DNA from: a bacterium
GTDB lineage: Bacteria; Hinthialibacterota; Hinthialibacteria; Hinthialibacterales; Hinthialibacteraceae
Reading direction: 5' to 3'
Assembly: GCA_963662285.2 (NCBI GenBank)
Contig: CAXXMV010000006.1
Coordinates: 128,001 to 192,000, forward strand
Length of the DNA: 64,000 nucleotides
Within the stretch, counting starts at the first letter, position 1. The number at the start of each line of letters is the position of its first letter. Made by a program: the position numbers and the translations under genes. The notes below the pieces were generated by a model. It was given only the letters and a program-made list of their open reading frames with translations. It was not told where the DNA came from and did not search any database. This document shows, one piece after another, positions 1 to 64,000 of the stretch.

Positions 1-903
1 ACTGCGGAGATGCCCAAAGGAGCCATTGGGCTTCTTGGTCCGAATGGAGCGGGTAAAAGCACCTTGCTTAAGACCATGATGGGCTTTTTAAGAGTACATA
101 ACGGCTCCATACGCGTTCTGGGCTTCGATCCGCAACGCGAAGGAGCGGAAGTCAGGCAGCGCATTGGTTATATGCCCGAAGACGACACTTACATCCCCGG
201 TATGACAGCGGTTGAGTTTGTATCTTATTGCGGCTTGTTATGCGGTCTGCCCCACAAGGAAGCCATGCTGCGCGCCCATCAATCGCTTCATTATTGTGGA
301 CTGGGCGAAGCCCGTTACCGAACTATCGACACCTACTCGACTGGCATGAGGCAGAGGATCAAACTGGCGCAAGCTCTGGTGCATGACCCGGAATTGCTTT
401 TTTTAGATGAACCAACCAATGGCCTCGACCCGCAAGGACGCAAGTCTATGCTGGATCTGATCCGGGAAATAACCCGGAACAAAAATATATCCGTCATTCT
501 TTCCAGCCATCTGCTGCATGATGTCGAAACGGTCTGCGACCAGGTATTGGTTCTATTTCAAGGCACGGTCGCCACATCCGGCCGGATTGAGGATTTAAAG
601 CGCATAGCGCAGGCAGCATACGAAATCCGCCTCAAAGGCGACGCTGATTCGTTCATTGATGCTTTGGCTCAAAGGGGCATTGATTGCCAGACCAAAAAAG
701 ACAACATGCTTCAAGTAAAAATACAAGAAGAAACCGGGACGGAGACGCTCTTCCAGGCCGCACAGGACGCAGGCGTTCAAATCCGCCACATGGCTAAAGA
801 AGAGATGACTCTTAAAGAAATATTCTCATCCGCCATTCAACAAACCAATGGCAATCAAAACGAATCCACAACCGAAATTAATCAAGTTAATAGCCAGAGC
901 TAA
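1..903 (+). CDS. ABC-2 type transporter ATP-binding protein (5' end probably outside the window)
   Basis: Walker A GPNGAGKS, signature YSTGMRQR, Walker B LFLDEP, H-loop SSH; frame is open back to base 1. Confidence 0.93.
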   Translation, partial: TAEMPKGAIGLLGPNGAGKSTLLKTMMGFLRVHNGSIRVLGFDPQREGAEVRQRIGYMPEDDTYIPGMTAVEFVSYCGLLCGLPHKEAMLRAHQSLHYCGLGEARYRTIDTYSTGMRQRIKLAQALVHDPELLFLDEPTNGLDPQGRKSMLDLIREITRNKNISVILSSHLLHDVETVCDQVLVLFQGTVATSGRIEDLKRIAQAAYEIRLKGDADSFIDALAQRGIDCQTKKDNMLQVKIQEETGTETLFQAAQDAGVQIRHMAKEEMTLKEIFSSAIQQTNGNQNESTTEINQVNSQS

Positions 904-917
904 GGAGGTCATGCATC

Positions 918-1805
918 GTGCCGGTCTATGAACAGACCTATTCGCATTACGAAGGAGAATACCGCCCCCGATCATTGGCATGGACGCTGATCGCCCGTCG
1001 GGGAATTATACAGACATGGCGCAAGAAATGGTTCCGCATCATTCTTATGTTCTGTCTAGCGCCTTTTATAATCATGACGCTGAGAATCTATCTGGCGTCA
1101 AATATGGAGTTATTAAATCTTCTCGAATTTAATACCTCCGCCGTCAAGGATATTCTCAATATTGACGAGAAATTTTATCACACATTTCTCCTTATACAGA
1201 GTTTCCCCTGTTTTTTGATGACCCTATTCACCGGGGCCGACCTGATCGCTTCCGACCGTCGGACTAAAGCGTTGACGCTTTATCTTTCAAAGCCCATAAC
1301 GCGGCTCGATTACCTGTTCGGCAAGGCTTCGATACCATGCTTTTACCTATACCTGGTCTCGATGATCCCCGGTCTGTTTCTTATGTTCTTCTATGCTTTC
1401 TTCAACGAAAACTGGATGTATCTATGGGAGAACCGCCAGATCGCCGGTCGGATCGTTTTACTTTCCCATGTTTATATTATCCCGATGATAGCCTTGATAC
1501 TGGCTATATCGTCAATGACGCGGTCGAAAGTCAGCGCCGTAGTTATGTTCTGCGTTATTTCATTCGTACCCGATACATTGGTTAATATTCTATACAATCT
1601 GGTTCAAGAGACCTGGATCAATCCGGATTACTTTTCTCTGTTTTCGTTAAACACGGTTAATCGGCAACTTGGCGCTGTATTGTTCAAGCAGGAGATACCC
1701 TACGACCTTCATTGGGGATGGTATGTTTCAGCCCTGGCAGTCCTGGTCGCCCTTTGCGGACTGATTCTTAACAAGCAAATCAGAGCGGTGGAAGTGGTGA
1801 AATAG
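918..1805 (+). CDS. ABC-2 type transporter permease
   Basis: About 6 TM segments, LYLSKPITRLDYLFGK ABC-2 motif, AGGAGG RBS before GTG. Confidence 0.88.
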   Translation: MPVYEQTYSHYEGEYRPRSLAWTLIARRGIIQTWRKKWFRIILMFCLAPFIIMTLRIYLASNMELLNLLEFNTSAVKDILNIDEKFYHTFLLIQSFPCFLMTLFTGADLIASDRRTKALTLYLSKPITRLDYLFGKASIPCFYLYLVSMIPGLFLMFFYAFFNENWMYLWENRQIAGRIVLLSHVYIIPMIALILAISSMTRSKVSAVVMFCVISFVPDTLVNILYNLVQETWINPDYFSLFSLNTVNRQLGAVLFKQEIPYDLHWGWYVSALAVLVALCGLILNKQIRAVEVVK

Positions 1806-1809
1806 AACT

Positions 1810-2730
1810 ATGGCGTATATAGAGATTAAAAACTTATCCAAATGGTATGGTCAAGTACTCGGCATAAGCGGCGTTACCGCCCGCATCGAACCGGGAGTAA
1901 CCGGGTTGCTCGGTCCAAACGGCGCCGGGAAAAGCACCCTGCTCAAAATCCTTACCGGACAGATCAAAGCTGATACCGGGGGAGCGACGATTGGCGGGAT
2001 TCCCGTCTGGAATCATATTAAATTATATGAAATCGTCGGTTTTTGCCCTGATATGGAAAAATTCTACGAACGTCTGACTGGTTTAGAGTTCCTGACCTAT
2101 ATGGCGCGGCTGCATGGCATGTCAAAATCCAAAGCGATGCAAACCGCCCGTGATACGCTGCATACCATGGGTCTGGACGATGCAGTTAATAAACGGATCG
2201 GAGCTTACAGCAAAGGGATGCGCCAGCGCGTCAAGTTCGCTCAAGCCATTATGCACGACCCGGAGGTTCTCTTTTTAGACGAACCAATGCAGGGCATGGA
2301 CCCACTGGGACGCTTGCAGACTGCCGAACTTATCCGCGATTATGGTCAAAGAGGCAAAACCGTTGTGGTCTCCAGCCATATCCTGAACGAAGTGGAAGAC
2401 ATGACCAATACCATTCTGGTTCTGAATCATGGTCAGCTGCTGGCTGAAGGCGACGTTCACGAAATTCGCGAGTTGATCGATGAACAACCGCGCCATGTGC
2501 GCATCACCACTCCTGAACGCAGAAAATTATCCAATATCCTGATCGGCTTCCCCGAAGTTCAGACTATCAGTTTCGAGGACGCTCCAGACGAATTGATGGT
2601 GCAGACCATGTCGCCGGATGCATTCTATCAAAGACTGCCCGATCTGGTAATGAAAGACAAAATTACCATAGAACAAATATCCACTTTGGATGATAACCTT
2701 GAATCAGTATTTGATTATCTGGTGAAATAA
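1810..2730 (+). CDS. ABC-2 type transporter ATP-binding protein
   Basis: GPNGAGKS, YSKGMRQR, FLDEP, SSH motifs. Confidence 0.93.
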   Translation: MAYIEIKNLSKWYGQVLGISGVTARIEPGVTGLLGPNGAGKSTLLKILTGQIKADTGGATIGGIPVWNHIKLYEIVGFCPDMEKFYERLTGLEFLTYMARLHGMSKSKAMQTARDTLHTMGLDDAVNKRIGAYSKGMRQRVKFAQAIMHDPEVLFLDEPMQGMDPLGRLQTAELIRDYGQRGKTVVVSSHILNEVEDMTNTILVLNHGQLLAEGDVHEIRELIDEQPRHVRITTPERRKLSNILIGFPEVQTISFEDAPDELMVQTMSPDAFYQRLPDLVMKDKITIEQISTLDDNLESVFDYLVK

Positions 2731-2731
2731 T

Positions 2732-3565
2732 ATGAATGTCCAAGCCCGTATCCTGTATCCCTTAACAGCGCTGGTAACTACCAATACCAAAATGTCGCTA
2801 TTCAGCCGCAAAGCGTTCTTCCCCGGCTTGATTGCCTCATTCCCCCTGGGATTGGTAATAATGTTTCGCATCTTATGGATCATCTGGGGAGCGCCGAGCG
2901 ACGATCCGGAAGCAACCGATGCTTTTTTAATCTATTCAATGTTGTGCGCCATGATGTACATGCAGTTGATTATCCCTCTACTATCTCTGCTTAAAGGCAT
3001 GGGAACCTTCACCGAAGAGATCGAAGAAGGCACGCTGATGTTTCTCCGCCTGCGGCCGGCGCCGCGCAGCATCATCATAGCGGGAAAATTCTTATCCTAC
3101 GTAATTACGACTACTGTATTATTGATAATATCGTTATGGAGCGTGTATACCATACTCAGCACCATACCCGGCGCCGGAATGTTTCTGGGAGACCTCAAAG
3201 TACTTATCAAAGACACCTGGGTGCTTGTTTTAGGGCTGGTCGCCTATGGCGCGGTTATGATGTTAATCGGCACGTATTTCAAACACCGCATTATGATCGG
3301 CGTTTTCGTGCTCTTCGTCTGGGACGCATGGGCGGCCTACATCCCCGGTTCAGCGCACAAGTTCACCATCAAATATTACATGCAATCGATTTTCCCCCAC
3401 CAGAGGGAACAGACCATAGTAGAATCACTGCTGACCAATAATCCCCCGGCCTCAATGACCGCCTCAATCATCACCCTGCTATGCATAGCCCTGGTAAGCA
3501 TATTCCTGACATCCCTGGCCTTCCAGTTCAAAGAACTAAGCAGCGGACAGGAGAATGAGAGTTAA
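2732..3565 (+). CDS. ABC-2 type transporter permease
   Basis: Multiple TM helices, EEIEEGTL..LRLRPAPR..IIAGK ABC-2 motif, last gene of the operon. Confidence 0.88.
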   Translation: MNVQARILYPLTALVTTNTKMSLFSRKAFFPGLIASFPLGLVIMFRILWIIWGAPSDDPEATDAFLIYSMLCAMMYMQLIIPLLSLLKGMGTFTEEIEEGTLMFLRLRPAPRSIIIAGKFLSYVITTTVLLIISLWSVYTILSTIPGAGMFLGDLKVLIKDTWVLVLGLVAYGAVMMLIGTYFKHRIMIGVFVLFVWDAWAAYIPGSAHKFTIKYYMQSIFPHQREQTIVESLLTNNPPASMTASIITLLCIALVSIFLTSLAFQFKELSSGQENES

Positions 3566-3604
3566 CACAGGTTTCAATCTAACACTCCTATCAACCATAA
3601 ACAC

Positions 3605-3830
3605 GGGTGCCAAGGGTAGTGTATTTTCTACCCTTGACGACAACTATATAGAAATTGAATAATTTCTATAATTATTTATCTTTTTTTATAGAATTATTGA
3701 CATATGGTTCCAACTACCCCAACTTTAAATTTAATCATAATTCTCTTTATTCAGTGAAACCTTGATTAAATTATCGAAATATAAGGGGTGAACTCAATCA
3801 AGGGCAGAAAATACACTGCCCTTGGCACCC
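3605..3830. repeat. Inverted pair of 33-bp REP-like palindromes (3605-3637 and 3798-3830) around an AT-rich spacer
   Basis: gggtgccaagggtagtgtattttctacccttga versus the reverse complement of tcaagggcagaaaatacactgcccttggcaccc: 31/33 identical, and the two differences are compensatory in the internal stem. Confidence 0.85.
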
Positions 3831-3988
3831 AATATTATCCTATATTCAGATAATTTGATTTCTCATAATCTCCCCTATTGATATTTGTGGGTAAAGATCA
3901 GCCCTCCGGAAGAGCTAGGGTGAGGGGACAAAGCGCAAAAAAACATGGATATTTTAACCACCCCAGCAGCGTGTCCCATCGTCTAATG

Positions 3989-5095
3989 CTAAAATCCCCA
4001 AAACACCTTAGACAGCAGGAACATAACATCGGGAGGATTCTGATATCCGACTGGCCCGATAAAGATAGAGTAGATGCTTACTACCCCGAAAGCGGCGCAC
4101 CACACGAACAGGATGCGGCGCAATGTTTTATCCTCAATGGGCAGACAAAACGCGGGCAGCATCATGAAATACCAGAATTGCGCCATCTGACTGGAGCGTA
4201 CCATAATAACAAAAACAATGGGCGCAACCCAGGGAATCACGCATTGGGTGCGTTTGATTCCATAGACGCAGAAAAACAGAAATCCTATCGACAAAAACAA
4301 ATGAGTATAAATCAAAGGCATCGGGAAATGCACAAAGCGGGTGGGATCATCAATTATCCAGGATAGTGGATTAACCGGCGGAACATATTGTTTTTCCATT
4401 AGATGCTGTGGATAACCGCCGAAAAAATGCGCCGCGACGCTGGGTAGAAAACTCACGACGCCCCAGCCCAATTCACAGGCCAGACGCTTGGGCTTTTTCC
4501 ACGACATGCGCTGCACAAACACCAGACCGAGAAACATGGGGAAGAGTTTGGTCTGCACAGCGATGCCAATAAGCCCATAAGCCCAGGGCTTCTTCTTCAT
4601 CAAAGCCCATAGGGCTAGCACCGTCCAAAAAATCACATAACCTTCAAACTGCCCTTCGCGTGAAGTATACCAGATGCTGATCGGATTCAACCAATAAAGC
4701 AGACCCAACCACCGGTCGCCGCTGGCTTTACCGATGATCCACGCGCCTAAAACATCGAACAAAGTTAAGATAATCTTTCCAAAAGCCAATGATGTGCTGA
4801 TGGCGGAGATTACAGAGAAGAGCAGCAGCGTCATCGGTGGATATGTATAATGGTAGTTATGCCACAGAAACTGGCAGGGCCAGGGCGAAAGATCGAACGC
4901 CGTCATATCGTAGAGCGCAAAGCCATAGATGGGGAAAGCCTTGCCGAATCCGATATTACGCATTAAATCAGTTGTATATGGGGTCAAAAGAAAGCAATAG
5001 GTCAAACGCAAGGCCAATCCTGCAACCAAAAGCGCGACGAACAATACGTCCCATGAAGACTTGAAGGTAAACAGATGGTTCTTTTTAAGGTTCAT
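3989..5095 (-). CDS. GT-C superfamily membrane glycosyltransferase (GT87/PimE-like)
   Basis: Polytopic membrane protein with YTTDL loop, YTYPP, WLNP, GQFE and QTKLFP motifs typical of GT87-like enzymes. Confidence 0.65.
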   Translation of the reverse strand: MNLKKNHLFTFKSSWDVLFVALLVAGLALRLTYCFLLTPYTTDLMRNIGFGKAFPIYGFALYDMTAFDLSPWPCQFLWHNYHYTYPPMTLLLFSVISAISTSLAFGKIILTLFDVLGAWIIGKASGDRWLGLLYWLNPISIWYTSREGQFEGYVIFWTVLALWALMKKKPWAYGLIGIAVQTKLFPMFLGLVFVQRMSWKKPKRLACELGWGVVSFLPSVAAHFFGGYPQHLMEKQYVPPVNPLSWIIDDPTRFVHFPMPLIYTHLFLSIGFLFFCVYGIKRTQCVIPWVAPIVFVIMVRSSQMAQFWYFMMLPAFCLPIEDKTLRRILFVWCAAFGVVSIYSIFIGPVGYQNPPDVMFLLSKVFWGF

Positions 5096-5104
5096 AACTC
5101 GAAA

Positions 5105-6007
5105 TTGAAATCAAAATATATATATAATACTCTTCTATTTTGCAGTATGTTTCTAATATTAAACTGGAATATGCTAACGACTCCAGCCGCATGGAGCGTT
5201 GAAGCGCTCGAACCGGAGATGATCAGCATCCCGGCAGGAATATTCATTGCCGGATCATCCGATTACGAACGCTCCATATACCGCGTCCCGCATCACGAAC
5301 CGGCGCATCATATTATCTATCTCCCCACCTACCAAATTGGACGCACTGAAGTGAGCAACAACGAATACGAGCGCTTTATCAATGACGGTGGATATGATAA
5401 CCAGGCATTCTGGTCAAAAAAGGGCTGGCAGGCGCGAACCACTAATAATTGGGTCGCTCCACGATGCTGGAACGATAAGGATTACCGGGGAACCAGAGGC
5501 GAAAATTTCCCGGTATGCGCTATCAGCTGGTATGAAGCAAACGCCTATTGCCGATGGCTTTCCAGCAAAACAGGAAAAGCCTTCCGCCTGCCCACTGAAT
5601 GGGAATGGGAAAAAGCGGCGCGGGGAACGGATGGCCGAATTTTCCCCTGGGGCGACCAATGGGATAACCAGGCCAGCAACTGGTTTGGTTATCTGGGCGA
5701 AGTGATAAAAAACAAGAAGGACGTCGATGGTTATAGAGGAGTAGCGCCGGTTGGTTCTTTTGAAAAAGGCAAAAGCCCCTGGGGTTGTTACAATATGGCG
5801 GGGAATGTGATGGAATGGTGCCAGGATGAATGGATCGATGGCGCCAACCGCTACCGGGTGCTGCGCGGCGGTTGTTTCTTTTCTAACAATCACCGCTTAA
5901 TGCGATGCGCCCGGCGCGGGGGAACCTATCCTGATATCGGCCATGTTTATTGGGGAATTATCGGCTTCCGGGTTGCTATGGATGACCAAAACGAGAAGGA
6001 AAACTGA
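5105..6007 (+). CDS. Formylglycine-generating enzyme (FGE-sulfatase/SUMF1) domain protein, probably secreted; start uncertain (5105 or 5147)
   Basis: EVSN, PVCAISWYEA, RLPTEWEWEKAARG, MAGNVMEW, RVLRGG and GFRV motifs. Confidence 0.9.
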   Translation: MKSKYIYNTLLFCSMFLILNWNMLTTPAAWSVEALEPEMISIPAGIFIAGSSDYERSIYRVPHHEPAHHIIYLPTYQIGRTEVSNNEYERFINDGGYDNQAFWSKKGWQARTTNNWVAPRCWNDKDYRGTRGENFPVCAISWYEANAYCRWLSSKTGKAFRLPTEWEWEKAARGTDGRIFPWGDQWDNQASNWFGYLGEVIKNKKDVDGYRGVAPVGSFEKGKSPWGCYNMAGNVMEWCQDEWIDGANRYRVLRGGCFFSNNHRLMRCARRGGTYPDIGHVYWGIIGFRVAMDDQNEKEN

Positions 6008-6010
6008 CTT

Positions 6011-7777
6011 GTGACCAACCAGACTTTCGAAAAAAATCTGCAATGCCTGCAAAAACGCTACCCCGACTACGCGGAAGCGGTGCGTCAGAAGGACGTCGAC
6101 CGAATCACTACCGGGATCAACCACGATTTAATCCAAAATTGGCTGCAAAAAGCATACTCTCCCAACAAGCAGCAGGCCGTACTGCTGGGATTAGCCAATG
6201 GTTACGTCATAGAACAACTTCAGCAGGTTTTTGCTCCGCATTTTTTAGTCATCATCGAAAGCGATTTCAAAAACCTTACTTCAGCCATGCATCACATAGA
6301 CCTGTCAGACGCGCTGAACGATGAATCATATCACTGGATAGTGGGCTGTCACCCCGCTCAAATCGAAGAAGCGCTGCAATACGTCAAATCGAGATTGGCG
6401 GCGCATGGATTTCAAGTTTTAAGGACGCCCACCGCCAATCAAAGCGAGATACTCTACAATGAAGCCATCCTGAAAAAGTTGCCCGAAATTATTGAGCGAG
6501 AGACCTTCAGCCTGCGCGCATTTCTGGCCCGTGGAACAGGAACCCAAAGCAACATCGCCAGCAACCTGCCCATTATTATTGATGCTTACCCGTTAGACGC
6601 CGTCATACAAAAATTCCAGAACATGCCCGCCATTATCACCGCCGCCGGGCCGTCGCTGGATAAAAACGTCGACTTACTTGCAGGTCTGGATAACCGGGCG
6701 GTATTATTGTGCGTCGATACAGCAGTTCGAACTCTGCTTCCCAAGGGAATTCATCCCCATTTCGTCGTCACGTCCGATCCGACTCCTGTAAATGCCAAAC
6801 ATTTCAATGATATAACATTGCCCGAACAAACCTTTTTCGCTTTCGCCCCCGACGCCTCTCCCAAGGCGATAGAAAAATTCAAAGACCATAGCCGTAAACT
6901 ATGCCTTTTCGATAACAGCAACTGGTTCAACGAGCATTACCGTAAGCTGATGAATCTCCACAAACTGCTTCCCCGCCCTATGCATGTAGGCGAAGCGGCT
7001 ATCCGGCTGGCCATAGCGATGGGATGTGATCCTATCATATTGGTTGGACTAGACTTAGCGCTGCCATCCAACTCACAAGCAACTCACGCCGCCGCCAGCG
7101 CCCGTGCGGCGCGCATCGTGTCCACTGATAATAACCATATCACCATAGAAGATGAAACGGGAACAACCATAAGCCATGATATAACCACGGTTCCTGGAAT
7201 CGACGGCAATCCTGTTTTAACTTATTACTCGTTCAAGATGTATCTGGATGATCTGCAAAATATTATCCAGGCAACGCCCAAAAAGTGGATTGACGCCACT
7301 GAAGGCGGCGCCTTGAAAGCGGGATGCATCAACCAGTCCCTGCAAGAAACCCTGGCTCAACTTGGGAAATCCATAGACATGGAAAAGCGCCTGCAAAGCA
7401 TGGGTAGGAGTTCAGTAGAACTAAGGCAGAACTGTATTGCATCATTTGAAACCAGCGTAAATCTGCTTAAAGAACTTGAAACAAACATGCAGAAATCCGC
7501 CGCCGGAGAATTATCCCTGGATGACGCAATGCAAACCTGGCATACATTCCTAAAAGACCCGGACATCCGCGCCCTGCTCGATCACGCCGCCTTCCCGTTT
7601 CGATTACAGCCCCACATAGACAAGATTGCGGATGACGGAAAAATGGAATTCCTGCGTCTACGAGCTGGAGAAGCCATAAATATCATCAAAATTTTTATCG
7701 CTTTATGGGATGATGGTTTACGTCAATGCAGGAATAGAAAAGACGGGTGGCAAGGGCAAGGCGAAGCCAGCCCTTGA
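6011..7777 (+). CDS. Motility-associated factor (Maf/MptE-like) glycosyltransferase family protein
   Basis: AAGPSLDKN, LCVDTA, P-H-FVVTSDP, MGCDPIILVGLDLA and IDATEGG motifs. Confidence 0.85.
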   Translation: MTNQTFEKNLQCLQKRYPDYAEAVRQKDVDRITTGINHDLIQNWLQKAYSPNKQQAVLLGLANGYVIEQLQQVFAPHFLVIIESDFKNLTSAMHHIDLSDALNDESYHWIVGCHPAQIEEALQYVKSRLAAHGFQVLRTPTANQSEILYNEAILKKLPEIIERETFSLRAFLARGTGTQSNIASNLPIIIDAYPLDAVIQKFQNMPAIITAAGPSLDKNVDLLAGLDNRAVLLCVDTAVRTLLPKGIHPHFVVTSDPTPVNAKHFNDITLPEQTFFAFAPDASPKAIEKFKDHSRKLCLFDNSNWFNEHYRKLMNLHKLLPRPMHVGEAAIRLAIAMGCDPIILVGLDLALPSNSQATHAAASARAARIVSTDNNHITIEDETGTTISHDITTVPGIDGNPVLTYYSFKMYLDDLQNIIQATPKKWIDATEGGALKAGCINQSLQETLAQLGKSIDMEKRLQSMGRSSVELRQNCIASFETSVNLLKELETNMQKSAAGELSLDDAMQTWHTFLKDPDIRALLDHAAFPFRLQPHIDKIADDGKMEFLRLRAGEAINIIKIFIALWDDGLRQCRNRKDGWQGQGEASP

Positions 7778-7865
7778 GGCATACTCAGTAACTATCGAAA
7801 TTATGCAATCGCTGATAATATAGAGGTTTACAACCGTATTAACGCATGAAATATTGAGAATTGTT

Positions 7866-8411
7866 CTAAAAATTAATTGCCTTGATTTCCAGATTGGTTA
7901 TCTCTGGAGGAAGTTCGACGAAGCGGTCTACCAAGCCAAAGGTCTGCACGATTTTACCTGCAATCGAGATGAAACCCCGTGGAATCCAGATATTTATGTT
8001 ATGACCATGATGCCCGCCTTCTTTAACATGGATTTTCAAAAATCCTTGCGAAGCGGCGCTGGATGAGGTTAAAGGTTCCACGTAAATCCTGATATTATCA
8101 TCACCGGTAATACGCACTAAATCCTCGCCGTTCATGGTTTTAAGTTCATCAGTTATCATTCCCGGCGTAAGTTCCAATTCATGGCATAATTTACGGATTT
8201 CTTTGGGCATTACATTGAATGAGGTTTTGAGTAAAGAAAGAGGGATGGATACGTGTACTTCATCCCCATGATGTTCTTTAACTTCAATAACTAATAGGGC
8301 GTCACCGAAAATAGGCGCCGAAGAGACCGCGAAGACGCCAACGCCGCACACAATCATTAATAGAAAGAGTATCAAACCAAAGCGAATTAATTTTCTGATT
8401 CTTCTCATCAT
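7866..8411 (-). CDS. Hypothetical membrane-anchored or secreted protein
   Basis: N-terminal hydrophobic segment; GGAGG RBS before ATG 8411; internal repeat VKE...V(N)I.IP. Confidence 0.6.
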   Translation of the reverse strand: MMRRIRKLIRFGLILFLLMIVCGVGVFAVSSAPIFGDALLVIEVKEHHGDEVHVSIPLSLLKTSFNVMPKEIRKLCHELELTPGMITDELKTMNGEDLVRITGDDNIRIYVEPLTSSSAASQGFLKIHVKEGGHHGHNINIWIPRGFISIAGKIVQTFGLVDRFVELPPEITNLEIKAINF

Positions 8412-8573
8412 GATAAATCCCTCCACTCATTTTTAACTGCTTATCTACTAATACGTGAGCAGGAGGTATTTATTTCAAAAACATCAGAAAATCATGTTTA
8501 AAAACGACAATATTGTTGGTTATTCTTTTGCACGGGCGCCTACTATCAACCCTCTCCTAGCCTCTCCCAATCT

Positions 8574-10393
8574 TGTATGAACCGGGCACATCCTTTACAG
8601 AATAAACCGGGCACATGGTTTACACAAGTCGATACTAAGAACCGACCAGAAGAAAGGAGTCGGTTCGATGACTTGGAAGGAAAACAGTGCCATGGATGCA
8701 AGAATGAAATTTATTGCGGATGTCCTCCGCAAAGAAGACACACTAAGCGCCTTATGCCAAGCATATGGCATTAGTAGACCAACCGGATATAAATGGATCA
8801 AGCGCTATCAGGAAGACGGTCCTGGTGGATTGGAGGAGCGATCCCGGGCGCCCCATACCCAAGCACTAGCCGTTTCTAAAGAGACCGAAAAAGAAGTGAA
8901 GGCTATGCGAAAAAAGTTTCCGCACTACGGTCCTAAAAAATTACGGGTGGAACTGAAAAAAAAGGATGCGACGAAGCACTGGCCGGCAACCAGTACGATT
9001 GGCGAGATACTAAAACGCAAAAATCTGATTGTCAGCCGCAAGCAAAAAGATCGCGCCAAACCAAGTGGTGAAGCGTTAACCGAATTCGACCAAGTGAACC
9101 GCGTATGGTGCGCGGATTTCAAAGGAGATTTTCTAACGGGAGACGAACATCGATGTTTCCCTTTAACCGTATCGGAAGGGGCTAGCCGCTATTTACTCTG
9201 CTGCCAAGGCATGCAAGAAACCAATGGCGCATTGGTACGCGTAATTTTCGAGCAGATTTTTCGCGAGTATGGTTTACCAGAAGTCATTCGAACGGATAAC
9301 GGGGCGCCCTTTGCGTCGACCGGAATCGGAGGGTTAACCAAATTATCCGTGTGGTGGATAAAACTGAGAATTTATCCAGAACGAATCCAGCCGGGTCGGC
9401 CTCAACAAAATGGCCGTCATGAGCGAATTAACCGGACCTTGAAAGCAGAGGCCATTTCTCCACCAGCGCCAACGCTGCGTGAACAACAAAAACGTTTTGA
9501 TCAATTTCAAAAAGTGTACAACGAAGAGCGGCCTCATGAGAGTTTGGGACAACGACCTCCCGCGCAGTTGTATCAACCCTCGCCGCGCGTCTATTCAGGT
9601 AAAGCGCCGAATTGGGAGTATCCAGAGACCATGCAGGTGCGCTAAGTGAAAACCCATGGTGAAATCAGTTGGCGAAGCAAGCATTGGTATTTGGGGGAAG
9701 CTTTGGGAGGTGAATTGGTGGGACTAGAGGAATTGGAAGAGAATAATTGGCGCATTAGTTTGGGTAACGTGATTCTCGGTTGGTTGAATATGTCAAAAGG
9801 TGAGGTGGTGCGTGAATTGTCTTTGAGACGCATCAATCATCCAAAAGCAATCAGTCACCCGGCAGTATGTCCCAGGTAAAAAATGAGCTAGGGAAGTATC
9901 AAGATGATGAATAATTCAGGTATTAATTTTCCTGAGATTGAATCCAGATCGTCTCTTTTTCGAGAAAATCAAAGAGCGCACGGGTGAAAAAAAAGGTGGC
10001 AATATCGGGGGCGCCGCCCCCGTACCCCCGGAGTTTTTTTAGGCATTAGCACAAACTCCAGATAGTATGCAAAAAAAAGCAAAGGGACGGTTCTAAATCC
10101 GTCCCTTTAGCGACTATCCGTCGCCCGTGCACCAGGATATCCCTTGACAGGTTGCTCTCCAGCAGAGCCTGTCTCCGTTTCTCCTGGTGATAATAACTAT
10201 CGGATAGCTCGAAATAATCTGTAGAAAAAGAAGTAAAAAAACAGTTCTAGCAAGTAAGCAATTCAGAATACGTTGATATACCTGAAAACGGATTATCTCT
10301 TTAAAAAAACAGATAAGTTGCCATAATTTTCGAGACAAAAGTGTAAACCATGTGCCCGGTCTAAAGTGTAAACTATGTGCCCGGTCATTCACA
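8574..10393 (+). mobile_element. IS481-family insertion sequence, about 1.82 kb
   Basis: TGT...ACA ends; imperfect terminal inverted repeats each with two copies of accgggcacat..tttaca; encloses an HTH + rve transposase. Confidence 0.92.
8668..9879 (+). pseudogene. IS481-family transposase interrupted by an in-frame TAA at 9643-9645
   Basis: HTH YGISRPTGYKW, WCADFKG, IRTDNG and QNGRHER DDE motifs; the frame resumes after the stop (QVR*VKTHGEISW), matching the usual IS481 C-terminus. Confidence 0.85.
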
Positions 10394-10491
10394 AGAGGGG
10401 GTTGTTTTCAGTAACTTCCGTTTTCTGATTTACGTAATAATCAATAGTTTAACTGCCGTTTTTAGGTTTATTCAACAATTTGGAGTTAATA

Positions 10492-11664
10492 ATGACAAAA
10501 CCAGAATTGAGAATAGTATTAACAGTATTTTTGACAACAATCCTCACGCTCAACATTTCTGCGCTTGAATTCGATCAACCTCTACCAGAGTCGCTTACCA
10601 AACAATTTCAAGATACACTGAATCAATATACAGAAAAAATAAAACCCGGATATATTCCCGGATATTCCGCCGCCGTCCATATCGAAGGAATCGGAATGTG
10701 GATTGGCGTTACCGGAAATGCTGTGAAAGGAGAAACAATCAGGACAGACGAGGGAGTAGAATACCCGGGCGCAATCCCTCTACAACACGGAGATCAATTC
10801 CATATTGGAAGCCTTACTAAACAGTTCGTTTCTGTTGTGGTATTGCGTCTTATGGAAGAGGGCAAACTAACTTTGGATGACACTCTGGAGCAGTGGGTTC
10901 CAGGTGGTATAGTAGCCAACGCTGAACTGATCACCATACGTCAATTACTAAGCCATACGAGTGGAGTATACGATAACACATCAGTACCAGTTTTTTTTAA
11001 TACTGTTAAACTCGATCCAAATTCGCCCGGCACGGCCAAAGAAATAATCGAATACGTAAAAGATAAAAACCCCAAATTTTCTCCTGGACAACCAGGACAG
11101 TTCAGTTACTCAAATTCAGGATACACCCTCCTCCACATGATAGTTGAAGCAGTTACGGGAAAACCTTTTGTAGAAGAATTCCACAGACTCGTGACTCAAC
11201 CACTAAACTTGAATGAAACTTATTATGGCGGTTTTGAAGAAATTACTGATTACTCTACTCTGGGCTATGAAGGAAGTAAGGTTGTATCAAATGACATGCA
11301 TTTATCATGGGCTGCGGGTGCGGGAAACATAGTCTCCACCGCCGACGACGTTTGCCGTTTCGCTTCAACGATATTCGGTGGATATTATCTTCAACCGGAA
11401 ACACTAATAGAAATGACTACTCCCATTGAAAACAACTATGGCCTTGGAGTTGGTGTTGCAGGAGAAGACTGGAAATACGTATTTCATTCAGGTAGTATTT
11501 TTGGATTCTGCTCAGATTTTATATATAATGCGAATTGTGGGATCACGGTGATTTGTCTTCAAAATTCATCATCGACTAATAATACGCGTAACATTAATAA
11601 TAAGTTCTTAAAAATATCCTTTGAATGGATTGAAACCTCAGTTCAGGAATGGTCTCTGTATTGA
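10492..11664 (+). CDS. Secreted serine hydrolase (beta-lactamase/D-Ala-D-Ala carboxypeptidase-like)
   Basis: Signal peptide, SxxK (SLTK), LLSHTSG, YSN and HSG motifs; GGAG RBS before ATG 10492; ends SVQEWSLY. Confidence 0.9.
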   Translation: MTKPELRIVLTVFLTTILTLNISALEFDQPLPESLTKQFQDTLNQYTEKIKPGYIPGYSAAVHIEGIGMWIGVTGNAVKGETIRTDEGVEYPGAIPLQHGDQFHIGSLTKQFVSVVVLRLMEEGKLTLDDTLEQWVPGGIVANAELITIRQLLSHTSGVYDNTSVPVFFNTVKLDPNSPGTAKEIIEYVKDKNPKFSPGQPGQFSYSNSGYTLLHMIVEAVTGKPFVEEFHRLVTQPLNLNETYYGGFEEITDYSTLGYEGSKVVSNDMHLSWAAGAGNIVSTADDVCRFASTIFGGYYLQPETLIEMTTPIENNYGLGVGVAGEDWKYVFHSGSIFGFCSDFIYNANCGITVICLQNSSSTNNTRNINNKFLKISFEWIETSVQEWSLY

Positions 11665-11885
11665 TGTATACTTAGCGTTAGTTTAACTATTTATTGACAT
11701 CTTTGCTGAATCGCCTAATATCAATATAGAGATATAATAAAACCGCGGGGGGCGGAAAACTTATATCAAAATTCATTAATCAAAATATAACGAGCTGATG
11801 ACAATGGTTTACAACCATTTCCCAAAGGACATTTGCGTCATTCATTTGACATTGGCAAGTTATATTTTATGAAAGGAACTAGAAA

Positions 11886-12482
11886 ATGAAAATTATCGGC
11901 GTTAATTGCAGTCCCAGAAAAGGTCAAAGCACATATCAGGCGCTTGAAATCAGCATGGGCGGTATAAGGGAAAAATATCCAGAAATAACCACAGAGATTA
12001 TTGAACTGGCGGGACGGGATATTCAAGGCTGCGTCGGGTGTGGAGCATGTAAAAAGGAATTGAAATGTCAGATTGATGATGATTTCAATTCTCTGATTCC
12101 ACAATTAGCCGATCAAGAGATTATTGGTATGATAATCGGCTCTCCCGTCTACCTGGGAACAATGACATCCCAATGTAAGGCATTTTTAGACCGCAGCTGT
12201 TCTCTTCGCCGTAATGGCTTCCTTTTCCGCAACCGGGTCGGAGCGGTGCTTGCGGTAGGCGGCATAAGGAATGGCGGACAGGAATTAACCATCCAGGCCG
12301 TCCAGGCGTCATTGCTTATTCACGACATGGTCATCGTAAGCGATGGCAACGATACAGCCCATTTTGGCGGCACATTATGGAATGCCGCCGATAAAGGTTT
12401 AGATAGTGATGAGTTCGGCGTAAAACTAGCCAAAAATGTTGGACTAAGAGTCGCTGAAGTTGCAATGATGATGCATAAATAA
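11886..12482 (+). CDS. Iron-sulfur flavoprotein / flavodoxin family protein
   Basis: SPRKG, CVGCGAC....C Fe-S motif, GSPVY, RNGGQE. Confidence 0.9.
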   Translation: MKIIGVNCSPRKGQSTYQALEISMGGIREKYPEITTEIIELAGRDIQGCVGCGACKKELKCQIDDDFNSLIPQLADQEIIGMIIGSPVYLGTMTSQCKAFLDRSCSLRRNGFLFRNRVGAVLAVGGIRNGGQELTIQAVQASLLIHDMVIVSDGNDTAHFGGTLWNAADKGLDSDEFGVKLAKNVGLRVAEVAMMMHK

Positions 12483-12685
12483 TTATTCCAAGCCGTCTTA
12501 TTTATTACAGTAACATGTTTAAGAAAGATAACCGTATTCGCGTCATCAGATAACTGAATGGACTCTCTGGATTTTGGGCGCCGGTAAGAGATTGTACTTT
12601 TTCACTATCACCCATCCGGGAAACATGCTTAGACAATTGCTGACAATCGCTCTATTATCATTTATTCAAAAATTAGGAGTTCATA

Positions 12686-13858
12686 ATGATAAAACCAGGA
12701 TTCAGAATAGTTTTCACTGTATTTTTGACAGCAATCCTTCCGGTCATCACGTCTGCGCTTGAATTCGATCAACCTCTACCAGATTCGCTTACCGAACAAT
12801 TTCAACATACCCTGGATAACTATACACAAGATTCAATACCCGGTTATAGTCATGGGTATTCCGCCGCCGTCCATATCGAAGGGATAGGAATGTGGATTGG
12901 CGTCACTGGCAACGCGGTAAGAGGGAAACGAACTGCCACAGACAACGGGACTGAGTACCTGGGCGCAATCCCCCTGCAACCCGGAGATCAATTTCATATT
13001 GGAAGCCTCACCAAACAGTTTGTTTCTGTTGTGGTATTACGTCTTATGGAAGAAGGCAAACTAACTTTGGATGACACTCTGGAACAATGGGTTCCCGGCG
13101 GTGTAGTAGCCAACGCCGAACTGATCACCATCCGTCAATTGCTTAGCCATACGAGTGGAGTATACGACAACACGGCATTACCAGAGTTTTTTAGTACTGT
13201 AACAATCGATCCAAATTCGTCCGGTACTGCCAAAGAAGTGATCGAATTTGTAAAAGATAAAACTCCAAAGTTTTCTCCTGGACAAGAAGGAAAGTTCAGT
13301 TATTCAAATTCCGGATACACGCTCCTCCACATGATAGTTGAAGCGGTTACAGGGAAACCATTTGTAGAAGAATTCCACCGGCTCGTGACTCAACCGCTCA
13401 GTTTGAATGAAACCTATTATGGCGGCTTTGAAGAAATGCCTGATTACCCCACTCTGGGCTATGAGGGAAGTGGAGTTGTATCAAAAAACATGCATTTATC
13501 ATGGGCGGCGGGTGCGGGCAATATAGTCTCTACTGCAGATAATGTCTGTCGTTTTGCCTCCACGGTATTCGGTGGATATTATCTTCAACCGGAATCTTTA
13601 ATCGACATGATTACTCCCATCGAAAGCGACTATGGACTTGGTGTTTGGATTATAAATGGAAATGGGAAATACATATTACATTCTGGTAGTATCTTTGGAT
13701 TCAGATCAGAAATGATATATAATGCGAATCATGGGATCACGGTGGTTTGCCTGCAAAATTCATCGTCGACTAATAACACGCGTAAAATCAATAGCGAGTT
13801 CTTAAACATATCCTATGATTGGATTGAAACGGTAGTTTATGAATGGTCTCTTTATTGA
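12686..13858 (+). CDS. Secreted serine hydrolase, close paralog of 10492-11664
   Basis: Same SLTK/YSN/HSG motifs and long identical stretches; ends VVYEWSLY. Confidence 0.9.
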   Translation: MIKPGFRIVFTVFLTAILPVITSALEFDQPLPDSLTEQFQHTLDNYTQDSIPGYSHGYSAAVHIEGIGMWIGVTGNAVRGKRTATDNGTEYLGAIPLQPGDQFHIGSLTKQFVSVVVLRLMEEGKLTLDDTLEQWVPGGVVANAELITIRQLLSHTSGVYDNTALPEFFSTVTIDPNSSGTAKEVIEFVKDKTPKFSPGQEGKFSYSNSGYTLLHMIVEAVTGKPFVEEFHRLVTQPLSLNETYYGGFEEMPDYPTLGYEGSGVVSKNMHLSWAAGAGNIVSTADNVCRFASTVFGGYYLQPESLIDMITPIESDYGLGVWIINGNGKYILHSGSIFGFRSEMIYNANHGITVVCLQNSSSTNNTRKINSEFLNISYDWIETVVYEWSLY

Positions 13859-13876
13859 TTTTCGCCTATCATAAAC

Positions 13877-13911
13877 GCCAAGGGCAAGACTGCAATGTGT
13901 CCAGCCCGTGA
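13877..13911. repeat. Degenerate copy of the CAAGGGC REP-like family
   Basis: gccaagggcaagactgcaatgtgtccagcccgtga resembles the reverse complement of 19607-19645. Confidence 0.55.
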
Positions 13912-13956
13912 TGCTATTTTTTCGTTTTTATGAGAATTGGTATTGTATATTTCCAT

Positions 13957-14724
13957 CTAGTTTAATGTGCGGTTGCGAGATGCGTCGTTGAGGATATTGT
14001 TATCCTGTTCTATTAATTGGCGCATTTTTTCCACATCTTCCGGCGTGCCGATGTCTCCCCAGAAACCTTTTAGGGGTACGGCCAGAATTTTCTTTTGGTC
14101 TTCGATCATGAGGCGAATGGCGTCGGGTAATTCATATTCACCTCGCGGCGAGAGTTTGACCTGTTTTATATAATCAAAGATAGACGGTTGAAAAGCGAAC
14201 AGACCGGAATTGTTCCATTTTGAGGTTGAAGAACCCTGGGGAGGTTTTTCGATGATTTGGGTTATTTGCTTGGTGTTTTCATCGAAAAAAACAGCGGCGC
14301 CCTTGTAGGGATCGTCGATCTGATTGACGCACAGCAGCCCATCTGCTTGTGCAGTTTTCCATATATCCAGAACTTGAGGATAGTTGATGGGATTGGTGAT
14401 TATGTCGCCGAAGGTTAACAAGAAGGCATCATGTTTTACATAATCTTCAGTTACCCGCAAAGCGCCCGCCGTGCCATCAAGAGATTCCTGGCGAACGTAG
14501 GTCATCGATAGGCCGAAAGACTTTCCATCTCCGAAATGGTTCTCGATCAGGTTGGCATGGTAGCCGGTTACTATGACGAATTCGGTGATTCCCGTACTTT
14601 TAATGGAGTCAACGATTTTTTCCAGAATCAGTTCTTTACCGATGTCTATCATCGGTTTGGGTTGATTGTCAGTTAGATGGCGCATGCGGGTTCCGCGCCC
14701 GGCTGCTAGAATAACGGCTTTCAT
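13957..14724 (-). CDS. Sugar-phosphate nucleotidyltransferase (NTP_transferase family)
   Basis: MKAVILAAGRGTRM, PKP, GTAGA, EKP, RGEYEL, DIGT. Confidence 0.92.
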   Translation of the reverse strand: MKAVILAAGRGTRMRHLTDNQPKPMIDIGKELILEKIVDSIKSTGITEFVIVTGYHANLIENHFGDGKSFGLSMTYVRQESLDGTAGALRVTEDYVKHDAFLLTFGDIITNPINYPQVLDIWKTAQADGLLCVNQIDDPYKGAAVFFDENTKQITQIIEKPPQGSSTSKWNNSGLFAFQPSIFDYIKQVKLSPRGEYELPDAIRLMIEDQKKILAVPLKGFWGDIGTPEDVEKMRQLIEQDNNILNDASRNRTLN

Positions 14725-14745
14725 ACAGGTATCCTTTTCTTGAGG

Positions 14746-14901
14746 TTAGAACTTTTCTTTAGTAACATCAGGTTTTTTGAGGTCTTTGAGCATAATGAGG
14801 ATATCGAAAAAGCCTTGAATAATCACCCACACGCTCATAATGCCAAAAGCGGTGACGCTGATGAAAAAGACGTATTTCCAGAGAATCATCCAAAAATCCA
14901 T
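14746..14901 (-). CDS. Small 51-aa membrane protein coupled to the sodium:solute symporter (absent from the ORF track)
   Basis: MDFWMILWKYVFFISVTAFGIMSVWVIIQGFFDILIMLKDLKKPDVTKEKF; its ATG overlaps the symporter stop (TAATG). Confidence 0.7.
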   Translation of the reverse strand: MDFWMILWKYVFFISVTAFGIMSVWVIIQGFFDILIMLKDLKKPDVTKEKF

Positions 14902-16490
14902 TATTTTGTCTCCTTAAGAGGTTCCTGCATTTGATTGTTATCAGGCCAGATAAGCGAGCCGAAAATCATGGCCAGCAGGCTTAAGCCCAGGGCGGATAAT
15001 CCCATGACGGGGGCGGTTAGTTCGAAGCCGAGAAGATTTTCAATGTATTGGTAATTTAAAAGGTCTCTGATTTTGCTAAGTCCTAAGATGGCGCTGAAGC
15101 CTGAGATTAACGCGAGGATGGCGCCGGTTGAACTGGCTCGTTTCCAATATAGACCGAAGCCAAGAACCGATATGGCCCCGGTGGAGTATATTGCTCCGGT
15201 GATTCCCATGTATTCCCAGATATCGTCTGAGCCTTCATACCATAATCCCCAGATCACTATGTAGATACCGATTAGTATCATTACAAATCGGGTTAAAAAG
15301 ACTTTGCCTTTATCGCCTAAAGGTTTTCCCTGACGTAGGGGATTGATGATATCCAACACGATAACCGATGACCAGCAGAGCAGGTAACTGTCGTGGGTGG
15401 ACATAAACGCGGCGATCATGGCGGCGGTTACCAGACCCAAAAGCCCTGTGGGAAGGATGTTGGCCAAAAAGATAGGCATGGCGTAAAGATTATCAAGAGC
15501 CTTGGCGCCGTTGGTAGGATTGAAGGCTTCCTGGAAAACTCCACCAGCGGTCATGATAAACACAAAAGCGGCGATACCTAAAAAGTAGGGGATCAGGAAA
15601 CGGATCAAAAAGGATAATGAAGAGAACATATATTGCCGTTTCACTACACTGGTGTTGCGCGCCGACAGAGCGCGGGTGACGGCTGTAGGCCAGATAGCGC
15701 AACTGACCAGACCGAGCACCGCCTGCCAGCTCATATAAGCCGGTCCGAAGCCGCTGCCTTTTACGGTAGGATCAAAACCGGATTCTCCTTTATGCTGCAT
15801 GACAACTTCGACCATAGCGTCCCAGCCGAAATTCTTCAGGCATAGAAAAACCACCAGCAAAAGTCCCATGGACAAGACCGTGAATTGGATGTAGTCGGCT
15901 AGAACCACCGAAACCATGCCGCCGAGGATGGTGTAAAACAGGATCAGAACAATCAGAGTAATCATTACGATAGGCAATAATCCGCCGGATGGATCAATGC
16001 CGGTTACGCCGACCACGAATTGAGAACCGATTTTGAGGAATAAGCCCATATTAAGGATTCCGCCAAATGCCAACAGAATGCCGCCCAGGATACGGGTTCG
16101 TCTGCCAAAGCGTTTCTCATAATATTCGGGGATGGTCATTACTCTGGTTTGCCGTAATCGCACGACAATGAAACCGGAAGCGCCGACTATAAAGGTTACG
16201 ATGCAGGCGATGACCGCGATATGAAAAGCGGCAAAGCCGCCTGTGAACCCTTTCTGCGCTGAATACATAATAGTAATCAGCCCCATCTCCGTGCCGGTCA
16301 TGGTGGCGACCGATAATGCCGTGCCCAGGTTACGACCCGCCACCATGTAGTCGCTGACGCCTTTGATGAAGCGGCTGGCGAATAAACCTATGAAAACAGA
16401 GATAGAGACATACCCGATGACGATGCACCAGTCTAAAGTGGTAAATGAACTGCTGGCAAAAACCGATTGTATTATTTCATTTGATTCCAT
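14901..16490 (-). CDS. Sodium:solute symporter family protein
   Basis: About 13-14 TM, DYMVAGR, TIPEYYEKRFG, LGGMVSVVLAD, AAFMSTHDS. Confidence 0.93.
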   Translation of the reverse strand: MESNEIIQSVFASSSFTTLDWCIVIGYVSISVFIGLFASRFIKGVSDYMVAGRNLGTALSVATMTGTEMGLITIMYSAQKGFTGGFAAFHIAVIACIVTFIVGASGFIVVRLRQTRVMTIPEYYEKRFGRRTRILGGILLAFGGILNMGLFLKIGSQFVVGVTGIDPSGGLLPIVMITLIVLILFYTILGGMVSVVLADYIQFTVLSMGLLLVVFLCLKNFGWDAMVEVVMQHKGESGFDPTVKGSGFGPAYMSWQAVLGLVSCAIWPTAVTRALSARNTSVVKRQYMFSSLSFLIRFLIPYFLGIAAFVFIMTAGGVFQEAFNPTNGAKALDNLYAMPIFLANILPTGLLGLVTAAMIAAFMSTHDSYLLCWSSVIVLDIINPLRQGKPLGDKGKVFLTRFVMILIGIYIVIWGLWYEGSDDIWEYMGITGAIYSTGAISVLGFGLYWKRASSTGAILALISGFSAILGLSKIRDLLNYQYIENLLGFELTAPVMGLSALGLSLLAMIFGSLIWPDNNQMQEPLKETK

Positions 16491-16728
16491 ATCTTACTAT
16501 CTCCCTGTTCGTTGTTAAGCAAATACATGTAATGAGATTCTCAGGAAAACCTGCTCAAATTTTATTTCAACATGTTTTTATTAATAATGCTAGGCGGGTG
16601 TTGATTCATTGAAGCGCTAATCAGAAAATTATCTGAGTAAGTTGCTAGTGACATTGCAAGTTAAATATGTTTATATAACAGATGAGAAATTATAAAATAA
16701 CATATTTGCGCTATAAGGAAAAATCATC

Positions 16729-18282
16729 ATGCTAAGAAAATTTCAACTTTCGCTTTTAGGTTTAATTGCTTTTTCTCTATTGTCAGTATCGGTCTGGTCT
16801 GGAGAACCGGATTTGCGGAATGCATTTATCATCAACGAGGATAATAGTCATTTCTATGGAGGGCGCGAAGCCGACCAGATGACATTGAAGGGGCTTCATG
16901 CTTTCGTAGATCAATACGCCGATACGGCGGTGACGCATCTTTTTTTGTGTCCCAATTCCATGCGCGCCAGTTTCCGCAGCAAAACCCGTGAAGCGATATG
17001 GGATTTGGTTGAAGGTAAATACCATTCAAGCGCTTGGACTAACAACGCCCGTTTGCTCTATAAAAGCGGCTTGGATCCCTATGCCGTATGGATTGACCGT
17101 TGCCGCGAGAAGGGTCTCTCGCCCTGGCTAACCATGCGCATGAATGATATTCACAGCGTGGATGAACCCTCTAACTTTATGCATTCTACTTTCTGGCGCA
17201 ATCATCCTGAATTCTGGCGGGTTCCCAACGGCTCCGCTTCACCCTGGCAGAACCGGGCTATGAACTATGCTCATAAGGAAGTCCGTGAACATCAGATGTC
17301 ATTTGTGCGGGAACTGTTGGAGTGCTATGATCCCGACGGTTTGGAACTGGACTGGATGCGTTTCGGCTGGCATTTCACTCCTGGCAAAGCTAAAGAAGAA
17401 GGCAAATATCTCGATGATTTCGTACGCGAAGTCCGCCAGTTAACCAAAGCATGGGCCAAGAAACGCGGTCATGACATACTGCTAAGCGTACGCGTACCGG
17501 CGCACCCTGATGCAGCGGCTGGTTTGGGTATGGATGGCGTTCTTTGGGGCAGGGAAGGTCTGGTTGATATGCTGGTTCCATGTCCTTTCTGGGCTACTTC
17601 AGATTTTGATATTCCAGTAGAACTGTGGAAAGAACGATTGGGAGACAAGGCGCAATCAGTCGTTATTGCTCCCGGTCTGGAGTATAACGCGCGTCCCTGG
17701 CCGGGAGGCGAGGCTGTAGCCAATTCGTTGTCATCCGCCTATGGTTTTGGGGCGTCCGCATTATCGCGGGGGGCTGATGCATTATATCTCTTTAACTGGA
17801 TGGATTCAGAAACGCGACCCGTGACTAACGATTCTTACCGGACGCTCTTGGAACGTGGTTTGGGATCAGATGTCGTATCTAAAACAATGCGCCGCCATCC
17901 AGTCTGTTTCCGGGATACGGTTCCAGAAGGTTTTCCCAACGGAGTGGCTCTTCCAGTGGAAGGTCCAGATGGGGGAGAATTTTCTATCAACATCGGCGCC
18001 AAGCCTTCTACCGGTAAGGTATGGTTGATTGCCGGATTGGAGCAGCGGGAAGGTATATCTGAAGCAGCGTTTACTGCGAAGATAAACGGCGTTGAAGCGC
18101 CAGCTGTTGTTGATTTATCTTATATCAAGGATATTGGCGGAAAATCAGCACGGGGAATTCGGTTCCTTTGTCCGCTAAGCGCCGTCCGTGATGGATTCAA
18201 CCAGATTGAAATCAAACAAAAACCAGGAACTCCAGCGCAACGCATTGTCTGGTTTGAGGTGCGGATTGATCCGTCATTGTAA
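16729..18282 (+). CDS. Secreted glycoside hydrolase-like protein (GHL10/DUF187-type TIM barrel)
   Basis: Signal peptide; NED, MRMND, HPEF, DGLELDWMR and YLFN motifs. Confidence 0.7.
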   Translation: MLRKFQLSLLGLIAFSLLSVSVWSGEPDLRNAFIINEDNSHFYGGREADQMTLKGLHAFVDQYADTAVTHLFLCPNSMRASFRSKTREAIWDLVEGKYHSSAWTNNARLLYKSGLDPYAVWIDRCREKGLSPWLTMRMNDIHSVDEPSNFMHSTFWRNHPEFWRVPNGSASPWQNRAMNYAHKEVREHQMSFVRELLECYDPDGLELDWMRFGWHFTPGKAKEEGKYLDDFVREVRQLTKAWAKKRGHDILLSVRVPAHPDAAAGLGMDGVLWGREGLVDMLVPCPFWATSDFDIPVELWKERLGDKAQSVVIAPGLEYNARPWPGGEAVANSLSSAYGFGASALSRGADALYLFNWMDSETRPVTNDSYRTLLERGLGSDVVSKTMRRHPVCFRDTVPEGFPNGVALPVEGPDGGEFSINIGAKPSTGKVWLIAGLEQREGISEAAFTAKINGVEAPAVVDLSYIKDIGGKSARGIRFLCPLSAVRDGFNQIEIKQKPGTPAQRIVWFEVRIDPSL

Positions 18283-18311
18283 TAGTTAATCTTGTTTGTC
18301 TTGAATTCATA

Positions 18312-18343
18312 TGGTGTGGGCTAGACCGTTTTAGCTCACACCA
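18312..18343. terminator. Hairpin between convergent genes (REP-like or terminator)
   Basis: tggtgtgggcta...tagctcacacca stem. Confidence 0.55.
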
Positions 18344-18354
18344 CCTGCTATATC

Positions 18355-19509
18355 TCATTGCTGGACATATTGCCCGACCTTGATCACTTGATTGATGTCG
18401 CCTTCGGGGGATAGGATGTCGCCGACGTTGAGGATCATCCGTCCATTGCTTTGCTGTTCGATCTGCTGCGCCCAGGCTATGATTTCGGCGTCGGGGCGGT
18501 GGGTCATGAAGAGGGATGAGGGGATGCCGCAGTATGCGAATAACTGATCGCCCAGGGCGTCACTCAGTTGGGCTGCGCTGTAGTTGCTCATTGGCGCTGG
18601 CGTGCAGCCATCCAATAAATCAAACTCGGTCTGCGAGAAGAGTGGAAGCAGCGCGTGGATATTGCCATCAACGTGAGTGGATACGGTTTTCCCCGCACGG
18701 TGTAATATTTCACAGGCTTCACGGTAGATAGGGATGCAGTACTTGTGATAATAGGGCGGGGCGATTAAATGCTCGTCGGCGTGATCGCTGATGATGACGA
18801 TGCGCGCATCCGTGCTGGCGGCGGCTTTTATAGTTTCGAGAAATGGTTCCCTCATGCCATCGAGAAAGCGTTCCACCTTGCGCTTTTCATCCTGCAGAGC
18901 GTATACGCCATTGAATAGCCCCATGGCGTCGTGGATGAATGTTCCAAAAGGCGACCGGCCAATGGGGATATCTATAACGCCTAATTCTTTTAATGCATCC
19001 AATGCTTTTTGTATGCGATCATGCCGCACTTGAGTCGTGTTGTGTTGCGCCGCCCATAGAATCACGTCCAGGTCGTCGACGATTTTAGCGAAATGTTCAG
19101 TTATGCAATAACTGCCATCCGCCGCCAGGGTGCGGATTTGACGAATGGCGCCTATCGGAGTGGATATTTCAGTGGTTTCACGCCGTCTCTCAACCGTTAC
19201 TATACGTTCATATCCATCGGCGCTTTGATCGCGCCATTCGTATAAATGGATTGGACAGCCCCAGCCGAAATTTCTATAGAAATCCAGCAGCGTCCAATCC
19301 TGGAAGCATTCGGGCATATCATGGTTATGCTGATGAAATGGATCATCATCATAAATGATCTGCCCCGGTTCAAATTGTTGTGGCGCCCCGGGAGGCGTCC
19401 GCCGGGCTTTATACCAATCAGTGATATCAGGAAAAAAAAGAATACGTCCACGGTGATTGCCGTTGAGCAGTTGGAAGAAACGTTGGCGAAGCGTTTTGTC
19501 TTTGGTCAT
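18355..19509 (-). CDS. Uroporphyrinogen decarboxylase (URO-D/MtaA-like) family protein
   Basis: TPIG, THVDG, CTPAP and final ILNVGD motifs of URO-D-like TIM barrels. Confidence 0.75.
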   Translation of the reverse strand: MTKDKTLRQRFFQLLNGNHRGRILFFPDITDWYKARRTPPGAPQQFEPGQIIYDDDPFHQHNHDMPECFQDWTLLDFYRNFGWGCPIHLYEWRDQSADGYERIVTVERRRETTEISTPIGAIRQIRTLAADGSYCITEHFAKIVDDLDVILWAAQHNTTQVRHDRIQKALDALKELGVIDIPIGRSPFGTFIHDAMGLFNGVYALQDEKRKVERFLDGMREPFLETIKAAASTDARIVIISDHADEHLIAPPYYHKYCIPIYREACEILHRAGKTVSTHVDGNIHALLPLFSQTEFDLLDGCTPAPMSNYSAAQLSDALGDQLFAYCGIPSSLFMTHRPDAEIIAWAQQIEQQSNGRMILNVGDILSPEGDINQVIKVGQYVQQ

Positions 19510-19606
19510 TGTATTTATCCGCGTTATGGTTGTTCGTCAACGTTGCTCTTGGCGCCCGTCAATGTCATTAAGTTAAGTTATTTTCATTCTGCAATGGGTG
19601 GTTTGA

Positions 19607-19645
19607 TCAAGGGCTGACCGTAATGCGGTCTTGTCCTTGACACCC
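19607..19645. repeat. CAAGGGC REP-like palindrome
   Basis: tcaagggctgaccg...cggtcttgtccttgacaccc has the same ends as 3798-3830. Confidence 0.65.
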
Positions 19646-19680
19646 GTCTTGGCGTCCGTCATTAAATCCACATACTCCAA

Positions 19681-20952
19681 TTATACCTCTCGCTCAATCT
19701 GTTCAAAATAATCTGAAACATTAACCACGCGGTTCTCTATACGCGCCTGCTCTGCGGCGAAGACCAGCAGATGGCTGTTGCGCGATTCCAGGGCTGATGC
19801 AGTGACCTTATCCGGCTGGTTATTGCGTACCAGATCAATGAAATCGTGGATCATCAGCGTGTCGCCGCCGCCGTGGTCATCGTCAGGCCCGCCAGTATGG
19901 CATACTTCACTTCTGCCATCGCTGTAGTAATTAACTTCCAACTCACGTTTTTCCAAAAAGCCGCGCACAGTGGCTTGAGAGGCGCAGACGCGCAGGGTGC
20001 GGACATTATCATGGGAATGCCCATGCATATTGAATCCGATGGTTAGCCCATCTTCATAATTCAAACTGGTGAGTTGGTGGTCGACTATATCATTGTCGCA
20101 ACGGAAGACGCAGCGTCCATAGGGGCCTTCCTGCAAAGCCTTAAAGCGCCCTTCATAGGTCATATCTGAGGATATGACGCAAACTGGCCATTCGGTATTA
20201 TCGCCCAGGTACATCTTGATAGCAGAGTATGGGCAGGCGGCTTCCCTGGGGCATCCATCAGTGCAGCGTTGGGGGATGCTATCATCTACCCGGTCTGAGC
20301 GGAAATGAGTCAACGAGCCAAACGAAGAGATGCTCTGAGGCAGTCTTCCGGTTAACCAGTATAAGATATCTAGATCGTGGCAGGATTTAGAAAGCAATCC
20401 CGGGCTGCTTTTGGCATGGTTTCCCCAATTACCCCTGACGAAACTATGGGCGTAATGCCAGAAGGCAATGTTTTCATTATGCATTATGCTGATAACTTGG
20501 CCGGTATCGGGTGAATCAAGCAGTTGCTTTAAGCGGACGAAGAAGGGGTTGTAGCGCAGCGAATGACAAAGTTGCAGAATCTTGCCGGTTTGCTCTACTT
20601 TCCGTGCCAGTCGTACGCAACTGATGGCATCGGTGGCCATAGGTTTTTCAAGCAGGATGTGATAGCCCGCATCAAGCGCGTTCATAGTGGATTGGAAATG
20701 ATCCCTGTCCATGGTTGAGTTGATAAGAACATCAGCCAATTGCGGCTTATCAAGCAGCTCCTGCCAGGATTCAAAAACGTTTTCAGGCGGGATGGAATGA
20801 TCCTGAGCGAAACGTTCTCTTCGTATGGGATCAGGTTCCGCCACCGCGACGATTTTCAGGTTATGCGGATAAAATTTGGCGTATCCCCCGAATGTGCAAT
20901 ACCCCCGCATCCCCGCTCCAAGTAAGACTGCTTCTATAGGTTGAATTGACAT
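19681..20952 (-). CDS. Gfo/Idh/MocA family oxidoreductase
   Basis: GAGMRG, LLEKP, HSFVRGNW, KSCHDLD, HGGGD. Confidence 0.93.
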   Translation of the reverse strand: MSIQPIEAVLLGAGMRGYCTFGGYAKFYPHNLKIVAVAEPDPIRRERFAQDHSIPPENVFESWQELLDKPQLADVLINSTMDRDHFQSTMNALDAGYHILLEKPMATDAISCVRLARKVEQTGKILQLCHSLRYNPFFVRLKQLLDSPDTGQVISIMHNENIAFWHYAHSFVRGNWGNHAKSSPGLLSKSCHDLDILYWLTGRLPQSISSFGSLTHFRSDRVDDSIPQRCTDGCPREAACPYSAIKMYLGDNTEWPVCVISSDMTYEGRFKALQEGPYGRCVFRCDNDIVDHQLTSLNYEDGLTIGFNMHGHSHDNVRTLRVCASQATVRGFLEKRELEVNYYSDGRSEVCHTGGPDDDHGGGDTLMIHDFIDLVRNNQPDKVTASALESRNSHLLVFAAEQARIENRVVNVSDYFEQIEREV

Positions 20953-20991
20953 AATAAATACCCCTTAATAAATGCTTGCGTGATATAGTAA

Positions 20992-21107
20992 GCGTAGGGT
21001 GGATCAGCCTTACCGACCCACCAAAAATCCACCATATCCAATTAATCACCTACCTCCGCGTAGGCGTAGTTTGATCCGGTGGGTCATAAAACGCGACCCA
21101 CCCTACG
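20992..21107. repeat. Inverted pair of GTAG-type REP elements
   Basis: gcgtagggtggatc...gacccacca and ggtgggtc...gacccaccctacg. Confidence 0.75.
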
Positions 21108-21202
21108 GAACTTGGATAATATAGTTGGACTATATACAAAGATTTATACATGATATAGATATATAGCGAAAGATTTGGGATTATTTTTTTTTGAGGTAAA
21201 AA

Positions 21203-22183
21203 ATGAAACCGGAAGAAATTGTACGACGAACCATAGAATTCAAAACGCCGCCGCGTTTGCCTTTTTACCAAAGCGTGATGAACGATATTCCCAGCGATGT
21301 TTTAGAAATCCGGGAAATGGATAGAGCTAAAGCAGGCTGGTTCTTTGATAGGCCGGGGATGGATGACTGGGGCTGCCGCTGGGCTATAACTGAGATCAAG
21401 AATATGGGGCAGGTGGTAGATCATCCATTAATGGATCGGTCGGCAATTGATAGTTTTGTTCCCCCTGATCCACACGATTTATACTATTATGAAAGAATCG
21501 ATCCGCTCATCAAACAGGCTAATGACCGCTACGTCGTCATTACATGCCACTTTAATTTGATAGAGCGCTTGCACATGCTGCGAGGCTTCATCGGCGCCAT
21601 GGAAGACTTTTACATCGCTCCAGAACAGACCAACCACTTGCTGGATATGATTCTGGAGAACCGCTTGGGACACCTGGAGGAGATTCATCGGCGCTATGGA
21701 AATGCGGTGCATGGCATCTTTTTTACGGACGACTGGGGGACTCAGAAAGATATATTTGTCAGTCCGGATATTTTTGATCAGTTCTTCAAACAACGCTATC
21801 AAACATTGTGTGATGCAGTTCATGGATACGGCTGGCATGTGATTTTACATTCATGCGGTAAAATCAATAAACTGGTTCCGCGCTTCATTAATTTAGGCGT
21901 TGACGTATTGAATATGCAGCAGCCTAGAGCCTATGGTTTAGTGGAGTTCGGCGAGCAATTCAAGGGTAAAATATGCTTCCTGACCACGGTGGATATCCAA
22001 ACCACGCTGCCGCGGGGCATCGAACAGGAAGTGCGGGAAGAGGCGAATTTGATTGTGAAACATTGGAAAGTTTCAGAAGGCGGATTGATAGTATTCAATT
22101 ACGGCGACCCGGAAGCCTTGGGCATCCCGCTGGAAATGACGCCGATAATGTTTGATGAGTTCGTTAAGTTAATGTATTCTTAG
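21203..22183 (+). CDS. Uroporphyrinogen decarboxylase (URO-D/MtaA-like) family protein
   Basis: DDWG, LRG, TDDWGTQ, HSCG, LNMQQP, DIQ motifs. Confidence 0.85.
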   Translation: MKPEEIVRRTIEFKTPPRLPFYQSVMNDIPSDVLEIREMDRAKAGWFFDRPGMDDWGCRWAITEIKNMGQVVDHPLMDRSAIDSFVPPDPHDLYYYERIDPLIKQANDRYVVITCHFNLIERLHMLRGFIGAMEDFYIAPEQTNHLLDMILENRLGHLEEIHRRYGNAVHGIFFTDDWGTQKDIFVSPDIFDQFFKQRYQTLCDAVHGYGWHVILHSCGKINKLVPRFINLGVDVLNMQQPRAYGLVEFGEQFKGKICFLTTVDIQTTLPRGIEQEVREEANLIVKHWKVSEGGLIVFNYGDPEALGIPLEMTPIMFDEFVKLMYS

Positions 22184-22234
22184 GTTGTCGCCTGATCTGT
22201 TAATCATATCCTTGATATATGAAAGGCCGTTATC

Positions 22235-23155
22235 ATGTCTAATAAAACCAATCGTAGAGAATTTCTGAGTAAATCCATTCAAACCAGCGCTGCCGTATTG
22301 GCTTTTACTATGCCGGGCGGATTGACGGCAGCCAGTTCTACCACAGAACCGGGCAGTAATGCAAAGTGGCAAATAGGCTGTTATACCCGCCCGTGGGATA
22401 AACACGATTACCGCGTCGCCTTGGATTCAATAGCCCAGGCGGGCTTCAAACACGCGGGATTAATGACCTGCAACTCTGAGGATAGATTGGTCGTTTCTGT
22501 AAAGACTTCTGAAGATGAAGCGGTTCAAATCAATGAAGAGGTCAAAAAGCGAAAACTAGAGATTGCTTCGGTATATGGCGGCGGCATTCCAGTTAATGAA
22601 TCTCTGCAAGCGGGAATCGATGGCTTGAAGAAATTAATCGATAATTGCGCCATTGTGCAGTCGAAAACCTTGTTAATGGGCGGTACAGGCGATGAGAAAC
22701 TTTACGATGTTTATTACAAAGCCATTGCTGAATGCTGTGATTATGCAGCCGAAAAAAAGGTAGGCATCACCATTAAACCGCATGGCGGCATGAATGCCAC
22801 CGGGCCGCAATGCCGTAAACTGATCGAGAAACTGAATCATAAGAATTTCACTTTATGGTATGATCCCGGCAATATCTTCTATTATTCAAATGGCGAACTC
22901 AATCCAGTAGATGACGCCAAAACGGTTAATGGATTAGTAAGCGGCGTTTGCATCAAGGACTATGTGCATCCAAAAGAAGTTGCTGTAACGCCGGGCGCCG
23001 GGCAGGTGGATTTCCCCGCTGTTATGGCGCAACTTCAGAAAGGCGGGTTTACTCATGGGCCTTTGATTATCGAAACCTTAAAACCGGGAACCCTGAGTGA
23101 AATAAACCAGCAAGCCAAAATAGCGCGGAAGTTTGTTGAAGGATTGGTTTTATAA
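22235..23155 (+). CDS. Tat-exported sugar phosphate isomerase/epimerase (AP_endonuc_2 fold)
   Basis: TNRREFL Tat motif; KPHGG, YDPGN, IKD, PGAGQVDF, IE. Confidence 0.88.
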   Translation: MSNKTNRREFLSKSIQTSAAVLAFTMPGGLTAASSTTEPGSNAKWQIGCYTRPWDKHDYRVALDSIAQAGFKHAGLMTCNSEDRLVVSVKTSEDEAVQINEEVKKRKLEIASVYGGGIPVNESLQAGIDGLKKLIDNCAIVQSKTLLMGGTGDEKLYDVYYKAIAECCDYAAEKKVGITIKPHGGMNATGPQCRKLIEKLNHKNFTLWYDPGNIFYYSNGELNPVDDAKTVNGLVSGVCIKDYVHPKEVAVTPGAGQVDFPAVMAQLQKGGFTHGPLIIETLKPGTLSEINQQAKIARKFVEGLVL

Positions 23156-23228
23156 AGATATATCGGATCAATACATAAAAAAATAATGTATATCAACAAG
23201 GTTATGAGCAACAAATAGCGAGGTTCCA

Positions 23229-24623
23229 ATGAACAAACAAATATCCATTGCAATATTGTTGATTTTCGGATTGCTCAGCAGTGTGTTCTGCCAGGAAACC
23301 ATTACTGTTCGTCCGAAAGAGATCAATGACGTCCTGATTAATCCCGGCATCGGCTTCATGACCTTTCAGCGCTTTAACGGCGATGATTTGAATAAAGGTA
23401 AATCATGGACCGAAGGTTTCCCGATAGACTATCAGAAATTCGATGGAAATTTGGAAAATAAAAATCATCCAGCAACATCGCTGGCCTATTTTCGGATTTA
23501 TTGGAAATATGTAGAACCGGAACAGGATAAATATCGCTGGGATCTATTCGACAAGGCATTGGAAATTGCCAAAGAACGAGGGCAATCCTTATTGCTTCGA
23601 ATCGCGCCGTATGGAACAGGTGATGACAGAGATGTTCCTGACTGGTATCGCAAAATGGTTGGCGCCAAAAATGATTGGCCGGATAAGAAATGGCAGGTCG
23701 ATCCGGAAGACCCTAGATACGTTGAACATTTCGGTGGATTGATCCGCGACTTTGGCCAGCGTTATGATGGCCACCCCAACCTGGAAAGCGTCGATGTCTC
23801 CATTGTCGGCGCCTGGGGCGAGGGCGCCGGATCAGATAAGTTGTCGCCGGAAACGCGGCGTGCTCTGGTCGACGCTTATCTCAATGCATTTAAAAAGACT
23901 TCATTAATCATGTTGCTCTCAGACGCCAAAACCAATAGGTATGGAATTTCTAAAAGGGATGTCGGCTGGCGGGTTGATTGCCTGGGCGATATGGGCGGAT
24001 TCAGCGCGACCTGGAATCACATGGAGGATTATTACCCTCAGGCCATCATCAATTTCGGTATGCGAGACGCCTGGAAAAAGGCGCCGGTGTCACTTGAGGT
24101 TTGTTGGGTGCTGCAACATTGGAAAGATGAAGGCTGGGATATCGATAACATCATTGATGAATCCCTGAAATGGCATATTTCCTCATTCAATGCAAAATCA
24201 TCTCCCGTTCCAAGTGAATGGAAAGAACCAGTTGATCGATGGCTTAAGCGAATGGGTTACCGCTTTGTTTTAAGAAAATTCACCTATCCTTCATTTGTTA
24301 AAGCGGGAGAAGAATTAACTTTCACCAGCTGGTGGGATAACAAAGGCGTTGCGCCCTGTTATAAACCATATCCCCTGGCCTTTCGTATAAAGGATAAAAC
24401 CCGCCAATGGATCATCTATTCTGACGCTGATATCCGAACATGGTTGCCGGGAGATAATCTGTATGATGACGCAGTCAAGGTTCCCTCCGGTATTCTGGAA
24501 GGCGAGTACAATTTAGAAATTGCTCTGCTTGATCTGTATAGCGAGCAACCAAAAATCCAACTAGCCATCGAAGGAAAACAAGAGGATGGCTGGTATCCAT
24601 TGGGATGCATAAGAGTCAATTAA
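23229..24623 (+). CDS. Secreted DUF4832-domain glycoside hydrolase-like (beta-galactosidase-like) protein
   Basis: Signal peptide; NPGIG, EP....Y.W, RYDG, GAWGE, MGYRF, N.GVAP.Y and WLPG motifs. Confidence 0.75.
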   Translation: MNKQISIAILLIFGLLSSVFCQETITVRPKEINDVLINPGIGFMTFQRFNGDDLNKGKSWTEGFPIDYQKFDGNLENKNHPATSLAYFRIYWKYVEPEQDKYRWDLFDKALEIAKERGQSLLLRIAPYGTGDDRDVPDWYRKMVGAKNDWPDKKWQVDPEDPRYVEHFGGLIRDFGQRYDGHPNLESVDVSIVGAWGEGAGSDKLSPETRRALVDAYLNAFKKTSLIMLLSDAKTNRYGISKRDVGWRVDCLGDMGGFSATWNHMEDYYPQAIINFGMRDAWKKAPVSLEVCWVLQHWKDEGWDIDNIIDESLKWHISSFNAKSSPVPSEWKEPVDRWLKRMGYRFVLRKFTYPSFVKAGEELTFTSWWDNKGVAPCYKPYPLAFRIKDKTRQWIIYSDADIRTWLPGDNLYDDAVKVPSGILEGEYNLEIALLDLYSEQPKIQLAIEGKQEDGWYPLGCIRVN

Positions 24624-24636
24624 TAATAGTGGTAAA

Positions 24637-24727
24637 TGGTGGGCTACGCTTCGCTTTTAGCCCACCCTACCTGTTTCCTCTACGAACTGGCTTAGATGGG
24701 ACACGCTGGCGCTTTGTCCCATCCTAC
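24637..24727 (-). repeat. Two tandem GTAG-type REP elements
   Basis: tggtgggcta...tagcccaccctac and gatgggaca...tgtcccatcctac. Confidence 0.8.
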
Positions 24728-24751
24728 TTTGTATGATCAGAGAATGACATT

Positions 24752-27700
24752 ATGAATAGCCGTAATCACTTGTGCAATGATAAATTAATCCAACGAATCG
24801 CGGTTGGATTTTTTATTGCGTGGCTCATGCTTCATGCAGCATGGCGCTTGATGGATCATACTCCACTGCGCGGCGACCAGACTTTCTATACTCTGGGTGC
24901 GGTTCATATATTAGAACATTGGGATCAATCATGGCCTGAGTTCCTAAGTGAATTAAATGATGTGACGGCGACGCGCATCCGGCCTCCGGGGGGCAGCCTG
25001 CTCTTGGCGCCGTGGCTGGCCTTGTTTGATAATGATTTGCGCTGGGCGGGACTCGACACGGTTTTGTGGCATGCAGCGACTTTGTTATTGCTGTTTCTGT
25101 TGGGCAAGAGGTTATTTGATTCAACTACCGGATGTTTGGCTGGAGTTTTTTTTCTGGCGCTTCCTTTAATATATACTACGCGGGTTGATCCTGAATTTTA
25201 CTTCTTTACCTTGCTGCCGCTGGCGCTTTTATGTTGCACTCATTTGTGGGATGAAAGCGGCCTGCGCTGGTGCTGGCGGCTGCTGATGGGATTGGTTGTC
25301 GCATTCGCATTGCTGACTAAATGGGTCTTTGCCGTATATCTGTTAGGCCCGATGCTTCTTATGTCGGTTGTTCTGAATCTACGCATACAGTATAAGACGG
25401 TTAACCTTAGAAAGGCGCCGTTTTGGATTGAAATGGGATTGCTTACGGCGCCAGTAATACTAGTCGCCTTATTATGGTATTGGCCCAACCGTGCGGCGCT
25501 GGCGGAGGCCTTTGAGCAGATTGCCAGTATGCGCCAGTTTACGCCTTTTCATGATGGATGGCGTTGGTCTGTTCCATTGCATTATCCATCACAATTGCTT
25601 TTGCAGAATAAGATTGCGCCTGCGTTTTTTATGCTGGCTGGATTGTGTCTGCCGCTGCTGCCATCGAAACTATTGAATAGAATCGGTTGGCGTCCTTTTT
25701 CGCCCCATGACATTTATGGATATAGATTATTGATGTCCAGCGTCGTAGGCGCCTGGCTTTATTTCAGCGTTAGATATGAAAACGTCCCGGTCAAATACGC
25801 CTTTGCATTATTACCTGTTCTGTCGATTTTGTCTGTTGCATGGCTCAAGATGATTTGCGCAGGCAGACTCAAGAATTGTCTGGTAGGATTGCTGCTGATT
25901 TACGCCGCATGTTGTTCGGTCTGGATGCATTTCGCCCCGTTATCGCTGCTGGGCGAGGCCAAACTACCCCGAACAGTACAGATTGATCTGAATAATTATG
26001 TTTTAAGATACACGGTTCCGGTCAGCCGTCCTCCGCATCGCGAACAATGGCCTATGGATGCTATTGCCCAGACTATCGAACGACTGGAGAACGGCAACGG
26101 GCAAGCAGCGCAGGCGGCGGTGCTGCCTGATATATATTATTTCGACTGGCGCAATATGGGTGTGGCTCTTAAACTGCGCGGGCTTGATATGGACGCCGTT
26201 GCATTACCGCCTAAAAACGGATTGCTGCGTCTGATCAATGCGCGTTATATCATTGCCAGCCGGGGTCAGGTCACCCGTTTTTCATATCCCCATTTTGAGC
26301 AGGATCCCAATCATCGCATCGCGGTTCCCTTAAACCGGCTTATCGATAACGCTCCGGCCTGGTTCGGGGATCATTACCGGATGGTGGGGCGCTTTGATAT
26401 GCCCTATGGCCTGTCGGAACTGCAATTGTTTCACTTGGAGAAATCGCACGACGTCATATCGGCGAAAGCGTTATGCAATTTCTGGATCAGTTATAATTTG
26501 AATGACTCCGATGCCTGGGATCAGGTCGCCAAAGTCTGGGCTATGCTCTTAAACCAACCGCGCCTGAATCGAGCGCAATCCATTAGCGCTTTCTTAAAAG
26601 ATGGAAAGCAATCTAATGCGTCGATTTCATCTCTCTATAATATTATTGGAAAATATGAGAACCTGGTTGCTCTACTCGAAAAGTCCGATGCTGGTTCAGA
26701 TATCCTGCCCTATGAAGAACTGCAACTGGGCAGCCTGGGTGCTGATGCTGCTAGTTTAAAGTTATTAAAGCGTTGCGCCTCCGGGAAAAGTCTCTGCGCT
26801 TGGAAAGCAGCGCAATTGCTAGGGCAGCGCTGTTTGGAGCAAAACGACCTTGAAGAATCAGAACATTGGTTCTTACAATCCTGGAGATCTCAGCGCGACA
26901 GGCCGGAAATGCTGCGCCAGTTGGCGCAGATCGCCAGCAAGCGTAAACAACCGGGTTTACAAAAATTATATAACAGCATCGCCCAAAACAGCGAAGCATT
27001 ACTTAACAACAACCGGCGTCCCCTGTTTTATCAAAAAGCCGCTAACGCGCTGCTTGAGGCTGGTATGAATCAAGACGCCTTATGGTATGCCTATCAGGGA
27101 TTCACGGCGGGGCTTAACCGGCATCCCAATACATTGCCGTTGCATCGCGCCTTGCAGAGAAATAATCTATCTTTGCCGGATTACGAAACGCTGATGCTTC
27201 CCCTGGAGCGCATGACGGTTGATAATGATTCAGCCAGAGTTATATCACTGAAAACCGGGGATTCCTATGTTTTTTCATTTCTTAATCTGGATGGCGGTAA
27301 ATACCGCTTATACTGGGATCATGTGATCAAAGATTCTCCAGTAACCTTCTCATTCTCTCTGGATGAAACCATGCTGCAAACCCGGTCTTTCCAAAATGAT
27401 GATCCAGGCGTCTTTGAATTTGATTCAACCCTATGGGGCGACCGGCTGCGCATTGATTGCATCGAAGGTGAAGCGGTGTTGAGCGACGTCTTTCTGCAAC
27501 GTATTGAGACGGAGATTCCCTTCGTGGATTGGGATGGCGAATTAAACGTCAAAGGCAAGGGCTATCATGCCGCCCAACTGGATGCGGTTAACGGTTTTTC
27601 TTTTATAACTGACGGCGATTGGGTTCGCTTGAATTTCACCAAACATACTGATCCCCGCGCCTGGGATAAACTAATCATACAAGCGCAGGGCTTATGGACC

Positions 27701-27940
27701 GAATCAGCAACCCTGACCTGGATAGTCAGGGATGAGTCTAAACAGGATATTGAGATCGAAACCCGTCAAGCGCTGTTACCAGAGCCGGGAAAAGAATCTG
27801 TTATCGTGTATTTTCCTAGTGCGGTGCGCAAATATCCCTTCCTGCTGGGATTACGCATCCATTTTGAAAAACTACAACCAGAAGAGCGTCGATGCGTTAA
27901 TAAATTGAGATTAGTTCGTCAACCTGAAATGGTTCAATAA
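24752..27940 (+). CDS. GT39/ArnT-like (PMT_2) membrane glycosyltransferase with a long C-terminal extension containing TPR-like helices
   Basis: D..Y, RPP, LGKRLF and LLTKW GT-C motifs in the N-terminal multi-TM half; helical and beta C-terminal domains. Confidence 0.7.
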   Translation: MNSRNHLCNDKLIQRIAVGFFIAWLMLHAAWRLMDHTPLRGDQTFYTLGAVHILEHWDQSWPEFLSELNDVTATRIRPPGGSLLLAPWLALFDNDLRWAGLDTVLWHAATLLLLFLLGKRLFDSTTGCLAGVFFLALPLIYTTRVDPEFYFFTLLPLALLCCTHLWDESGLRWCWRLLMGLVVAFALLTKWVFAVYLLGPMLLMSVVLNLRIQYKTVNLRKAPFWIEMGLLTAPVILVALLWYWPNRAALAEAFEQIASMRQFTPFHDGWRWSVPLHYPSQLLLQNKIAPAFFMLAGLCLPLLPSKLLNRIGWRPFSPHDIYGYRLLMSSVVGAWLYFSVRYENVPVKYAFALLPVLSILSVAWLKMICAGRLKNCLVGLLLIYAACCSVWMHFAPLSLLGEAKLPRTVQIDLNNYVLRYTVPVSRPPHREQWPMDAIAQTIERLENGNGQAAQAAVLPDIYYFDWRNMGVALKLRGLDMDAVALPPKNGLLRLINARYIIASRGQVTRFSYPHFEQDPNHRIAVPLNRLIDNAPAWFGDHYRMVGRFDMPYGLSELQLFHLEKSHDVISAKALCNFWISYNLNDSDAWDQVAKVWAMLLNQPRLNRAQSISAFLKDGKQSNASISSLYNIIGKYENLVALLEKSDAGSDILPYEELQLGSLGADAASLKLLKRCASGKSLCAWKAAQLLGQRCLEQNDLEESEHWFLQSWRSQRDRPEMLRQLAQIASKRKQPGLQKLYNSIAQNSEALLNNNRRPLFYQKAANALLEAGMNQDALWYAYQGFTAGLNRHPNTLPLHRALQRNNLSLPDYETLMLPLERMTVDNDSARVISLKTGDSYVFSFLNLDGGKYRLYWDHVIKDSPVTFSFSLDETMLQTRSFQNDDPGVFEFDSTLWGDRLRIDCIEGEAVLSDVFLQRIETEIPFVDWDGELNVKGKGYHAAQLDAVNGFSFITDGDWVRLNFTKHTDPRAWDKLIIQAQGLWTESATLTWIVRDESKQDIEIETRQALLPEPGKESVIVYFPSAVRKYPFLLGLRIHFEKLQPEERRCVNKLRLVRQPEMVQ

Positions 27941-27950
27941 GTTTATTAAT

Positions 27951-29138
27951 ATGAAAATACTATTCCTAAATCATAACCTGGCTGGCCGGGGGACTTATTT
28001 CCGCTGTATGGGCTTCGCCCGCGAGCTGGTTAAACGCGGACATCAGGTCGATCTATGGACCGTATCCACTGAGCGGAATTTCCAAGGAACCTGCGTGGAA
28101 GAAGACGGCGTCAATATCTGGCATACTCCGCGCTGGGGTAAAGTGGGGCGGCATGACGGCGGCTATGCCTTGGTCGATAATATCGCGAGGTTCTTCGCAG
28201 CCAGTGAAGGCCGTTGGGATGTAGTGCACGCTTTCGATCACCGGCCCAATGTATTATTGCCCTGGCTCTGCCTTAAAATGAAAATGCGCTGTCTGCCCGG
28301 TAATAAAACTTTGTTCGTCTCTGACTGGTGCGACTGGTGGACGGCGGGAGGTATAACCACATCACGCCGCCGTTTCCCCATTATCGACCGCATCGAGCAG
28401 CGCATCGAAGAAGGCAGCAAACGCTTCTCCGATGGCGTTACAGTGATCAGTTCAGTGCTGCAACAGCGGGCTATTGCAGTCGGAGTGAATCCCGACTGGC
28501 TGCATCTGCTGCCATCCGGGGTGGATATCGAAAAATTCCCCGAAATGGATAAAAAGACCTGCCGCAAACTGATTGGCTTGCCTGAGGATAAACCAGTATT
28601 GGGATTCATCGGTTTTTCGTTGTGGGATATGGAACTGCTGGCCAATGCCTTTGAACAAGTCAAAAAGCAGATTCCCCAAGCCGTGCTGCTGGTGATCGGC
28701 GGCGGGGTGGAAGAGAGCGCCAACGATATATTTAAGCAGAGATTCAACATTGGCGTAGATGTCTTTCTGCCTGGAGTGATCCCATTTTCTGAGGCGCCGA
28801 AATATCTGGCAGCTTGCGATATTCAACTGCTGCCCATGGAAGATAACCTGGCCAACCGCGCGCGGCTGCCCAATAAATTATGCGACTATATGGCTTCAGG
28901 ACGCCCCATAGTAGCGTCGAATGTGGGCGAGGGTGGCGATATCGTCAGAAAGAAACAGATCGGTTTGGCGGTGGATGGTGGTGTGGAAAATTTCGCGGAG
29001 GCTTGCGCGGTTTTGCTGCTAAATGATAATCTAATTAGGGAGTATGGCGGAAGAGCGCGTAATGCCGCCAGGACGGAATATTGCTATTCCCGGCTAACTG
29101 ACTCAGTTTTAATGTTTTATGAACAATTGCATAAATAG
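27951..29138 (+). CDS. Glycosyltransferase family 4 protein
   Basis: LVKRGHQV, SGVD, PNKLCDYMASGRPIVAS. Confidence 0.9.
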   Translation: MKILFLNHNLAGRGTYFRCMGFARELVKRGHQVDLWTVSTERNFQGTCVEEDGVNIWHTPRWGKVGRHDGGYALVDNIARFFAASEGRWDVVHAFDHRPNVLLPWLCLKMKMRCLPGNKTLFVSDWCDWWTAGGITTSRRRFPIIDRIEQRIEEGSKRFSDGVTVISSVLQQRAIAVGVNPDWLHLLPSGVDIEKFPEMDKKTCRKLIGLPEDKPVLGFIGFSLWDMELLANAFEQVKKQIPQAVLLVIGGGVEESANDIFKQRFNIGVDVFLPGVIPFSEAPKYLAACDIQLLPMEDNLANRARLPNKLCDYMASGRPIVASNVGEGGDIVRKKQIGLAVDGGVENFAEACAVLLLNDNLIREYGGRARNAARTEYCYSRLTDSVLMFYEQLHK

Positions 29139-29155
29139 TAATGATATTTTTAAAA

Positions 29156-29184
29156 TTGCCATGTGATGTTCTTGAGAATATTAT
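29156..29184 (+). promoter_or_regulatory. Putative sigma70 promoter
   Basis: TTGCCA-17 bp-TATTAT upstream of 29263. Confidence 0.4.
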
Positions 29185-29262
29185 ATAATAGCTTTATTGT
29201 ATTATTGTTGAGCAAATTTTTTTACCTATTTAATTCGATTTAATCTGCTAAGGGGTGGATCA

Positions 29263-30333
29263 ATGCCCAAAAAGAAAACTCTTTGGAAACGTGATTTTCC
29301 GTGTCTGGTATGCGAGACTCCGATGATAAACTATCAGTTTATGACCAAGAGTCAGACCATAGTTTATGATGAGTGGATGGTGGCGCATACCCATTCTATT
29401 GGCGAGTATGAGGAATATCCCGAGACGCTCAAGACCTCGGTCTGCCCGGGCTGCCTGACATCTTCCAATGAATATAACTATGGGGTGGATTCGCTGAAGA
29501 CTTTTACCCGCAATCCACGCAAGAATACTCAGATCAAGGAATTTTACCAGAATTGCATTGAAGAGCGTTTCAAGTTGTTATCCTCTGAATTCTATAGATT
29601 CGAAAGAGAGAGCGCGGTTCTGGATAAGAATAACAAACGTCCCCCCAATACGCGGTCCAAAGCGACTTTTGAAAAAATCTGGTCTCAGAGAGAACAGTAT
29701 GGCGTTCCCTTTTTTACTTTTATGCTTCAGGAACCGCGTGACTTAGTGACAACCATGGTCTGTTTTGCTTTGGATCGTTACTGTCAGATGGTGCGTATCT
29801 GTTATAACTATGACGTCGAACCGGATAACTGGGAATACAATACTATAGCAGATACTCTTGAGCAGCATTTCCGTGATGAACCATTGAGTATGAAATCGCC
29901 TGAACCGCGTTTTTATTATATTGGAATCAATTATCTACAAGCCATTGAATTTCTGGAGGAACTTAATAAAACGCTATATGGCGATGACGAAGAAAAACAT
30001 AAAGATACTTTTGAAGAGTATTGGAGAGACGCTTATCGTTTTATGAAACTGAGTTTTGATAACGATGACCTCAGCGCTATTCCTCTCGAAATGAAAGACG
30101 CTGGTATGAACCTGCTGATGGCGCGTTTGCATCTTAAGTTCAATGCAGGAGAAGATGCTCTGAAATGCCTGAAATTCGCCAAGAACTATGCTGATAACCG
30201 CATGAAATCAATATCCAGCACCAACCAACAGACATTCGTTAATGATGTTGATGCTTTGGCGGCAAAATACCTTAAAAAGCCTGAAGAAGAAGAGAGTGAA
30301 GAAGGTGAAGAGGGTGAAGAAGGTGAAAAATAA
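29263..30333 (+). CDS. DUF2225-like zinc-ribbon/helical protein
   Basis: CLVC...VCPGC Cys pairs, TPR-like C-terminal helices, acidic EEG tail. Confidence 0.55.
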   Translation: MPKKKTLWKRDFPCLVCETPMINYQFMTKSQTIVYDEWMVAHTHSIGEYEEYPETLKTSVCPGCLTSSNEYNYGVDSLKTFTRNPRKNTQIKEFYQNCIEERFKLLSSEFYRFERESAVLDKNNKRPPNTRSKATFEKIWSQREQYGVPFFTFMLQEPRDLVTTMVCFALDRYCQMVRICYNYDVEPDNWEYNTIADTLEQHFRDEPLSMKSPEPRFYYIGINYLQAIEFLEELNKTLYGDDEEKHKDTFEEYWRDAYRFMKLSFDNDDLSAIPLEMKDAGMNLLMARLHLKFNAGEDALKCLKFAKNYADNRMKSISSTNQQTFVNDVDALAAKYLKKPEEEESEEGEEGEEGEK

Positions 30334-30370
30334 TTAGTTATTCTTCTTGCTCTTAAGTCTTTAAGATTCG

Positions 30371-30434
30371 CCCTCATCCTGGTTCTCTCCCGGAGGAATA
30401 GGGGGCTTGGTTATTCACCCTAACTTAAGGAGAT
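30371..30434 (-). repeat. Degenerate reverse copy of the CCCCTCTCCC...GGGAGAGGG..GGGTGAGGG REP/MITE
   Basis: ccctcatcctggttctctcccggaggaatagggg...taacttaaggagat resembles the reverse complement of 52304-52363. Confidence 0.5.
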
Positions 30435-30439
30435 ATTTC

Positions 30440-30997
30440 ATGAATCGTCATGAAACGATTTTACGCCGGGATGATGTACTTCTTTTGGTTATTGATTATC
30501 AGGAAAAATTTATCGGAGTTATGGAGCATAGCGACTCGGTCACATTTGAAATAAAAAGACTGACTCAAGGGATGAATCTGTTAGATGAACCGGTATTGAT
30601 TACCGAACAGTATTCTCAAGGATTAGGTCATACCATATCAGAAATTGTTGAACAATGCAGAAATGCTTCAGTGATTGATAAAATGACCTTCAGCTGTTGC
30701 GGCAAGGAGGAATTTTGGCGAATACTCCAAGACTCTAAACGCAAACAGCTGATTATTACCGGCATCGAAACCCATGTATGCGTATTACAGACTGTGCTCG
30801 ATCTGCTGGCTAATGGCTATCAGGTGCATATCCCTATTGACGCTACCTGCTCGCGATCCGATTCGAACCGTGATAATGCCCTGCGCCGCATGGAAAAGGC
30901 CGGGGCTATTCTAACCAACTCTGAATCGGTTTTATTTGAATTGTTGGTCGAAGCGGGTACTGATGATTTCAAGAAGGTAAGAAAATTAATCGTGTAA
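30440..30997 (+). CDS. Isochorismatase-family hydrolase
   Basis: LLVIDYQEK, TEQY, KMTFSC, GIETHVCVLQT; AAGGAG RBS before ATG 30440. Confidence 0.92.
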   Translation: MNRHETILRRDDVLLLVIDYQEKFIGVMEHSDSVTFEIKRLTQGMNLLDEPVLITEQYSQGLGHTISEIVEQCRNASVIDKMTFSCCGKEEFWRILQDSKRKQLIITGIETHVCVLQTVLDLLANGYQVHIPIDATCSRSDSNRDNALRRMEKAGAILTNSESVLFELLVEAGTDDFKKVRKLIV

Positions 30998-31364
30998 GGA
31001 TATAACTTAGGGATATAAATATCTCTACCTTACTGTCCCAATCCAAAAATCCACCCCATCAATCAATCCACCCGTCTCATACCAAGCAATCACAATATGT
31101 TATGAACATATCAATGAAATGATCCTACGCGAAAAACACGTAAGTTCAATGTTTGCAGTACGTATTAAAAATGCGAGGCGCCGGGGTCTACAAAACCATT
31201 GAATGACGCAGGAACCATTTCAAAAAATTAATTCTTATAATTGAGATATAATCTATAATGAGGAATAGTATTTTTATCAAATTTCAAATCTGATTTTGGG
31301 ATGTCTTTTGATTATATACTCGGCCACGTAAATATGTTTTTCGAGAAAGGAATCTTAAGAAATC

Positions 31365-33986
31365 ATGAACCTTATTTGCAAAATTATCGTTGTTTTTTTA
31401 ATCGGATTGGTGCTTACGCCATCCTTAAGCGCCGTAGACTTTGGGGATTTAGATCAAAACATCAATACTAACGAATTAATACCAGATGCCAATTTCCGTA
31501 CGGCAATTGAAAAAATCATGGGAGTACAACCAGGTGAAAACATTGCTCTCGGCGATGCAATAGAAAAAGAAGGTTTTCTTGTTGTGACTGATATAGATAT
31601 TAAGGACCTTACAGGCTTGGAGTATTTCCCCAATATATCGTCCTTATATTGCAATAATAATCAGATTGAAGAGTTGGATTTAAGCAATAATTTGAATATA
31701 GAAAAAATTTATTGCGCTAATAATACAATTCAGAATATTATTATCCCGGAAAATTCCAAATTGAAATATCTGTATTGCATGAACAACAATTTAGTCAATC
31801 TCGATTTGAGTAATGCGAAAAATCTGGTTGTCGTAAATGGCCGCGACAATCAACTGGAATCGATTAACCTTAATGGTCTATCGAATTTGGAAAGGGTTTA
31901 TCTCTACAATAACAACTTAACTCAACTTGATGTTACATCCAATCCGGACTTGAATTATTTGAGTTGCTTCAATAATAATTTAAGTGAATTGAACGTCGAT
32001 TTTAATTTAGAATTAATTTATTTGTCCTGTAGCGGCAATGAACTCAATGAATTGAATATCACCAACAATACTAACTTGATACATTTATACTGCCGCAACA
32101 ATAATTTGTCGGAATTAGATGTCAGCAAGAATCCAAGTTTATGGCGTATCAACTGCTATCGTAACTTGATAAGTGAATTAGATGTCAGAAACAATCCAAA
32201 TTTGATTTATTTGTATTGTTATGACAATAAAATTGAGGAATTGGATTTAACTAATAACACGAAATTAAGGTATTTATATTGCTCGAATAACAAAATAAAT
32301 TCACTAAATGTTTCGAATAGCCCTAGCCTTATGAATCTTCTCTGCGGCTACAACAACTTGAAGGAATTGGATGTTAGCCAAAATCCATTATTAACTTTAT
32401 TGTCTTGTCACAACAACAAATTGACGGAACTGGATACTCGCAGTAATCCTGCGTTGACTTTGTTTCATTGCTACAAAAACAATATTGAAAATTTAGATAT
32501 TTCCAAGAATAAAAATCTTGAATATCTGTATTGTTATTATAACAAATTGGAAACACTGGATCCAACACATAATCCAGAATTAATTCATCTATATTGTTAT
32601 TGGAACGAATTGGAAAGTTTGGATGTTTCCAAGAATACTAAACTAGTGCGTCTTTGGTGCGGCAGTAATGACCTGACCGCTCTAGATCTTACTCAGAATT
32701 CAAATTTGAAAAGCGTACGCACTCATTACAATCAGATGACGGTTTTTCCTTTGCTTCCATTGGAAAATAATTTGATTGAATTACTTATAACATACAATCT
32801 ACTCGAATGCGATGACGCACCGTCTATTCTGGATGCCGTAGACATTTTAGGTGCAGGATTGACTTATCTACCGCAACGTGATGAACACGCTCTTGATTGC
32901 AATGGACCCATTATCTCGGGCGTTCAAGATGTCAATCTGACGCTTGATCCCGACTCCGAGCAAACGGCGGTTCCTCTTGCGATTACGGTCATGGATGATA
33001 GTGGTGAAGTAAATGTTCGAACGGATTTTTATTATGCTGATGGGACGGTGTTTTCAAAACCATCGCTGCCTGACGCTATCGAATATTTTCCCGCTGGAGC
33101 AAATCTTGTTAAGATCACAGCCACGGATTTAGCTGGAAATAAAGCCGAAGCGCAATTTCAAGTAATTATCGCAGCATTAGAATGGCAAACGGAATTTCCC
33201 AAGGATGGATGGGCGACGATTGTTTTTGAAGATAATCAAGGAGACAAGGATTACAATGATTTCATAGTATCGATGAAGGCTATAGAAACATACAACAATA
33301 TCAATGAACTAACCAATATCACGCTTAAATTCATCCCGCTGGCGCGTGGAACGAATTGGGAATCCATGTTCAAACTCATCTTGGACGGCGTTGTAGATGA
33401 TTCGCGCAATATTACAACAAACACAAGCGCCGTATTTAAAGGTGATGCGGAGATTATAGTAAATCTTTATGATGCGGATCAGAATCTTATTGATAGTACG
33501 TCCTACGATAAAGAACAAGACTTGATTATTTTCGATGATACTAGTCAAGCGCTGCCTTCTACACAGAAATACGGTCAAACGGTAAATACCGATACGAAAG
33601 AGACTTATATTGAGCCAGCGCAAACTGCGGAAGTTATAATCACGATCCATGAACCATCTCTAAACCGTTACGAAGATCGCAGCGATCCAGGTATTCCTCC
33701 ATACAGGCCGGTGCTTAATGTCAAGAAAAATGATATTGATGTTATCAATGTCAATCGGGATGATGAAATGATGAACAAGCAGAACTATCCTCTTGGAATC
33801 GTCATCCCTAAAGATTGGGCATGGCCTTTAGAAAACAAAAAAATTGATGACACATATCCATTCTTTGAGAAATACCGCGAATGGCTGGGCGGCGATGCGC
33901 TATTGACGGATGAAGCGAAATATTGGTATAACTTCCCATCTGATGATGCCGAAGGGGATATATTTGACCTTGATCTGTTTGAATAA
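31365..33986 (+). CDS. Secreted internalin-like LRR protein with a HYR/Ig-like domain and a C-terminal LruC/DUF4842-like domain
   Basis: Signal peptide, IPDANFR cap, many 21-aa LxCxxNxLxxLD repeats, TATDLAGN, FEDNQGDKDYNDF and WPLE motifs. Confidence 0.8.
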   Translation: MNLICKIIVVFLIGLVLTPSLSAVDFGDLDQNINTNELIPDANFRTAIEKIMGVQPGENIALGDAIEKEGFLVVTDIDIKDLTGLEYFPNISSLYCNNNQIEELDLSNNLNIEKIYCANNTIQNIIIPENSKLKYLYCMNNNLVNLDLSNAKNLVVVNGRDNQLESINLNGLSNLERVYLYNNNLTQLDVTSNPDLNYLSCFNNNLSELNVDFNLELIYLSCSGNELNELNITNNTNLIHLYCRNNNLSELDVSKNPSLWRINCYRNLISELDVRNNPNLIYLYCYDNKIEELDLTNNTKLRYLYCSNNKINSLNVSNSPSLMNLLCGYNNLKELDVSQNPLLTLLSCHNNKLTELDTRSNPALTLFHCYKNNIENLDISKNKNLEYLYCYYNKLETLDPTHNPELIHLYCYWNELESLDVSKNTKLVRLWCGSNDLTALDLTQNSNLKSVRTHYNQMTVFPLLPLENNLIELLITYNLLECDDAPSILDAVDILGAGLTYLPQRDEHALDCNGPIISGVQDVNLTLDPDSEQTAVPLAITVMDDSGEVNVRTDFYYADGTVFSKPSLPDAIEYFPAGANLVKITATDLAGNKAEAQFQVIIAALEWQTEFPKDGWATIVFEDNQGDKDYNDFIVSMKAIETYNNINELTNITLKFIPLARGTNWESMFKLILDGVVDDSRNITTNTSAVFKGDAEIIVNLYDADQNLIDSTSYDKEQDLIIFDDTSQALPSTQKYGQTVNTDTKETYIEPAQTAEVIITIHEPSLNRYEDRSDPGIPPYRPVLNVKKNDIDVINVNRDDEMMNKQNYPLGIVIPKDWAWPLENKKIDDTYPFFEKYREWLGGDALLTDEAKYWYNFPSDDAEGDIFDLDLFE

Positions 33987-34006
33987 AACACTCTAATTTA
34001 GACAAC

Positions 34007-34126
34007 GATGAAACGGTAAAAAGTCAAAACTGTTTTTTTGACCACAATGCTTAGTGGATATTCATAAGACATATATACAAGATGTAGTTTTAGTTTCGTC
34101 TTTCATCCACTTTTTGCCGACTTATC
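34007..34126. repeat. Possible MITE-like element with imperfect 18-bp terminal inverted repeats
   Basis: gatgaaacggtaaaaagt (34007-34024) versus the reverse complement of 34109-34126, 14/18 matches. Confidence 0.4.
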
Positions 34127-34131
34127 AGATA

Positions 34132-34206
34132 ATCGAGTAGGGGGAATTGACTAACGTCTCCCCCTCTCGCACCACTGGTCATACCTGCCCGGCGCCCAGG
34201 AGGTTT
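34132..34206 (-). mobile_element. Group IIC intron 3' remnant (domains V-VI), no RT ORF
   Basis: Minus strand reads aacctcctgg...ccagtggtgcgagaggggg...ccccctactcgat, matching the typical IIC ending (aaccgcc...ggtggtgtgagagg...cctactcgat). Confidence 0.7.
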
Positions 34207-34256
34207 TTCTTGATTTTTAACAACAAATTCTACTCCTAAAAACTATGTCCCAGCGC

Positions 34257-35750
34257 TCATGGACGGGTCTCAGAATCCGGGATGCGGCCCCGGCTCCACT
34301 TTTGCAATCTTTCCAGTCTCATAGTCCCCTGCTCGTAATAAGCCGCGTTAAGAGATGATAAATGAGTTAGGCGCAGTTCATCCAGTGATTTGCGCCAATT
34401 ATCCTGAGGATTAACCAGTTTCATCTTCTGCATGGCGTCTAACAGAGAGTCGGCGATAAGTTGATGACCGGAGATGTTGGGATGTACATGATCCAATAAC
34501 CATTCGTTCCCCGGAATTTTATCGTCGGTTTGATTTTCAATAAGTGTTTGTATATCCACCAGTTCAACCTCTAAATGCTCTGCGGTTTCAAGAATTATTT
34601 GGTGCATTGGTTCTAAAATCCTTAGTGGACAGATGTCCTCGTCTTTGGACAAAACAAACCATCTTTTAGCCTCAGAGAAACGCCCCAGGCTTTGGAAGCA
34701 TTTGCCGATAATGTAGAGACTTCGGGCATGCCGCCGGTCTAAGGCGATAGCCTGCTCCATCAGTTTGATTTTATTATAAGCGTTTGACCAGGGAATTTCA
34801 CGGGATTGGCGCCAAAGAGATTTTATTTGTTCTATATGCTGTTGAGATAAATTAGCGCTGAATACAGACTTGAATGGTGGACTGTCTTTTAGGTTCGCAA
34901 CTGGATTGAGGAGAATGATGGGAATCCCGGCGTTTTGAGCAAGTAAGATCATGGTTTCCAGGTTGCGGCGAAAATGCCTGATGGTTTCCATGCGTCGTTT
35001 GTCATCACGATGGTATGATTTTAATCCATTCTGTAAATCAAGCGTTGCTTGTACTTCTGTCGGTAAAGGCTTCTTTGATACATCTGACCGGGCGATTTTT
35101 TTTGAGCGAAGTTTATATATATACTTATGTATCTGAGAATAAGAACGTAGTTTGAGTAATATCTGATGAAGCCGGATTATAACTTGCGGCAGCCGCTTTA
35201 CATTGTGATATGATCGGTCTTCCAGAAATTCGTTATGCCCGGTATAGATGATGAATAAATCAGGCTTATGTTTCAGCAATTCCCGCATAATGGGGATAAG
35301 TCTATAACTGGCGTAGGATATCCCGCCGCAGTTGATCACCTCGTAATCGGTTTGGGGTTGCGCTGTTTGTAAGTTTAACTTGAGCCAGGCAGAGAATGAT
35401 GTCTCTACCGAGTATGGGCGTCCCTGAACCGTTGAACCGCCCAGGCAGAATATGCGGAACTTATCCGCTTCCTTATCAACCGTAAATGATTGCGGTCGGA
35501 AGAAATCTAATCGATTAGGGGCAGTTTCATAATGGGTTCCGGTTGCATTAAGAACGAAAAGAGGCCGTAAACTTTTGAAGGATACATAGGGATCATCAAA
35601 CTCAGCCGGTATTGATGATGTGCATAGTCTTAATCCAATTTCAATGGCAATGAGCGGCAAGAGAACAATACCCAAAGCGGTAAGGTAAAATATGGTTATG
35701 CGTAAACGGCTTATTCTTTTTGTGGTTCTGGCTTGACTTTGATCTGGCAT
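34257..35750 (-). CDS. SGNH/GDSL hydrolase with TPR insertion and N-terminal membrane anchor
   Basis: GGSTVQG, INCGG..YAS, YTGHNEF and DHVHPN blocks. Confidence 0.8.
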   Translation of the reverse strand: MPDQSQARTTKRISRLRITIFYLTALGIVLLPLIAIEIGLRLCTSSIPAEFDDPYVSFKSLRPLFVLNATGTHYETAPNRLDFFRPQSFTVDKEADKFRIFCLGGSTVQGRPYSVETSFSAWLKLNLQTAQPQTDYEVINCGGISYASYRLIPIMRELLKHKPDLFIIYTGHNEFLEDRSYHNVKRLPQVIIRLHQILLKLRSYSQIHKYIYKLRSKKIARSDVSKKPLPTEVQATLDLQNGLKSYHRDDKRRMETIRHFRRNLETMILLAQNAGIPIILLNPVANLKDSPPFKSVFSANLSQQHIEQIKSLWRQSREIPWSNAYNKIKLMEQAIALDRRHARSLYIIGKCFQSLGRFSEAKRWFVLSKDEDICPLRILEPMHQIILETAEHLEVELVDIQTLIENQTDDKIPGNEWLLDHVHPNISGHQLIADSLLDAMQKMKLVNPQDNWRKSLDELRLTHLSSLNAAYYEQGTMRLERLQKWSRGRIPDSETRP

Positions 35751-35760
35751 GATCAACTCT

Positions 35761-37050
35761 CTACGCATCACTATTCTCTAATGTCTCTTTGATAAAACAG
35801 GATGCTATCAATGCCAGAACTGCGGCGGCGATAAACAGTTGAAAGGCGCAGCCATAGGCTTCCGCTGAATACCCTGATGCTTGTTTGCCCGATGCATCCA
35901 GGGTGAATCCAATAATCGGTTGCATGATGGCGCCGCCCAGAAAAGGAAAAAGATTGACCAGACCCATCGCTGTTCCGGCAATCTCCACCGGGAACGATTC
36001 TTTGGATGCGGCGAATGCTACTACGACTACTGCGCATCCAAAAAAACCAAAGAGAAATGTCCATACATACAGTAAAGGTATATTGAATTTTGCGGGAAAT
36101 ACTGCCAGTGGAATCAATAATAGCAACATACAGGCGGACGAGAGAATGAGCGCTTTTTTACGCGAATGGAATACTTTGTCTGAGAGAAGACTGCAAATCG
36201 GGCTGCCGATAATCATGGCAATTGCGGACATATTCAAGATGTTTCCCGCTTGAGATTTACTTAACTGATAGGTTTCCATTAAATACGGGCCGCCCCATAA
36301 TCCGCAAAAACTGAAAAATATACTAAAAGTAAAGAAGAACCACATTGCTAATGGCCAGAAATGAGCCGACACAATTACGCTTTTCATGCCTTGCCATAAA
36401 CCGATCCCCATATCAGGTTGGCTGCCTACTGTTGCTTTGTATACTGCTGCATAGCCCAACTCTTCAGGCGTGTTGCGCACAAAAATCCATATCGCGCCTG
36501 ATGATATCAGAGTCAATATTCCAATAACAATAAAACTACCCCGCCAGCCGATCCACGAACTCAGGTAAGCTAATGGCGATGCGGCGATGAGCGCTCCAAT
36601 GCCGCCAATGGCGATTAAAATACCTGTCATCAATGAAAATTCGTCTTTCGTAAACCAACAGGTGAGGATTTTTATGATGGGTACAAAGAGCATGGCAACG
36701 CCGATTCCAACCATAACTCTGGCTAAAATCGCCCAACTGGCGGTCGGCGCCAAACCCAGACCAATGGAAGCGATTCCGGCCAGGATAAAGAATATGGTTA
36801 TGGTTTTTCGGGGGCCCCATGAGTCGGATAATAAACCCGATGGAATCTGCATTAACGCGTAAGGATAAAAATATGCCGAAGCCAACAGACCGATTATGCC
36901 GCCTCCGGCCTTAAGATCATTCATTAAATCTAATGCGACAACCGCCGGACAGAGGCGGTGGAAAAAGACCAACAAATAGCCGATGCCCAGCAAAGCAAAA
37001 ATAATCCATCGGTAAAAGCCGGGTTTGATATGCGATGGTTGATCATTCAT
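35761..37050 (-). CDS. MFS transporter
   Basis: 12 TM, GLLSDSWGPRK motif A, FFHR. Confidence 0.92.
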   Translation of the reverse strand: MNDQPSHIKPGFYRWIIFALLGIGYLLVFFHRLCPAVVALDLMNDLKAGGGIIGLLASAYFYPYALMQIPSGLLSDSWGPRKTITIFFILAGIASIGLGLAPTASWAILARVMVGIGVAMLFVPIIKILTCWFTKDEFSLMTGILIAIGGIGALIAASPLAYLSSWIGWRGSFIVIGILTLISSGAIWIFVRNTPEELGYAAVYKATVGSQPDMGIGLWQGMKSVIVSAHFWPLAMWFFFTFSIFFSFCGLWGGPYLMETYQLSKSQAGNILNMSAIAMIIGSPICSLLSDKVFHSRKKALILSSACMLLLLIPLAVFPAKFNIPLLYVWTFLFGFFGCAVVVVAFAASKESFPVEIAGTAMGLVNLFPFLGGAIMQPIIGFTLDASGKQASGYSAEAYGCAFQLFIAAAVLALIASCFIKETLENSDA

Positions 37051-37169
37051 AAAGAATTCCTTGTACGTACTGGTGATGATAAGTTATAGTATCAAATCAA
37101 CGGTGGTATGAACAGATGAGCGGACAAGGCTTTTTTTGCGGGGAGCCATGGGCATGACAAAATCAGCGT

Positions 37170-37211
37170 GTAAGGTGGGCTAAAAGCCGCAAAGCGGCGT
37201 GTAGCCCACCA
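37170..37211 (+). repeat. GTAG-type REP element
   Basis: ggtgggctaaaagccgcaaagcggcgtgtagcccacca, nearly identical to 49929-49964. Confidence 0.8.
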
Positions 37212-37220
37212 AATTTTAAC

Positions 37221-38486
37221 TTACTCGTGACGCAGCGCTTCGATAGGATCAAGATTGGACGCTCTGATGGCTGGATATATCCCGAAGATGATCCCTACTC
37301 CCATACTGATTCCTAGAGAGAGAATCAAACTATATGTGCTGACCACGGTGGGCATGCCCGCCAGCAGAGTAATGACAAAGGGAATAAGCAATCCGATCCC
37401 CATGCCGATCAAACCGCCGGTGGTGGACAGAACAACGGTTTCTATCAAAAACTGAATTACGATCTGTTTCTTCTTGGCGCCGATGGCCCGGCGGATGCCG
37501 ATTTCACGGGTTCGTTCCGTGACTGAAGCCAGCATAATGTTCATGATTCCAATGCCGCCGACCAGCAGGCTGATGCCCGCAATTGATCCGAGCACGATAT
37601 TAAAGGTTCTCTTGGTCGCTTCGGCCTGCCGTAAAAGAGCTAATGGGATACTGATCCGGTAATCTTCTTTTTTATGAAAACGCTTCAACATCGCTTCTAT
37701 ACCTGCTGCGGTTTTTTCAACATTGTCTATTGAATCTACCTGAACGATGATTTGATGCAATTCTACTCTTTCACGGATTTGAGAACCAGCCACGCTTTTA
37801 GCGAATATATCACCATAACGTTCCCGAGCTACATTGATGGGTATGTAAGCGTCGATTTCCTGATCCGGCGTTTGAATATCTCCGCCAATGGATCCGACAT
37901 TTTTAACAATGCCGATTACTTCAAAATATTCAACACCAATGCGCAAGGTCTGACCGATGGTGTTTTTGGTGGCCAGTAATTTTCTTACGCCATGTTCAGT
38001 CAGCACTACCACATTGGCATGTTCATCAAAATCTCTCTGTAATAACAGCCGACCGCTGAGGACCGGACGTTGTACTAAATCGAACCAGTTCGGCGTTGTG
38101 CCGACCACGCGCAACTCCAAAGAACGTTCACCCAATCTGGCTTGTTTACGTACTTCTTTGACGGGCACAGTATTAGTTATGCTGGGGAAACTTTCCGCCA
38201 GTCTTAACTCATCTTCATAAGTTAAACCGTATATGCTCATCATGATTCGCGTATTGGTGGCTGATTCCTCTTCAATCGATTTTGATGAGGTAATTAGTAT
38301 ATTCTGGCTGCCCAGTTTGCGGATTCGGTCCAGCGCTTCCTTGCTGGCGCCTTCACCAACCGCCAGCATGGCGATAACGCTTCCCACGCCAAACACCACG
38401 CCCAGCATAGTCAGAAAGGTACGCAGTTTATGCAGTAGAAGATTCTTGATGCCTAAATTGACTTCCCGTATATATTTATCTAACAA
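37221..38486 (-). CDS. MacB-like ABC permease
   Basis: LTMLGVVFGVGSV, GGIGIMNIMLASVTERTREIGIRRAIGA, LDPIEALR. Confidence 0.93.
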   Translation of the reverse strand: MLDKYIREVNLGIKNLLLHKLRTFLTMLGVVFGVGSVIAMLAVGEGASKEALDRIRKLGSQNILITSSKSIEEESATNTRIMMSIYGLTYEDELRLAESFPSITNTVPVKEVRKQARLGERSLELRVVGTTPNWFDLVQRPVLSGRLLLQRDFDEHANVVVLTEHGVRKLLATKNTIGQTLRIGVEYFEVIGIVKNVGSIGGDIQTPDQEIDAYIPINVARERYGDIFAKSVAGSQIRERVELHQIIVQVDSIDNVEKTAAGIEAMLKRFHKKEDYRISIPLALLRQAEATKRTFNIVLGSIAGISLLVGGIGIMNIMLASVTERTREIGIRRAIGAKKKQIVIQFLIETVVLSTTGGLIGMGIGLLIPFVITLLAGMPTVVSTYSLILSLGISMGVGIIFGIYPAIRASNLDPIEALRHE

Positions 38487-38560
38487 GATGGTTGCCTACT
38501 TTCAATACGTGTTATAACTTATTTTTTATGTAAAGGCGATTAATAGCGTTATTGATTTGC

Positions 38561-38588
38561 TTACTTACTTACTTACTTACTTACTTAC
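38561..38588. repeat. Tetranucleotide microsatellite (TTAC)7
   Basis: ttacttacttacttacttacttacttac, overlapping the stop codon of the ABC ATPase gene. Confidence 0.9.
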
Positions 38589-39288
38589 TGTCAATTCGTT
38601 CGATGACGCCGTCCTTCATAAAAAGTTTATGGTTGGCGTAATTGGCTAATTCTAATTCATGGGTGACCATAATGATGGTTTTGCCTTGCTCATTGAGTTC
38701 TACCAGCATATTCATGATCTCTGCGCCGGTGGATGAATCCAGGTTGCCGGTGGGTTCATCCGCCAAAAGAATAGAGGGATCATTGGCCAGGGCGCGGGCT
38801 ACCGCCACGCGTTGCTGTTGACCGCCGGATAATTCAGTCGGCCTATGATCCAGTCTATCTTCCAAGCCGACTTTCCGGGCCAATTCGCGGGCGCGTTCGG
38901 CGCTATCGATTGGATCCCAGCCCAAATAGTACAGAGGAAGTTGAATATTCTCTTCAACCGTGGATTGGGGAATCAAGTTGAAACTCTGGAAAATAAAACC
39001 CAGATGCCTAAGCCGCATATCACTTAAGCGGTCATCATCTAATGTACTGACATCATGACCGCTTAAGGTGTACGTGCCCGCAGAGGGACGATCCAGGCAT
39101 CCAAGCAGATTCAGCATAGTACTTTTTCCTGAACCGCTCTGACCCAGTATGGCCCAGAAACTGCCTGTCTCAAACTTAACGGATACGCCAGCCAGCGCGT
39201 TTACTGTTTGTGAACCCATCTTATAGATTTTATGCACATCTTCCAGTTGGGCTGCTATGCCATTTGAGGATTGAGCGTTCATAGTCAC
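38581..39288 (-). CDS. MacB/LolD-like ABC ATP-binding protein
   Basis: GQSGSGKS, FQSFNL, LSGGQQQRVAVARAL, ADEPTGNLD. Confidence 0.95.
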   Translation of the reverse strand: MTMNAQSSNGIAAQLEDVHKIYKMGSQTVNALAGVSVKFETGSFWAILGQSGSGKSTMLNLLGCLDRPSAGTYTLSGHDVSTLDDDRLSDMRLRHLGFIFQSFNLIPQSTVEENIQLPLYYLGWDPIDSAERARELARKVGLEDRLDHRPTELSGGQQQRVAVARALANDPSILLADEPTGNLDSSTGAEIMNMLVELNEQGKTIIMVTHELELANYANHKLFMKDGVIERIDSK

Positions 39289-39290
39289 TA

Positions 39291-41168
39291 TTATTCCTGA
39301 CCGCCTCTCCTGGGTTGTCTTTCTCCACCTTGTCCCTGTTGATCTCTTTGTCCGCCTTGCCTCTGCCGACCTTGTCCTTGACCTTGACCGCCGCCGCGTT
39401 GGAAACGCTGTTGCATTTGCTCGCGTTGTTCGGGAGTCATACTTTCGAAGCGCTTGCGCATTTCTTCTCTTTGTTCGGGAGTCATAGTCCTTCTACCGCC
39501 TGGTTGTCCACCTTCGCCTGGAGCACCCATGGCAGGAGCACCTGTGGCGGGAACACCCTGTGCAGGCCGGGTTTCCGTTCTGGCGTTAACCTCAGGAGGA
39601 TTCAGATTCATATTATCTTTGGAATCCTGTATGATATTTTTAATGTCAGTCGCTTCATTAAAGCGTTTTTCATCCGATACTTCAGCGGCGGATAGCGGTG
39701 GAGTTAAGAGAACCACTTCACCTTTGGTAAGACCGCTTTTTATTTGAGCGAGTCGATTATTATCCGGTCCCAGGTCGATGGTCCGCGGTTCCCAATCATT
39801 TCCTTTGGCGACAAATACTGTTGGTTTGTTGCCGATGCGTAATATGGCTTGAACCGGTACGTAAACCGCATCATCGAAATAATCCACGATTATTTCGGCC
39901 TGGCATCCCATGCCGCTGCGCATGTCGTCTCCATTGCCGTCAATCAGAATCTCGGTGTCATAGACTTTTAGATCGGGATTCATGAAGATGCTTTGCGCAT
40001 TAGGTAATGGAGCGATGGTTGCAATTTTGCCAGTGAAGGATTTTCCTGGTATAGCGTCAATTGTTATACGGACCGGCAGTCCGAGCCGGATTTTCTCCAG
40101 ACTGGATTCCTGCACTTTAACTTTGGCCATATATGCAGCTGTGGTGGGGAGGTGGATAAGTTCCTGCCGTTCGCGCACGTTTTGTCCTTCTTCCAGCGGT
40201 TCGTTATTTCCCCGGAAGCTCATCTGGACGCTGGTGGCGTAAACCACCAGACCATCCATCGGCGCATAAATCTTGGCCTTGGCGATCTGGTTGACCAGTT
40301 TATCTAATTTATTTTTTTGTTGTTCGAATTCAGAAAGTTTGGCTTGTAGTTCAGCAGTGGCCTGGACAATATTGGCGTTGGCCTGCCGCTTGGTGCGTTC
40401 TAGAGCCATTTCGAATTGATTAACGTCGCTGAGCAACTGGGCGATTTCTCTTTTGTAGGTATATCCCTCCAGCAACTCAAGATCAGTTTTGGCTATATCC
40501 AGTTGCCCGGTAATACGGAAGGCAGAAAGTTCATCGTTCTGCAATTCGGTTTGAGAAATATATTTCTCTTTATATAGTATTTGCGACCATTTTACTTTCT
40601 CATTCGCTAAGTTAAGTTCTTCCTGGCGCTGAGAAATCTGATTGAGGGCTTCTTTTTTAAGTTTGGGGAATTCGCCTTCCTCATATTTTTTCAAATCCTG
40701 TTTAGCGAATTCATAGGTTAATTCGGCTTGTTCGATATCACTTTTGGCCAGGCTTTCAGTAATCGCCAGATTCTCCCGTGCGTTAATATAAGCCGCTTCG
40801 GCGTTCTGTACTTTGATTTCCTGTTCAACTTTTTGATCGACCAGAGAACTGGCGTCCAGTTCTACCAGCAGTTCGTCTTTTTTGGCTTTGGTTCCTTCGG
40901 GAATCAAATAAAGGATGGTGCTGGAACCTTCCAACTCGCTTTTGATAATTACTTTGTTACGCGCCTGGATAGTACCTGAAACTGCAATACTGACGGTTAA
41001 TGGGCCTTGTTGAACTTCATAAGTCGGTTGATCGTTTAGTGGATCATCATTAAGCCGGTTGTTGATGGTTGCATAACTAATTCCGGCAATGGCGATGCAG
41101 ACAATGACGAACCATACTGACCAGCGACTCAATAAACCTTTTTTTGCTTTCTTGGGAATTGCATTCAT
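39291..41168 (-). CDS. Efflux periplasmic adaptor subunit (MacA/HlyD-like) with a long coiled coil and a disordered Gln/Gly tail
   Basis: N-terminal TM, IYAPMDGLV lipoyl half-motif, GMGC; ATG 41168 overlaps the TolC stop. Confidence 0.88.
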   Translation of the reverse strand: MNAIPKKAKKGLLSRWSVWFVIVCIAIAGISYATINNRLNDDPLNDQPTYEVQQGPLTVSIAVSGTIQARNKVIIKSELEGSSTILYLIPEGTKAKKDELLVELDASSLVDQKVEQEIKVQNAEAAYINARENLAITESLAKSDIEQAELTYEFAKQDLKKYEEGEFPKLKKEALNQISQRQEELNLANEKVKWSQILYKEKYISQTELQNDELSAFRITGQLDIAKTDLELLEGYTYKREIAQLLSDVNQFEMALERTKRQANANIVQATAELQAKLSEFEQQKNKLDKLVNQIAKAKIYAPMDGLVVYATSVQMSFRGNNEPLEEGQNVRERQELIHLPTTAAYMAKVKVQESSLEKIRLGLPVRITIDAIPGKSFTGKIATIAPLPNAQSIFMNPDLKVYDTEILIDGNGDDMRSGMGCQAEIIVDYFDDAVYVPVQAILRIGNKPTVFVAKGNDWEPRTIDLGPDNNRLAQIKSGLTKGEVVLLTPPLSAAEVSDEKRFNEATDIKNIIQDSKDNMNLNPPEVNARTETRPAQGVPATGAPAMGAPGEGGQPGGRRTMTPEQREEMRKRFESMTPEQREQMQQRFQRGGGQGQGQGRQRQGGQRDQQGQGGERQPRRGGQE

Positions 41169-43024
41169 TTTTTTAACTCCTGAGGAGAGAATTCGTTCCA
41201 TATTCCATTCTCATCAATTATTAATAAATCTAAATCTCGTTGTAATTCTAATTCAGCCATGCGGTAATTAACCATAGCCGAAGTAAGTGAGTTTTGTGAT
41301 GCAAGCAAGTCTCTTTGAGCGTCCAAAACATCACGAATGACCGCCCGTCCCGCTTGCAATTTAAGGTCTGTCATATTTACCCGTCTTTGATTGAGTACGA
41401 CGGACTGAGCTTCAATTTGCAGTCTTTCCCGCGCTTCCTGTAAATCACGCAATAGACCGCGAATGTTTAATTTGATTGAATCCTCTAAATCCTGTAAATC
41501 ACGCACGGCGCGTTCCAGAGAGAGTATGCTTTGCCGATAGGTTGCGATTTCACGGGTGCGTTCTATGGGTAAATCCAAAGAAACAACAGCGTTATAGCGG
41601 CCTTTCTCGAAATCAAGATCAAGATTATCCGCCCGGCTGGCCGAACCCAAACTGCGCCCTTCACCAACCGCAGCGCTGCCCAACAAGTTGAATTCAGCCC
41701 GTAAAGCATCCGCCGCTACAACCACATTGCGTTGCGCGTCATATACATTGCCTTGCGCTATACGCAGATCGAGCCGGTTATCTAAAGCCAATTGAATAGC
41801 TTGGCTCTCTTCTAATTCCATGGGACCGGCGTTATCCATAGTGAACGGTTCCAAAGTAACCGGAGCGTCAGCGGGAGGAACCTCTTCTCCATCCGCTTTT
41901 ACAGAAACCTCTCTGATCAAACTTTTGGCGGATTGGGTTAATCTATCTAACTCAGCCCGGTCTAATTCGATTTCAACATCAGGAGGCAACCCAAGTTGGA
42001 TTTTCAATGAATCTAAACTGCTTTGATATCTGAATTGAGAGCCTATCCAGGAGTTGCGTGAACTGTATTCCTGCTGGATGGATTGATCCACGTCGACCGG
42101 GTCTTGTTTTCCGGCGTCAGATAACCGCCGGATCAGCCGGGTGGATGTAATTGATCTACGGTAGTTGGCTTCTGCGTTATCAATCTGGTCAATAACTTGC
42201 AAGGTTGATAAATAGGTATTGGTCATACTAACCGCAAAAGTGCGTTTGTATCGTTCGAAATCGTAAATGGCGTAAAGCGCATTACGCTCGGCTTGAATCA
42301 AAGGTTCCGCTACGATATGACGCCCGGCGCCGCGCAGCAAAGGAATCGAAATAGAGGCGTCGCCGAAAAGACTGTAAGACGAAGCGCTGAACGGATTAAG
42401 CATTTTAGCAATATCAAGACCTATGCGGGATGTTAAAGTGATTCCGTTTAGGAACTTACGGGAGTAATTGGCCAGTCCGGTGTTTTCGCTGCCGCTGGTT
42501 GTTTCATTCCCGCCCAGGTCGGCGCTCAGACTGCTGTCTATTGATCCCGCGAAGGTGTGGCGGAAATTATCACGTTGCAGATCAAGATTGAGCGCCTCAC
42601 GAAAAACGGTTTCCTTGCTGGATTGATATTGCCGATTGTTTTGCGCGGCAATTTGTAGAACATCAATCAGCGTCAGTTTTAACGGATTTTCGGGATTAAA
42701 AGATGTGGCGTTTTTAATATCTTCAGCATCGAGATAATCATCCTTGGGCCAATGTTCGATTGGTTCCAGGTTTTTGGCGCCTAATGAGGCTGGACTCGAA
42801 TAGGGTATCTTTTGATCTATCATCAATCTTCGGCGTAGAGTATCCGCAGGCGGCTCTACCGAAAACGGCTCAATTTTCCCCAATGCTTTCATCTGTTTCT
42901 CTTCGATGATTTTGTATGCAGTACGGTCAACATTTTCTCTATGTTTGCCTGCTGTTGAGCAGCCAGTAATTATGAGAATCATAAGACAAGAAGCATACAT
43001 ACGGCCATTTTGTAAAATATTCAC
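41165..43024 (-). CDS. TolC-family outer membrane efflux lipoprotein
   Basis: Lipobox ITGC, OEP repeats (ALDNRLDL, DVLDAQ); first gene of the efflux operon. Confidence 0.85.
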   Translation of the reverse strand: MNILQNGRMYASCLMILIITGCSTAGKHRENVDRTAYKIIEEKQMKALGKIEPFSVEPPADTLRRRLMIDQKIPYSSPASLGAKNLEPIEHWPKDDYLDAEDIKNATSFNPENPLKLTLIDVLQIAAQNNRQYQSSKETVFREALNLDLQRDNFRHTFAGSIDSSLSADLGGNETTSGSENTGLANYSRKFLNGITLTSRIGLDIAKMLNPFSASSYSLFGDASISIPLLRGAGRHIVAEPLIQAERNALYAIYDFERYKRTFAVSMTNTYLSTLQVIDQIDNAEANYRRSITSTRLIRRLSDAGKQDPVDVDQSIQQEYSSRNSWIGSQFRYQSSLDSLKIQLGLPPDVEIELDRAELDRLTQSAKSLIREVSVKADGEEVPPADAPVTLEPFTMDNAGPMELEESQAIQLALDNRLDLRIAQGNVYDAQRNVVVAADALRAEFNLLGSAAVGEGRSLGSASRADNLDLDFEKGRYNAVVSLDLPIERTREIATYRQSILSLERAVRDLQDLEDSIKLNIRGLLRDLQEARERLQIEAQSVVLNQRRVNMTDLKLQAGRAVIRDVLDAQRDLLASQNSLTSAMVNYRMAELELQRDLDLLIIDENGIWNEFSPQELKK

Positions 43025-43084
43025 TCAGCGCCTCCAAAGATAATGATCAGAAACTACATGATTTAGCTGGTTTTGCCATTTGCG

Positions 43085-43415
43085 GGTGCGCAAATTTTGC
43101 TCACCTAAGTCCCAGTATTATCTAATCTTACTATCAATATTCGTCGTTAGCAATTATTAAATTGTTTCGTTTTTTTTTGGAAAAAAATTGATGATCCATA
43201 TGGATGTGATATTATTATAAACCTCGAATTTTCCAAGTGTAATACAATCAGAAAATTACTGTTTCATTTTCGCCCAAAAAAAATATTCAATCATTTTGAA
43301 ATTATTTGAGTTTTTTTCATATAAGTATGTGTAGTTTGAGAGATTTTGATATTAACGTTTTAAAGCAGTAGTTCAAAATCCCCCCCCAAGATGGTTCTTT
43401 GCGCAAATTTTGCGC
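43085..43415. promoter_or_regulatory. Two copies of a GCGCAAATTTTGC(G/T)C dyad in the divergent promoter region
   Basis: ggtgcgcaaattttgctcacc (43085-43105) and gcgcaaattttgcgc (43401-43415). Confidence 0.5.
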
Positions 43416-43572
43416 TTTTAATGTATATTAACACTTATCAGAACCTTATCATGAAAAGAACTCTATCCGCTATAACTGTGGGAATATCTGTTATCTGCGT
43501 GATATCCTCTAAAAAATTCTCTAATCCATGATAGATTAGTGTAAAATTGATGCAATGAACTGGTGAGAGGTT

Positions 43573-45078
43573 ATGATGAAGATATTTCGTTTTGGATGCG
43601 TCGTGATCTTATTTTTATTCACTAATGCCGCATGCGCCCGGACAGGTGAGCCGGAGGTTCGCGAATCGATCCTGGCGGGGGCGTGGTACAAAGAGAGTAA
43701 GGCTGATTTGACAGAACAGGTCAGTGGATTTCTAGATAAGGTTCCGGCTTACGCCAAAGAGGCGAACCGCGTCACGGCGTTGATCGTTCCACACGCCGGG
43801 TATGAGTGGTCGGGGCAGACGGCGGCTTATGCTTATAAAGCATTGAAGGGCGCTAAGTATCAGCGCGTGGTAGTGCTGGCGCCATCGCATCATACTTCAT
43901 TCCAAGGCGGCTCGATTGCTGATGTGAAAGCTTACCAAACTCCAATGGGACGCGTTTCCTTGGATGAGCAGGCTTGTAAGGCGCTCTTGGAGAGTGAACT
44001 GTTTTCGCATAACGCCTCAGCTCATACACAGGAGCATAGCCTGGAAATCCAACTGCCTTTTTTACAGCATTTGCTGGGGGATTTTTCTCTGGTTCCGGTA
44101 GTGGTTGGGCAGATAACGCGCGGCGATTGCGAAGAGATGGCGGATTTGCTGCGTCCTCTGCTCGATTCAAAAACGCTGCTGGTAATCAGTTCGGACTTCA
44201 TCCATCAAGGTCCGCGATTCAGGTATCAACCATATAAAGAGAACATAAAGACCAATATCCGCCGCTTGGATTTCGCAGCGGTCAACCACATCCTGAACCA
44301 GGACGTACATGGGCTATGGGATTTCCTGCATACCACCCAGGCGACCATCTGTGGACGCAACCCCATTAAAATTGGATTGATGGCGCTGCCCTTGCAGACC
44401 AAAGTGGAATTCGTCCATTACGCAACTTCGGGGGATGCAACCAACGATTATAGTGAAACGGTCAGTTATTGCGCAATGGTGTTTCGTGAGGAACCAGAAT
44501 ACCTTAACCGTGAAGAATTCGATTGCCTGTTGCATATAGCACGTCAGACTTTGGTGGATAGTTTCGAGGCGGATAAGAGCAAGGAATATATTCTGCCAGA
44601 TGAGAAGGTAACCCAACGCTTGAAGGATAAGAAGGGCGTCTTTGTTACTCTCAAAAAACAAGGCCGTTTAAGGGGATGCATCGGTCATATGCAATCGCCT
44701 GAACCGCTCTATCGTAATGTCTCGCAGACCGTACTATCATCTGCTTTTCAGGATCACAGGTTTAACCAACTCACCAAAGAGGAACTCAAGGATGTGACAA
44801 TTGAAATTTCAGTCATGTCTCCCCAACAGGAGATAGAATCCTGGAAGCAAATCGTGTTGGGGCGCGATGGCATCATTATCAATAAAAAAGGAAAATCAGC
44901 GGTTTATCTGCCTCAGGTTGCTTTAGAGCAGGGCTGGGATGTTGAGGCTACCTTGAACCATTTATCTGAAAAAGCCGGATTAAAAACGGACGATTGGAAA
45001 GAAGACTGCAAATTTATCACCTTTACCGCTCAGGTATTCGGCGAAGGATATAAAACGCTGACCAAGGAAGAACAATGA
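43573..45078 (+). CDS. amrB: AmmeMemoRadiSam system protein B-A fusion (Memo-like + AMMECR1) with signal peptide
   Basis: PHAGY, EHSLEIQLPF, SSDFIH (Memo); GVFVTL, LRGCIG, DHRF, YLPQV (AMMECR1). Confidence 0.9.
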   Translation: MMKIFRFGCVVILFLFTNAACARTGEPEVRESILAGAWYKESKADLTEQVSGFLDKVPAYAKEANRVTALIVPHAGYEWSGQTAAYAYKALKGAKYQRVVVLAPSHHTSFQGGSIADVKAYQTPMGRVSLDEQACKALLESELFSHNASAHTQEHSLEIQLPFLQHLLGDFSLVPVVVGQITRGDCEEMADLLRPLLDSKTLLVISSDFIHQGPRFRYQPYKENIKTNIRRLDFAAVNHILNQDVHGLWDFLHTTQATICGRNPIKIGLMALPLQTKVEFVHYATSGDATNDYSETVSYCAMVFREEPEYLNREEFDCLLHIARQTLVDSFEADKSKEYILPDEKVTQRLKDKKGVFVTLKKQGRLRGCIGHMQSPEPLYRNVSQTVLSSAFQDHRFNQLTKEELKDVTIEISVMSPQQEIESWKQIVLGRDGIIINKKGKSAVYLPQVALEQGWDVEATLNHLSEKAGLKTDDWKEDCKFITFTAQVFGEGYKTLTKEEQ

Positions 45079-46088
45079 GCCTGGCATCACGGCGCACTAT
45101 ATTACAAACCATTGGCAAAACGTTGGCTTGCGGTCCTTTTATTATTACATCTAAAGCCGTATGCGGCGCAATGGAAACTCCGGGGATGCGCGGAAAGAGC
45201 AGGGTGATCGTCGCCCGTAAGGAAGGGGTTCTTCTGTCGAACAACCAGCTGGATATAAAATCAATGAACCAGATGCTCGACCGGACGGCTGGCGTTCTGG
45301 GCGACTCCAAGGATTCACTGGATATCTGGAGGAAACTGTTTAAATCCAGCGATATAGTGGGGCTCAAAGTAAACACCCTGGGAGGACGTATGCTTTCGCC
45401 CCATCCTGAATTGGTCTACGCCATAGCTGAACGTCTGGCGCAGGTGGGCGTTGATCCCAAACGGATTATCATCTGGGATCGCAGCGAACGGGAATTGCAA
45501 CACTCCGGTTTCGATGCAAATTCGGCGGCTGAACGGGCGCTGGTATTGGCGACGGATTCCAAAGGCATTGGCTACGAACAGGAACCGGAAATGAGCGGCA
45601 GCATCGGTTCCTGTTTTTCAAGGATCATCTCGAAAATCTGTACGGCTATGATCAATGTCGGCGTCTTGAAAGACCACGATCTTTCGGGGATTTCAGTGGG
45701 TATGAAAAACCTGTTCGGACTAATTCATAATCCTAACCGTTATCATTTCGACGTGCATAAAGACCCATACCTGCCCGATCTATGCCTTCACCCATATGTA
45801 AAAGATAAACTGCGCTTGACCATCTGCGATGGCTTCCGGGGGCAGTATAACGGAGGCCCGGCCTACAAACCCGGCGCGGTGTGGAATCACGACGGGATTC
45901 TAATGTCGCAGGATCAAGTGGCGTTGGATTCGGTGGCCGCCGATATTATCGAGCGGGAACGTCTCAAGCATAACCTGCTGTCGTTTAAGGCCATCGACCG
46001 CGAGCCGCTATACTTACAACTGGCTGAAGAGAAACGACTGGGCATAACCGACCGCTCACGCATTGATATCAAAGAAATTTCTATCTAG
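45075..46088 (+). CDS. DUF362 domain protein with Tat signal
   Basis: SRRTIL Tat-like motif; VGLKVN, LKDH...S..MKN.FG, GGP, D.VALD. Confidence 0.85.
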   Translation: MSLASRRTILQTIGKTLACGPFIITSKAVCGAMETPGMRGKSRVIVARKEGVLLSNNQLDIKSMNQMLDRTAGVLGDSKDSLDIWRKLFKSSDIVGLKVNTLGGRMLSPHPELVYAIAERLAQVGVDPKRIIIWDRSERELQHSGFDANSAAERALVLATDSKGIGYEQEPEMSGSIGSCFSRIISKICTAMINVGVLKDHDLSGISVGMKNLFGLIHNPNRYHFDVHKDPYLPDLCLHPYVKDKLRLTICDGFRGQYNGGPAYKPGAVWNHDGILMSQDQVALDSVAADIIERERLKHNLLSFKAIDREPLYLQLAEEKRLGITDRSRIDIKEISI

Positions 46089-46099
46089 AGGATTGAGTC

Positions 46100-47257
46100 A
46101 TGAAACATGAACTAACCAGACGTGATTTTATATCGGGATCAATGTGCGCCGGGTGCGCCTTAGCTGCTGGCGCTGGAGTTATGCTCAACCCACAGACCAG
46201 TTGGGCAATCTCGCAGCCTGAACTAACCAAAGAAGTTTCTGATAAGGAAGCTAAGCATTACGATAAACTCGACGACCTGAAAATTCAATGCAAATTATGC
46301 CCCAAAGAGTGCCGGGTGGCGGATAGCGAACGGGGCTATTGCGGAGTGCGTGAGAATGTCAAAGGCGTCTACAAAACTCTGGTCTACGGACGACCCTGTT
46401 CGTTGAACGTTGACCCCATTGAAAAGAAACCGCTGTTCCACTACCTGCCGGGAACCACGGCTTTCTCAATGGCCACAGCGGGTTGCAATATCGAATGTAA
46501 GTTCTGTCAGAATTGGGATATCTCGCAGTTCCGCCCCGAACAGATCAGGATGTATGATCTCCCGCCACAGGCGACGGCGAAACTGGCGAAAGAAGCGCGC
46601 TCGAACACCATCGCCTATACCTATTCCGAGCCGGTAATCTTTTATGAATACATGCTAGATACAGCGGTAGCTGCGCGTGAACTCGGCATGGGCAGCGTGA
46701 TGATTTCTAACGGATACATCCAGGAGAAGCCGCTGCGCGAACTGCTGCCCAATCTGACGGGAGTCAAGATCGATTTCAAAGGATTTACTGAAAAATTCTA
46801 TAAAGAAACCTGCTCCGGTGAATTGAAGCCTGTTTTGAAAGCGCTTGAAATCATCAAGGAATCGGGCGTCTGGCTGGAACTTGTCATCTTGATTATTCCC
46901 ACCCTCAACGATGATGATAAAGAGAACCAGGCTATGTGCGAGTGGATTGTCAAACATCTGGGCGCTGACGTCCCCATCCACCTGACCCGCTATCACCCCA
47001 TGTATAAAATGAAGAACATCCCTTCTACTCCGGTAACGACGCTGGAGCGGCTACACAAAATCGCTCTCGACGCCGGGATCAATTACGCATACATCGGCAA
47101 CGTCCCCGGACACCCATCAGAACATACCGTTTGCCCGAAATGTAAAAAGGTCTTAATCCGTCGCATCGGATACCGGATCAATATTGAAGGATTAGAGAAT
47201 GGTAAGTGTAAAGCATGTGATACAGCGATAGCCGGAGTATGGAAAGCTAGTGGGTAG
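46100..47257 (+). CDS. amrS: AmmeMemoRadiSam system radical SAM enzyme with Tat signal
   Basis: TRRDFI; CKLCPKEC, DPIEKKPLFH, GCNIECKFCQN, YTYSEP, YIGNV and CPKC. Confidence 0.93.
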   Translation: MKHELTRRDFISGSMCAGCALAAGAGVMLNPQTSWAISQPELTKEVSDKEAKHYDKLDDLKIQCKLCPKECRVADSERGYCGVRENVKGVYKTLVYGRPCSLNVDPIEKKPLFHYLPGTTAFSMATAGCNIECKFCQNWDISQFRPEQIRMYDLPPQATAKLAKEARSNTIAYTYSEPVIFYEYMLDTAVAARELGMGSVMISNGYIQEKPLRELLPNLTGVKIDFKGFTEKFYKETCSGELKPVLKALEIIKESGVWLELVILIIPTLNDDDKENQAMCEWIVKHLGADVPIHLTRYHPMYKMKNIPSTPVTTLERLHKIALDAGINYAYIGNVPGHPSEHTVCPKCKKVLIRRIGYRINIEGLENGKCKACDTAIAGVWKASG

Positions 47258-47272
47258 TGTGTAGTAAGTAGC

Positions 47273-47309
47273 GCGTAGGGTGGGCTAAAAGCGGTAGCGT
47301 AGCCCACCA
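47273..47309 (+). repeat. GTAG-type REP element
   Basis: gcgtagggtgggctaaaagcggtagcgtagcccacca. Confidence 0.8.
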
Positions 47310-47557
47310 GAGCCACTCAATAAATACACATGATGTGTTAACAATCCTGGTGATCCTTCCATCCTGACCACCCAGATTCAGAAAATAACAATCCCTTTTT
47401 AATAAACTCTACTAACTTAAACATCTCAAATACATTATCTACTGTTGCGCCTATATGTAATATATGCTATGTTGAAAAACATCTATTGCTATTCTTAATA
47501 ATACGATTTGTTTTGTCTCACCCTATAATCCACTAATCATTGTTCTGGAGGCTTCTT

Positions 47558-49900
47558 GTGAAACACCTTATTAGCGTTGTTGTCTTTCTGTTTGTGATGG
47601 TTGCTCAAGGATTTGCGCAAAATATCAATACTCCCGAGAATTTCCCCGATCCCAAATTCCGCGCTTTGGTTGAACAGTATATGGGAGTTCAACCTAGTGG
47701 GTCATTTACTGCTGAGCAAGCGGGGGCTAAAAAAGGAGTATTCGATATTAGTTACCAGGGTCTAACTATTCTGTCTGGAATTGAGTTCTTCACTGGATTA
47801 ACTGAATTGGCTTGCGAAGCAAATAAATTGACCAAACTTGATGTTTCAACAATGACTAAATTGCAAACCTTGCGTTGCAGCGACAACCGGATTGGATATC
47901 TGGATCTTACTAAAAACACGGCTTTAACCAAACTGCGTTGCGCAGCAAACCGGTTGTCCAATTTGGATCTTCCCCAAAATCCTGCAATGCAATACCTGAA
48001 TTGCGGCAGCAATTTATTATCCAGTCTTGATCTATCTGTGAATACGGAATTGATTGAGATAACCTGCAATGATTGCCAATTGAATGAACTTGATCTGACC
48101 AAAAATACTCAATTAAAGTATCTCGCGTGTCATGGAAATTTTCTGAAAAATCTGGATGTAAGTCTGAATACTGCTTTGATTAATTTATCTTGTTATTCAA
48201 ATTTTATAAATGAGTTAGATATCTCCAATAACAAGGCGCTAGAATCCCTGAGTTGTTCAAAAAACCAATTGCAGCATTTAGATGTAACTAATAATAAAAA
48301 CATAGCTACTCTATTTTGTTATGATAATATGTTATCAGAGTTAGATATTTCCCGGAACATAAGGTTATCATGGCTGGATTGCCGTACAAATCAATTGACT
48401 AAAATTGATATTTCCACCAACCCTCTTCTTGTGTATCTTTATTGCAGCAACAATTTAATAAGTGATTTGAGTTTAAGCGGAAATACAAAACTGAAGGAAC
48501 TCAAATGCAGTAATAACCAATTGTCCAGCCTTGATCTATCCAACAATGGGTCTTTAGTTTTGCTTGAATGCAACAATAACCAATTAACCGCAGTGGACTT
48601 TACCAAGCCCCAATATCTGGCGGTTCTGGACTGCGCCAACAATCAGTTTGGGAACCTGGATTTTTCTAATAATAAAATCCTGACATTTCTGGATTGCAGC
48701 GGTAATCAATTAACTCAACTAAACCTAGCCGTTAATGCAAAACTGGGGTGGATCGATTGTGATAATAATCAAATCGCTGAACTCATATTGCCCGAAAGCG
48801 ATGATTTATTTATTTTGGAATGCGCTGACAACCAACTGACGGAAATCGATGTATCGCATTATACCCAATTATACCGGCTAGATTTCAGTCGCAACCACCT
48901 AACCGGCCTGGCAGGCATTGTTTCTAATGAGCATTTATCTAAAGAGGTTTCCTTGGATATCAGAAACAACGATCTTTCAGATGATGATTGGAGCGACGTT
49001 GATATCCTGCTTGAGCGCATTGGCGAGCCTCATTTTTACTTGGAACATGCTGCGGTGCAATCCGGTTTAGTATATTCTCCCCAAAACGGATACGATCCCT
49101 ATTATTCCGGCGGAGATTATCCTTATCAAAATCCCTCTAAGGAACGGCTGATTTCTATGCAGGGAACCTGTAACACGCGCGACTTGGGAGGCTATAAAAC
49201 AGTTGATAACCGTTCCGTCAAATGGCGTATGCTCTATCGTTCAGATTTTCTTGATTTAACTACTGAAGATTTGAACATCTTTGCCAGCCTGAATCTTCGT
49301 AGCGTATGCGATTTACGAACCGCTGACCAGCGGGATGCAATTACCGACCGGTTTCCTTATGAAAACAGGCCTGGAATTCTATCTTACCCAATTGAAATAT
49401 ATACAGATATTGATTTTCCCACATCCGAAGATTTTTATATTTATTCCAACCAGCATTTTGTTTTGGATTTTTCTGATTACTTCGCCGATATTTTCCAAAG
49501 GCTTCTTGAGCCGGAAAATATTCCACTGCTCTTTCATTGTAAGAGTGGTAAAGACCGGGCCGGATTTCTCGCCGCTATGATTTTATCCGCTCTAGGAGTT
49601 CCACGCGAAACAGTATTAGAAGATTACCTGCTTACTAATTATTACCGGGAAGAAGGAAACCGGGAAAAAGTAAAATGGCTGTCATCATATGACTGGCCCG
49701 TCCGAATGGCATTAAATGCGTATTTAGCCTATCCAAGTGCAATTCAAGCTGCTTTCGATACGATTGATGAAACATACGGTTCGTTTGATAATTACTTGCA
49801 GGAAGGCCTGGGCGTAACGCCGGAAATGCGCTCCCAATTGCAGGCAATATTCCTCGAACCAGCAGAAATTACGAATATATCCAATTGGTCTTTGTATTAA
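47558..49900 (+). CDS. Secreted internalin-like LRR protein fused to a tyrosine/phosphoinositide phosphatase (Y_phosphatase3)
   Basis: GGAGG RBS before GTG 47558, signal peptide, FPDPKFR cap, 21-aa LRRs; NTRDLGG, YRS, DLR, HCKSGKDRAG, DYLLTN; ends ISNWSLY. Confidence 0.88.
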   Translation: MKHLISVVVFLFVMVAQGFAQNINTPENFPDPKFRALVEQYMGVQPSGSFTAEQAGAKKGVFDISYQGLTILSGIEFFTGLTELACEANKLTKLDVSTMTKLQTLRCSDNRIGYLDLTKNTALTKLRCAANRLSNLDLPQNPAMQYLNCGSNLLSSLDLSVNTELIEITCNDCQLNELDLTKNTQLKYLACHGNFLKNLDVSLNTALINLSCYSNFINELDISNNKALESLSCSKNQLQHLDVTNNKNIATLFCYDNMLSELDISRNIRLSWLDCRTNQLTKIDISTNPLLVYLYCSNNLISDLSLSGNTKLKELKCSNNQLSSLDLSNNGSLVLLECNNNQLTAVDFTKPQYLAVLDCANNQFGNLDFSNNKILTFLDCSGNQLTQLNLAVNAKLGWIDCDNNQIAELILPESDDLFILECADNQLTEIDVSHYTQLYRLDFSRNHLTGLAGIVSNEHLSKEVSLDIRNNDLSDDDWSDVDILLERIGEPHFYLEHAAVQSGLVYSPQNGYDPYYSGGDYPYQNPSKERLISMQGTCNTRDLGGYKTVDNRSVKWRMLYRSDFLDLTTEDLNIFASLNLRSVCDLRTADQRDAITDRFPYENRPGILSYPIEIYTDIDFPTSEDFYIYSNQHFVLDFSDYFADIFQRLLEPENIPLLFHCKSGKDRAGFLAAMILSALGVPRETVLEDYLLTNYYREEGNREKVKWLSSYDWPVRMALNAYLAYPSAIQAAFDTIDETYGSFDNYLQEGLGVTPEMRSQLQAIFLEPAEITNISNWSLY

Positions 49901-49906
49901 ACCAGC

Positions 49907-49964
49907 GCGTAGGGCTAAAAGCGCATTTGGTGGGCTAAAAGCCGCAAAGCGGCATAGCCCACCA
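49907..49964 (+). repeat. GTAG-type REP element with a partially duplicated 5' part, between convergent genes
   Basis: gcgtagggctaaaagc...ggtgggctaaaagccgcaaagcggcatagcccacca. Confidence 0.8.
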
Positions 49965-49967
49965 AAT

Positions 49968-52256
49968 TCAACTTGTCCTATAAGCAACCATCAGATTCGC
50001 GCTTTTCATAATTACAAAGAGCATCAGCGTTCCCATTACGCCCAGTATGGGGATCAGCAGCGTTCCCGTCAGCAGGGCGCCAATCGCCCCGCCGGTATTA
50101 TCACTGGCCACCGCCCATGCGGCGAGTTGCGTGGTTTTTGTTTTATGCAATTCCAGCGCTTGGGCCGCCAGTGGAAATATCATCCCCGAAAAGACGGCAA
50201 CCAGCAACAGCCCTGCTAGTAAGAGGCATTCGATGATTACTGGATGTATGAAGGGTGATGACAGAATGCCCAGGCCGATCATGATTAAAATTAATACCAG
50301 GGTATAAAGGGCGTCGATGCGAAGCAAATGACGGGTAATGTTATGATAGCGCCGCTTTACCATCCGTACTCCTAAACTCCCCCCCAGCGCCAATCCCAGC
50401 ATGAAGGTTCCAAAGAACAACCCGACTTGCTGGTAGAGGCATCCCACTTTGCTTTGGAAGAAGAGCAGGATGGCGATTTCGGCGCCCATCGAGGTCAGCC
50501 CTGTTCCAAACAGAATGGTCAGCGGCGCTCCTGTGTTCGCCAGATTTCCTCCTATCATCCACGCCATGATCCAGTGGAGCATCAAGATTAACAATAAAAC
50601 CGTGAATCCCGCCATGTAAATCATTCCTTGATTAGATGCTATGTCTTCGATATTAAACCACTTGATATAGCCGTATTGCTTGCCCCAAACAACCAGATCA
50701 TATAGATAGCATAGCGGTCGGTTATCAGTGTTACGAGGTAAGTATTGCGTATTCTTCAATCCCTGGTTAACGCGGGCGATGCGTTCTGGTTCATAATACA
50801 ACGAGTAATAATCCGGCGAGAAACCAGGGATATTCAGGCCCGTCTGTTCATAAAGGTCAGACAGCAAATCGGGATCGGAGAGCAGGTCGCGGCTTGGTGA
50901 TGCGAAGAACCACCAGTCGATTCCGGGCGCGACCAGAACGTTTTGAAATACGTCGCGCAGGGTCCAGTAGAGCGTACCGTTGTAAAAACCGACATCGCCA
51001 AACTCATAATTGGGGGTTCCCTTGGTGGAGATGACGAAGACGCCGTCCGGCGCCAGTTTCGATAAAGCCTGTTGGAAAAATTCCTTAGTGTACAGCCTGT
51101 TCAATAATCCATTGGAGGGATTGGGTTGATTGATAATGATGGTTGTGAGGCGTTGATCCATATCATGCAACAATCTGCGGGGATCAGTAATGTTTTGTTG
51201 GAATACATTATTCTCATCGGCGATTTGGGTTGGTTGGATATCTTTCAGCAAGTCAATAATACCGGGGTCCATTTCGCCGTATATCAAGGTTTGCGGTTCA
51301 TGTTCTATTAGACTATGGTTCAGCTCATTTCCACCGCTTCCAAGCAGCAGGATCGATTTGGGCTGTGGGGATTGCGATAACGACATGTGCGCCCATTGCG
51401 CGGCTTGATAACGGTCGGGGAAAGAGAACAGCGGCGTTCCATTGCCGAAAACGGAGTATTGCTGGTCGCGTTCTCCGGCTTCGAGGTATTGATATGGCGT
51501 GTTAAGCGACTGGACTAAGTTGTAGCCGGGGTGAGCGTATCGCCAACGCGAGCGATTGCTCCAGTCCTGCCATTGACGGGGTTGCCCTAGGCCAATCAGT
51601 AGTATGGATAGTAAGAACAATGCCATCCACGCGCTGCGTTGTTTCCACCCGGTCTCAATCAGCAAAAACACGAAGGAGGTCATTGCCAACATAATTACAG
51701 CGAGCAGTAATGGCTGGATGACAATCAGTATCTTGAATGTTATCAATACGCCTGCGGTCACGCTGCCCAGCGATTCGAATGAGAAGACCGTCCCGATCCA
51801 GGCGGCGCTGGTTGACTCCACCGCACGGTTGGTTTTGAAAGATAGCGACATCAACGGGAAAGCCAAACCGAAGATCATTCCACCGGGTATGATGGCAGTC
51901 AACGCGATAACCGGCATAAAAAACGGCGAGGGTTTATCGCTTATGGGTATTGATAGTATCAGTGGAGCGAAGCGGATCCATAGCACGCTGAACCACAGCG
52001 CCAACGGAACCAGGAATAATGCGCCGCGCAGCCAACTATGACTGTTTCGTTCGATGGATAAAAAACCGGGGATATACGATCCCAGCGAAATGCCCAGCAG
52101 CCAGCCGCTCAGAAGCAGACCCAGCGTCAGTTCATTGCCGGATAGAACAATGAGTAATTCATGGAACAATACTACCTGCGTCAAAGTTGCACAACAACCA
52201 AGCATGATGCAAAGCAAGCGGTTCCAGATGAGTGGAGTCAATGGATGATGGTTCAT
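49968..52256 (-). CDS. Fused membrane (MFS-like) / spermidine-synthase-like protein
   Basis: GNEL TM block, ESLGS, TPYQ, LLLGSGG, EMDP, LYTKEFF, NTDNRP, second TM block. Confidence 0.82.
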   Translation of the reverse strand: MNHHPLTPLIWNRLLCIMLGCCATLTQVVLFHELLIVLSGNELTLGLLLSGWLLGISLGSYIPGFLSIERNSHSWLRGALFLVPLALWFSVLWIRFAPLILSIPISDKPSPFFMPVIALTAIIPGGMIFGLAFPLMSLSFKTNRAVESTSAAWIGTVFSFESLGSVTAGVLITFKILIVIQPLLLAVIMLAMTSFVFLLIETGWKQRSAWMALFLLSILLIGLGQPRQWQDWSNRSRWRYAHPGYNLVQSLNTPYQYLEAGERDQQYSVFGNGTPLFSFPDRYQAAQWAHMSLSQSPQPKSILLLGSGGNELNHSLIEHEPQTLIYGEMDPGIIDLLKDIQPTQIADENNVFQQNITDPRRLLHDMDQRLTTIIINQPNPSNGLLNRLYTKEFFQQALSKLAPDGVFVISTKGTPNYEFGDVGFYNGTLYWTLRDVFQNVLVAPGIDWWFFASPSRDLLSDPDLLSDLYEQTGLNIPGFSPDYYSLYYEPERIARVNQGLKNTQYLPRNTDNRPLCYLYDLVVWGKQYGYIKWFNIEDIASNQGMIYMAGFTVLLLILMLHWIMAWMIGGNLANTGAPLTILFGTGLTSMGAEIAILLFFQSKVGCLYQQVGLFFGTFMLGLALGGSLGVRMVKRRYHNITRHLLRIDALYTLVLILIMIGLGILSSPFIHPVIIECLLLAGLLLVAVFSGMIFPLAAQALELHKTKTTQLAAWAVASDNTGGAIGALLTGTLLIPILGVMGTLMLFVIMKSANLMVAYRTS

Positions 52257-52303
52257 GGTAATAGGTTAGCCAATTGATGCGCCTGATCCATCCCCCAAGT
52301 TCC

Positions 52304-52393
52304 ATGTCATTAAGTTAACCAGCCTTGTCCCCTCTCCCGCCGGGAGAGGGTTAGGGTGAGGGGATGTACAAAACAACTGAAGTTAATAACATT
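52304..52393. repeat. MITE/REP-like element with ATGTCATTAAGTTAA-type ends and an internal GC hairpin
   Basis: atgtcattaagttaa...cccctctcccgccgggagagggttagggtgagggg...tgaagttaataacatt. Confidence 0.65.
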
Positions 52394-52425
52394 ACCCCTC
52401 GTGGGACGTCAGGAAAAACACCGCC

Positions 52426-52965
52426 CTAATCAATCTGCGCATGAACTTCATCAAAATATAGGTACTTGCGCCATTCTTCCCGTCTTTCTCCCATCAATCG
52501 CACCAGATGGAGATAAGTGGGCAGGGTCGGTTTTTTTGGAGGATTGAGCAGATGCATGTCGATCTCACCTAAAAGATAATTGCCTTTGCGGTGGTTGCAT
52601 TTTTTACATGCGGTGACCACGTTGTTCCATGAATCCTTGCCGTTGCGCGAAATGGGGATCACATGGTCGAGGGTTAGTTTATCGGGAGAATAGTGTTGGC
52701 CGCAATATTGACATTTATATCCGTCGCGCAACAGGATGTTTTTACGGCAGAAGGGGATAGGGCGGTAGGGCAGTTTGATGAATTTCCGCAGACGGATAAC
52801 TTCGGGCAGATGGATGGTCAACGATGAGGAACGGATCACTTCACCGTTATGCTCCACAGCATCCGCCTTGTCGGTTAAGAGCAGAACGACGGCTCTACGG
52901 GCGGTGCAGATGTTGATCGCCTCGTAACTTGAATTGAGTACCAGGACGCGATGATAAGCGAACAC
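52426..52965 (-). CDS. HNH endonuclease (McrA-like)
   Basis: VLVLNSSYE, RDGYKCQYCG, TLDHVIP, WNNVVTACKKCN..KG. Confidence 0.92.
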   Translation of the reverse strand: MFAYHRVLVLNSSYEAINICTARRAVVLLLTDKADAVEHNGEVIRSSSLTIHLPEVIRLRKFIKLPYRPIPFCRKNILLRDGYKCQYCGQHYSPDKLTLDHVIPISRNGKDSWNNVVTACKKCNHRKGNYLLGEIDMHLLNPPKKPTLPTYLHLVRLMGERREEWRKYLYFDEVHAQID

Positions 52966-53005
52966 GGTTTTTCCCGACTTCTAGGCTTTTGATTTCACGC
53001 TCCTA

Positions 53006-53998
53006 TTAAGTCCACCGGTGAAAATGATGATCGGCGGAGAGCATGCGAAAGCCGTTGTTTTCGTAAAAGCGGATGGCTCTAAGGTTATCCGCCATAGTTC
53101 GCAACTCGATCAGGTTGGTTTGAGGCTCGAACCAGTTGAACGCGGCAAGCAGTAATGCGCGTCCGATGCCTTTTCCCTGAATACTACTGTCCACTGCAAT
53201 AAAATCGATAATCCCGATGGTTCGTCCGATATACGGAACTAACGATTGTTGAATCGGCGCCGAACAGAAACCGATGGGTTCTCCATATCTTTCGGCTATA
53301 AGTATGTGAAAAGCTGGCGACTTTGCGCAACGTTCCATCCATTCAGCGAATAGATTACGGGCGTCTTCCGGATCAAAGCGCATTTCACAGAAGAAATGAC
53401 TATATCGGTGAGACCGGCGTATTATATCTTTCAGTTTCGGCAGGTCCTGCTGGAGGTAAGGCCGAATCTTGAAACTATCATAGTTTTGAGATTGATGGCT
53501 GTCAATCATTTTTCTTTCAAGTTGGTCAAAGACCATGCGAACCGAGGTTCCCACCTGGACGAATCCTGAACGCCCCAACTGATACGACAAAGCATGTTGG
53601 TTGGCTTCCGCACGGGTAGTGTAGACTGATCCTTCGTGGATCAAAAGTTCATTTAACTTATCCGTGATCTGTTCAATTTCCCCCAGCTCGTCAGAGAAAC
53701 AGAAAAAAGGTTGAATTTTGTAATAGGGGATTCTGAAATGCCTGCTATGCCAATCCGACTTTTCGATTCCCGCCAGGGCCAGCAGTTTATCGCCGTGCAG
53801 CAGCGCTTTGAATCCCGCATCTTCCGGTTTTTGTTCAATCTGCTTAATCAGCCGGTCGCAATGAAAATCGGCGATTCCCGGTTCAGCCAGATATGAGACG
53901 TAGTGTTTGGGGCGCTCGCGGCGTTGTTGCGCGAACGCTTCTTTTATAAGTGGAATATGTTCTGCGCTGGTTTGCGTCCATCTTGATGAATATTGCAT
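53006..53998 (-). CDS. GNAT acetyltransferase (WecD/RffC-like)
   Basis: SHF..E.RF, IAVD..IQGKGIG, N.RAIRFYENNGF. Confidence 0.78.
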   Translation of the reverse strand: MQYSSRWTQTSAEHIPLIKEAFAQQRRERPKHYVSYLAEPGIADFHCDRLIKQIEQKPEDAGFKALLHGDKLLALAGIEKSDWHSRHFRIPYYKIQPFFCFSDELGEIEQITDKLNELLIHEGSVYTTRAEANQHALSYQLGRSGFVQVGTSVRMVFDQLERKMIDSHQSQNYDSFKIRPYLQQDLPKLKDIIRRSHRYSHFFCEMRFDPEDARNLFAEWMERCAKSPAFHILIAERYGEPIGFCSAPIQQSLVPYIGRTIGIIDFIAVDSSIQGKGIGRALLLAAFNWFEPQTNLIELRTMADNLRAIRFYENNGFRMLSADHHFHRWT

Positions 53999-54060
53999 TG
54001 ATTATCACCATTCCAAGGTTGAACTTCAAATGTATCATAACGGAAGGAGCGCCTAAGACA

Positions 54061-55182
54061 ATGAGCATCACCCAACGTTTATTACAGTTAATTACTGGCC
54101 GAAAAAAAATAATCCCCTCCAGCGCACCGGCGTTGCAGGTTGCCGCGCCGGTGGCTGAATTTATTGATAAACTTCCCAAGGCGGAAATTCATCTCCATTT
54201 CGAGGGCGCTATCAACGCCGAAATAATTCTCGCCTTGGCGCGAAAGTATCTCGACCCGCAAATTAAAAATTATAATGATGCCAAATGGCTGCTCTACTTT
54301 GCTAATCCACATGATTTTTTCAAGAATTTTCTATACCTATCTTCACTCTTCCGCGAGGCGCAGGATTTCTATGACGCCGCTCTGGCGCTTGGTAAGCAAC
54401 TAAACGATCAGAACATCCAGTACGCCGAACTTACTATCGCCCCGCACAAGTTTATGCGTTCCGGCATCCCCTATCCTGATTTAATGGATGCTATGTCGCG
54501 GGGTCTGGTGGATGCTCCCGGCGCCGGTCAGCGGGAACACCGCTTTATCATAGATATCGTGCGCGACCTGGGGCCGCAGCTGGGTATGGAGATGATTCGC
54601 GAAGTAGAACAGCATCCCCGTTCGGATGTAGTAGGGATTGGATTAGGCGGCAGCGAGAGTTTCCCCCCGGAAGATTCAGTGGAGGTATTCCGCTACGCCG
54701 AGTCAATCGGATTGCGTAAAACCGCCCATGCCGGAGAGGGACTGGGCGCCCAGTCCATCTGGGGCGCAATCAAATCGCTGGGCGTCGAGCGCATTGATCA
54801 CGGAGTGCGAGCTGGGGAAGATGCTGAACTAGTCAAATATCTGATCGAGCATCGCATCCCCCTCAATCAATGTTTGACCAGCAACGTCATGCTGGGCGTT
54901 GTACGCGAACTTGACCAGCATCCCTTCCGCTCTTATTGGGATCAAGGCGTCGTCTTGACTATCGGAACCGATGATCCAGCGTTTTTTAAGACGAACCTGA
55001 GTGAAGAATTAAGAAATCTGGCGATCCATCAGGCTTTCAAACCCGAAGAGATGCCAGCTCTTATGGAAAACGCCATCAACGCCTCATTTATGGATCAAGG
55101 CGGTAAGTCGAAATGGATCACTCGCTTTCGCGCTGAGACGGCGCCGCTGCTTGAGGCGATGCGATCTTCCGGGGAATCCTGA
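54061..55182 (+). CDS. add: Adenosine deaminase
   Basis: PKAEIHLHFEG, TAHAGE, RIDHG, TSN, GTDDP. Confidence 0.9.
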   Translation: MSITQRLLQLITGRKKIIPSSAPALQVAAPVAEFIDKLPKAEIHLHFEGAINAEIILALARKYLDPQIKNYNDAKWLLYFANPHDFFKNFLYLSSLFREAQDFYDAALALGKQLNDQNIQYAELTIAPHKFMRSGIPYPDLMDAMSRGLVDAPGAGQREHRFIIDIVRDLGPQLGMEMIREVEQHPRSDVVGIGLGGSESFPPEDSVEVFRYAESIGLRKTAHAGEGLGAQSIWGAIKSLGVERIDHGVRAGEDAELVKYLIEHRIPLNQCLTSNVMLGVVRELDQHPFRSYWDQGVVLTIGTDDPAFFKTNLSEELRNLAIHQAFKPEEMPALMENAINASFMDQGGKSKWITRFRAETAPLLEAMRSSGES

Positions 55183-58100
55183 GCGATTCGTTTTGCTGCT
55201 GGAATACCCGCGTGTTGTATTCCATATAATAATTCATGCGCTCTTCATCCCAGGGGTATGATTCATCATCGCCGTACGGATAAGCCGACATGCCCTTGAA
55301 GGGCAGTGGCGCCACAGTGGTTCCATAAGCCGTGTTTTGATCCAGGTCTTTGACCCAACCCACCGCTTTCATGAAATAGGTCACGCCGTTTAGCGGCTTG
55401 TCGGGCGCATCGAAATGAACTACCGTCTCGTCGCCATGCTGGATAATGATGTACATATCATCAAAAGCCGTAAGCAATGGCGTTACATCTCCGTAGCGGG
55501 TGAAATCGCCTAACTGATAATCCCAACGGTCATTGGTATGCTGCGAACTGTAGTCGTACCATTTAGGCCCATCCTCTGATAAATAATAACTATCTGAATA
55601 ACCGCCGTAGCGCAGCTCAGCCTCTTTGAAGGGATGCTGCTGCACTGTGAAGCCGTCGAGTATGGGATCAACGTCAACCATAATGCGATCCCAATGCACC
55701 TGGACGGTTGATACAATGCGGATGGTGTGGTCTTCGCTTAAAAAGATATCCGATACATCGGTCGGCACGGTTTTAAGTTTACCAGCGGGGAAGCCCATCG
55801 GGTTGCGCACCGTAATCCACTGGCCTTGCTTATTCTTGACCTGCAACATGGGCATGACGAAATCATGCTCTGGATTCTGCTCCAGCGAGCGGGCGTTGCT
55901 GGAATTAGGCCAATCCAGGTAGCCGGTCATAAACAGATAAACCTGCTCCGCGCCTTTAGTATCATTCAGATCAATCTCAAACCAATGCTGCTTGACCACG
56001 CCATACATGCGACTCTCATTTTTCCAGGGCAGGGGATACTTATAGTCGTTTTCAGCGACCAATCGGGTAACGTCGTTTCCATGATTATCGGTCACCCGCT
56101 TGGGCGGACGCGCTTTATCAGAAATGCCTACCAATTTGAATTCAGGGAAGGGAGGCATGGAGAAGCACTCGTTGACATGTATCTCTTTGGCGTCGGGATG
56201 CGAGGCGGAGATCAGTTCCATCTGGTCCAGGTAAGTTATCTCGCGCAGTTCCTCACGCATCATGATTTCATAGATGCCGTCTCTGGCTTTTAAGTGTTTT
56301 TCTTCGATGCGGATATATTCATCAGCGTTGGGAGGATAGTAGCCCCCGCCGACATACAGGCCTAAGGGCGCGTTGCACAGCGAATCGGCGATAAAGTCAT
56401 AGCCCTCGCCATTCCAGGTATACACGAAGAGGCACGATCCAGCGTATCCCGGTTTCTCAGTGGCGTTTAGTATCTGGTTGGCCGGAGTGTGGATCAAATT
56501 TTGGAAGATTCCGTTAGGCCAGGTAATGCGGATAACGTCGGCCTGCTTGCGCTGACCCAAACCCAGATGCGTGACTTTGGATGACACTTCTTTCTTAATG
56601 AAGAAAGTATCGTCCTTAACCAATATCTTGGCGCCAATGCCGTCTTCGGTGTTCTTCGTACCCATGATTTGCAGGGATATTGAACTGTTCTGATTGCCAT
56701 TCAGGTTCTCCAAAGCACGGAAACCTTCATATGTGGTAACCAGCAGATCGAGGTCGCCGTCGAAATCAATATCAGCTGTTTGAGGGGAGGAATAATTATA
56801 TGCAGAAATTGCGAAATCCTTTTCCCGTCCCAAATCCATAACGTTCATCTGTAACTCAAAACCGAGCGGCGTCTGGTTCAGTAGCATTTGGCGGCTGTAT
56901 TTTTCTTTTGTTTGGTTTGCATCTTTCCCAAAGTATTTGTCTCTTTTAGGTGGTAAATTTGAAATAAGGATATCTTCATAGCCGTCATTGTTCATATCCG
57001 CAATGTTCTGAGGCGCCGCGAATGCATGGATGTTTTTATCCAATTCAGTGCTTACTGGTGAAAGAATCCCCGTTTTATTGTTAATTTTGAAGATGAAATA
57101 ATTCTTCTTGTAATCATCATCAGAACTGCTGAATGTTCCCAGAAGACAGATTTCCATTGATCCATCATTATCCATGTCCTTGGCGGTAAGTCTCAGCGGC
57201 TGGAAATCATCATTATAGTAATTAAATTCAATGGGATGGTTGGATGTCTTCTTAAACCGCACTTCGCGCAGGTTGGAGAAGACTTCTATGTTGAATTTAT
57301 TGGTCGATCCGGTCTCTTTGTCTGCTGGAAGCGCCAGCCTGATAATTTCCAAATCATTATCATTATCCAGGTCGGAAGAAGCCAGCGCCATGCTATGTCC
57401 TGTAGGCAGGCCTTCTATTTTATCAGTTACATCAGTGAACGTCTTATTGCCGTTGTTTTGCAGGATGATATCGCCCTTTTCACCGCACGCCAATAAAAGG
57501 TCAAGGTCGCCTTCCGCGTCGAAATCGCACCATAAGGCGTCAAGGCAGCCGGAAAATCCTTGGGGAGATTCAAACTGTCCGTTACATCCGTCAGTTTCCA
57601 ATCGCCCTGGTTTTGCAGCAACTTGACTGAAGACGAAGCAGAATAAAGGAACAAATCGGTATCTTCATCATTATCATAATCAGCCGGAGCGCAGTCGGTC
57701 CAGCCGCTTCCCAGGTCTTCGCTATGTTTGACTTCGCCTTTTGCGTCAACTATTAATAACATGGTGCGATAGGGTTTAACTACAACAATGGCGGTAGTGC
57801 GCGTCTCAATATCGGGGATGGCGGCGGCAAACCTGCCTATATATGGCAGGTCAGCGAATTTCTCTATATCCGGTTCTTTGCTGAAATCAGTAACTTTAAA
57901 AATGGCGTCAGTCCATGCTTTATTCGCAGCGAACTTGACTTTCAGATCAGACGAGAATTTGGGCAGGTATTCGGGCGGGATGTCAAATTCAATCGGCCCC
58001 AGAAATTTTCCTTCATCAATGGCGGATGCGGGGCGGTCCGGCTCGGTCTTTTTCAATTTCTGAAAAGTAGCCATCATCTCCTTGGCGGTTTTCATATCCT

Positions 58101-58653
58101 TCCTGGTGCGGGCGTAATACAGAAAGAGGTTGTAATAAGAGGGGGTATGAGCTGGATCGATCTTGATCGTCTTCTCAAACCACTTAGCTGCTTCTTCATG
58201 TTGTTTGAGGTTGAAATAGGCCAAACCGAGATTATACGAATTAGCCGCATCGCTTTGATCAACAGCATCTGTTTTCTGGAAATAAGTTAATGCGCTGGTG
58301 GTGTCGCCGATCTTTTTATAGGCCAACCCCAGGGTGTAGTTGGCGAAGGGATTATCTGGTTCCTGCTTAATGGCTTGTTTGAGGTACTTGATCGATTCAT
58401 CGTTCTTATCGCCATGATAATGCGCAATGCCCAGGTTGATGGTATCCGATACTGATTCCGGGACCATGGCGATGGCTTCTTGATAAACCCGGATGGCGTT
58501 TTCAAAGTCTTCTTCTTCCATATAAGCCGTACCTAAAGCCCTTAGACGGTTTAACTTGGAATTAGACGAGGCGCCGCATTCGCATACAGTTATAAATAAT
58601 AAAAAAGTTAACAATGAGAAGGCCGGCAAAATGTTCTTCATACAATAATTCAT
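55118..58653 (-). pseudogene. Secreted TPR + FG-GAP + ASPIC/UnbV (CRTAC1-like) protein split by a frameshift near 57555
   Basis: TPR and DYDNDEDTD repeats in one frame continue as DFDAEGDLD, GIGAK, GLG, ITWPNG and SC..VYTWNG in the -1 frame. Confidence 0.78.
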
Positions 58654-58719
58654 GAAATAAACTCCCCAATTTGATGATAAAAAAAACATGTAAGATATAT
58701 AGCCCAATCGCCGCCGCAT

Positions 58720-58745
58720 GTAGGGTGCGCCCCTCGTGGGCGCCC
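58720..58745 (+). repeat. GTAG-type REP (GGGCGC subtype); second copy at 62255-62279
   Basis: gtagggtgcgcccctcgtgggcgccc versus tagggcgcgcctctcgtaggcgccc. Confidence 0.6.
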
Positions 58746-58846
58746 GGATATCCCTGCGCCCTGTTACTCATCAAAGCCGCTTCATTAACATATCCGCCAT
58801 GAACGATTTTATATTTCAAGCGAATGTAATCAAAGCCTTAAGATAT

Positions 58847-60928
58847 TTATTTTCTGGAGGATATGATTATTTTGCCAGTATCGGGATCCAGCCCGACGGT
58901 AGCCTGTCTAGTGGGATTACGGAATTTATAGCGCTCTTCATGAATACGAACCAGGACGTCCGGCATAATCATTTCTGTAGTAATTATCTGAGGATTCTTG
59001 GCGGTATGCAGTTGAGAGGCCAAGGCCTGATATTCGGATTTAAGATTTTGACACGCTTTATCAAGCGCCCTTTGACGATTCCGGGCGTTTTCCAATAACT
59101 GGATTTTATCATCATCCAGTAATCGGGGATCAACGTCACTGGTCTCCTGGATAATGATGTTGCTCAATAATTCCGCTTTGGTTTTCAGCGACTTCTCTTT
59201 TTGGTTGATATAAATCATTCGCTCCAGCGTCATAAAATCTGAACCGACTTCGATAACAGTTTTAGAGCCGTAATCCGAACCGATGGTACGGGCGAAGATG
59301 TTGCTGCCCGCCACTGTTATTCCACCCAGCAAACAGCCTTTACCTTTGCGAACCTCCACATTACGCCGGGCGTAAACCTGACTGTTGAGTATCTGGTTGC
59401 CGGCTATGACGTCTTGACCAGCCCGCACATTGGCGTTTTGCAAAAAACATGAAACCACGTTTTGACCTGAGATTATCCGGCCTTTCCCTTTGCCAAAGAT
59501 GCCGTTGGTCACTTCTATGCATTTTCCTGCTTCCAGAATGGCTGCTTCAACCGTCCCTTTGACGCAGATGGCGCCTTTGGCCCGCACTTCGAAACCGTCT
59601 AGCACATTGCCCGCTATCATAACATCGCCTTCAAAATCGATGTTGCCAACCGAAAAATCAACGTCTCCATTAATATAATAGAGCGGTTGGATTTCAATAA
59701 TATTATGATGAAGGCGGTACAATCCGGTGCATGCAGCATACCAATTGGTATTGTCATCCCTTTGTTCGATATTTGGACCAGCTTGCAGCCTGATTGATGT
59801 CCCCGGCTTGCCGGGAAGCGTCTCTCCCAGAACATTTTTTCCTGTGCTTCCCTGAGTTGCGGGAAGAAGAGTCAGAAGATGGTCGCCTTCAGTTACGGTT
59901 AGAATGTTATTCTGGTTATAAAAATCAATGGAACCATCTTCATTGATGACGAAACGGTCTTTTTGATGATTGGGATGAATATACCATGTAATGGATGCAT
60001 CCCGTCCTTTTGACGGCGGCTTTCCTTTGGCGATAACCACATTCTGCACCGGTTGGCGTTTTTCATTGGCTTGCTGGAGCGCTATGTTCATGACCTCTTG
60101 TTGTATTCCCCACAAGACTTCCTTTTCACGCAATAGGGCGAGTATAAGCGCTCTGGTTACTGTTTTTCCCTTTCCTAATGGCGGCTCAAGAGAAAGGAAG
60201 ACATTCATTTTATCCTCCGCTACTACCACAGACGCGGAGGCGTCCCGGTTTAATTCAAAAACCGATAACTCTTCATCTTTCAAAACTACCGTCCCGGCGC
60301 ATTTTGAATAAAATTCGCCTTGAGGCGTTTTGAGAACATTCTGGCCCGCTTTTACATCGAATATTCGCACCGGGGGAGGGATCGATTCCTCGCCGGTAAT
60401 TCGCATACCCGGTATGCCGGATTTAGCAGGAATTATGCGCATGAGCAAATCATTGTTGCGACATTGAATAACGCCCAGTTTTTTGCAATAGTCTTCGTCT
60501 CCGATCCAGTAATTGATTTTTGATGATTGGCCTTGGATAGGATCGCGCCCCAGCGCTGCGACAACCTCAACTTCCGCTCTTGGATTTTCTTTGATTAGTT
60601 GGATCGCTTTTTGAATATTCTTTTCAATTAATCCATAAATGAATCCTTTTTTCTTGATTTCATCAACTACTTCTATGGCTTTATAAGAGATGGATTGTTC
60701 TGGAGAAGATGGCTGGATCTTCAAAACCGCTTTGGTTTCGAGTTCATTGACATATAAAATCATCCCCTTAAAAAGAGGAATAGCTTTGTTGGTTTGTGGA
60801 ATTGCTGATTTGGAATCAGTTAGTGGTTCATCATCCATTTGATATGAATCGGTAATATTTAATTCATCATCAATATTATTTAGCAAATCTTCCAAACGGT
60901 CAAAATTATCATTAGGCGATGAAGCCAT
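58847..60928 (-). CDS. FapA/DUF342 family protein
   Basis: GKPP..G.DA, G.NVLGE, GDVDFSVGNIDFEG beta-solenoid, C-terminal coiled coil; duplicated N-terminal module; AAGGA RBS before ATG 60928. Confidence 0.85.
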   Translation of the reverse strand: MASSPNDNFDRLEDLLNNIDDELNITDSYQMDDEPLTDSKSAIPQTNKAIPLFKGMILYVNELETKAVLKIQPSSPEQSISYKAIEVVDEIKKKGFIYGLIEKNIQKAIQLIKENPRAEVEVVAALGRDPIQGQSSKINYWIGDEDYCKKLGVIQCRNNDLLMRIIPAKSGIPGMRITGEESIPPPVRIFDVKAGQNVLKTPQGEFYSKCAGTVVLKDEELSVFELNRDASASVVVAEDKMNVFLSLEPPLGKGKTVTRALILALLREKEVLWGIQQEVMNIALQQANEKRQPVQNVVIAKGKPPSKGRDASITWYIHPNHQKDRFVINEDGSIDFYNQNNILTVTEGDHLLTLLPATQGSTGKNVLGETLPGKPGTSIRLQAGPNIEQRDDNTNWYAACTGLYRLHHNIIEIQPLYYINGDVDFSVGNIDFEGDVMIAGNVLDGFEVRAKGAICVKGTVEAAILEAGKCIEVTNGIFGKGKGRIISGQNVVSCFLQNANVRAGQDVIAGNQILNSQVYARRNVEVRKGKGCLLGGITVAGSNIFARTIGSDYGSKTVIEVGSDFMTLERMIYINQKEKSLKTKAELLSNIIIQETSDVDPRLLDDDKIQLLENARNRQRALDKACQNLKSEYQALASQLHTAKNPQIITTEMIMPDVLVRIHEERYKFRNPTRQATVGLDPDTGKIIISSRK

Positions 60929-61259
60929 TAGATTAGTATCCTTATAATTGTTTTTATCTGTAGAATCTTTTGATTTTAACAATATTTATAAGTAAAACAT
61001 AGTATTTTTTTATATTATTGCAGTCATCAAATTTTCTTCACGTAGGGCAAGTACTGGATTTTATCGCATATTTGTATTTGATATAATAAGTCTGGCGCCA
61101 TAGAAATAAAGATGATGATTTACGTCTGTTTAAGCAATGAAGGCTTGCGCCTGTTCGTTTTTCTAGCGGATTCGTTAGAATAGTGTTATTGAAAATTGGC
61201 TGCGCCTTTTACTTTGCAATGTGCACAGACAAACTTATTAATAATTGATGTGAGGTGTT

Positions 61260-62222
61260 ATGTCTTCCGATTCAGCAGAGCCACGGGCCATCGCCAAAGA
61301 GACAGGAACTCCTTCAGGAGAACCGTTAGTTGAACATATGCTCGTTATGGATGACGAGATTCGCACGCTTATCAAAAGATCATTGGAAGAAGATAAAGGC
61401 GGCGGAGATGTTACTACTATCGCTACAGTTTCTCCTAATAAAATTGGTTCCGCCAAAGTTGTTTGCAAGCAGACCGGCGTTCTTTGCGGTTCGCAAATTT
61501 TCACTGAAGTTTTCCGCCTGGTCGATCCGGATGTAAACGTAGAGTGTTGGGCTAAGGAAGGGCAAACCCTATCCGCTGGACGCACCGTTTTTACGCTTGA
61601 TGGTCTAATGGGTTCATTATTGACCGGCGAACGCGTAGCGCTCAATTTCCTGTGCTATCTTTCTGGAATATCAACTACAACATCCGAGCATGTCAAGGCG
61701 GTTCGCCATACTAAAGTTCGCATCACCGACACCAGAAAAACAACGCCTCTGCTGCGTCGTATGGAAAAATACGCCGTCCGGGTTGGAGGTGGAGTGAATC
61801 ATCGAATGGGCTTGTACGATATGATTTTGATTAAAGACAACCATATCGATAGCTGCGGCAGCATATCCAAAGCGGTTTTAGAAGCTCGTAATAGATGGGG
61901 TAATTCCTTCGCTATTGAAGTTGAAACCCGCAATATGGAAGAGGTTCAAGAAGCGATTAAAGCCAATGTTGAGCGTATTATGTTGGATAATATGGATTTG
62001 GATACCATGTCCGAAGCGGTCCATTTGATTGATGGCCGCGTGGAAACCGAAGCCTCCGGCGGTATTTCTCTCAATACAGTTTCTTTCGTCGCCGAAACAG
62101 GTATTGATTATATCTCGATGGGTGGATTGACTCACTCCACCAAATGGCTCGATTTCTCCATGATTATCGATAAAGCGCGTACCGAATCCAAAAATCTCAA
62201 CGCCAAAAAGGAACGATCCTAG
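61260..62222 (+). CDS. nadC: Nicotinate-nucleotide pyrophosphorylase (carboxylating)
   Basis: ERVALN, DTRKT, NHRMGL, LIKDNH, IEVE, MLDN, EASGG. Confidence 0.96.
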   Translation: MSSDSAEPRAIAKETGTPSGEPLVEHMLVMDDEIRTLIKRSLEEDKGGGDVTTIATVSPNKIGSAKVVCKQTGVLCGSQIFTEVFRLVDPDVNVECWAKEGQTLSAGRTVFTLDGLMGSLLTGERVALNFLCYLSGISTTTSEHVKAVRHTKVRITDTRKTTPLLRRMEKYAVRVGGGVNHRMGLYDMILIKDNHIDSCGSISKAVLEARNRWGNSFAIEVETRNMEEVQEAIKANVERIMLDNMDLDTMSEAVHLIDGRVETEASGGISLNTVSFVAETGIDYISMGGLTHSTKWLDFSMIIDKARTESKNLNAKKERS

Positions 62223-62554
62223 CTCTATTATTTTTTCCAACTACCGAATACCAATAGGGCGCGCCTCTCGTAGGCGCCCCAAACACCTACCTAACTCTAA
62301 TCCACCTGGCGCTCATTAAAAGATACTGCACCCTCAAATGATGCGAACGCGATAAGCGGCGGTAAATGAACCGCTAGTCGCCAATCAAAACGTTTTGTTG
62401 CCTAAATAAGCATCCATAGTCCCTGCTATGGAATGTATTAATAATTCAATCCTTTTGGAATAAATCCACGTCCATTTTCGTAATAATATATGGACGAACT
62501 TAGTCTTGATTATGGCGCAAATTAATTAATTTATGTTTTTGGGAGTGCAGTTTA

Positions 62555-62938
62555 GTGGATACGCATATTAATATAACCGCATTTTTACATATTGCCTTTG
62601 GCTTTATCGGCATGATTATCGGTGTTTTTATTGCTATTGGTACGCTGGGGATTTCTCTTATAGTTGGTTTTAACGCTGCGCCAGGTGATGCAATGATAGC
62701 CGTGCCGATAATTGGTTTTATTGGATTTATCATCAGCGGACTTTCTATGTTTGTCCCCATAATTGGTTTTTTGGCCGGATTAGGCATTTTGAAGCATGCT
62801 CAATGGGGTCGCATTTTAGGAGTGATAGCCGCTATCCTTTATCTGCCAGTTCATTTCCCCTTTGGCGCAATGCTTGGCGTCTATACTATGTGGGTGCTAT
62901 TTTCAGCGGAAACTTCATTGATTTTTATCCGAAAATAA
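62555..62938 (+). CDS. Small integral membrane protein
   Basis: 3-4 TM, WGRILG and FPFG...G.YT.WVL motifs. Confidence 0.7.
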   Translation: MDTHINITAFLHIAFGFIGMIIGVFIAIGTLGISLIVGFNAAPGDAMIAVPIIGFIGFIISGLSMFVPIIGFLAGLGILKHAQWGRILGVIAAILYLPVHFPFGAMLGVYTMWVLFSAETSLIFIRK

Positions 62939-63201
62939 TTCATTCCATCGTTTTTAATCAGGTAATTTTCTTTTATAACTCCCTTGGATTTGATAAATGT
63001 TCTAAGGTATTGGTATGGTATTTTCAACCGCTATCATGTATATTGCTATAAAAGGTTCTTATGAATTGGCCCGCAAACCAATTACATGAACCATATTCAC
63101 AAAAACTATATTTCCGCATCACATGGTTAGGTGGAGGATTTGTCATTTTTTCAGTGGATTTTTTTTATAGTGAAATCCACATTTAATTATCTGTAATGTT
63201 A

Positions 63202-63230
63202 TTGACAATAAACCGTTGTTCCTGTATATT
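63202..63230 (+). promoter_or_regulatory. Sigma70 promoter of eno
   Basis: TTGACA-17 bp-TATATT, about 110 bp upstream of the eno ATG. Confidence 0.7.
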
Positions 63231-63326
63231 TTACTACGTTGTGTACAGGAACAGAAATCGCCTCAAACATTTTAATTGTGGATTGATAGTTTTTGTGATA
63301 TGCAACTAAAAAAAACTCTGGGATAA

Positions 63327-64000
<674 letters not shown>

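Follow-up and report, generated by a model that had tools for sequence, protein, structure and literature searches.

C-terminal signals that sort exported bacterial proteins have been a productive lead, since work on LPXTG, PEP-CTERM, GlyGly-CTERM and the T9SS C-terminal domain uncovered a dedicated machine in every case. The T9SS C-terminal domain (type A, PF18962/TIGR04183) is a folded unit of 70-100 residues, the BAM beta-signal is read after Sec export, and periplasmic PDZ and PapD-type proteins read a short hydrophobic or aromatic C-terminal peptide by strand addition. The WxL cell-wall domain of Gram-positive bacteria (PF13731) spans about 160-190 residues with two W-x-L motifs. Here we describe a C-terminal tail of nine residues that matched no model in Pfam or NCBIfam, as the original prediction had anticipated. 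Full-text literature searches returned no earlier description of it, and neither did passage searches in two papers (PMC9324843, on the phylum itself, with no occurrence of 'C-terminal' or 'secret'; PMC8092238, with none of 'C-terminal' or 'secretion system').

The tail was recognised in the window, meaning the whole stretch of 64,000 nucleotides that was analysed, in which three signal-peptide proteins end almost identically (Table 1); translation reproduced their reading frames and ends exactly as first claimed. The Pfam families agree with the proposal that the first two are paralogous serine hydrolases (PF00144 beta-lactamase family, 80% identity) and the third an unrelated LRR-phosphatase. 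In each case the tail lies downstream of the catalytic fold, with the Pfam domain ending 13-21 residues upstream of the stop (residue 375 of 394, where PF00144 begins at residue 98; 369 of 390; and 773 of 786). The database copy of serine hydrolase 1 starts four residues downstream and is 390 aa long. A regular-expression search of the window's ORFs found no other substantial ORF ending in the motif, in line with the claim that no cytoplasmic protein there has the tail; the sole further match, a 63-aa minus-strand ORF ending in HYFFMY, is taken as chance. For the LRR-phosphatase, no full-length ortholog was found in 40 relatives.

Table 1. Tail-bearing proteins of the window and their tails
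Feature	Position	Strand	Basis
Serine hydrolase 1, beta-lactamase family, signal peptide and tail	10480..11664	+	ORF; PF00144, E = 4e-47
Tail 1, T-S-V-Q-E-W-S-L-Y and TGA	11635..11664	+	translation
Serine hydrolase 2, paralog with signal peptide and tail	12686..13858	+	ORF, Pfam, database comparison
Tail 2, T-V-V-Y-E-W-S-L-Y and TGA	13829..13858	+	translation
Exported LRR and Y_phosphatase3 protein with tail	47540..49900	+	ORF; LRR_4; PF13350, residues 538-773 of 786
Tail 3, T-N-I-S-N-W-S-L-Y and TAA	49871..49900	+	translation

A scan of the whole proteome showed that the motif is not confined to a few proteins. C-termini of the form W-x-[LIVM]-[YF] occur in 109 of 5167 crude genes of the window's genome, where the frequency of this pattern inside proteins (576 in 2,081,594 positions) predicts 1.43, an enrichment of about 76-fold that is found at the terminus only. 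With a 9-residue PSSM at a threshold of at least 14 bits, 141 C-termini matched against 0.07 expected; matches away from the C-terminus numbered 27 in 2.07 million positions, most of them within 1-2 residues of the end. About 176 proteins, or about 3% of the proteome, have the full tail, T-x-[VI]-x-[DNE]-W-x-[LIM]-[YFH]. Its information is limited to the last nine positions, those from -16 to -10 holding 0.16-0.62 bits each. The tail first proposed is thus real, but its consensus was worded too narrowly: position -5 can be D, N, E, G or S, position -3 S, E, Q or M, and the last residue Y, F or H, nor is the motif always at the very last residue, since 27 of the 176 carriers have 1-2 extra residues after it (mostly D, E or N) and 141 are exactly terminal. 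As proposed, the peptide rather than the DNA is conserved: among the 109 tails, four Thr, four Val and six Leu codons are used, Ser is encoded by both TCN and AGY, and the stops are mixed (TAA 70, TAG 29, TGA 10).

Signal-peptide proteins make up most of the carriers, which fall into at least 15 unrelated Pfam families. A strict heuristic built for this analysis assigns signal peptides to 130 of 176 carriers versus 919 of 4888 other proteins, which bears out the predicted enrichment among secreted proteins, and by the same measure about one in nine signal-peptide proteins has the tail. Single-linkage BLAST clustering divided 149 carriers into 79 clusters. A random 40 from a pool of 157 carriers included CBM9, S8, periplasmic-binding/ANF, CotH with LTD, LRR, phosphatase, beta-lactamase, GDSL, beta-helix, DUF3160, S15, FGE-sulfatase, CAP and alpha/beta-hydrolase proteins, and for 15 of the 40 no family could be assigned. 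Two of the 40 are polytopic membrane enzymes (PEMT and UbiA), whose tails are probably chance matches. Only 1 of 109 tail proteins contains a hydrophobic segment within its final 40 residues. Within the window's genome the tail is present on 11 of 12 CBM9 and 15 of 19 CotH proteins and on 0 of 47 sulfatases, and this partition of the exported proteome by family is compartment-like.

Homologs from elsewhere indicate what can stand in the same place. Among 62 homologs in one CBM9 family, 32 end in the tail, 20 in a PEP-CTERM ending (VPEP-hydrophobic-basic, read by eye and mostly behind a dockerin-like stretch) and 6 in another module; precomputed annotation places the dockerin domain PF00404 on three homologs, all tail-less. 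Beta-lactamase homologs in other lineages stop where the fold ends or bear the T9SS domain PF18962. At the tail's position, homologs elsewhere thus have PEP-CTERM, dockerin or T9SS C-terminal domains.

The tail nevertheless fits none of the known signals LPXTG, PEP-CTERM, T9SS and BAM, as the original prediction held. Like PEP-CTERM, it marks the C-termini of signal-peptide proteins by the dozen in each genome, across unrelated families and only in certain environmental lineages, but it has no PEP motif, transmembrane helix or basic cluster. None of the 79 proteins of the genome with a C-terminal helix and a basic end has a P-[ES]-P motif, and a search for exosortase (PF09721) was negative in the window's genome and in phylum families f1 (0/19), f2 (0/4) and f3 (0/2); families f4 (1/1) and f5 (7/7), both also tail-bearing, did match. 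Unlike LPXTG proteins, the carriers have no transmembrane helix in the tail, and sortase (PF04203) was not found in the window's genome, while three control genomes matched. With the T9SS C-terminal domain the tail shares the role of a tag without membrane anchor on Sec-exported hydrolases and binding proteins, although it is nine residues long; no PF18962/TIGR04183 match was obtained on the carriers scanned (3 + 18 + 40), nor any T9SS C-terminal domain match when two 59-residue C-terminal pieces were compared with NCBIfam at E up to 10. The BAM beta-signal is likewise short, helix-free, at the extreme C-terminus and aromatic at its end, but tail carriers are soluble enzyme or lectin folds rather than barrels, the spacing W(-4), L(-2), Y(-1) does not alternate, and the barrel-like outer-membrane proteins of the window's own genome end in Y-R-F or x-R-F. 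PDZ and PapD-type recognition is a precedent for reading a short C-terminal peptide in the periplasm; such systems need a free carboxylate, and here 141 carriers end exactly with the motif, whereas some carriers and orthologs extend beyond it. The duplicated calcium-binding segment of type I dockerins (PF00404, about 60-70 residues) gave no match on the same scanned carriers, and neither did the WxL domain in Pfam, with which only the letters W-x-L are in common.

Of the 18 orthologs of about 260 aa of one beta-sandwich carrier, at 50-73% identity, every one retains the tail, with the W nearly invariant; the AF2 model of this carrier has a body pLDDT mostly at or above 90, falling to 64 and then 53 in the tail. 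In the AF2 model of the window's beta-lactamase (pLDDT 91.6), the terminal helix (residues 362-389) continues through the tail, whose last block has a pLDDT of 82, so the tail does not protrude freely in every carrier. Among the orthologs of a small phosphatase in nine relatives, six have 1-23 extra residues after the motif. Because of these extensions the signal may not be strictly terminal, and together with the 27 extended carriers they suggest that a free terminal carboxylate is not essential.

Counting the window's own genome, 31 of the 41 searched contain the tail (f1 19/19, f2 4/4, f4 1/1, f5 6/7; outgroups 0/6), with a reversed-pattern control of 0 in the same search. Phylum families that were negative by the strict pattern show tails with a looser one, which leaves only one genome of the phylum (G028, 84% complete) negative; the phylum thus offers no clean contrast set. 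A second tail-bearing group is labelled Sumerlaeota in three records, and on the genomes compared the tail appears restricted to this group and the window's phylum.

No reader of the tail was found among the candidates tested: each either did not occur in the second group or occurred in almost every genome, however many tails it has. In phyletic tests of individual candidates, along the lines of the profiling suggested in the original prediction, none tracks tail counts. An uncharacterised 642-aa protein adjoining a T2SS secretin was found in 0 of 46 relatives of a second-group genome; the N-terminal part of a TPR-secretin occurs in 43 of the 46 without following tail counts; the pseudopilin profile matches 20-70 times in each of the 46, tails or not; and Peptidase_C25 is present in all 46 and in 39 of 41 genomes of the window's set. 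PDZ proteins are only of the ordinary HtrA, Ctp, tricorn and RseP types, none of them near secretins, and Peptidase_C13 gave only weak matches in three giant ORFs. The commonest neighbour families of tail genes (histidine kinases, pseudopilins, Gfo/Idh/MocA, FGE-type proteins and sulfatases) include no evident receptor. When a 32-residue tail alignment (42 rows) was co-folded with the globular domain of a GspG-like pseudopilin (from an alignment of 15), no answer resulted; the score of 0.01 against a mark of 0.32 speaks neither for nor against binding.

We propose, with a probability of roughly 55%, that the tail is a new, lineage-specific tag that sorts or anchors proteins by their C-terminus and lacks a transmembrane helix. 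Tail proteins would first cross the inner membrane through Sec, or in rare cases on a Tat-like signal, with the tail hanging from the last folded domain via a short linker; a periplasmic or outer-membrane receptor would bind the tail and then either move the protein across the outer membrane or retain it at the cell surface. The tail would fill the role that PEP-CTERM, the T9SS C-terminal domain or dockerins have in other lineages. That the tail is read at all, where, and by which route is what we infer here. Of the proposed lineage-specific secretion or surface-anchoring signal, the lineage restriction, exported carriers and slot equivalence stand, whereas sorting is our reading of them and no translocon or enzyme emerged from the candidates tested. 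The likeliest exit would be T2SS-like machines, which are the only outer-membrane protein exporters recognised in the window's genome, which has T2SS-like clusters and eight secretin matches. Against this route, we know of no T2SS substrates that use linear signals.

The opposite reading, that the tail is no signal but a shared structural end piece (a last strand or helix) or a compositional accident, is highly implausible. About a quarter of the carriers do have a lectin-like beta-sandwich directly before the tail (F-x-D-N-[VI]-x-V, by eye), and the terminal helix modelled for the beta-lactamase contains its tail; however, the tail is attached to folds as different as alpha/beta hydrolases, phosphatases, subtilases, periplasmic-binding folds, beta-helices and CotH, it is missing from homologs outside the lineage, and the enrichment is confined to the terminus. 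Enrichment, PSSM, carrier diversity and homolog comparison largely refute it. A role in periplasmic quality control, in which PDZ domains of DegP/DegS-like or Ctp/tricorn-like proteases bind the tail and tune chaperoning or turnover rather than location, seems very unlikely. PDZ domains bind the C-terminal aromatic motifs of outer-membrane proteins, the window's genome encodes four HtrA-like PDZ proteases, Ctp, a tricorn-like protease and RseP, and the tricorn-like gene adjoins a tail gene. Yet such proteases are near-universal while the tail occurs in just two groups, outer-membrane proteins of this organism have a different ending, and neither a sharp family partition nor a swap with sorting signals is expected of a degradation tag.

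There are two further possibilities. The tail could be a cleavage and transfer site, at which a periplasmic or surface peptidase removes W-x-L-Y or what follows and joins the newly exposed terminus to a glycan or lipid at the surface, much as PorU cleaves and transfers T9SS cargo. Tolerance of extra residues past the motif is expected if the end is removed, and the window's genome encodes two large Peptidase_C25 proteins of the PorU/gingipain family (E = 9e-74 and 2e-67), a family present in 34 of 34 phylum relatives and throughout the second group, yet in 0 of 14 well-known control genomes. We nonetheless consider cleavage improbable, since C25 also occurs in 4 of 6 outgroups and in second-group genomes without a tail match and so does not follow the tail's distribution, a cleavage point marked by a conserved small residue is lacking, and the T9SS translocon component SprA (SprA_N, PF14349) was found in none of 35 phylum genomes while 2 of 6 outgroups matched. 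Alternatively, the tail could act as a minimal, dockerin-like docking peptide that binds non-covalently, as an added strand or short helix, to a receptor domain of a surface scaffold or pseudopilus and so assembles enzymes and binding proteins on the cell. The carbohydrate-binding, hydrolase and adhesin-like nature of the carriers is consistent with this, as is the dockerin-like stretch (PF00404) among alternative CBM9-family endings. Tail genes lie beside GspG-like pseudopilin genes in 21 of 176 cases versus 56 of 919 other signal-peptide genes (odds ratio 2.1, p = 0.009), a pseudopilin gene is directly adjacent in 3 of 20 second-group loci, once with overlapping stop and start, and a pseudopilin 50% identical between the groups adjoins non-homologous tail genes in both. 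Docking is still unlikely, as every second-group genome has the pseudopilin family, with or without a tail match, tail-less exported genes are neighbours of 46 of 103 pseudopilin genes, and no repeated receptor domain was identified.

Both candidate phyla are uncultivated and thought to degrade polysaccharides, and the tail separates carbohydrate-binding and CotH-type proteins from sulfatases without needing a membrane anchor. Should it serve as a sorting tag, it would provide a sequence-only predictor of the surface and extracellular proteome in these organisms, a peptide bait for finding a new envelope machine, and a compact tag for biotechnology. It could also supply the linear signal for crossing the outer membrane that has long been missing for T2SS-type secretion. 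Tentatively, the tail may be the address label of a new outer-membrane export or attachment pathway common to the two phyla, perhaps the first linear signal of a T2SS-type system with about 100 pseudopilin paralogs, whose reader would be a new receptor or enzyme family.

Translation of the window confirmed the three open reading frames (ORFs) for which a shared C-terminal tail (consensus here T-x-[VI]-x-[DNE]-W-x-[LIM]-[YFH]) had been proposed, and their ends match those given. Two of these carriers, as we call proteins ending in the tail, are PF00144 serine hydrolases with 80% mutual identity, and the third is, according to Pfam, an LRR protein with a Y_phosphatase3 domain. All three N-termini, read directly from the sequence, consist of a basic followed by a hydrophobic stretch and thus look like typical Sec signal peptides. 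The Pfam domains end before the C-terminus in each case (residue 375 of 394, 369 of 390 and 773 of 786), placing the final nine residues outside the family models. A 198-aa flavodoxin-like/FMN-reductase-type ORF separates the two hydrolase copies, which are therefore not in strict tandem, and a transposase-like ORF lies directly upstream of the pair. Two ORFs repeated across the genome have the look of insertion sequences: one of 388 aa ending K-A-S-Q (18 copies, and an unrelated ORF of equal length and ending) and one of 430 aa ending H-R-F-F (10 full copies and one truncated).

Coordinates of features in the window, in contigs (C) of the window's own genome (G000) and in loci (L) cut from genomes
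Feature	Location	Strand
Transposase-like ORF	window 8668-9645	+
PF00144 hydrolase, first copy	window 10480..11664	+
Flavodoxin-like/FMN-reductase-type ORF	window 11886-12482	+
PF00144 hydrolase, second copy	window 12686..13858	+
LRR-phosphatase	window 47540..49900	+
GDSL lipase with tail variant	G000:C3:377292-378080	
Six tandem paralogs of ~690 aa	G000:C6:1100745-1113460	
Peptidase_C25, full domain (ORFs of 1846 and 1280 aa)	G000:C8:487698-488843; G000:C2:501550-502644	
TPR-secretin	L143:8423-11596; G000:C8:420434-420988 region	-
FliG-like gene of the TPR-secretin cluster	L143:5781-6803	
GspG-like prepilin, example (none in window)	L072:303-899	-
GspG-like prepilin, example (none in window)	L069:547-1155	+

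The tail is not confined to these proteins. In a crude set of 5167 non-overlapping ORFs of at least 100 aa, called with uncertain start codons across the whole 7.29-Mb genome, W-x-[LIVM]-[YF] is terminal in 109 genes versus 1.43 predicted from the internal rate of this four-residue pattern (576 occurrences at 2,081,594 internal positions). Among these 109 ends, T occupies position -9 in 74, V, I or L position -7 in 106 and D, N or E position -5 in 73, followed by W (-4), S/E/Q/M (-3), L/I/M/V (-2) and Y/F (-1). Information at positions -16 to -10 is just 0.16-0.62 bits per position, which sets the motif length at nine residues. When H or Q is also accepted as the last residue, and F or Y instead of W, the widened regular expression finds 149 genes; 27 more have one or two residues, chiefly D, E, N, K or Q, beyond the motif, giving a sum of 176. 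A 9-mer position-specific scoring matrix with a threshold of at least 14 bits matches 141 termini versus 27 other sites, most of them just one or two residues short of the end. At the conserved positions synonymous codons are used freely, as originally observed, so it is the peptide and not the DNA that is conserved.

The predicted enrichment on secreted proteins is borne out: by home-made, heuristic signal-peptide rules applied to ORFs with uncertain starts, 130 of the 176 carriers versus 919 of 4888 other non-pilin genes pass the strict rule, and 91% versus 43% pass a laxer one. An RR motif lies near the N-terminus of four carriers, and a GDSL lipase with a twin-arginine-like signal (R-R-S-F-F) bears a tail variant ending W-D-V-H; the tail is therefore not limited to Sec-type signal peptides. 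The carriers are also diverse: 149 of them fall into 79 single-linkage BLAST clusters. Pfam analysis of 40 carriers drawn at random from 157 (those left of the 176 once 12 examined before and all above 1300 aa were set aside) gave CBM9, periplasmic-binding/ANF and CotH+LTD proteins (four each), subtilases and LRR proteins (two each), and single examples of phosphatase, beta-lactamase, GDSL lipase, beta-helix, DUF3160, S15 peptidase, FGE-sulfatase, CAP and alpha/beta hydrolase proteins; 15 had no Pfam family. The polytopic membrane enzymes PEMT and UbiA also occur in this sample, and we take them to be chance matches.

In line with the original prediction, the tail fits no known signal model: no Pfam or NCBIfam entry matched it in the carriers scanned, and it lacks a transmembrane helix. 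No PEP-CTERM-like ending was seen anywhere in the window's genome, in which neither sortase nor exosortase was found; exosortase was likewise not found in families f1-f3 of the phylum, though f4 and f5, families that have tails too, encode it. The T9SS translocon protein SprA was detected in 0 of 35 genomes of the phylum, and two outgroups matched. The window's genome encodes one BamA, and its barrel-like proteins end in the classic beta-signal, ...Y-R-F or ...x-R-F, unlike the tail. Six tandem paralogs all ending ...G-K-L-T-Y-R-F, a classic outer-membrane beta-signal, probably form an array of barrel proteins. A description of the tail was found neither in full-text searches nor in passages of PMC9324843 and PMC8092238.

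Of 41 genomes searched, comprising the window's own, 34 others of its class and six outgroups, 31 contain the strict DNA pattern T-x-V-x-[DN]-W-x-L-Y-stop; none of the six outgroups does, and the reversed-pattern control matched in no genome. A looser pattern revealed tails in the two families negative with the strict one, leaving G028, a relative with 84% completeness, as the only genome of the class without a match. With a still stricter pattern and one genome per species, 61 loci were obtained. By their coordinates, 41 belong to the 41-genome set, under the titles 'bacterium', 'uncultured bacterium', 'Candidatus Omnitrophota' and 'Candidatus Hinthialibacteria bacterium OLB16'; three records titled Candidatus Sumerlaeota account for four more, and the other 16 are single matches, with one Photobacterium gene contributing five. 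Taxon labels here are record titles, and DNA patterns catch only part of the tails. The three Sumerlaeota-titled genomes have 12-14 loose-pattern matches each versus 0 in controls; one Armatimonadota and one Kapaibacterium genome were at background. Among 46 relatives of one Sumerlaeota-titled genome, none shared with the window's set, the strict pattern matched in 14 (one control match) and a medium pattern in 24 (87 matches versus 7 in controls; counts from 0 to about 10, with at least three in 11 genomes), with no medium-pattern match in 22. In this second, phylum-level group too, the tail proteins have signal peptides; 17 of 25 lack a Pfam family and the rest are of lectin, CBM, LTD, FG-GAP and beta-helix types. 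Hardly any has a homolog among the carriers of the window's genome.

We searched for a hypothetical envelope factor that would recognise the tail. The window's genome has eight secretin matches, at least three T2SS-like clusters (GspH/I/J/K, L/M-like, GspD), and type IV pilus and Tad clusters. It also holds 103 GspG-like prepilin genes, whose products of about 200 aa share near-identical N-terminal helices and, towards the C-terminus, a conserved S-N-G-x-x-S-x-G-D-I motif. Tail genes directly adjoin such prepilin genes in 21 of 176 cases, mostly co-oriented and with short gaps, versus 6.8 +/- 2.4 (maximum 14) in 300 permutations and 56 of 919 for other signal-peptide genes (odds ratio 2.1, p=0.009). 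Direct pseudopilin adjacency was seen at 3 of 20 fetched second-group loci, and one pseudopilin, 50% identical across the two groups, adjoins unrelated tail genes in each. However, pseudopilins do not track the tail, with 20-70 matches in all 46 second-group genomes whatever the tail count. Equally non-discriminating was Peptidase_C25 (gingipain/PorU family), with matches in 39 of the 41 genomes of the first set, in 46 of the 46 of the second and in 0 of 14 well-known control genomes. A 1057-aa fusion of a secretin with an N-terminal TPR array and an STN domain, encoded in a cluster with a PilM/N fusion, did not discriminate either, its N-terminal part being conserved in 43 of 46 second-group genomes, and neither did a 642-aa protein beside a T2SS secretin, found in 0 of 46. 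The PDZ proteins of the window's genome are of ordinary kinds.

Most of the evidence from carrier families points to the tail being a tag and not part of a fold. Homologs of the window's hydrolases outside the lineage stop at the fold or bear other modules, including a T9SS C-terminal domain on two; the tail occurs in just three of the 120 homologs listed, two being the window's own. In a small beta-sandwich carrier (~260 aa), 18 of 18 orthologs with 50-73% identity, one named by its source Candidatus Hinthialibacter antarcticus, keep the tail, with W nearly invariant, the final residue varying among Y, F, H, Q, R and A, and one extra residue in four. Its AF2 model has a body mostly at pLDDT of at least 90 and a final strand to residue 249, after which the tail drops to 64 and then 53. 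Against a free tag, the AF2 model of the window's hydrolase extends the terminal helix through the tail (final block pLDDT 82). Against a strictly terminal one, only three of the small phosphatase orthologs from nine relatives have the motif at the very end, the others adding 1, 3, 6, 6, 13 and 23 residues. That the tail holds no signal at all nevertheless fits the data poorly and is very improbable; a quality-control handle, also a poor fit, is improbable.

In 32 of the 62 database homologs of one 335-aa CBM9 carrier, the conserved last strand runs straight into the tail, which ends the protein. By eye, 20 end in V-P-E-P, a hydrophobic stretch and a basic cluster, in most cases preceded by a dockerin-like F-A-D-F-L-x-L-S-x-N-F-G stretch; precomputed Pfam assigns PF07589 to two of these and PF00404 to three. 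Six have a further short domain ending F-Y-R-V-R and four end otherwise. The extension of these six (database proteins P0163, P0165, P0168, P0170, P0172 and P0201), ~45 residues long and ending ...K-F-Y-R-V-R-[QR], is a recurrent ending too and possibly a further terminal module in some other lineage. Evidence of this sort, in which a single passenger family bears lineage-specific terminal signals that replace one another, is what established earlier sorting signals. A cleaved transfer site seems unlikely, and a docking peptide, somewhat less so, is still a minor candidate.

Across the window's genome, the tail is found on 11 of 12 CBM9 genes and 15 of 19 CotH genes, with near-variants on two more CotH genes, and on 0 of 47 sulfatase genes; with respect to the tail, the exported proteome is divided by family. 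The best fit to the data, with a probability of roughly 0.55, is that the tail would serve as a post-Sec address or anchoring tag, for outer-membrane export or surface retention.
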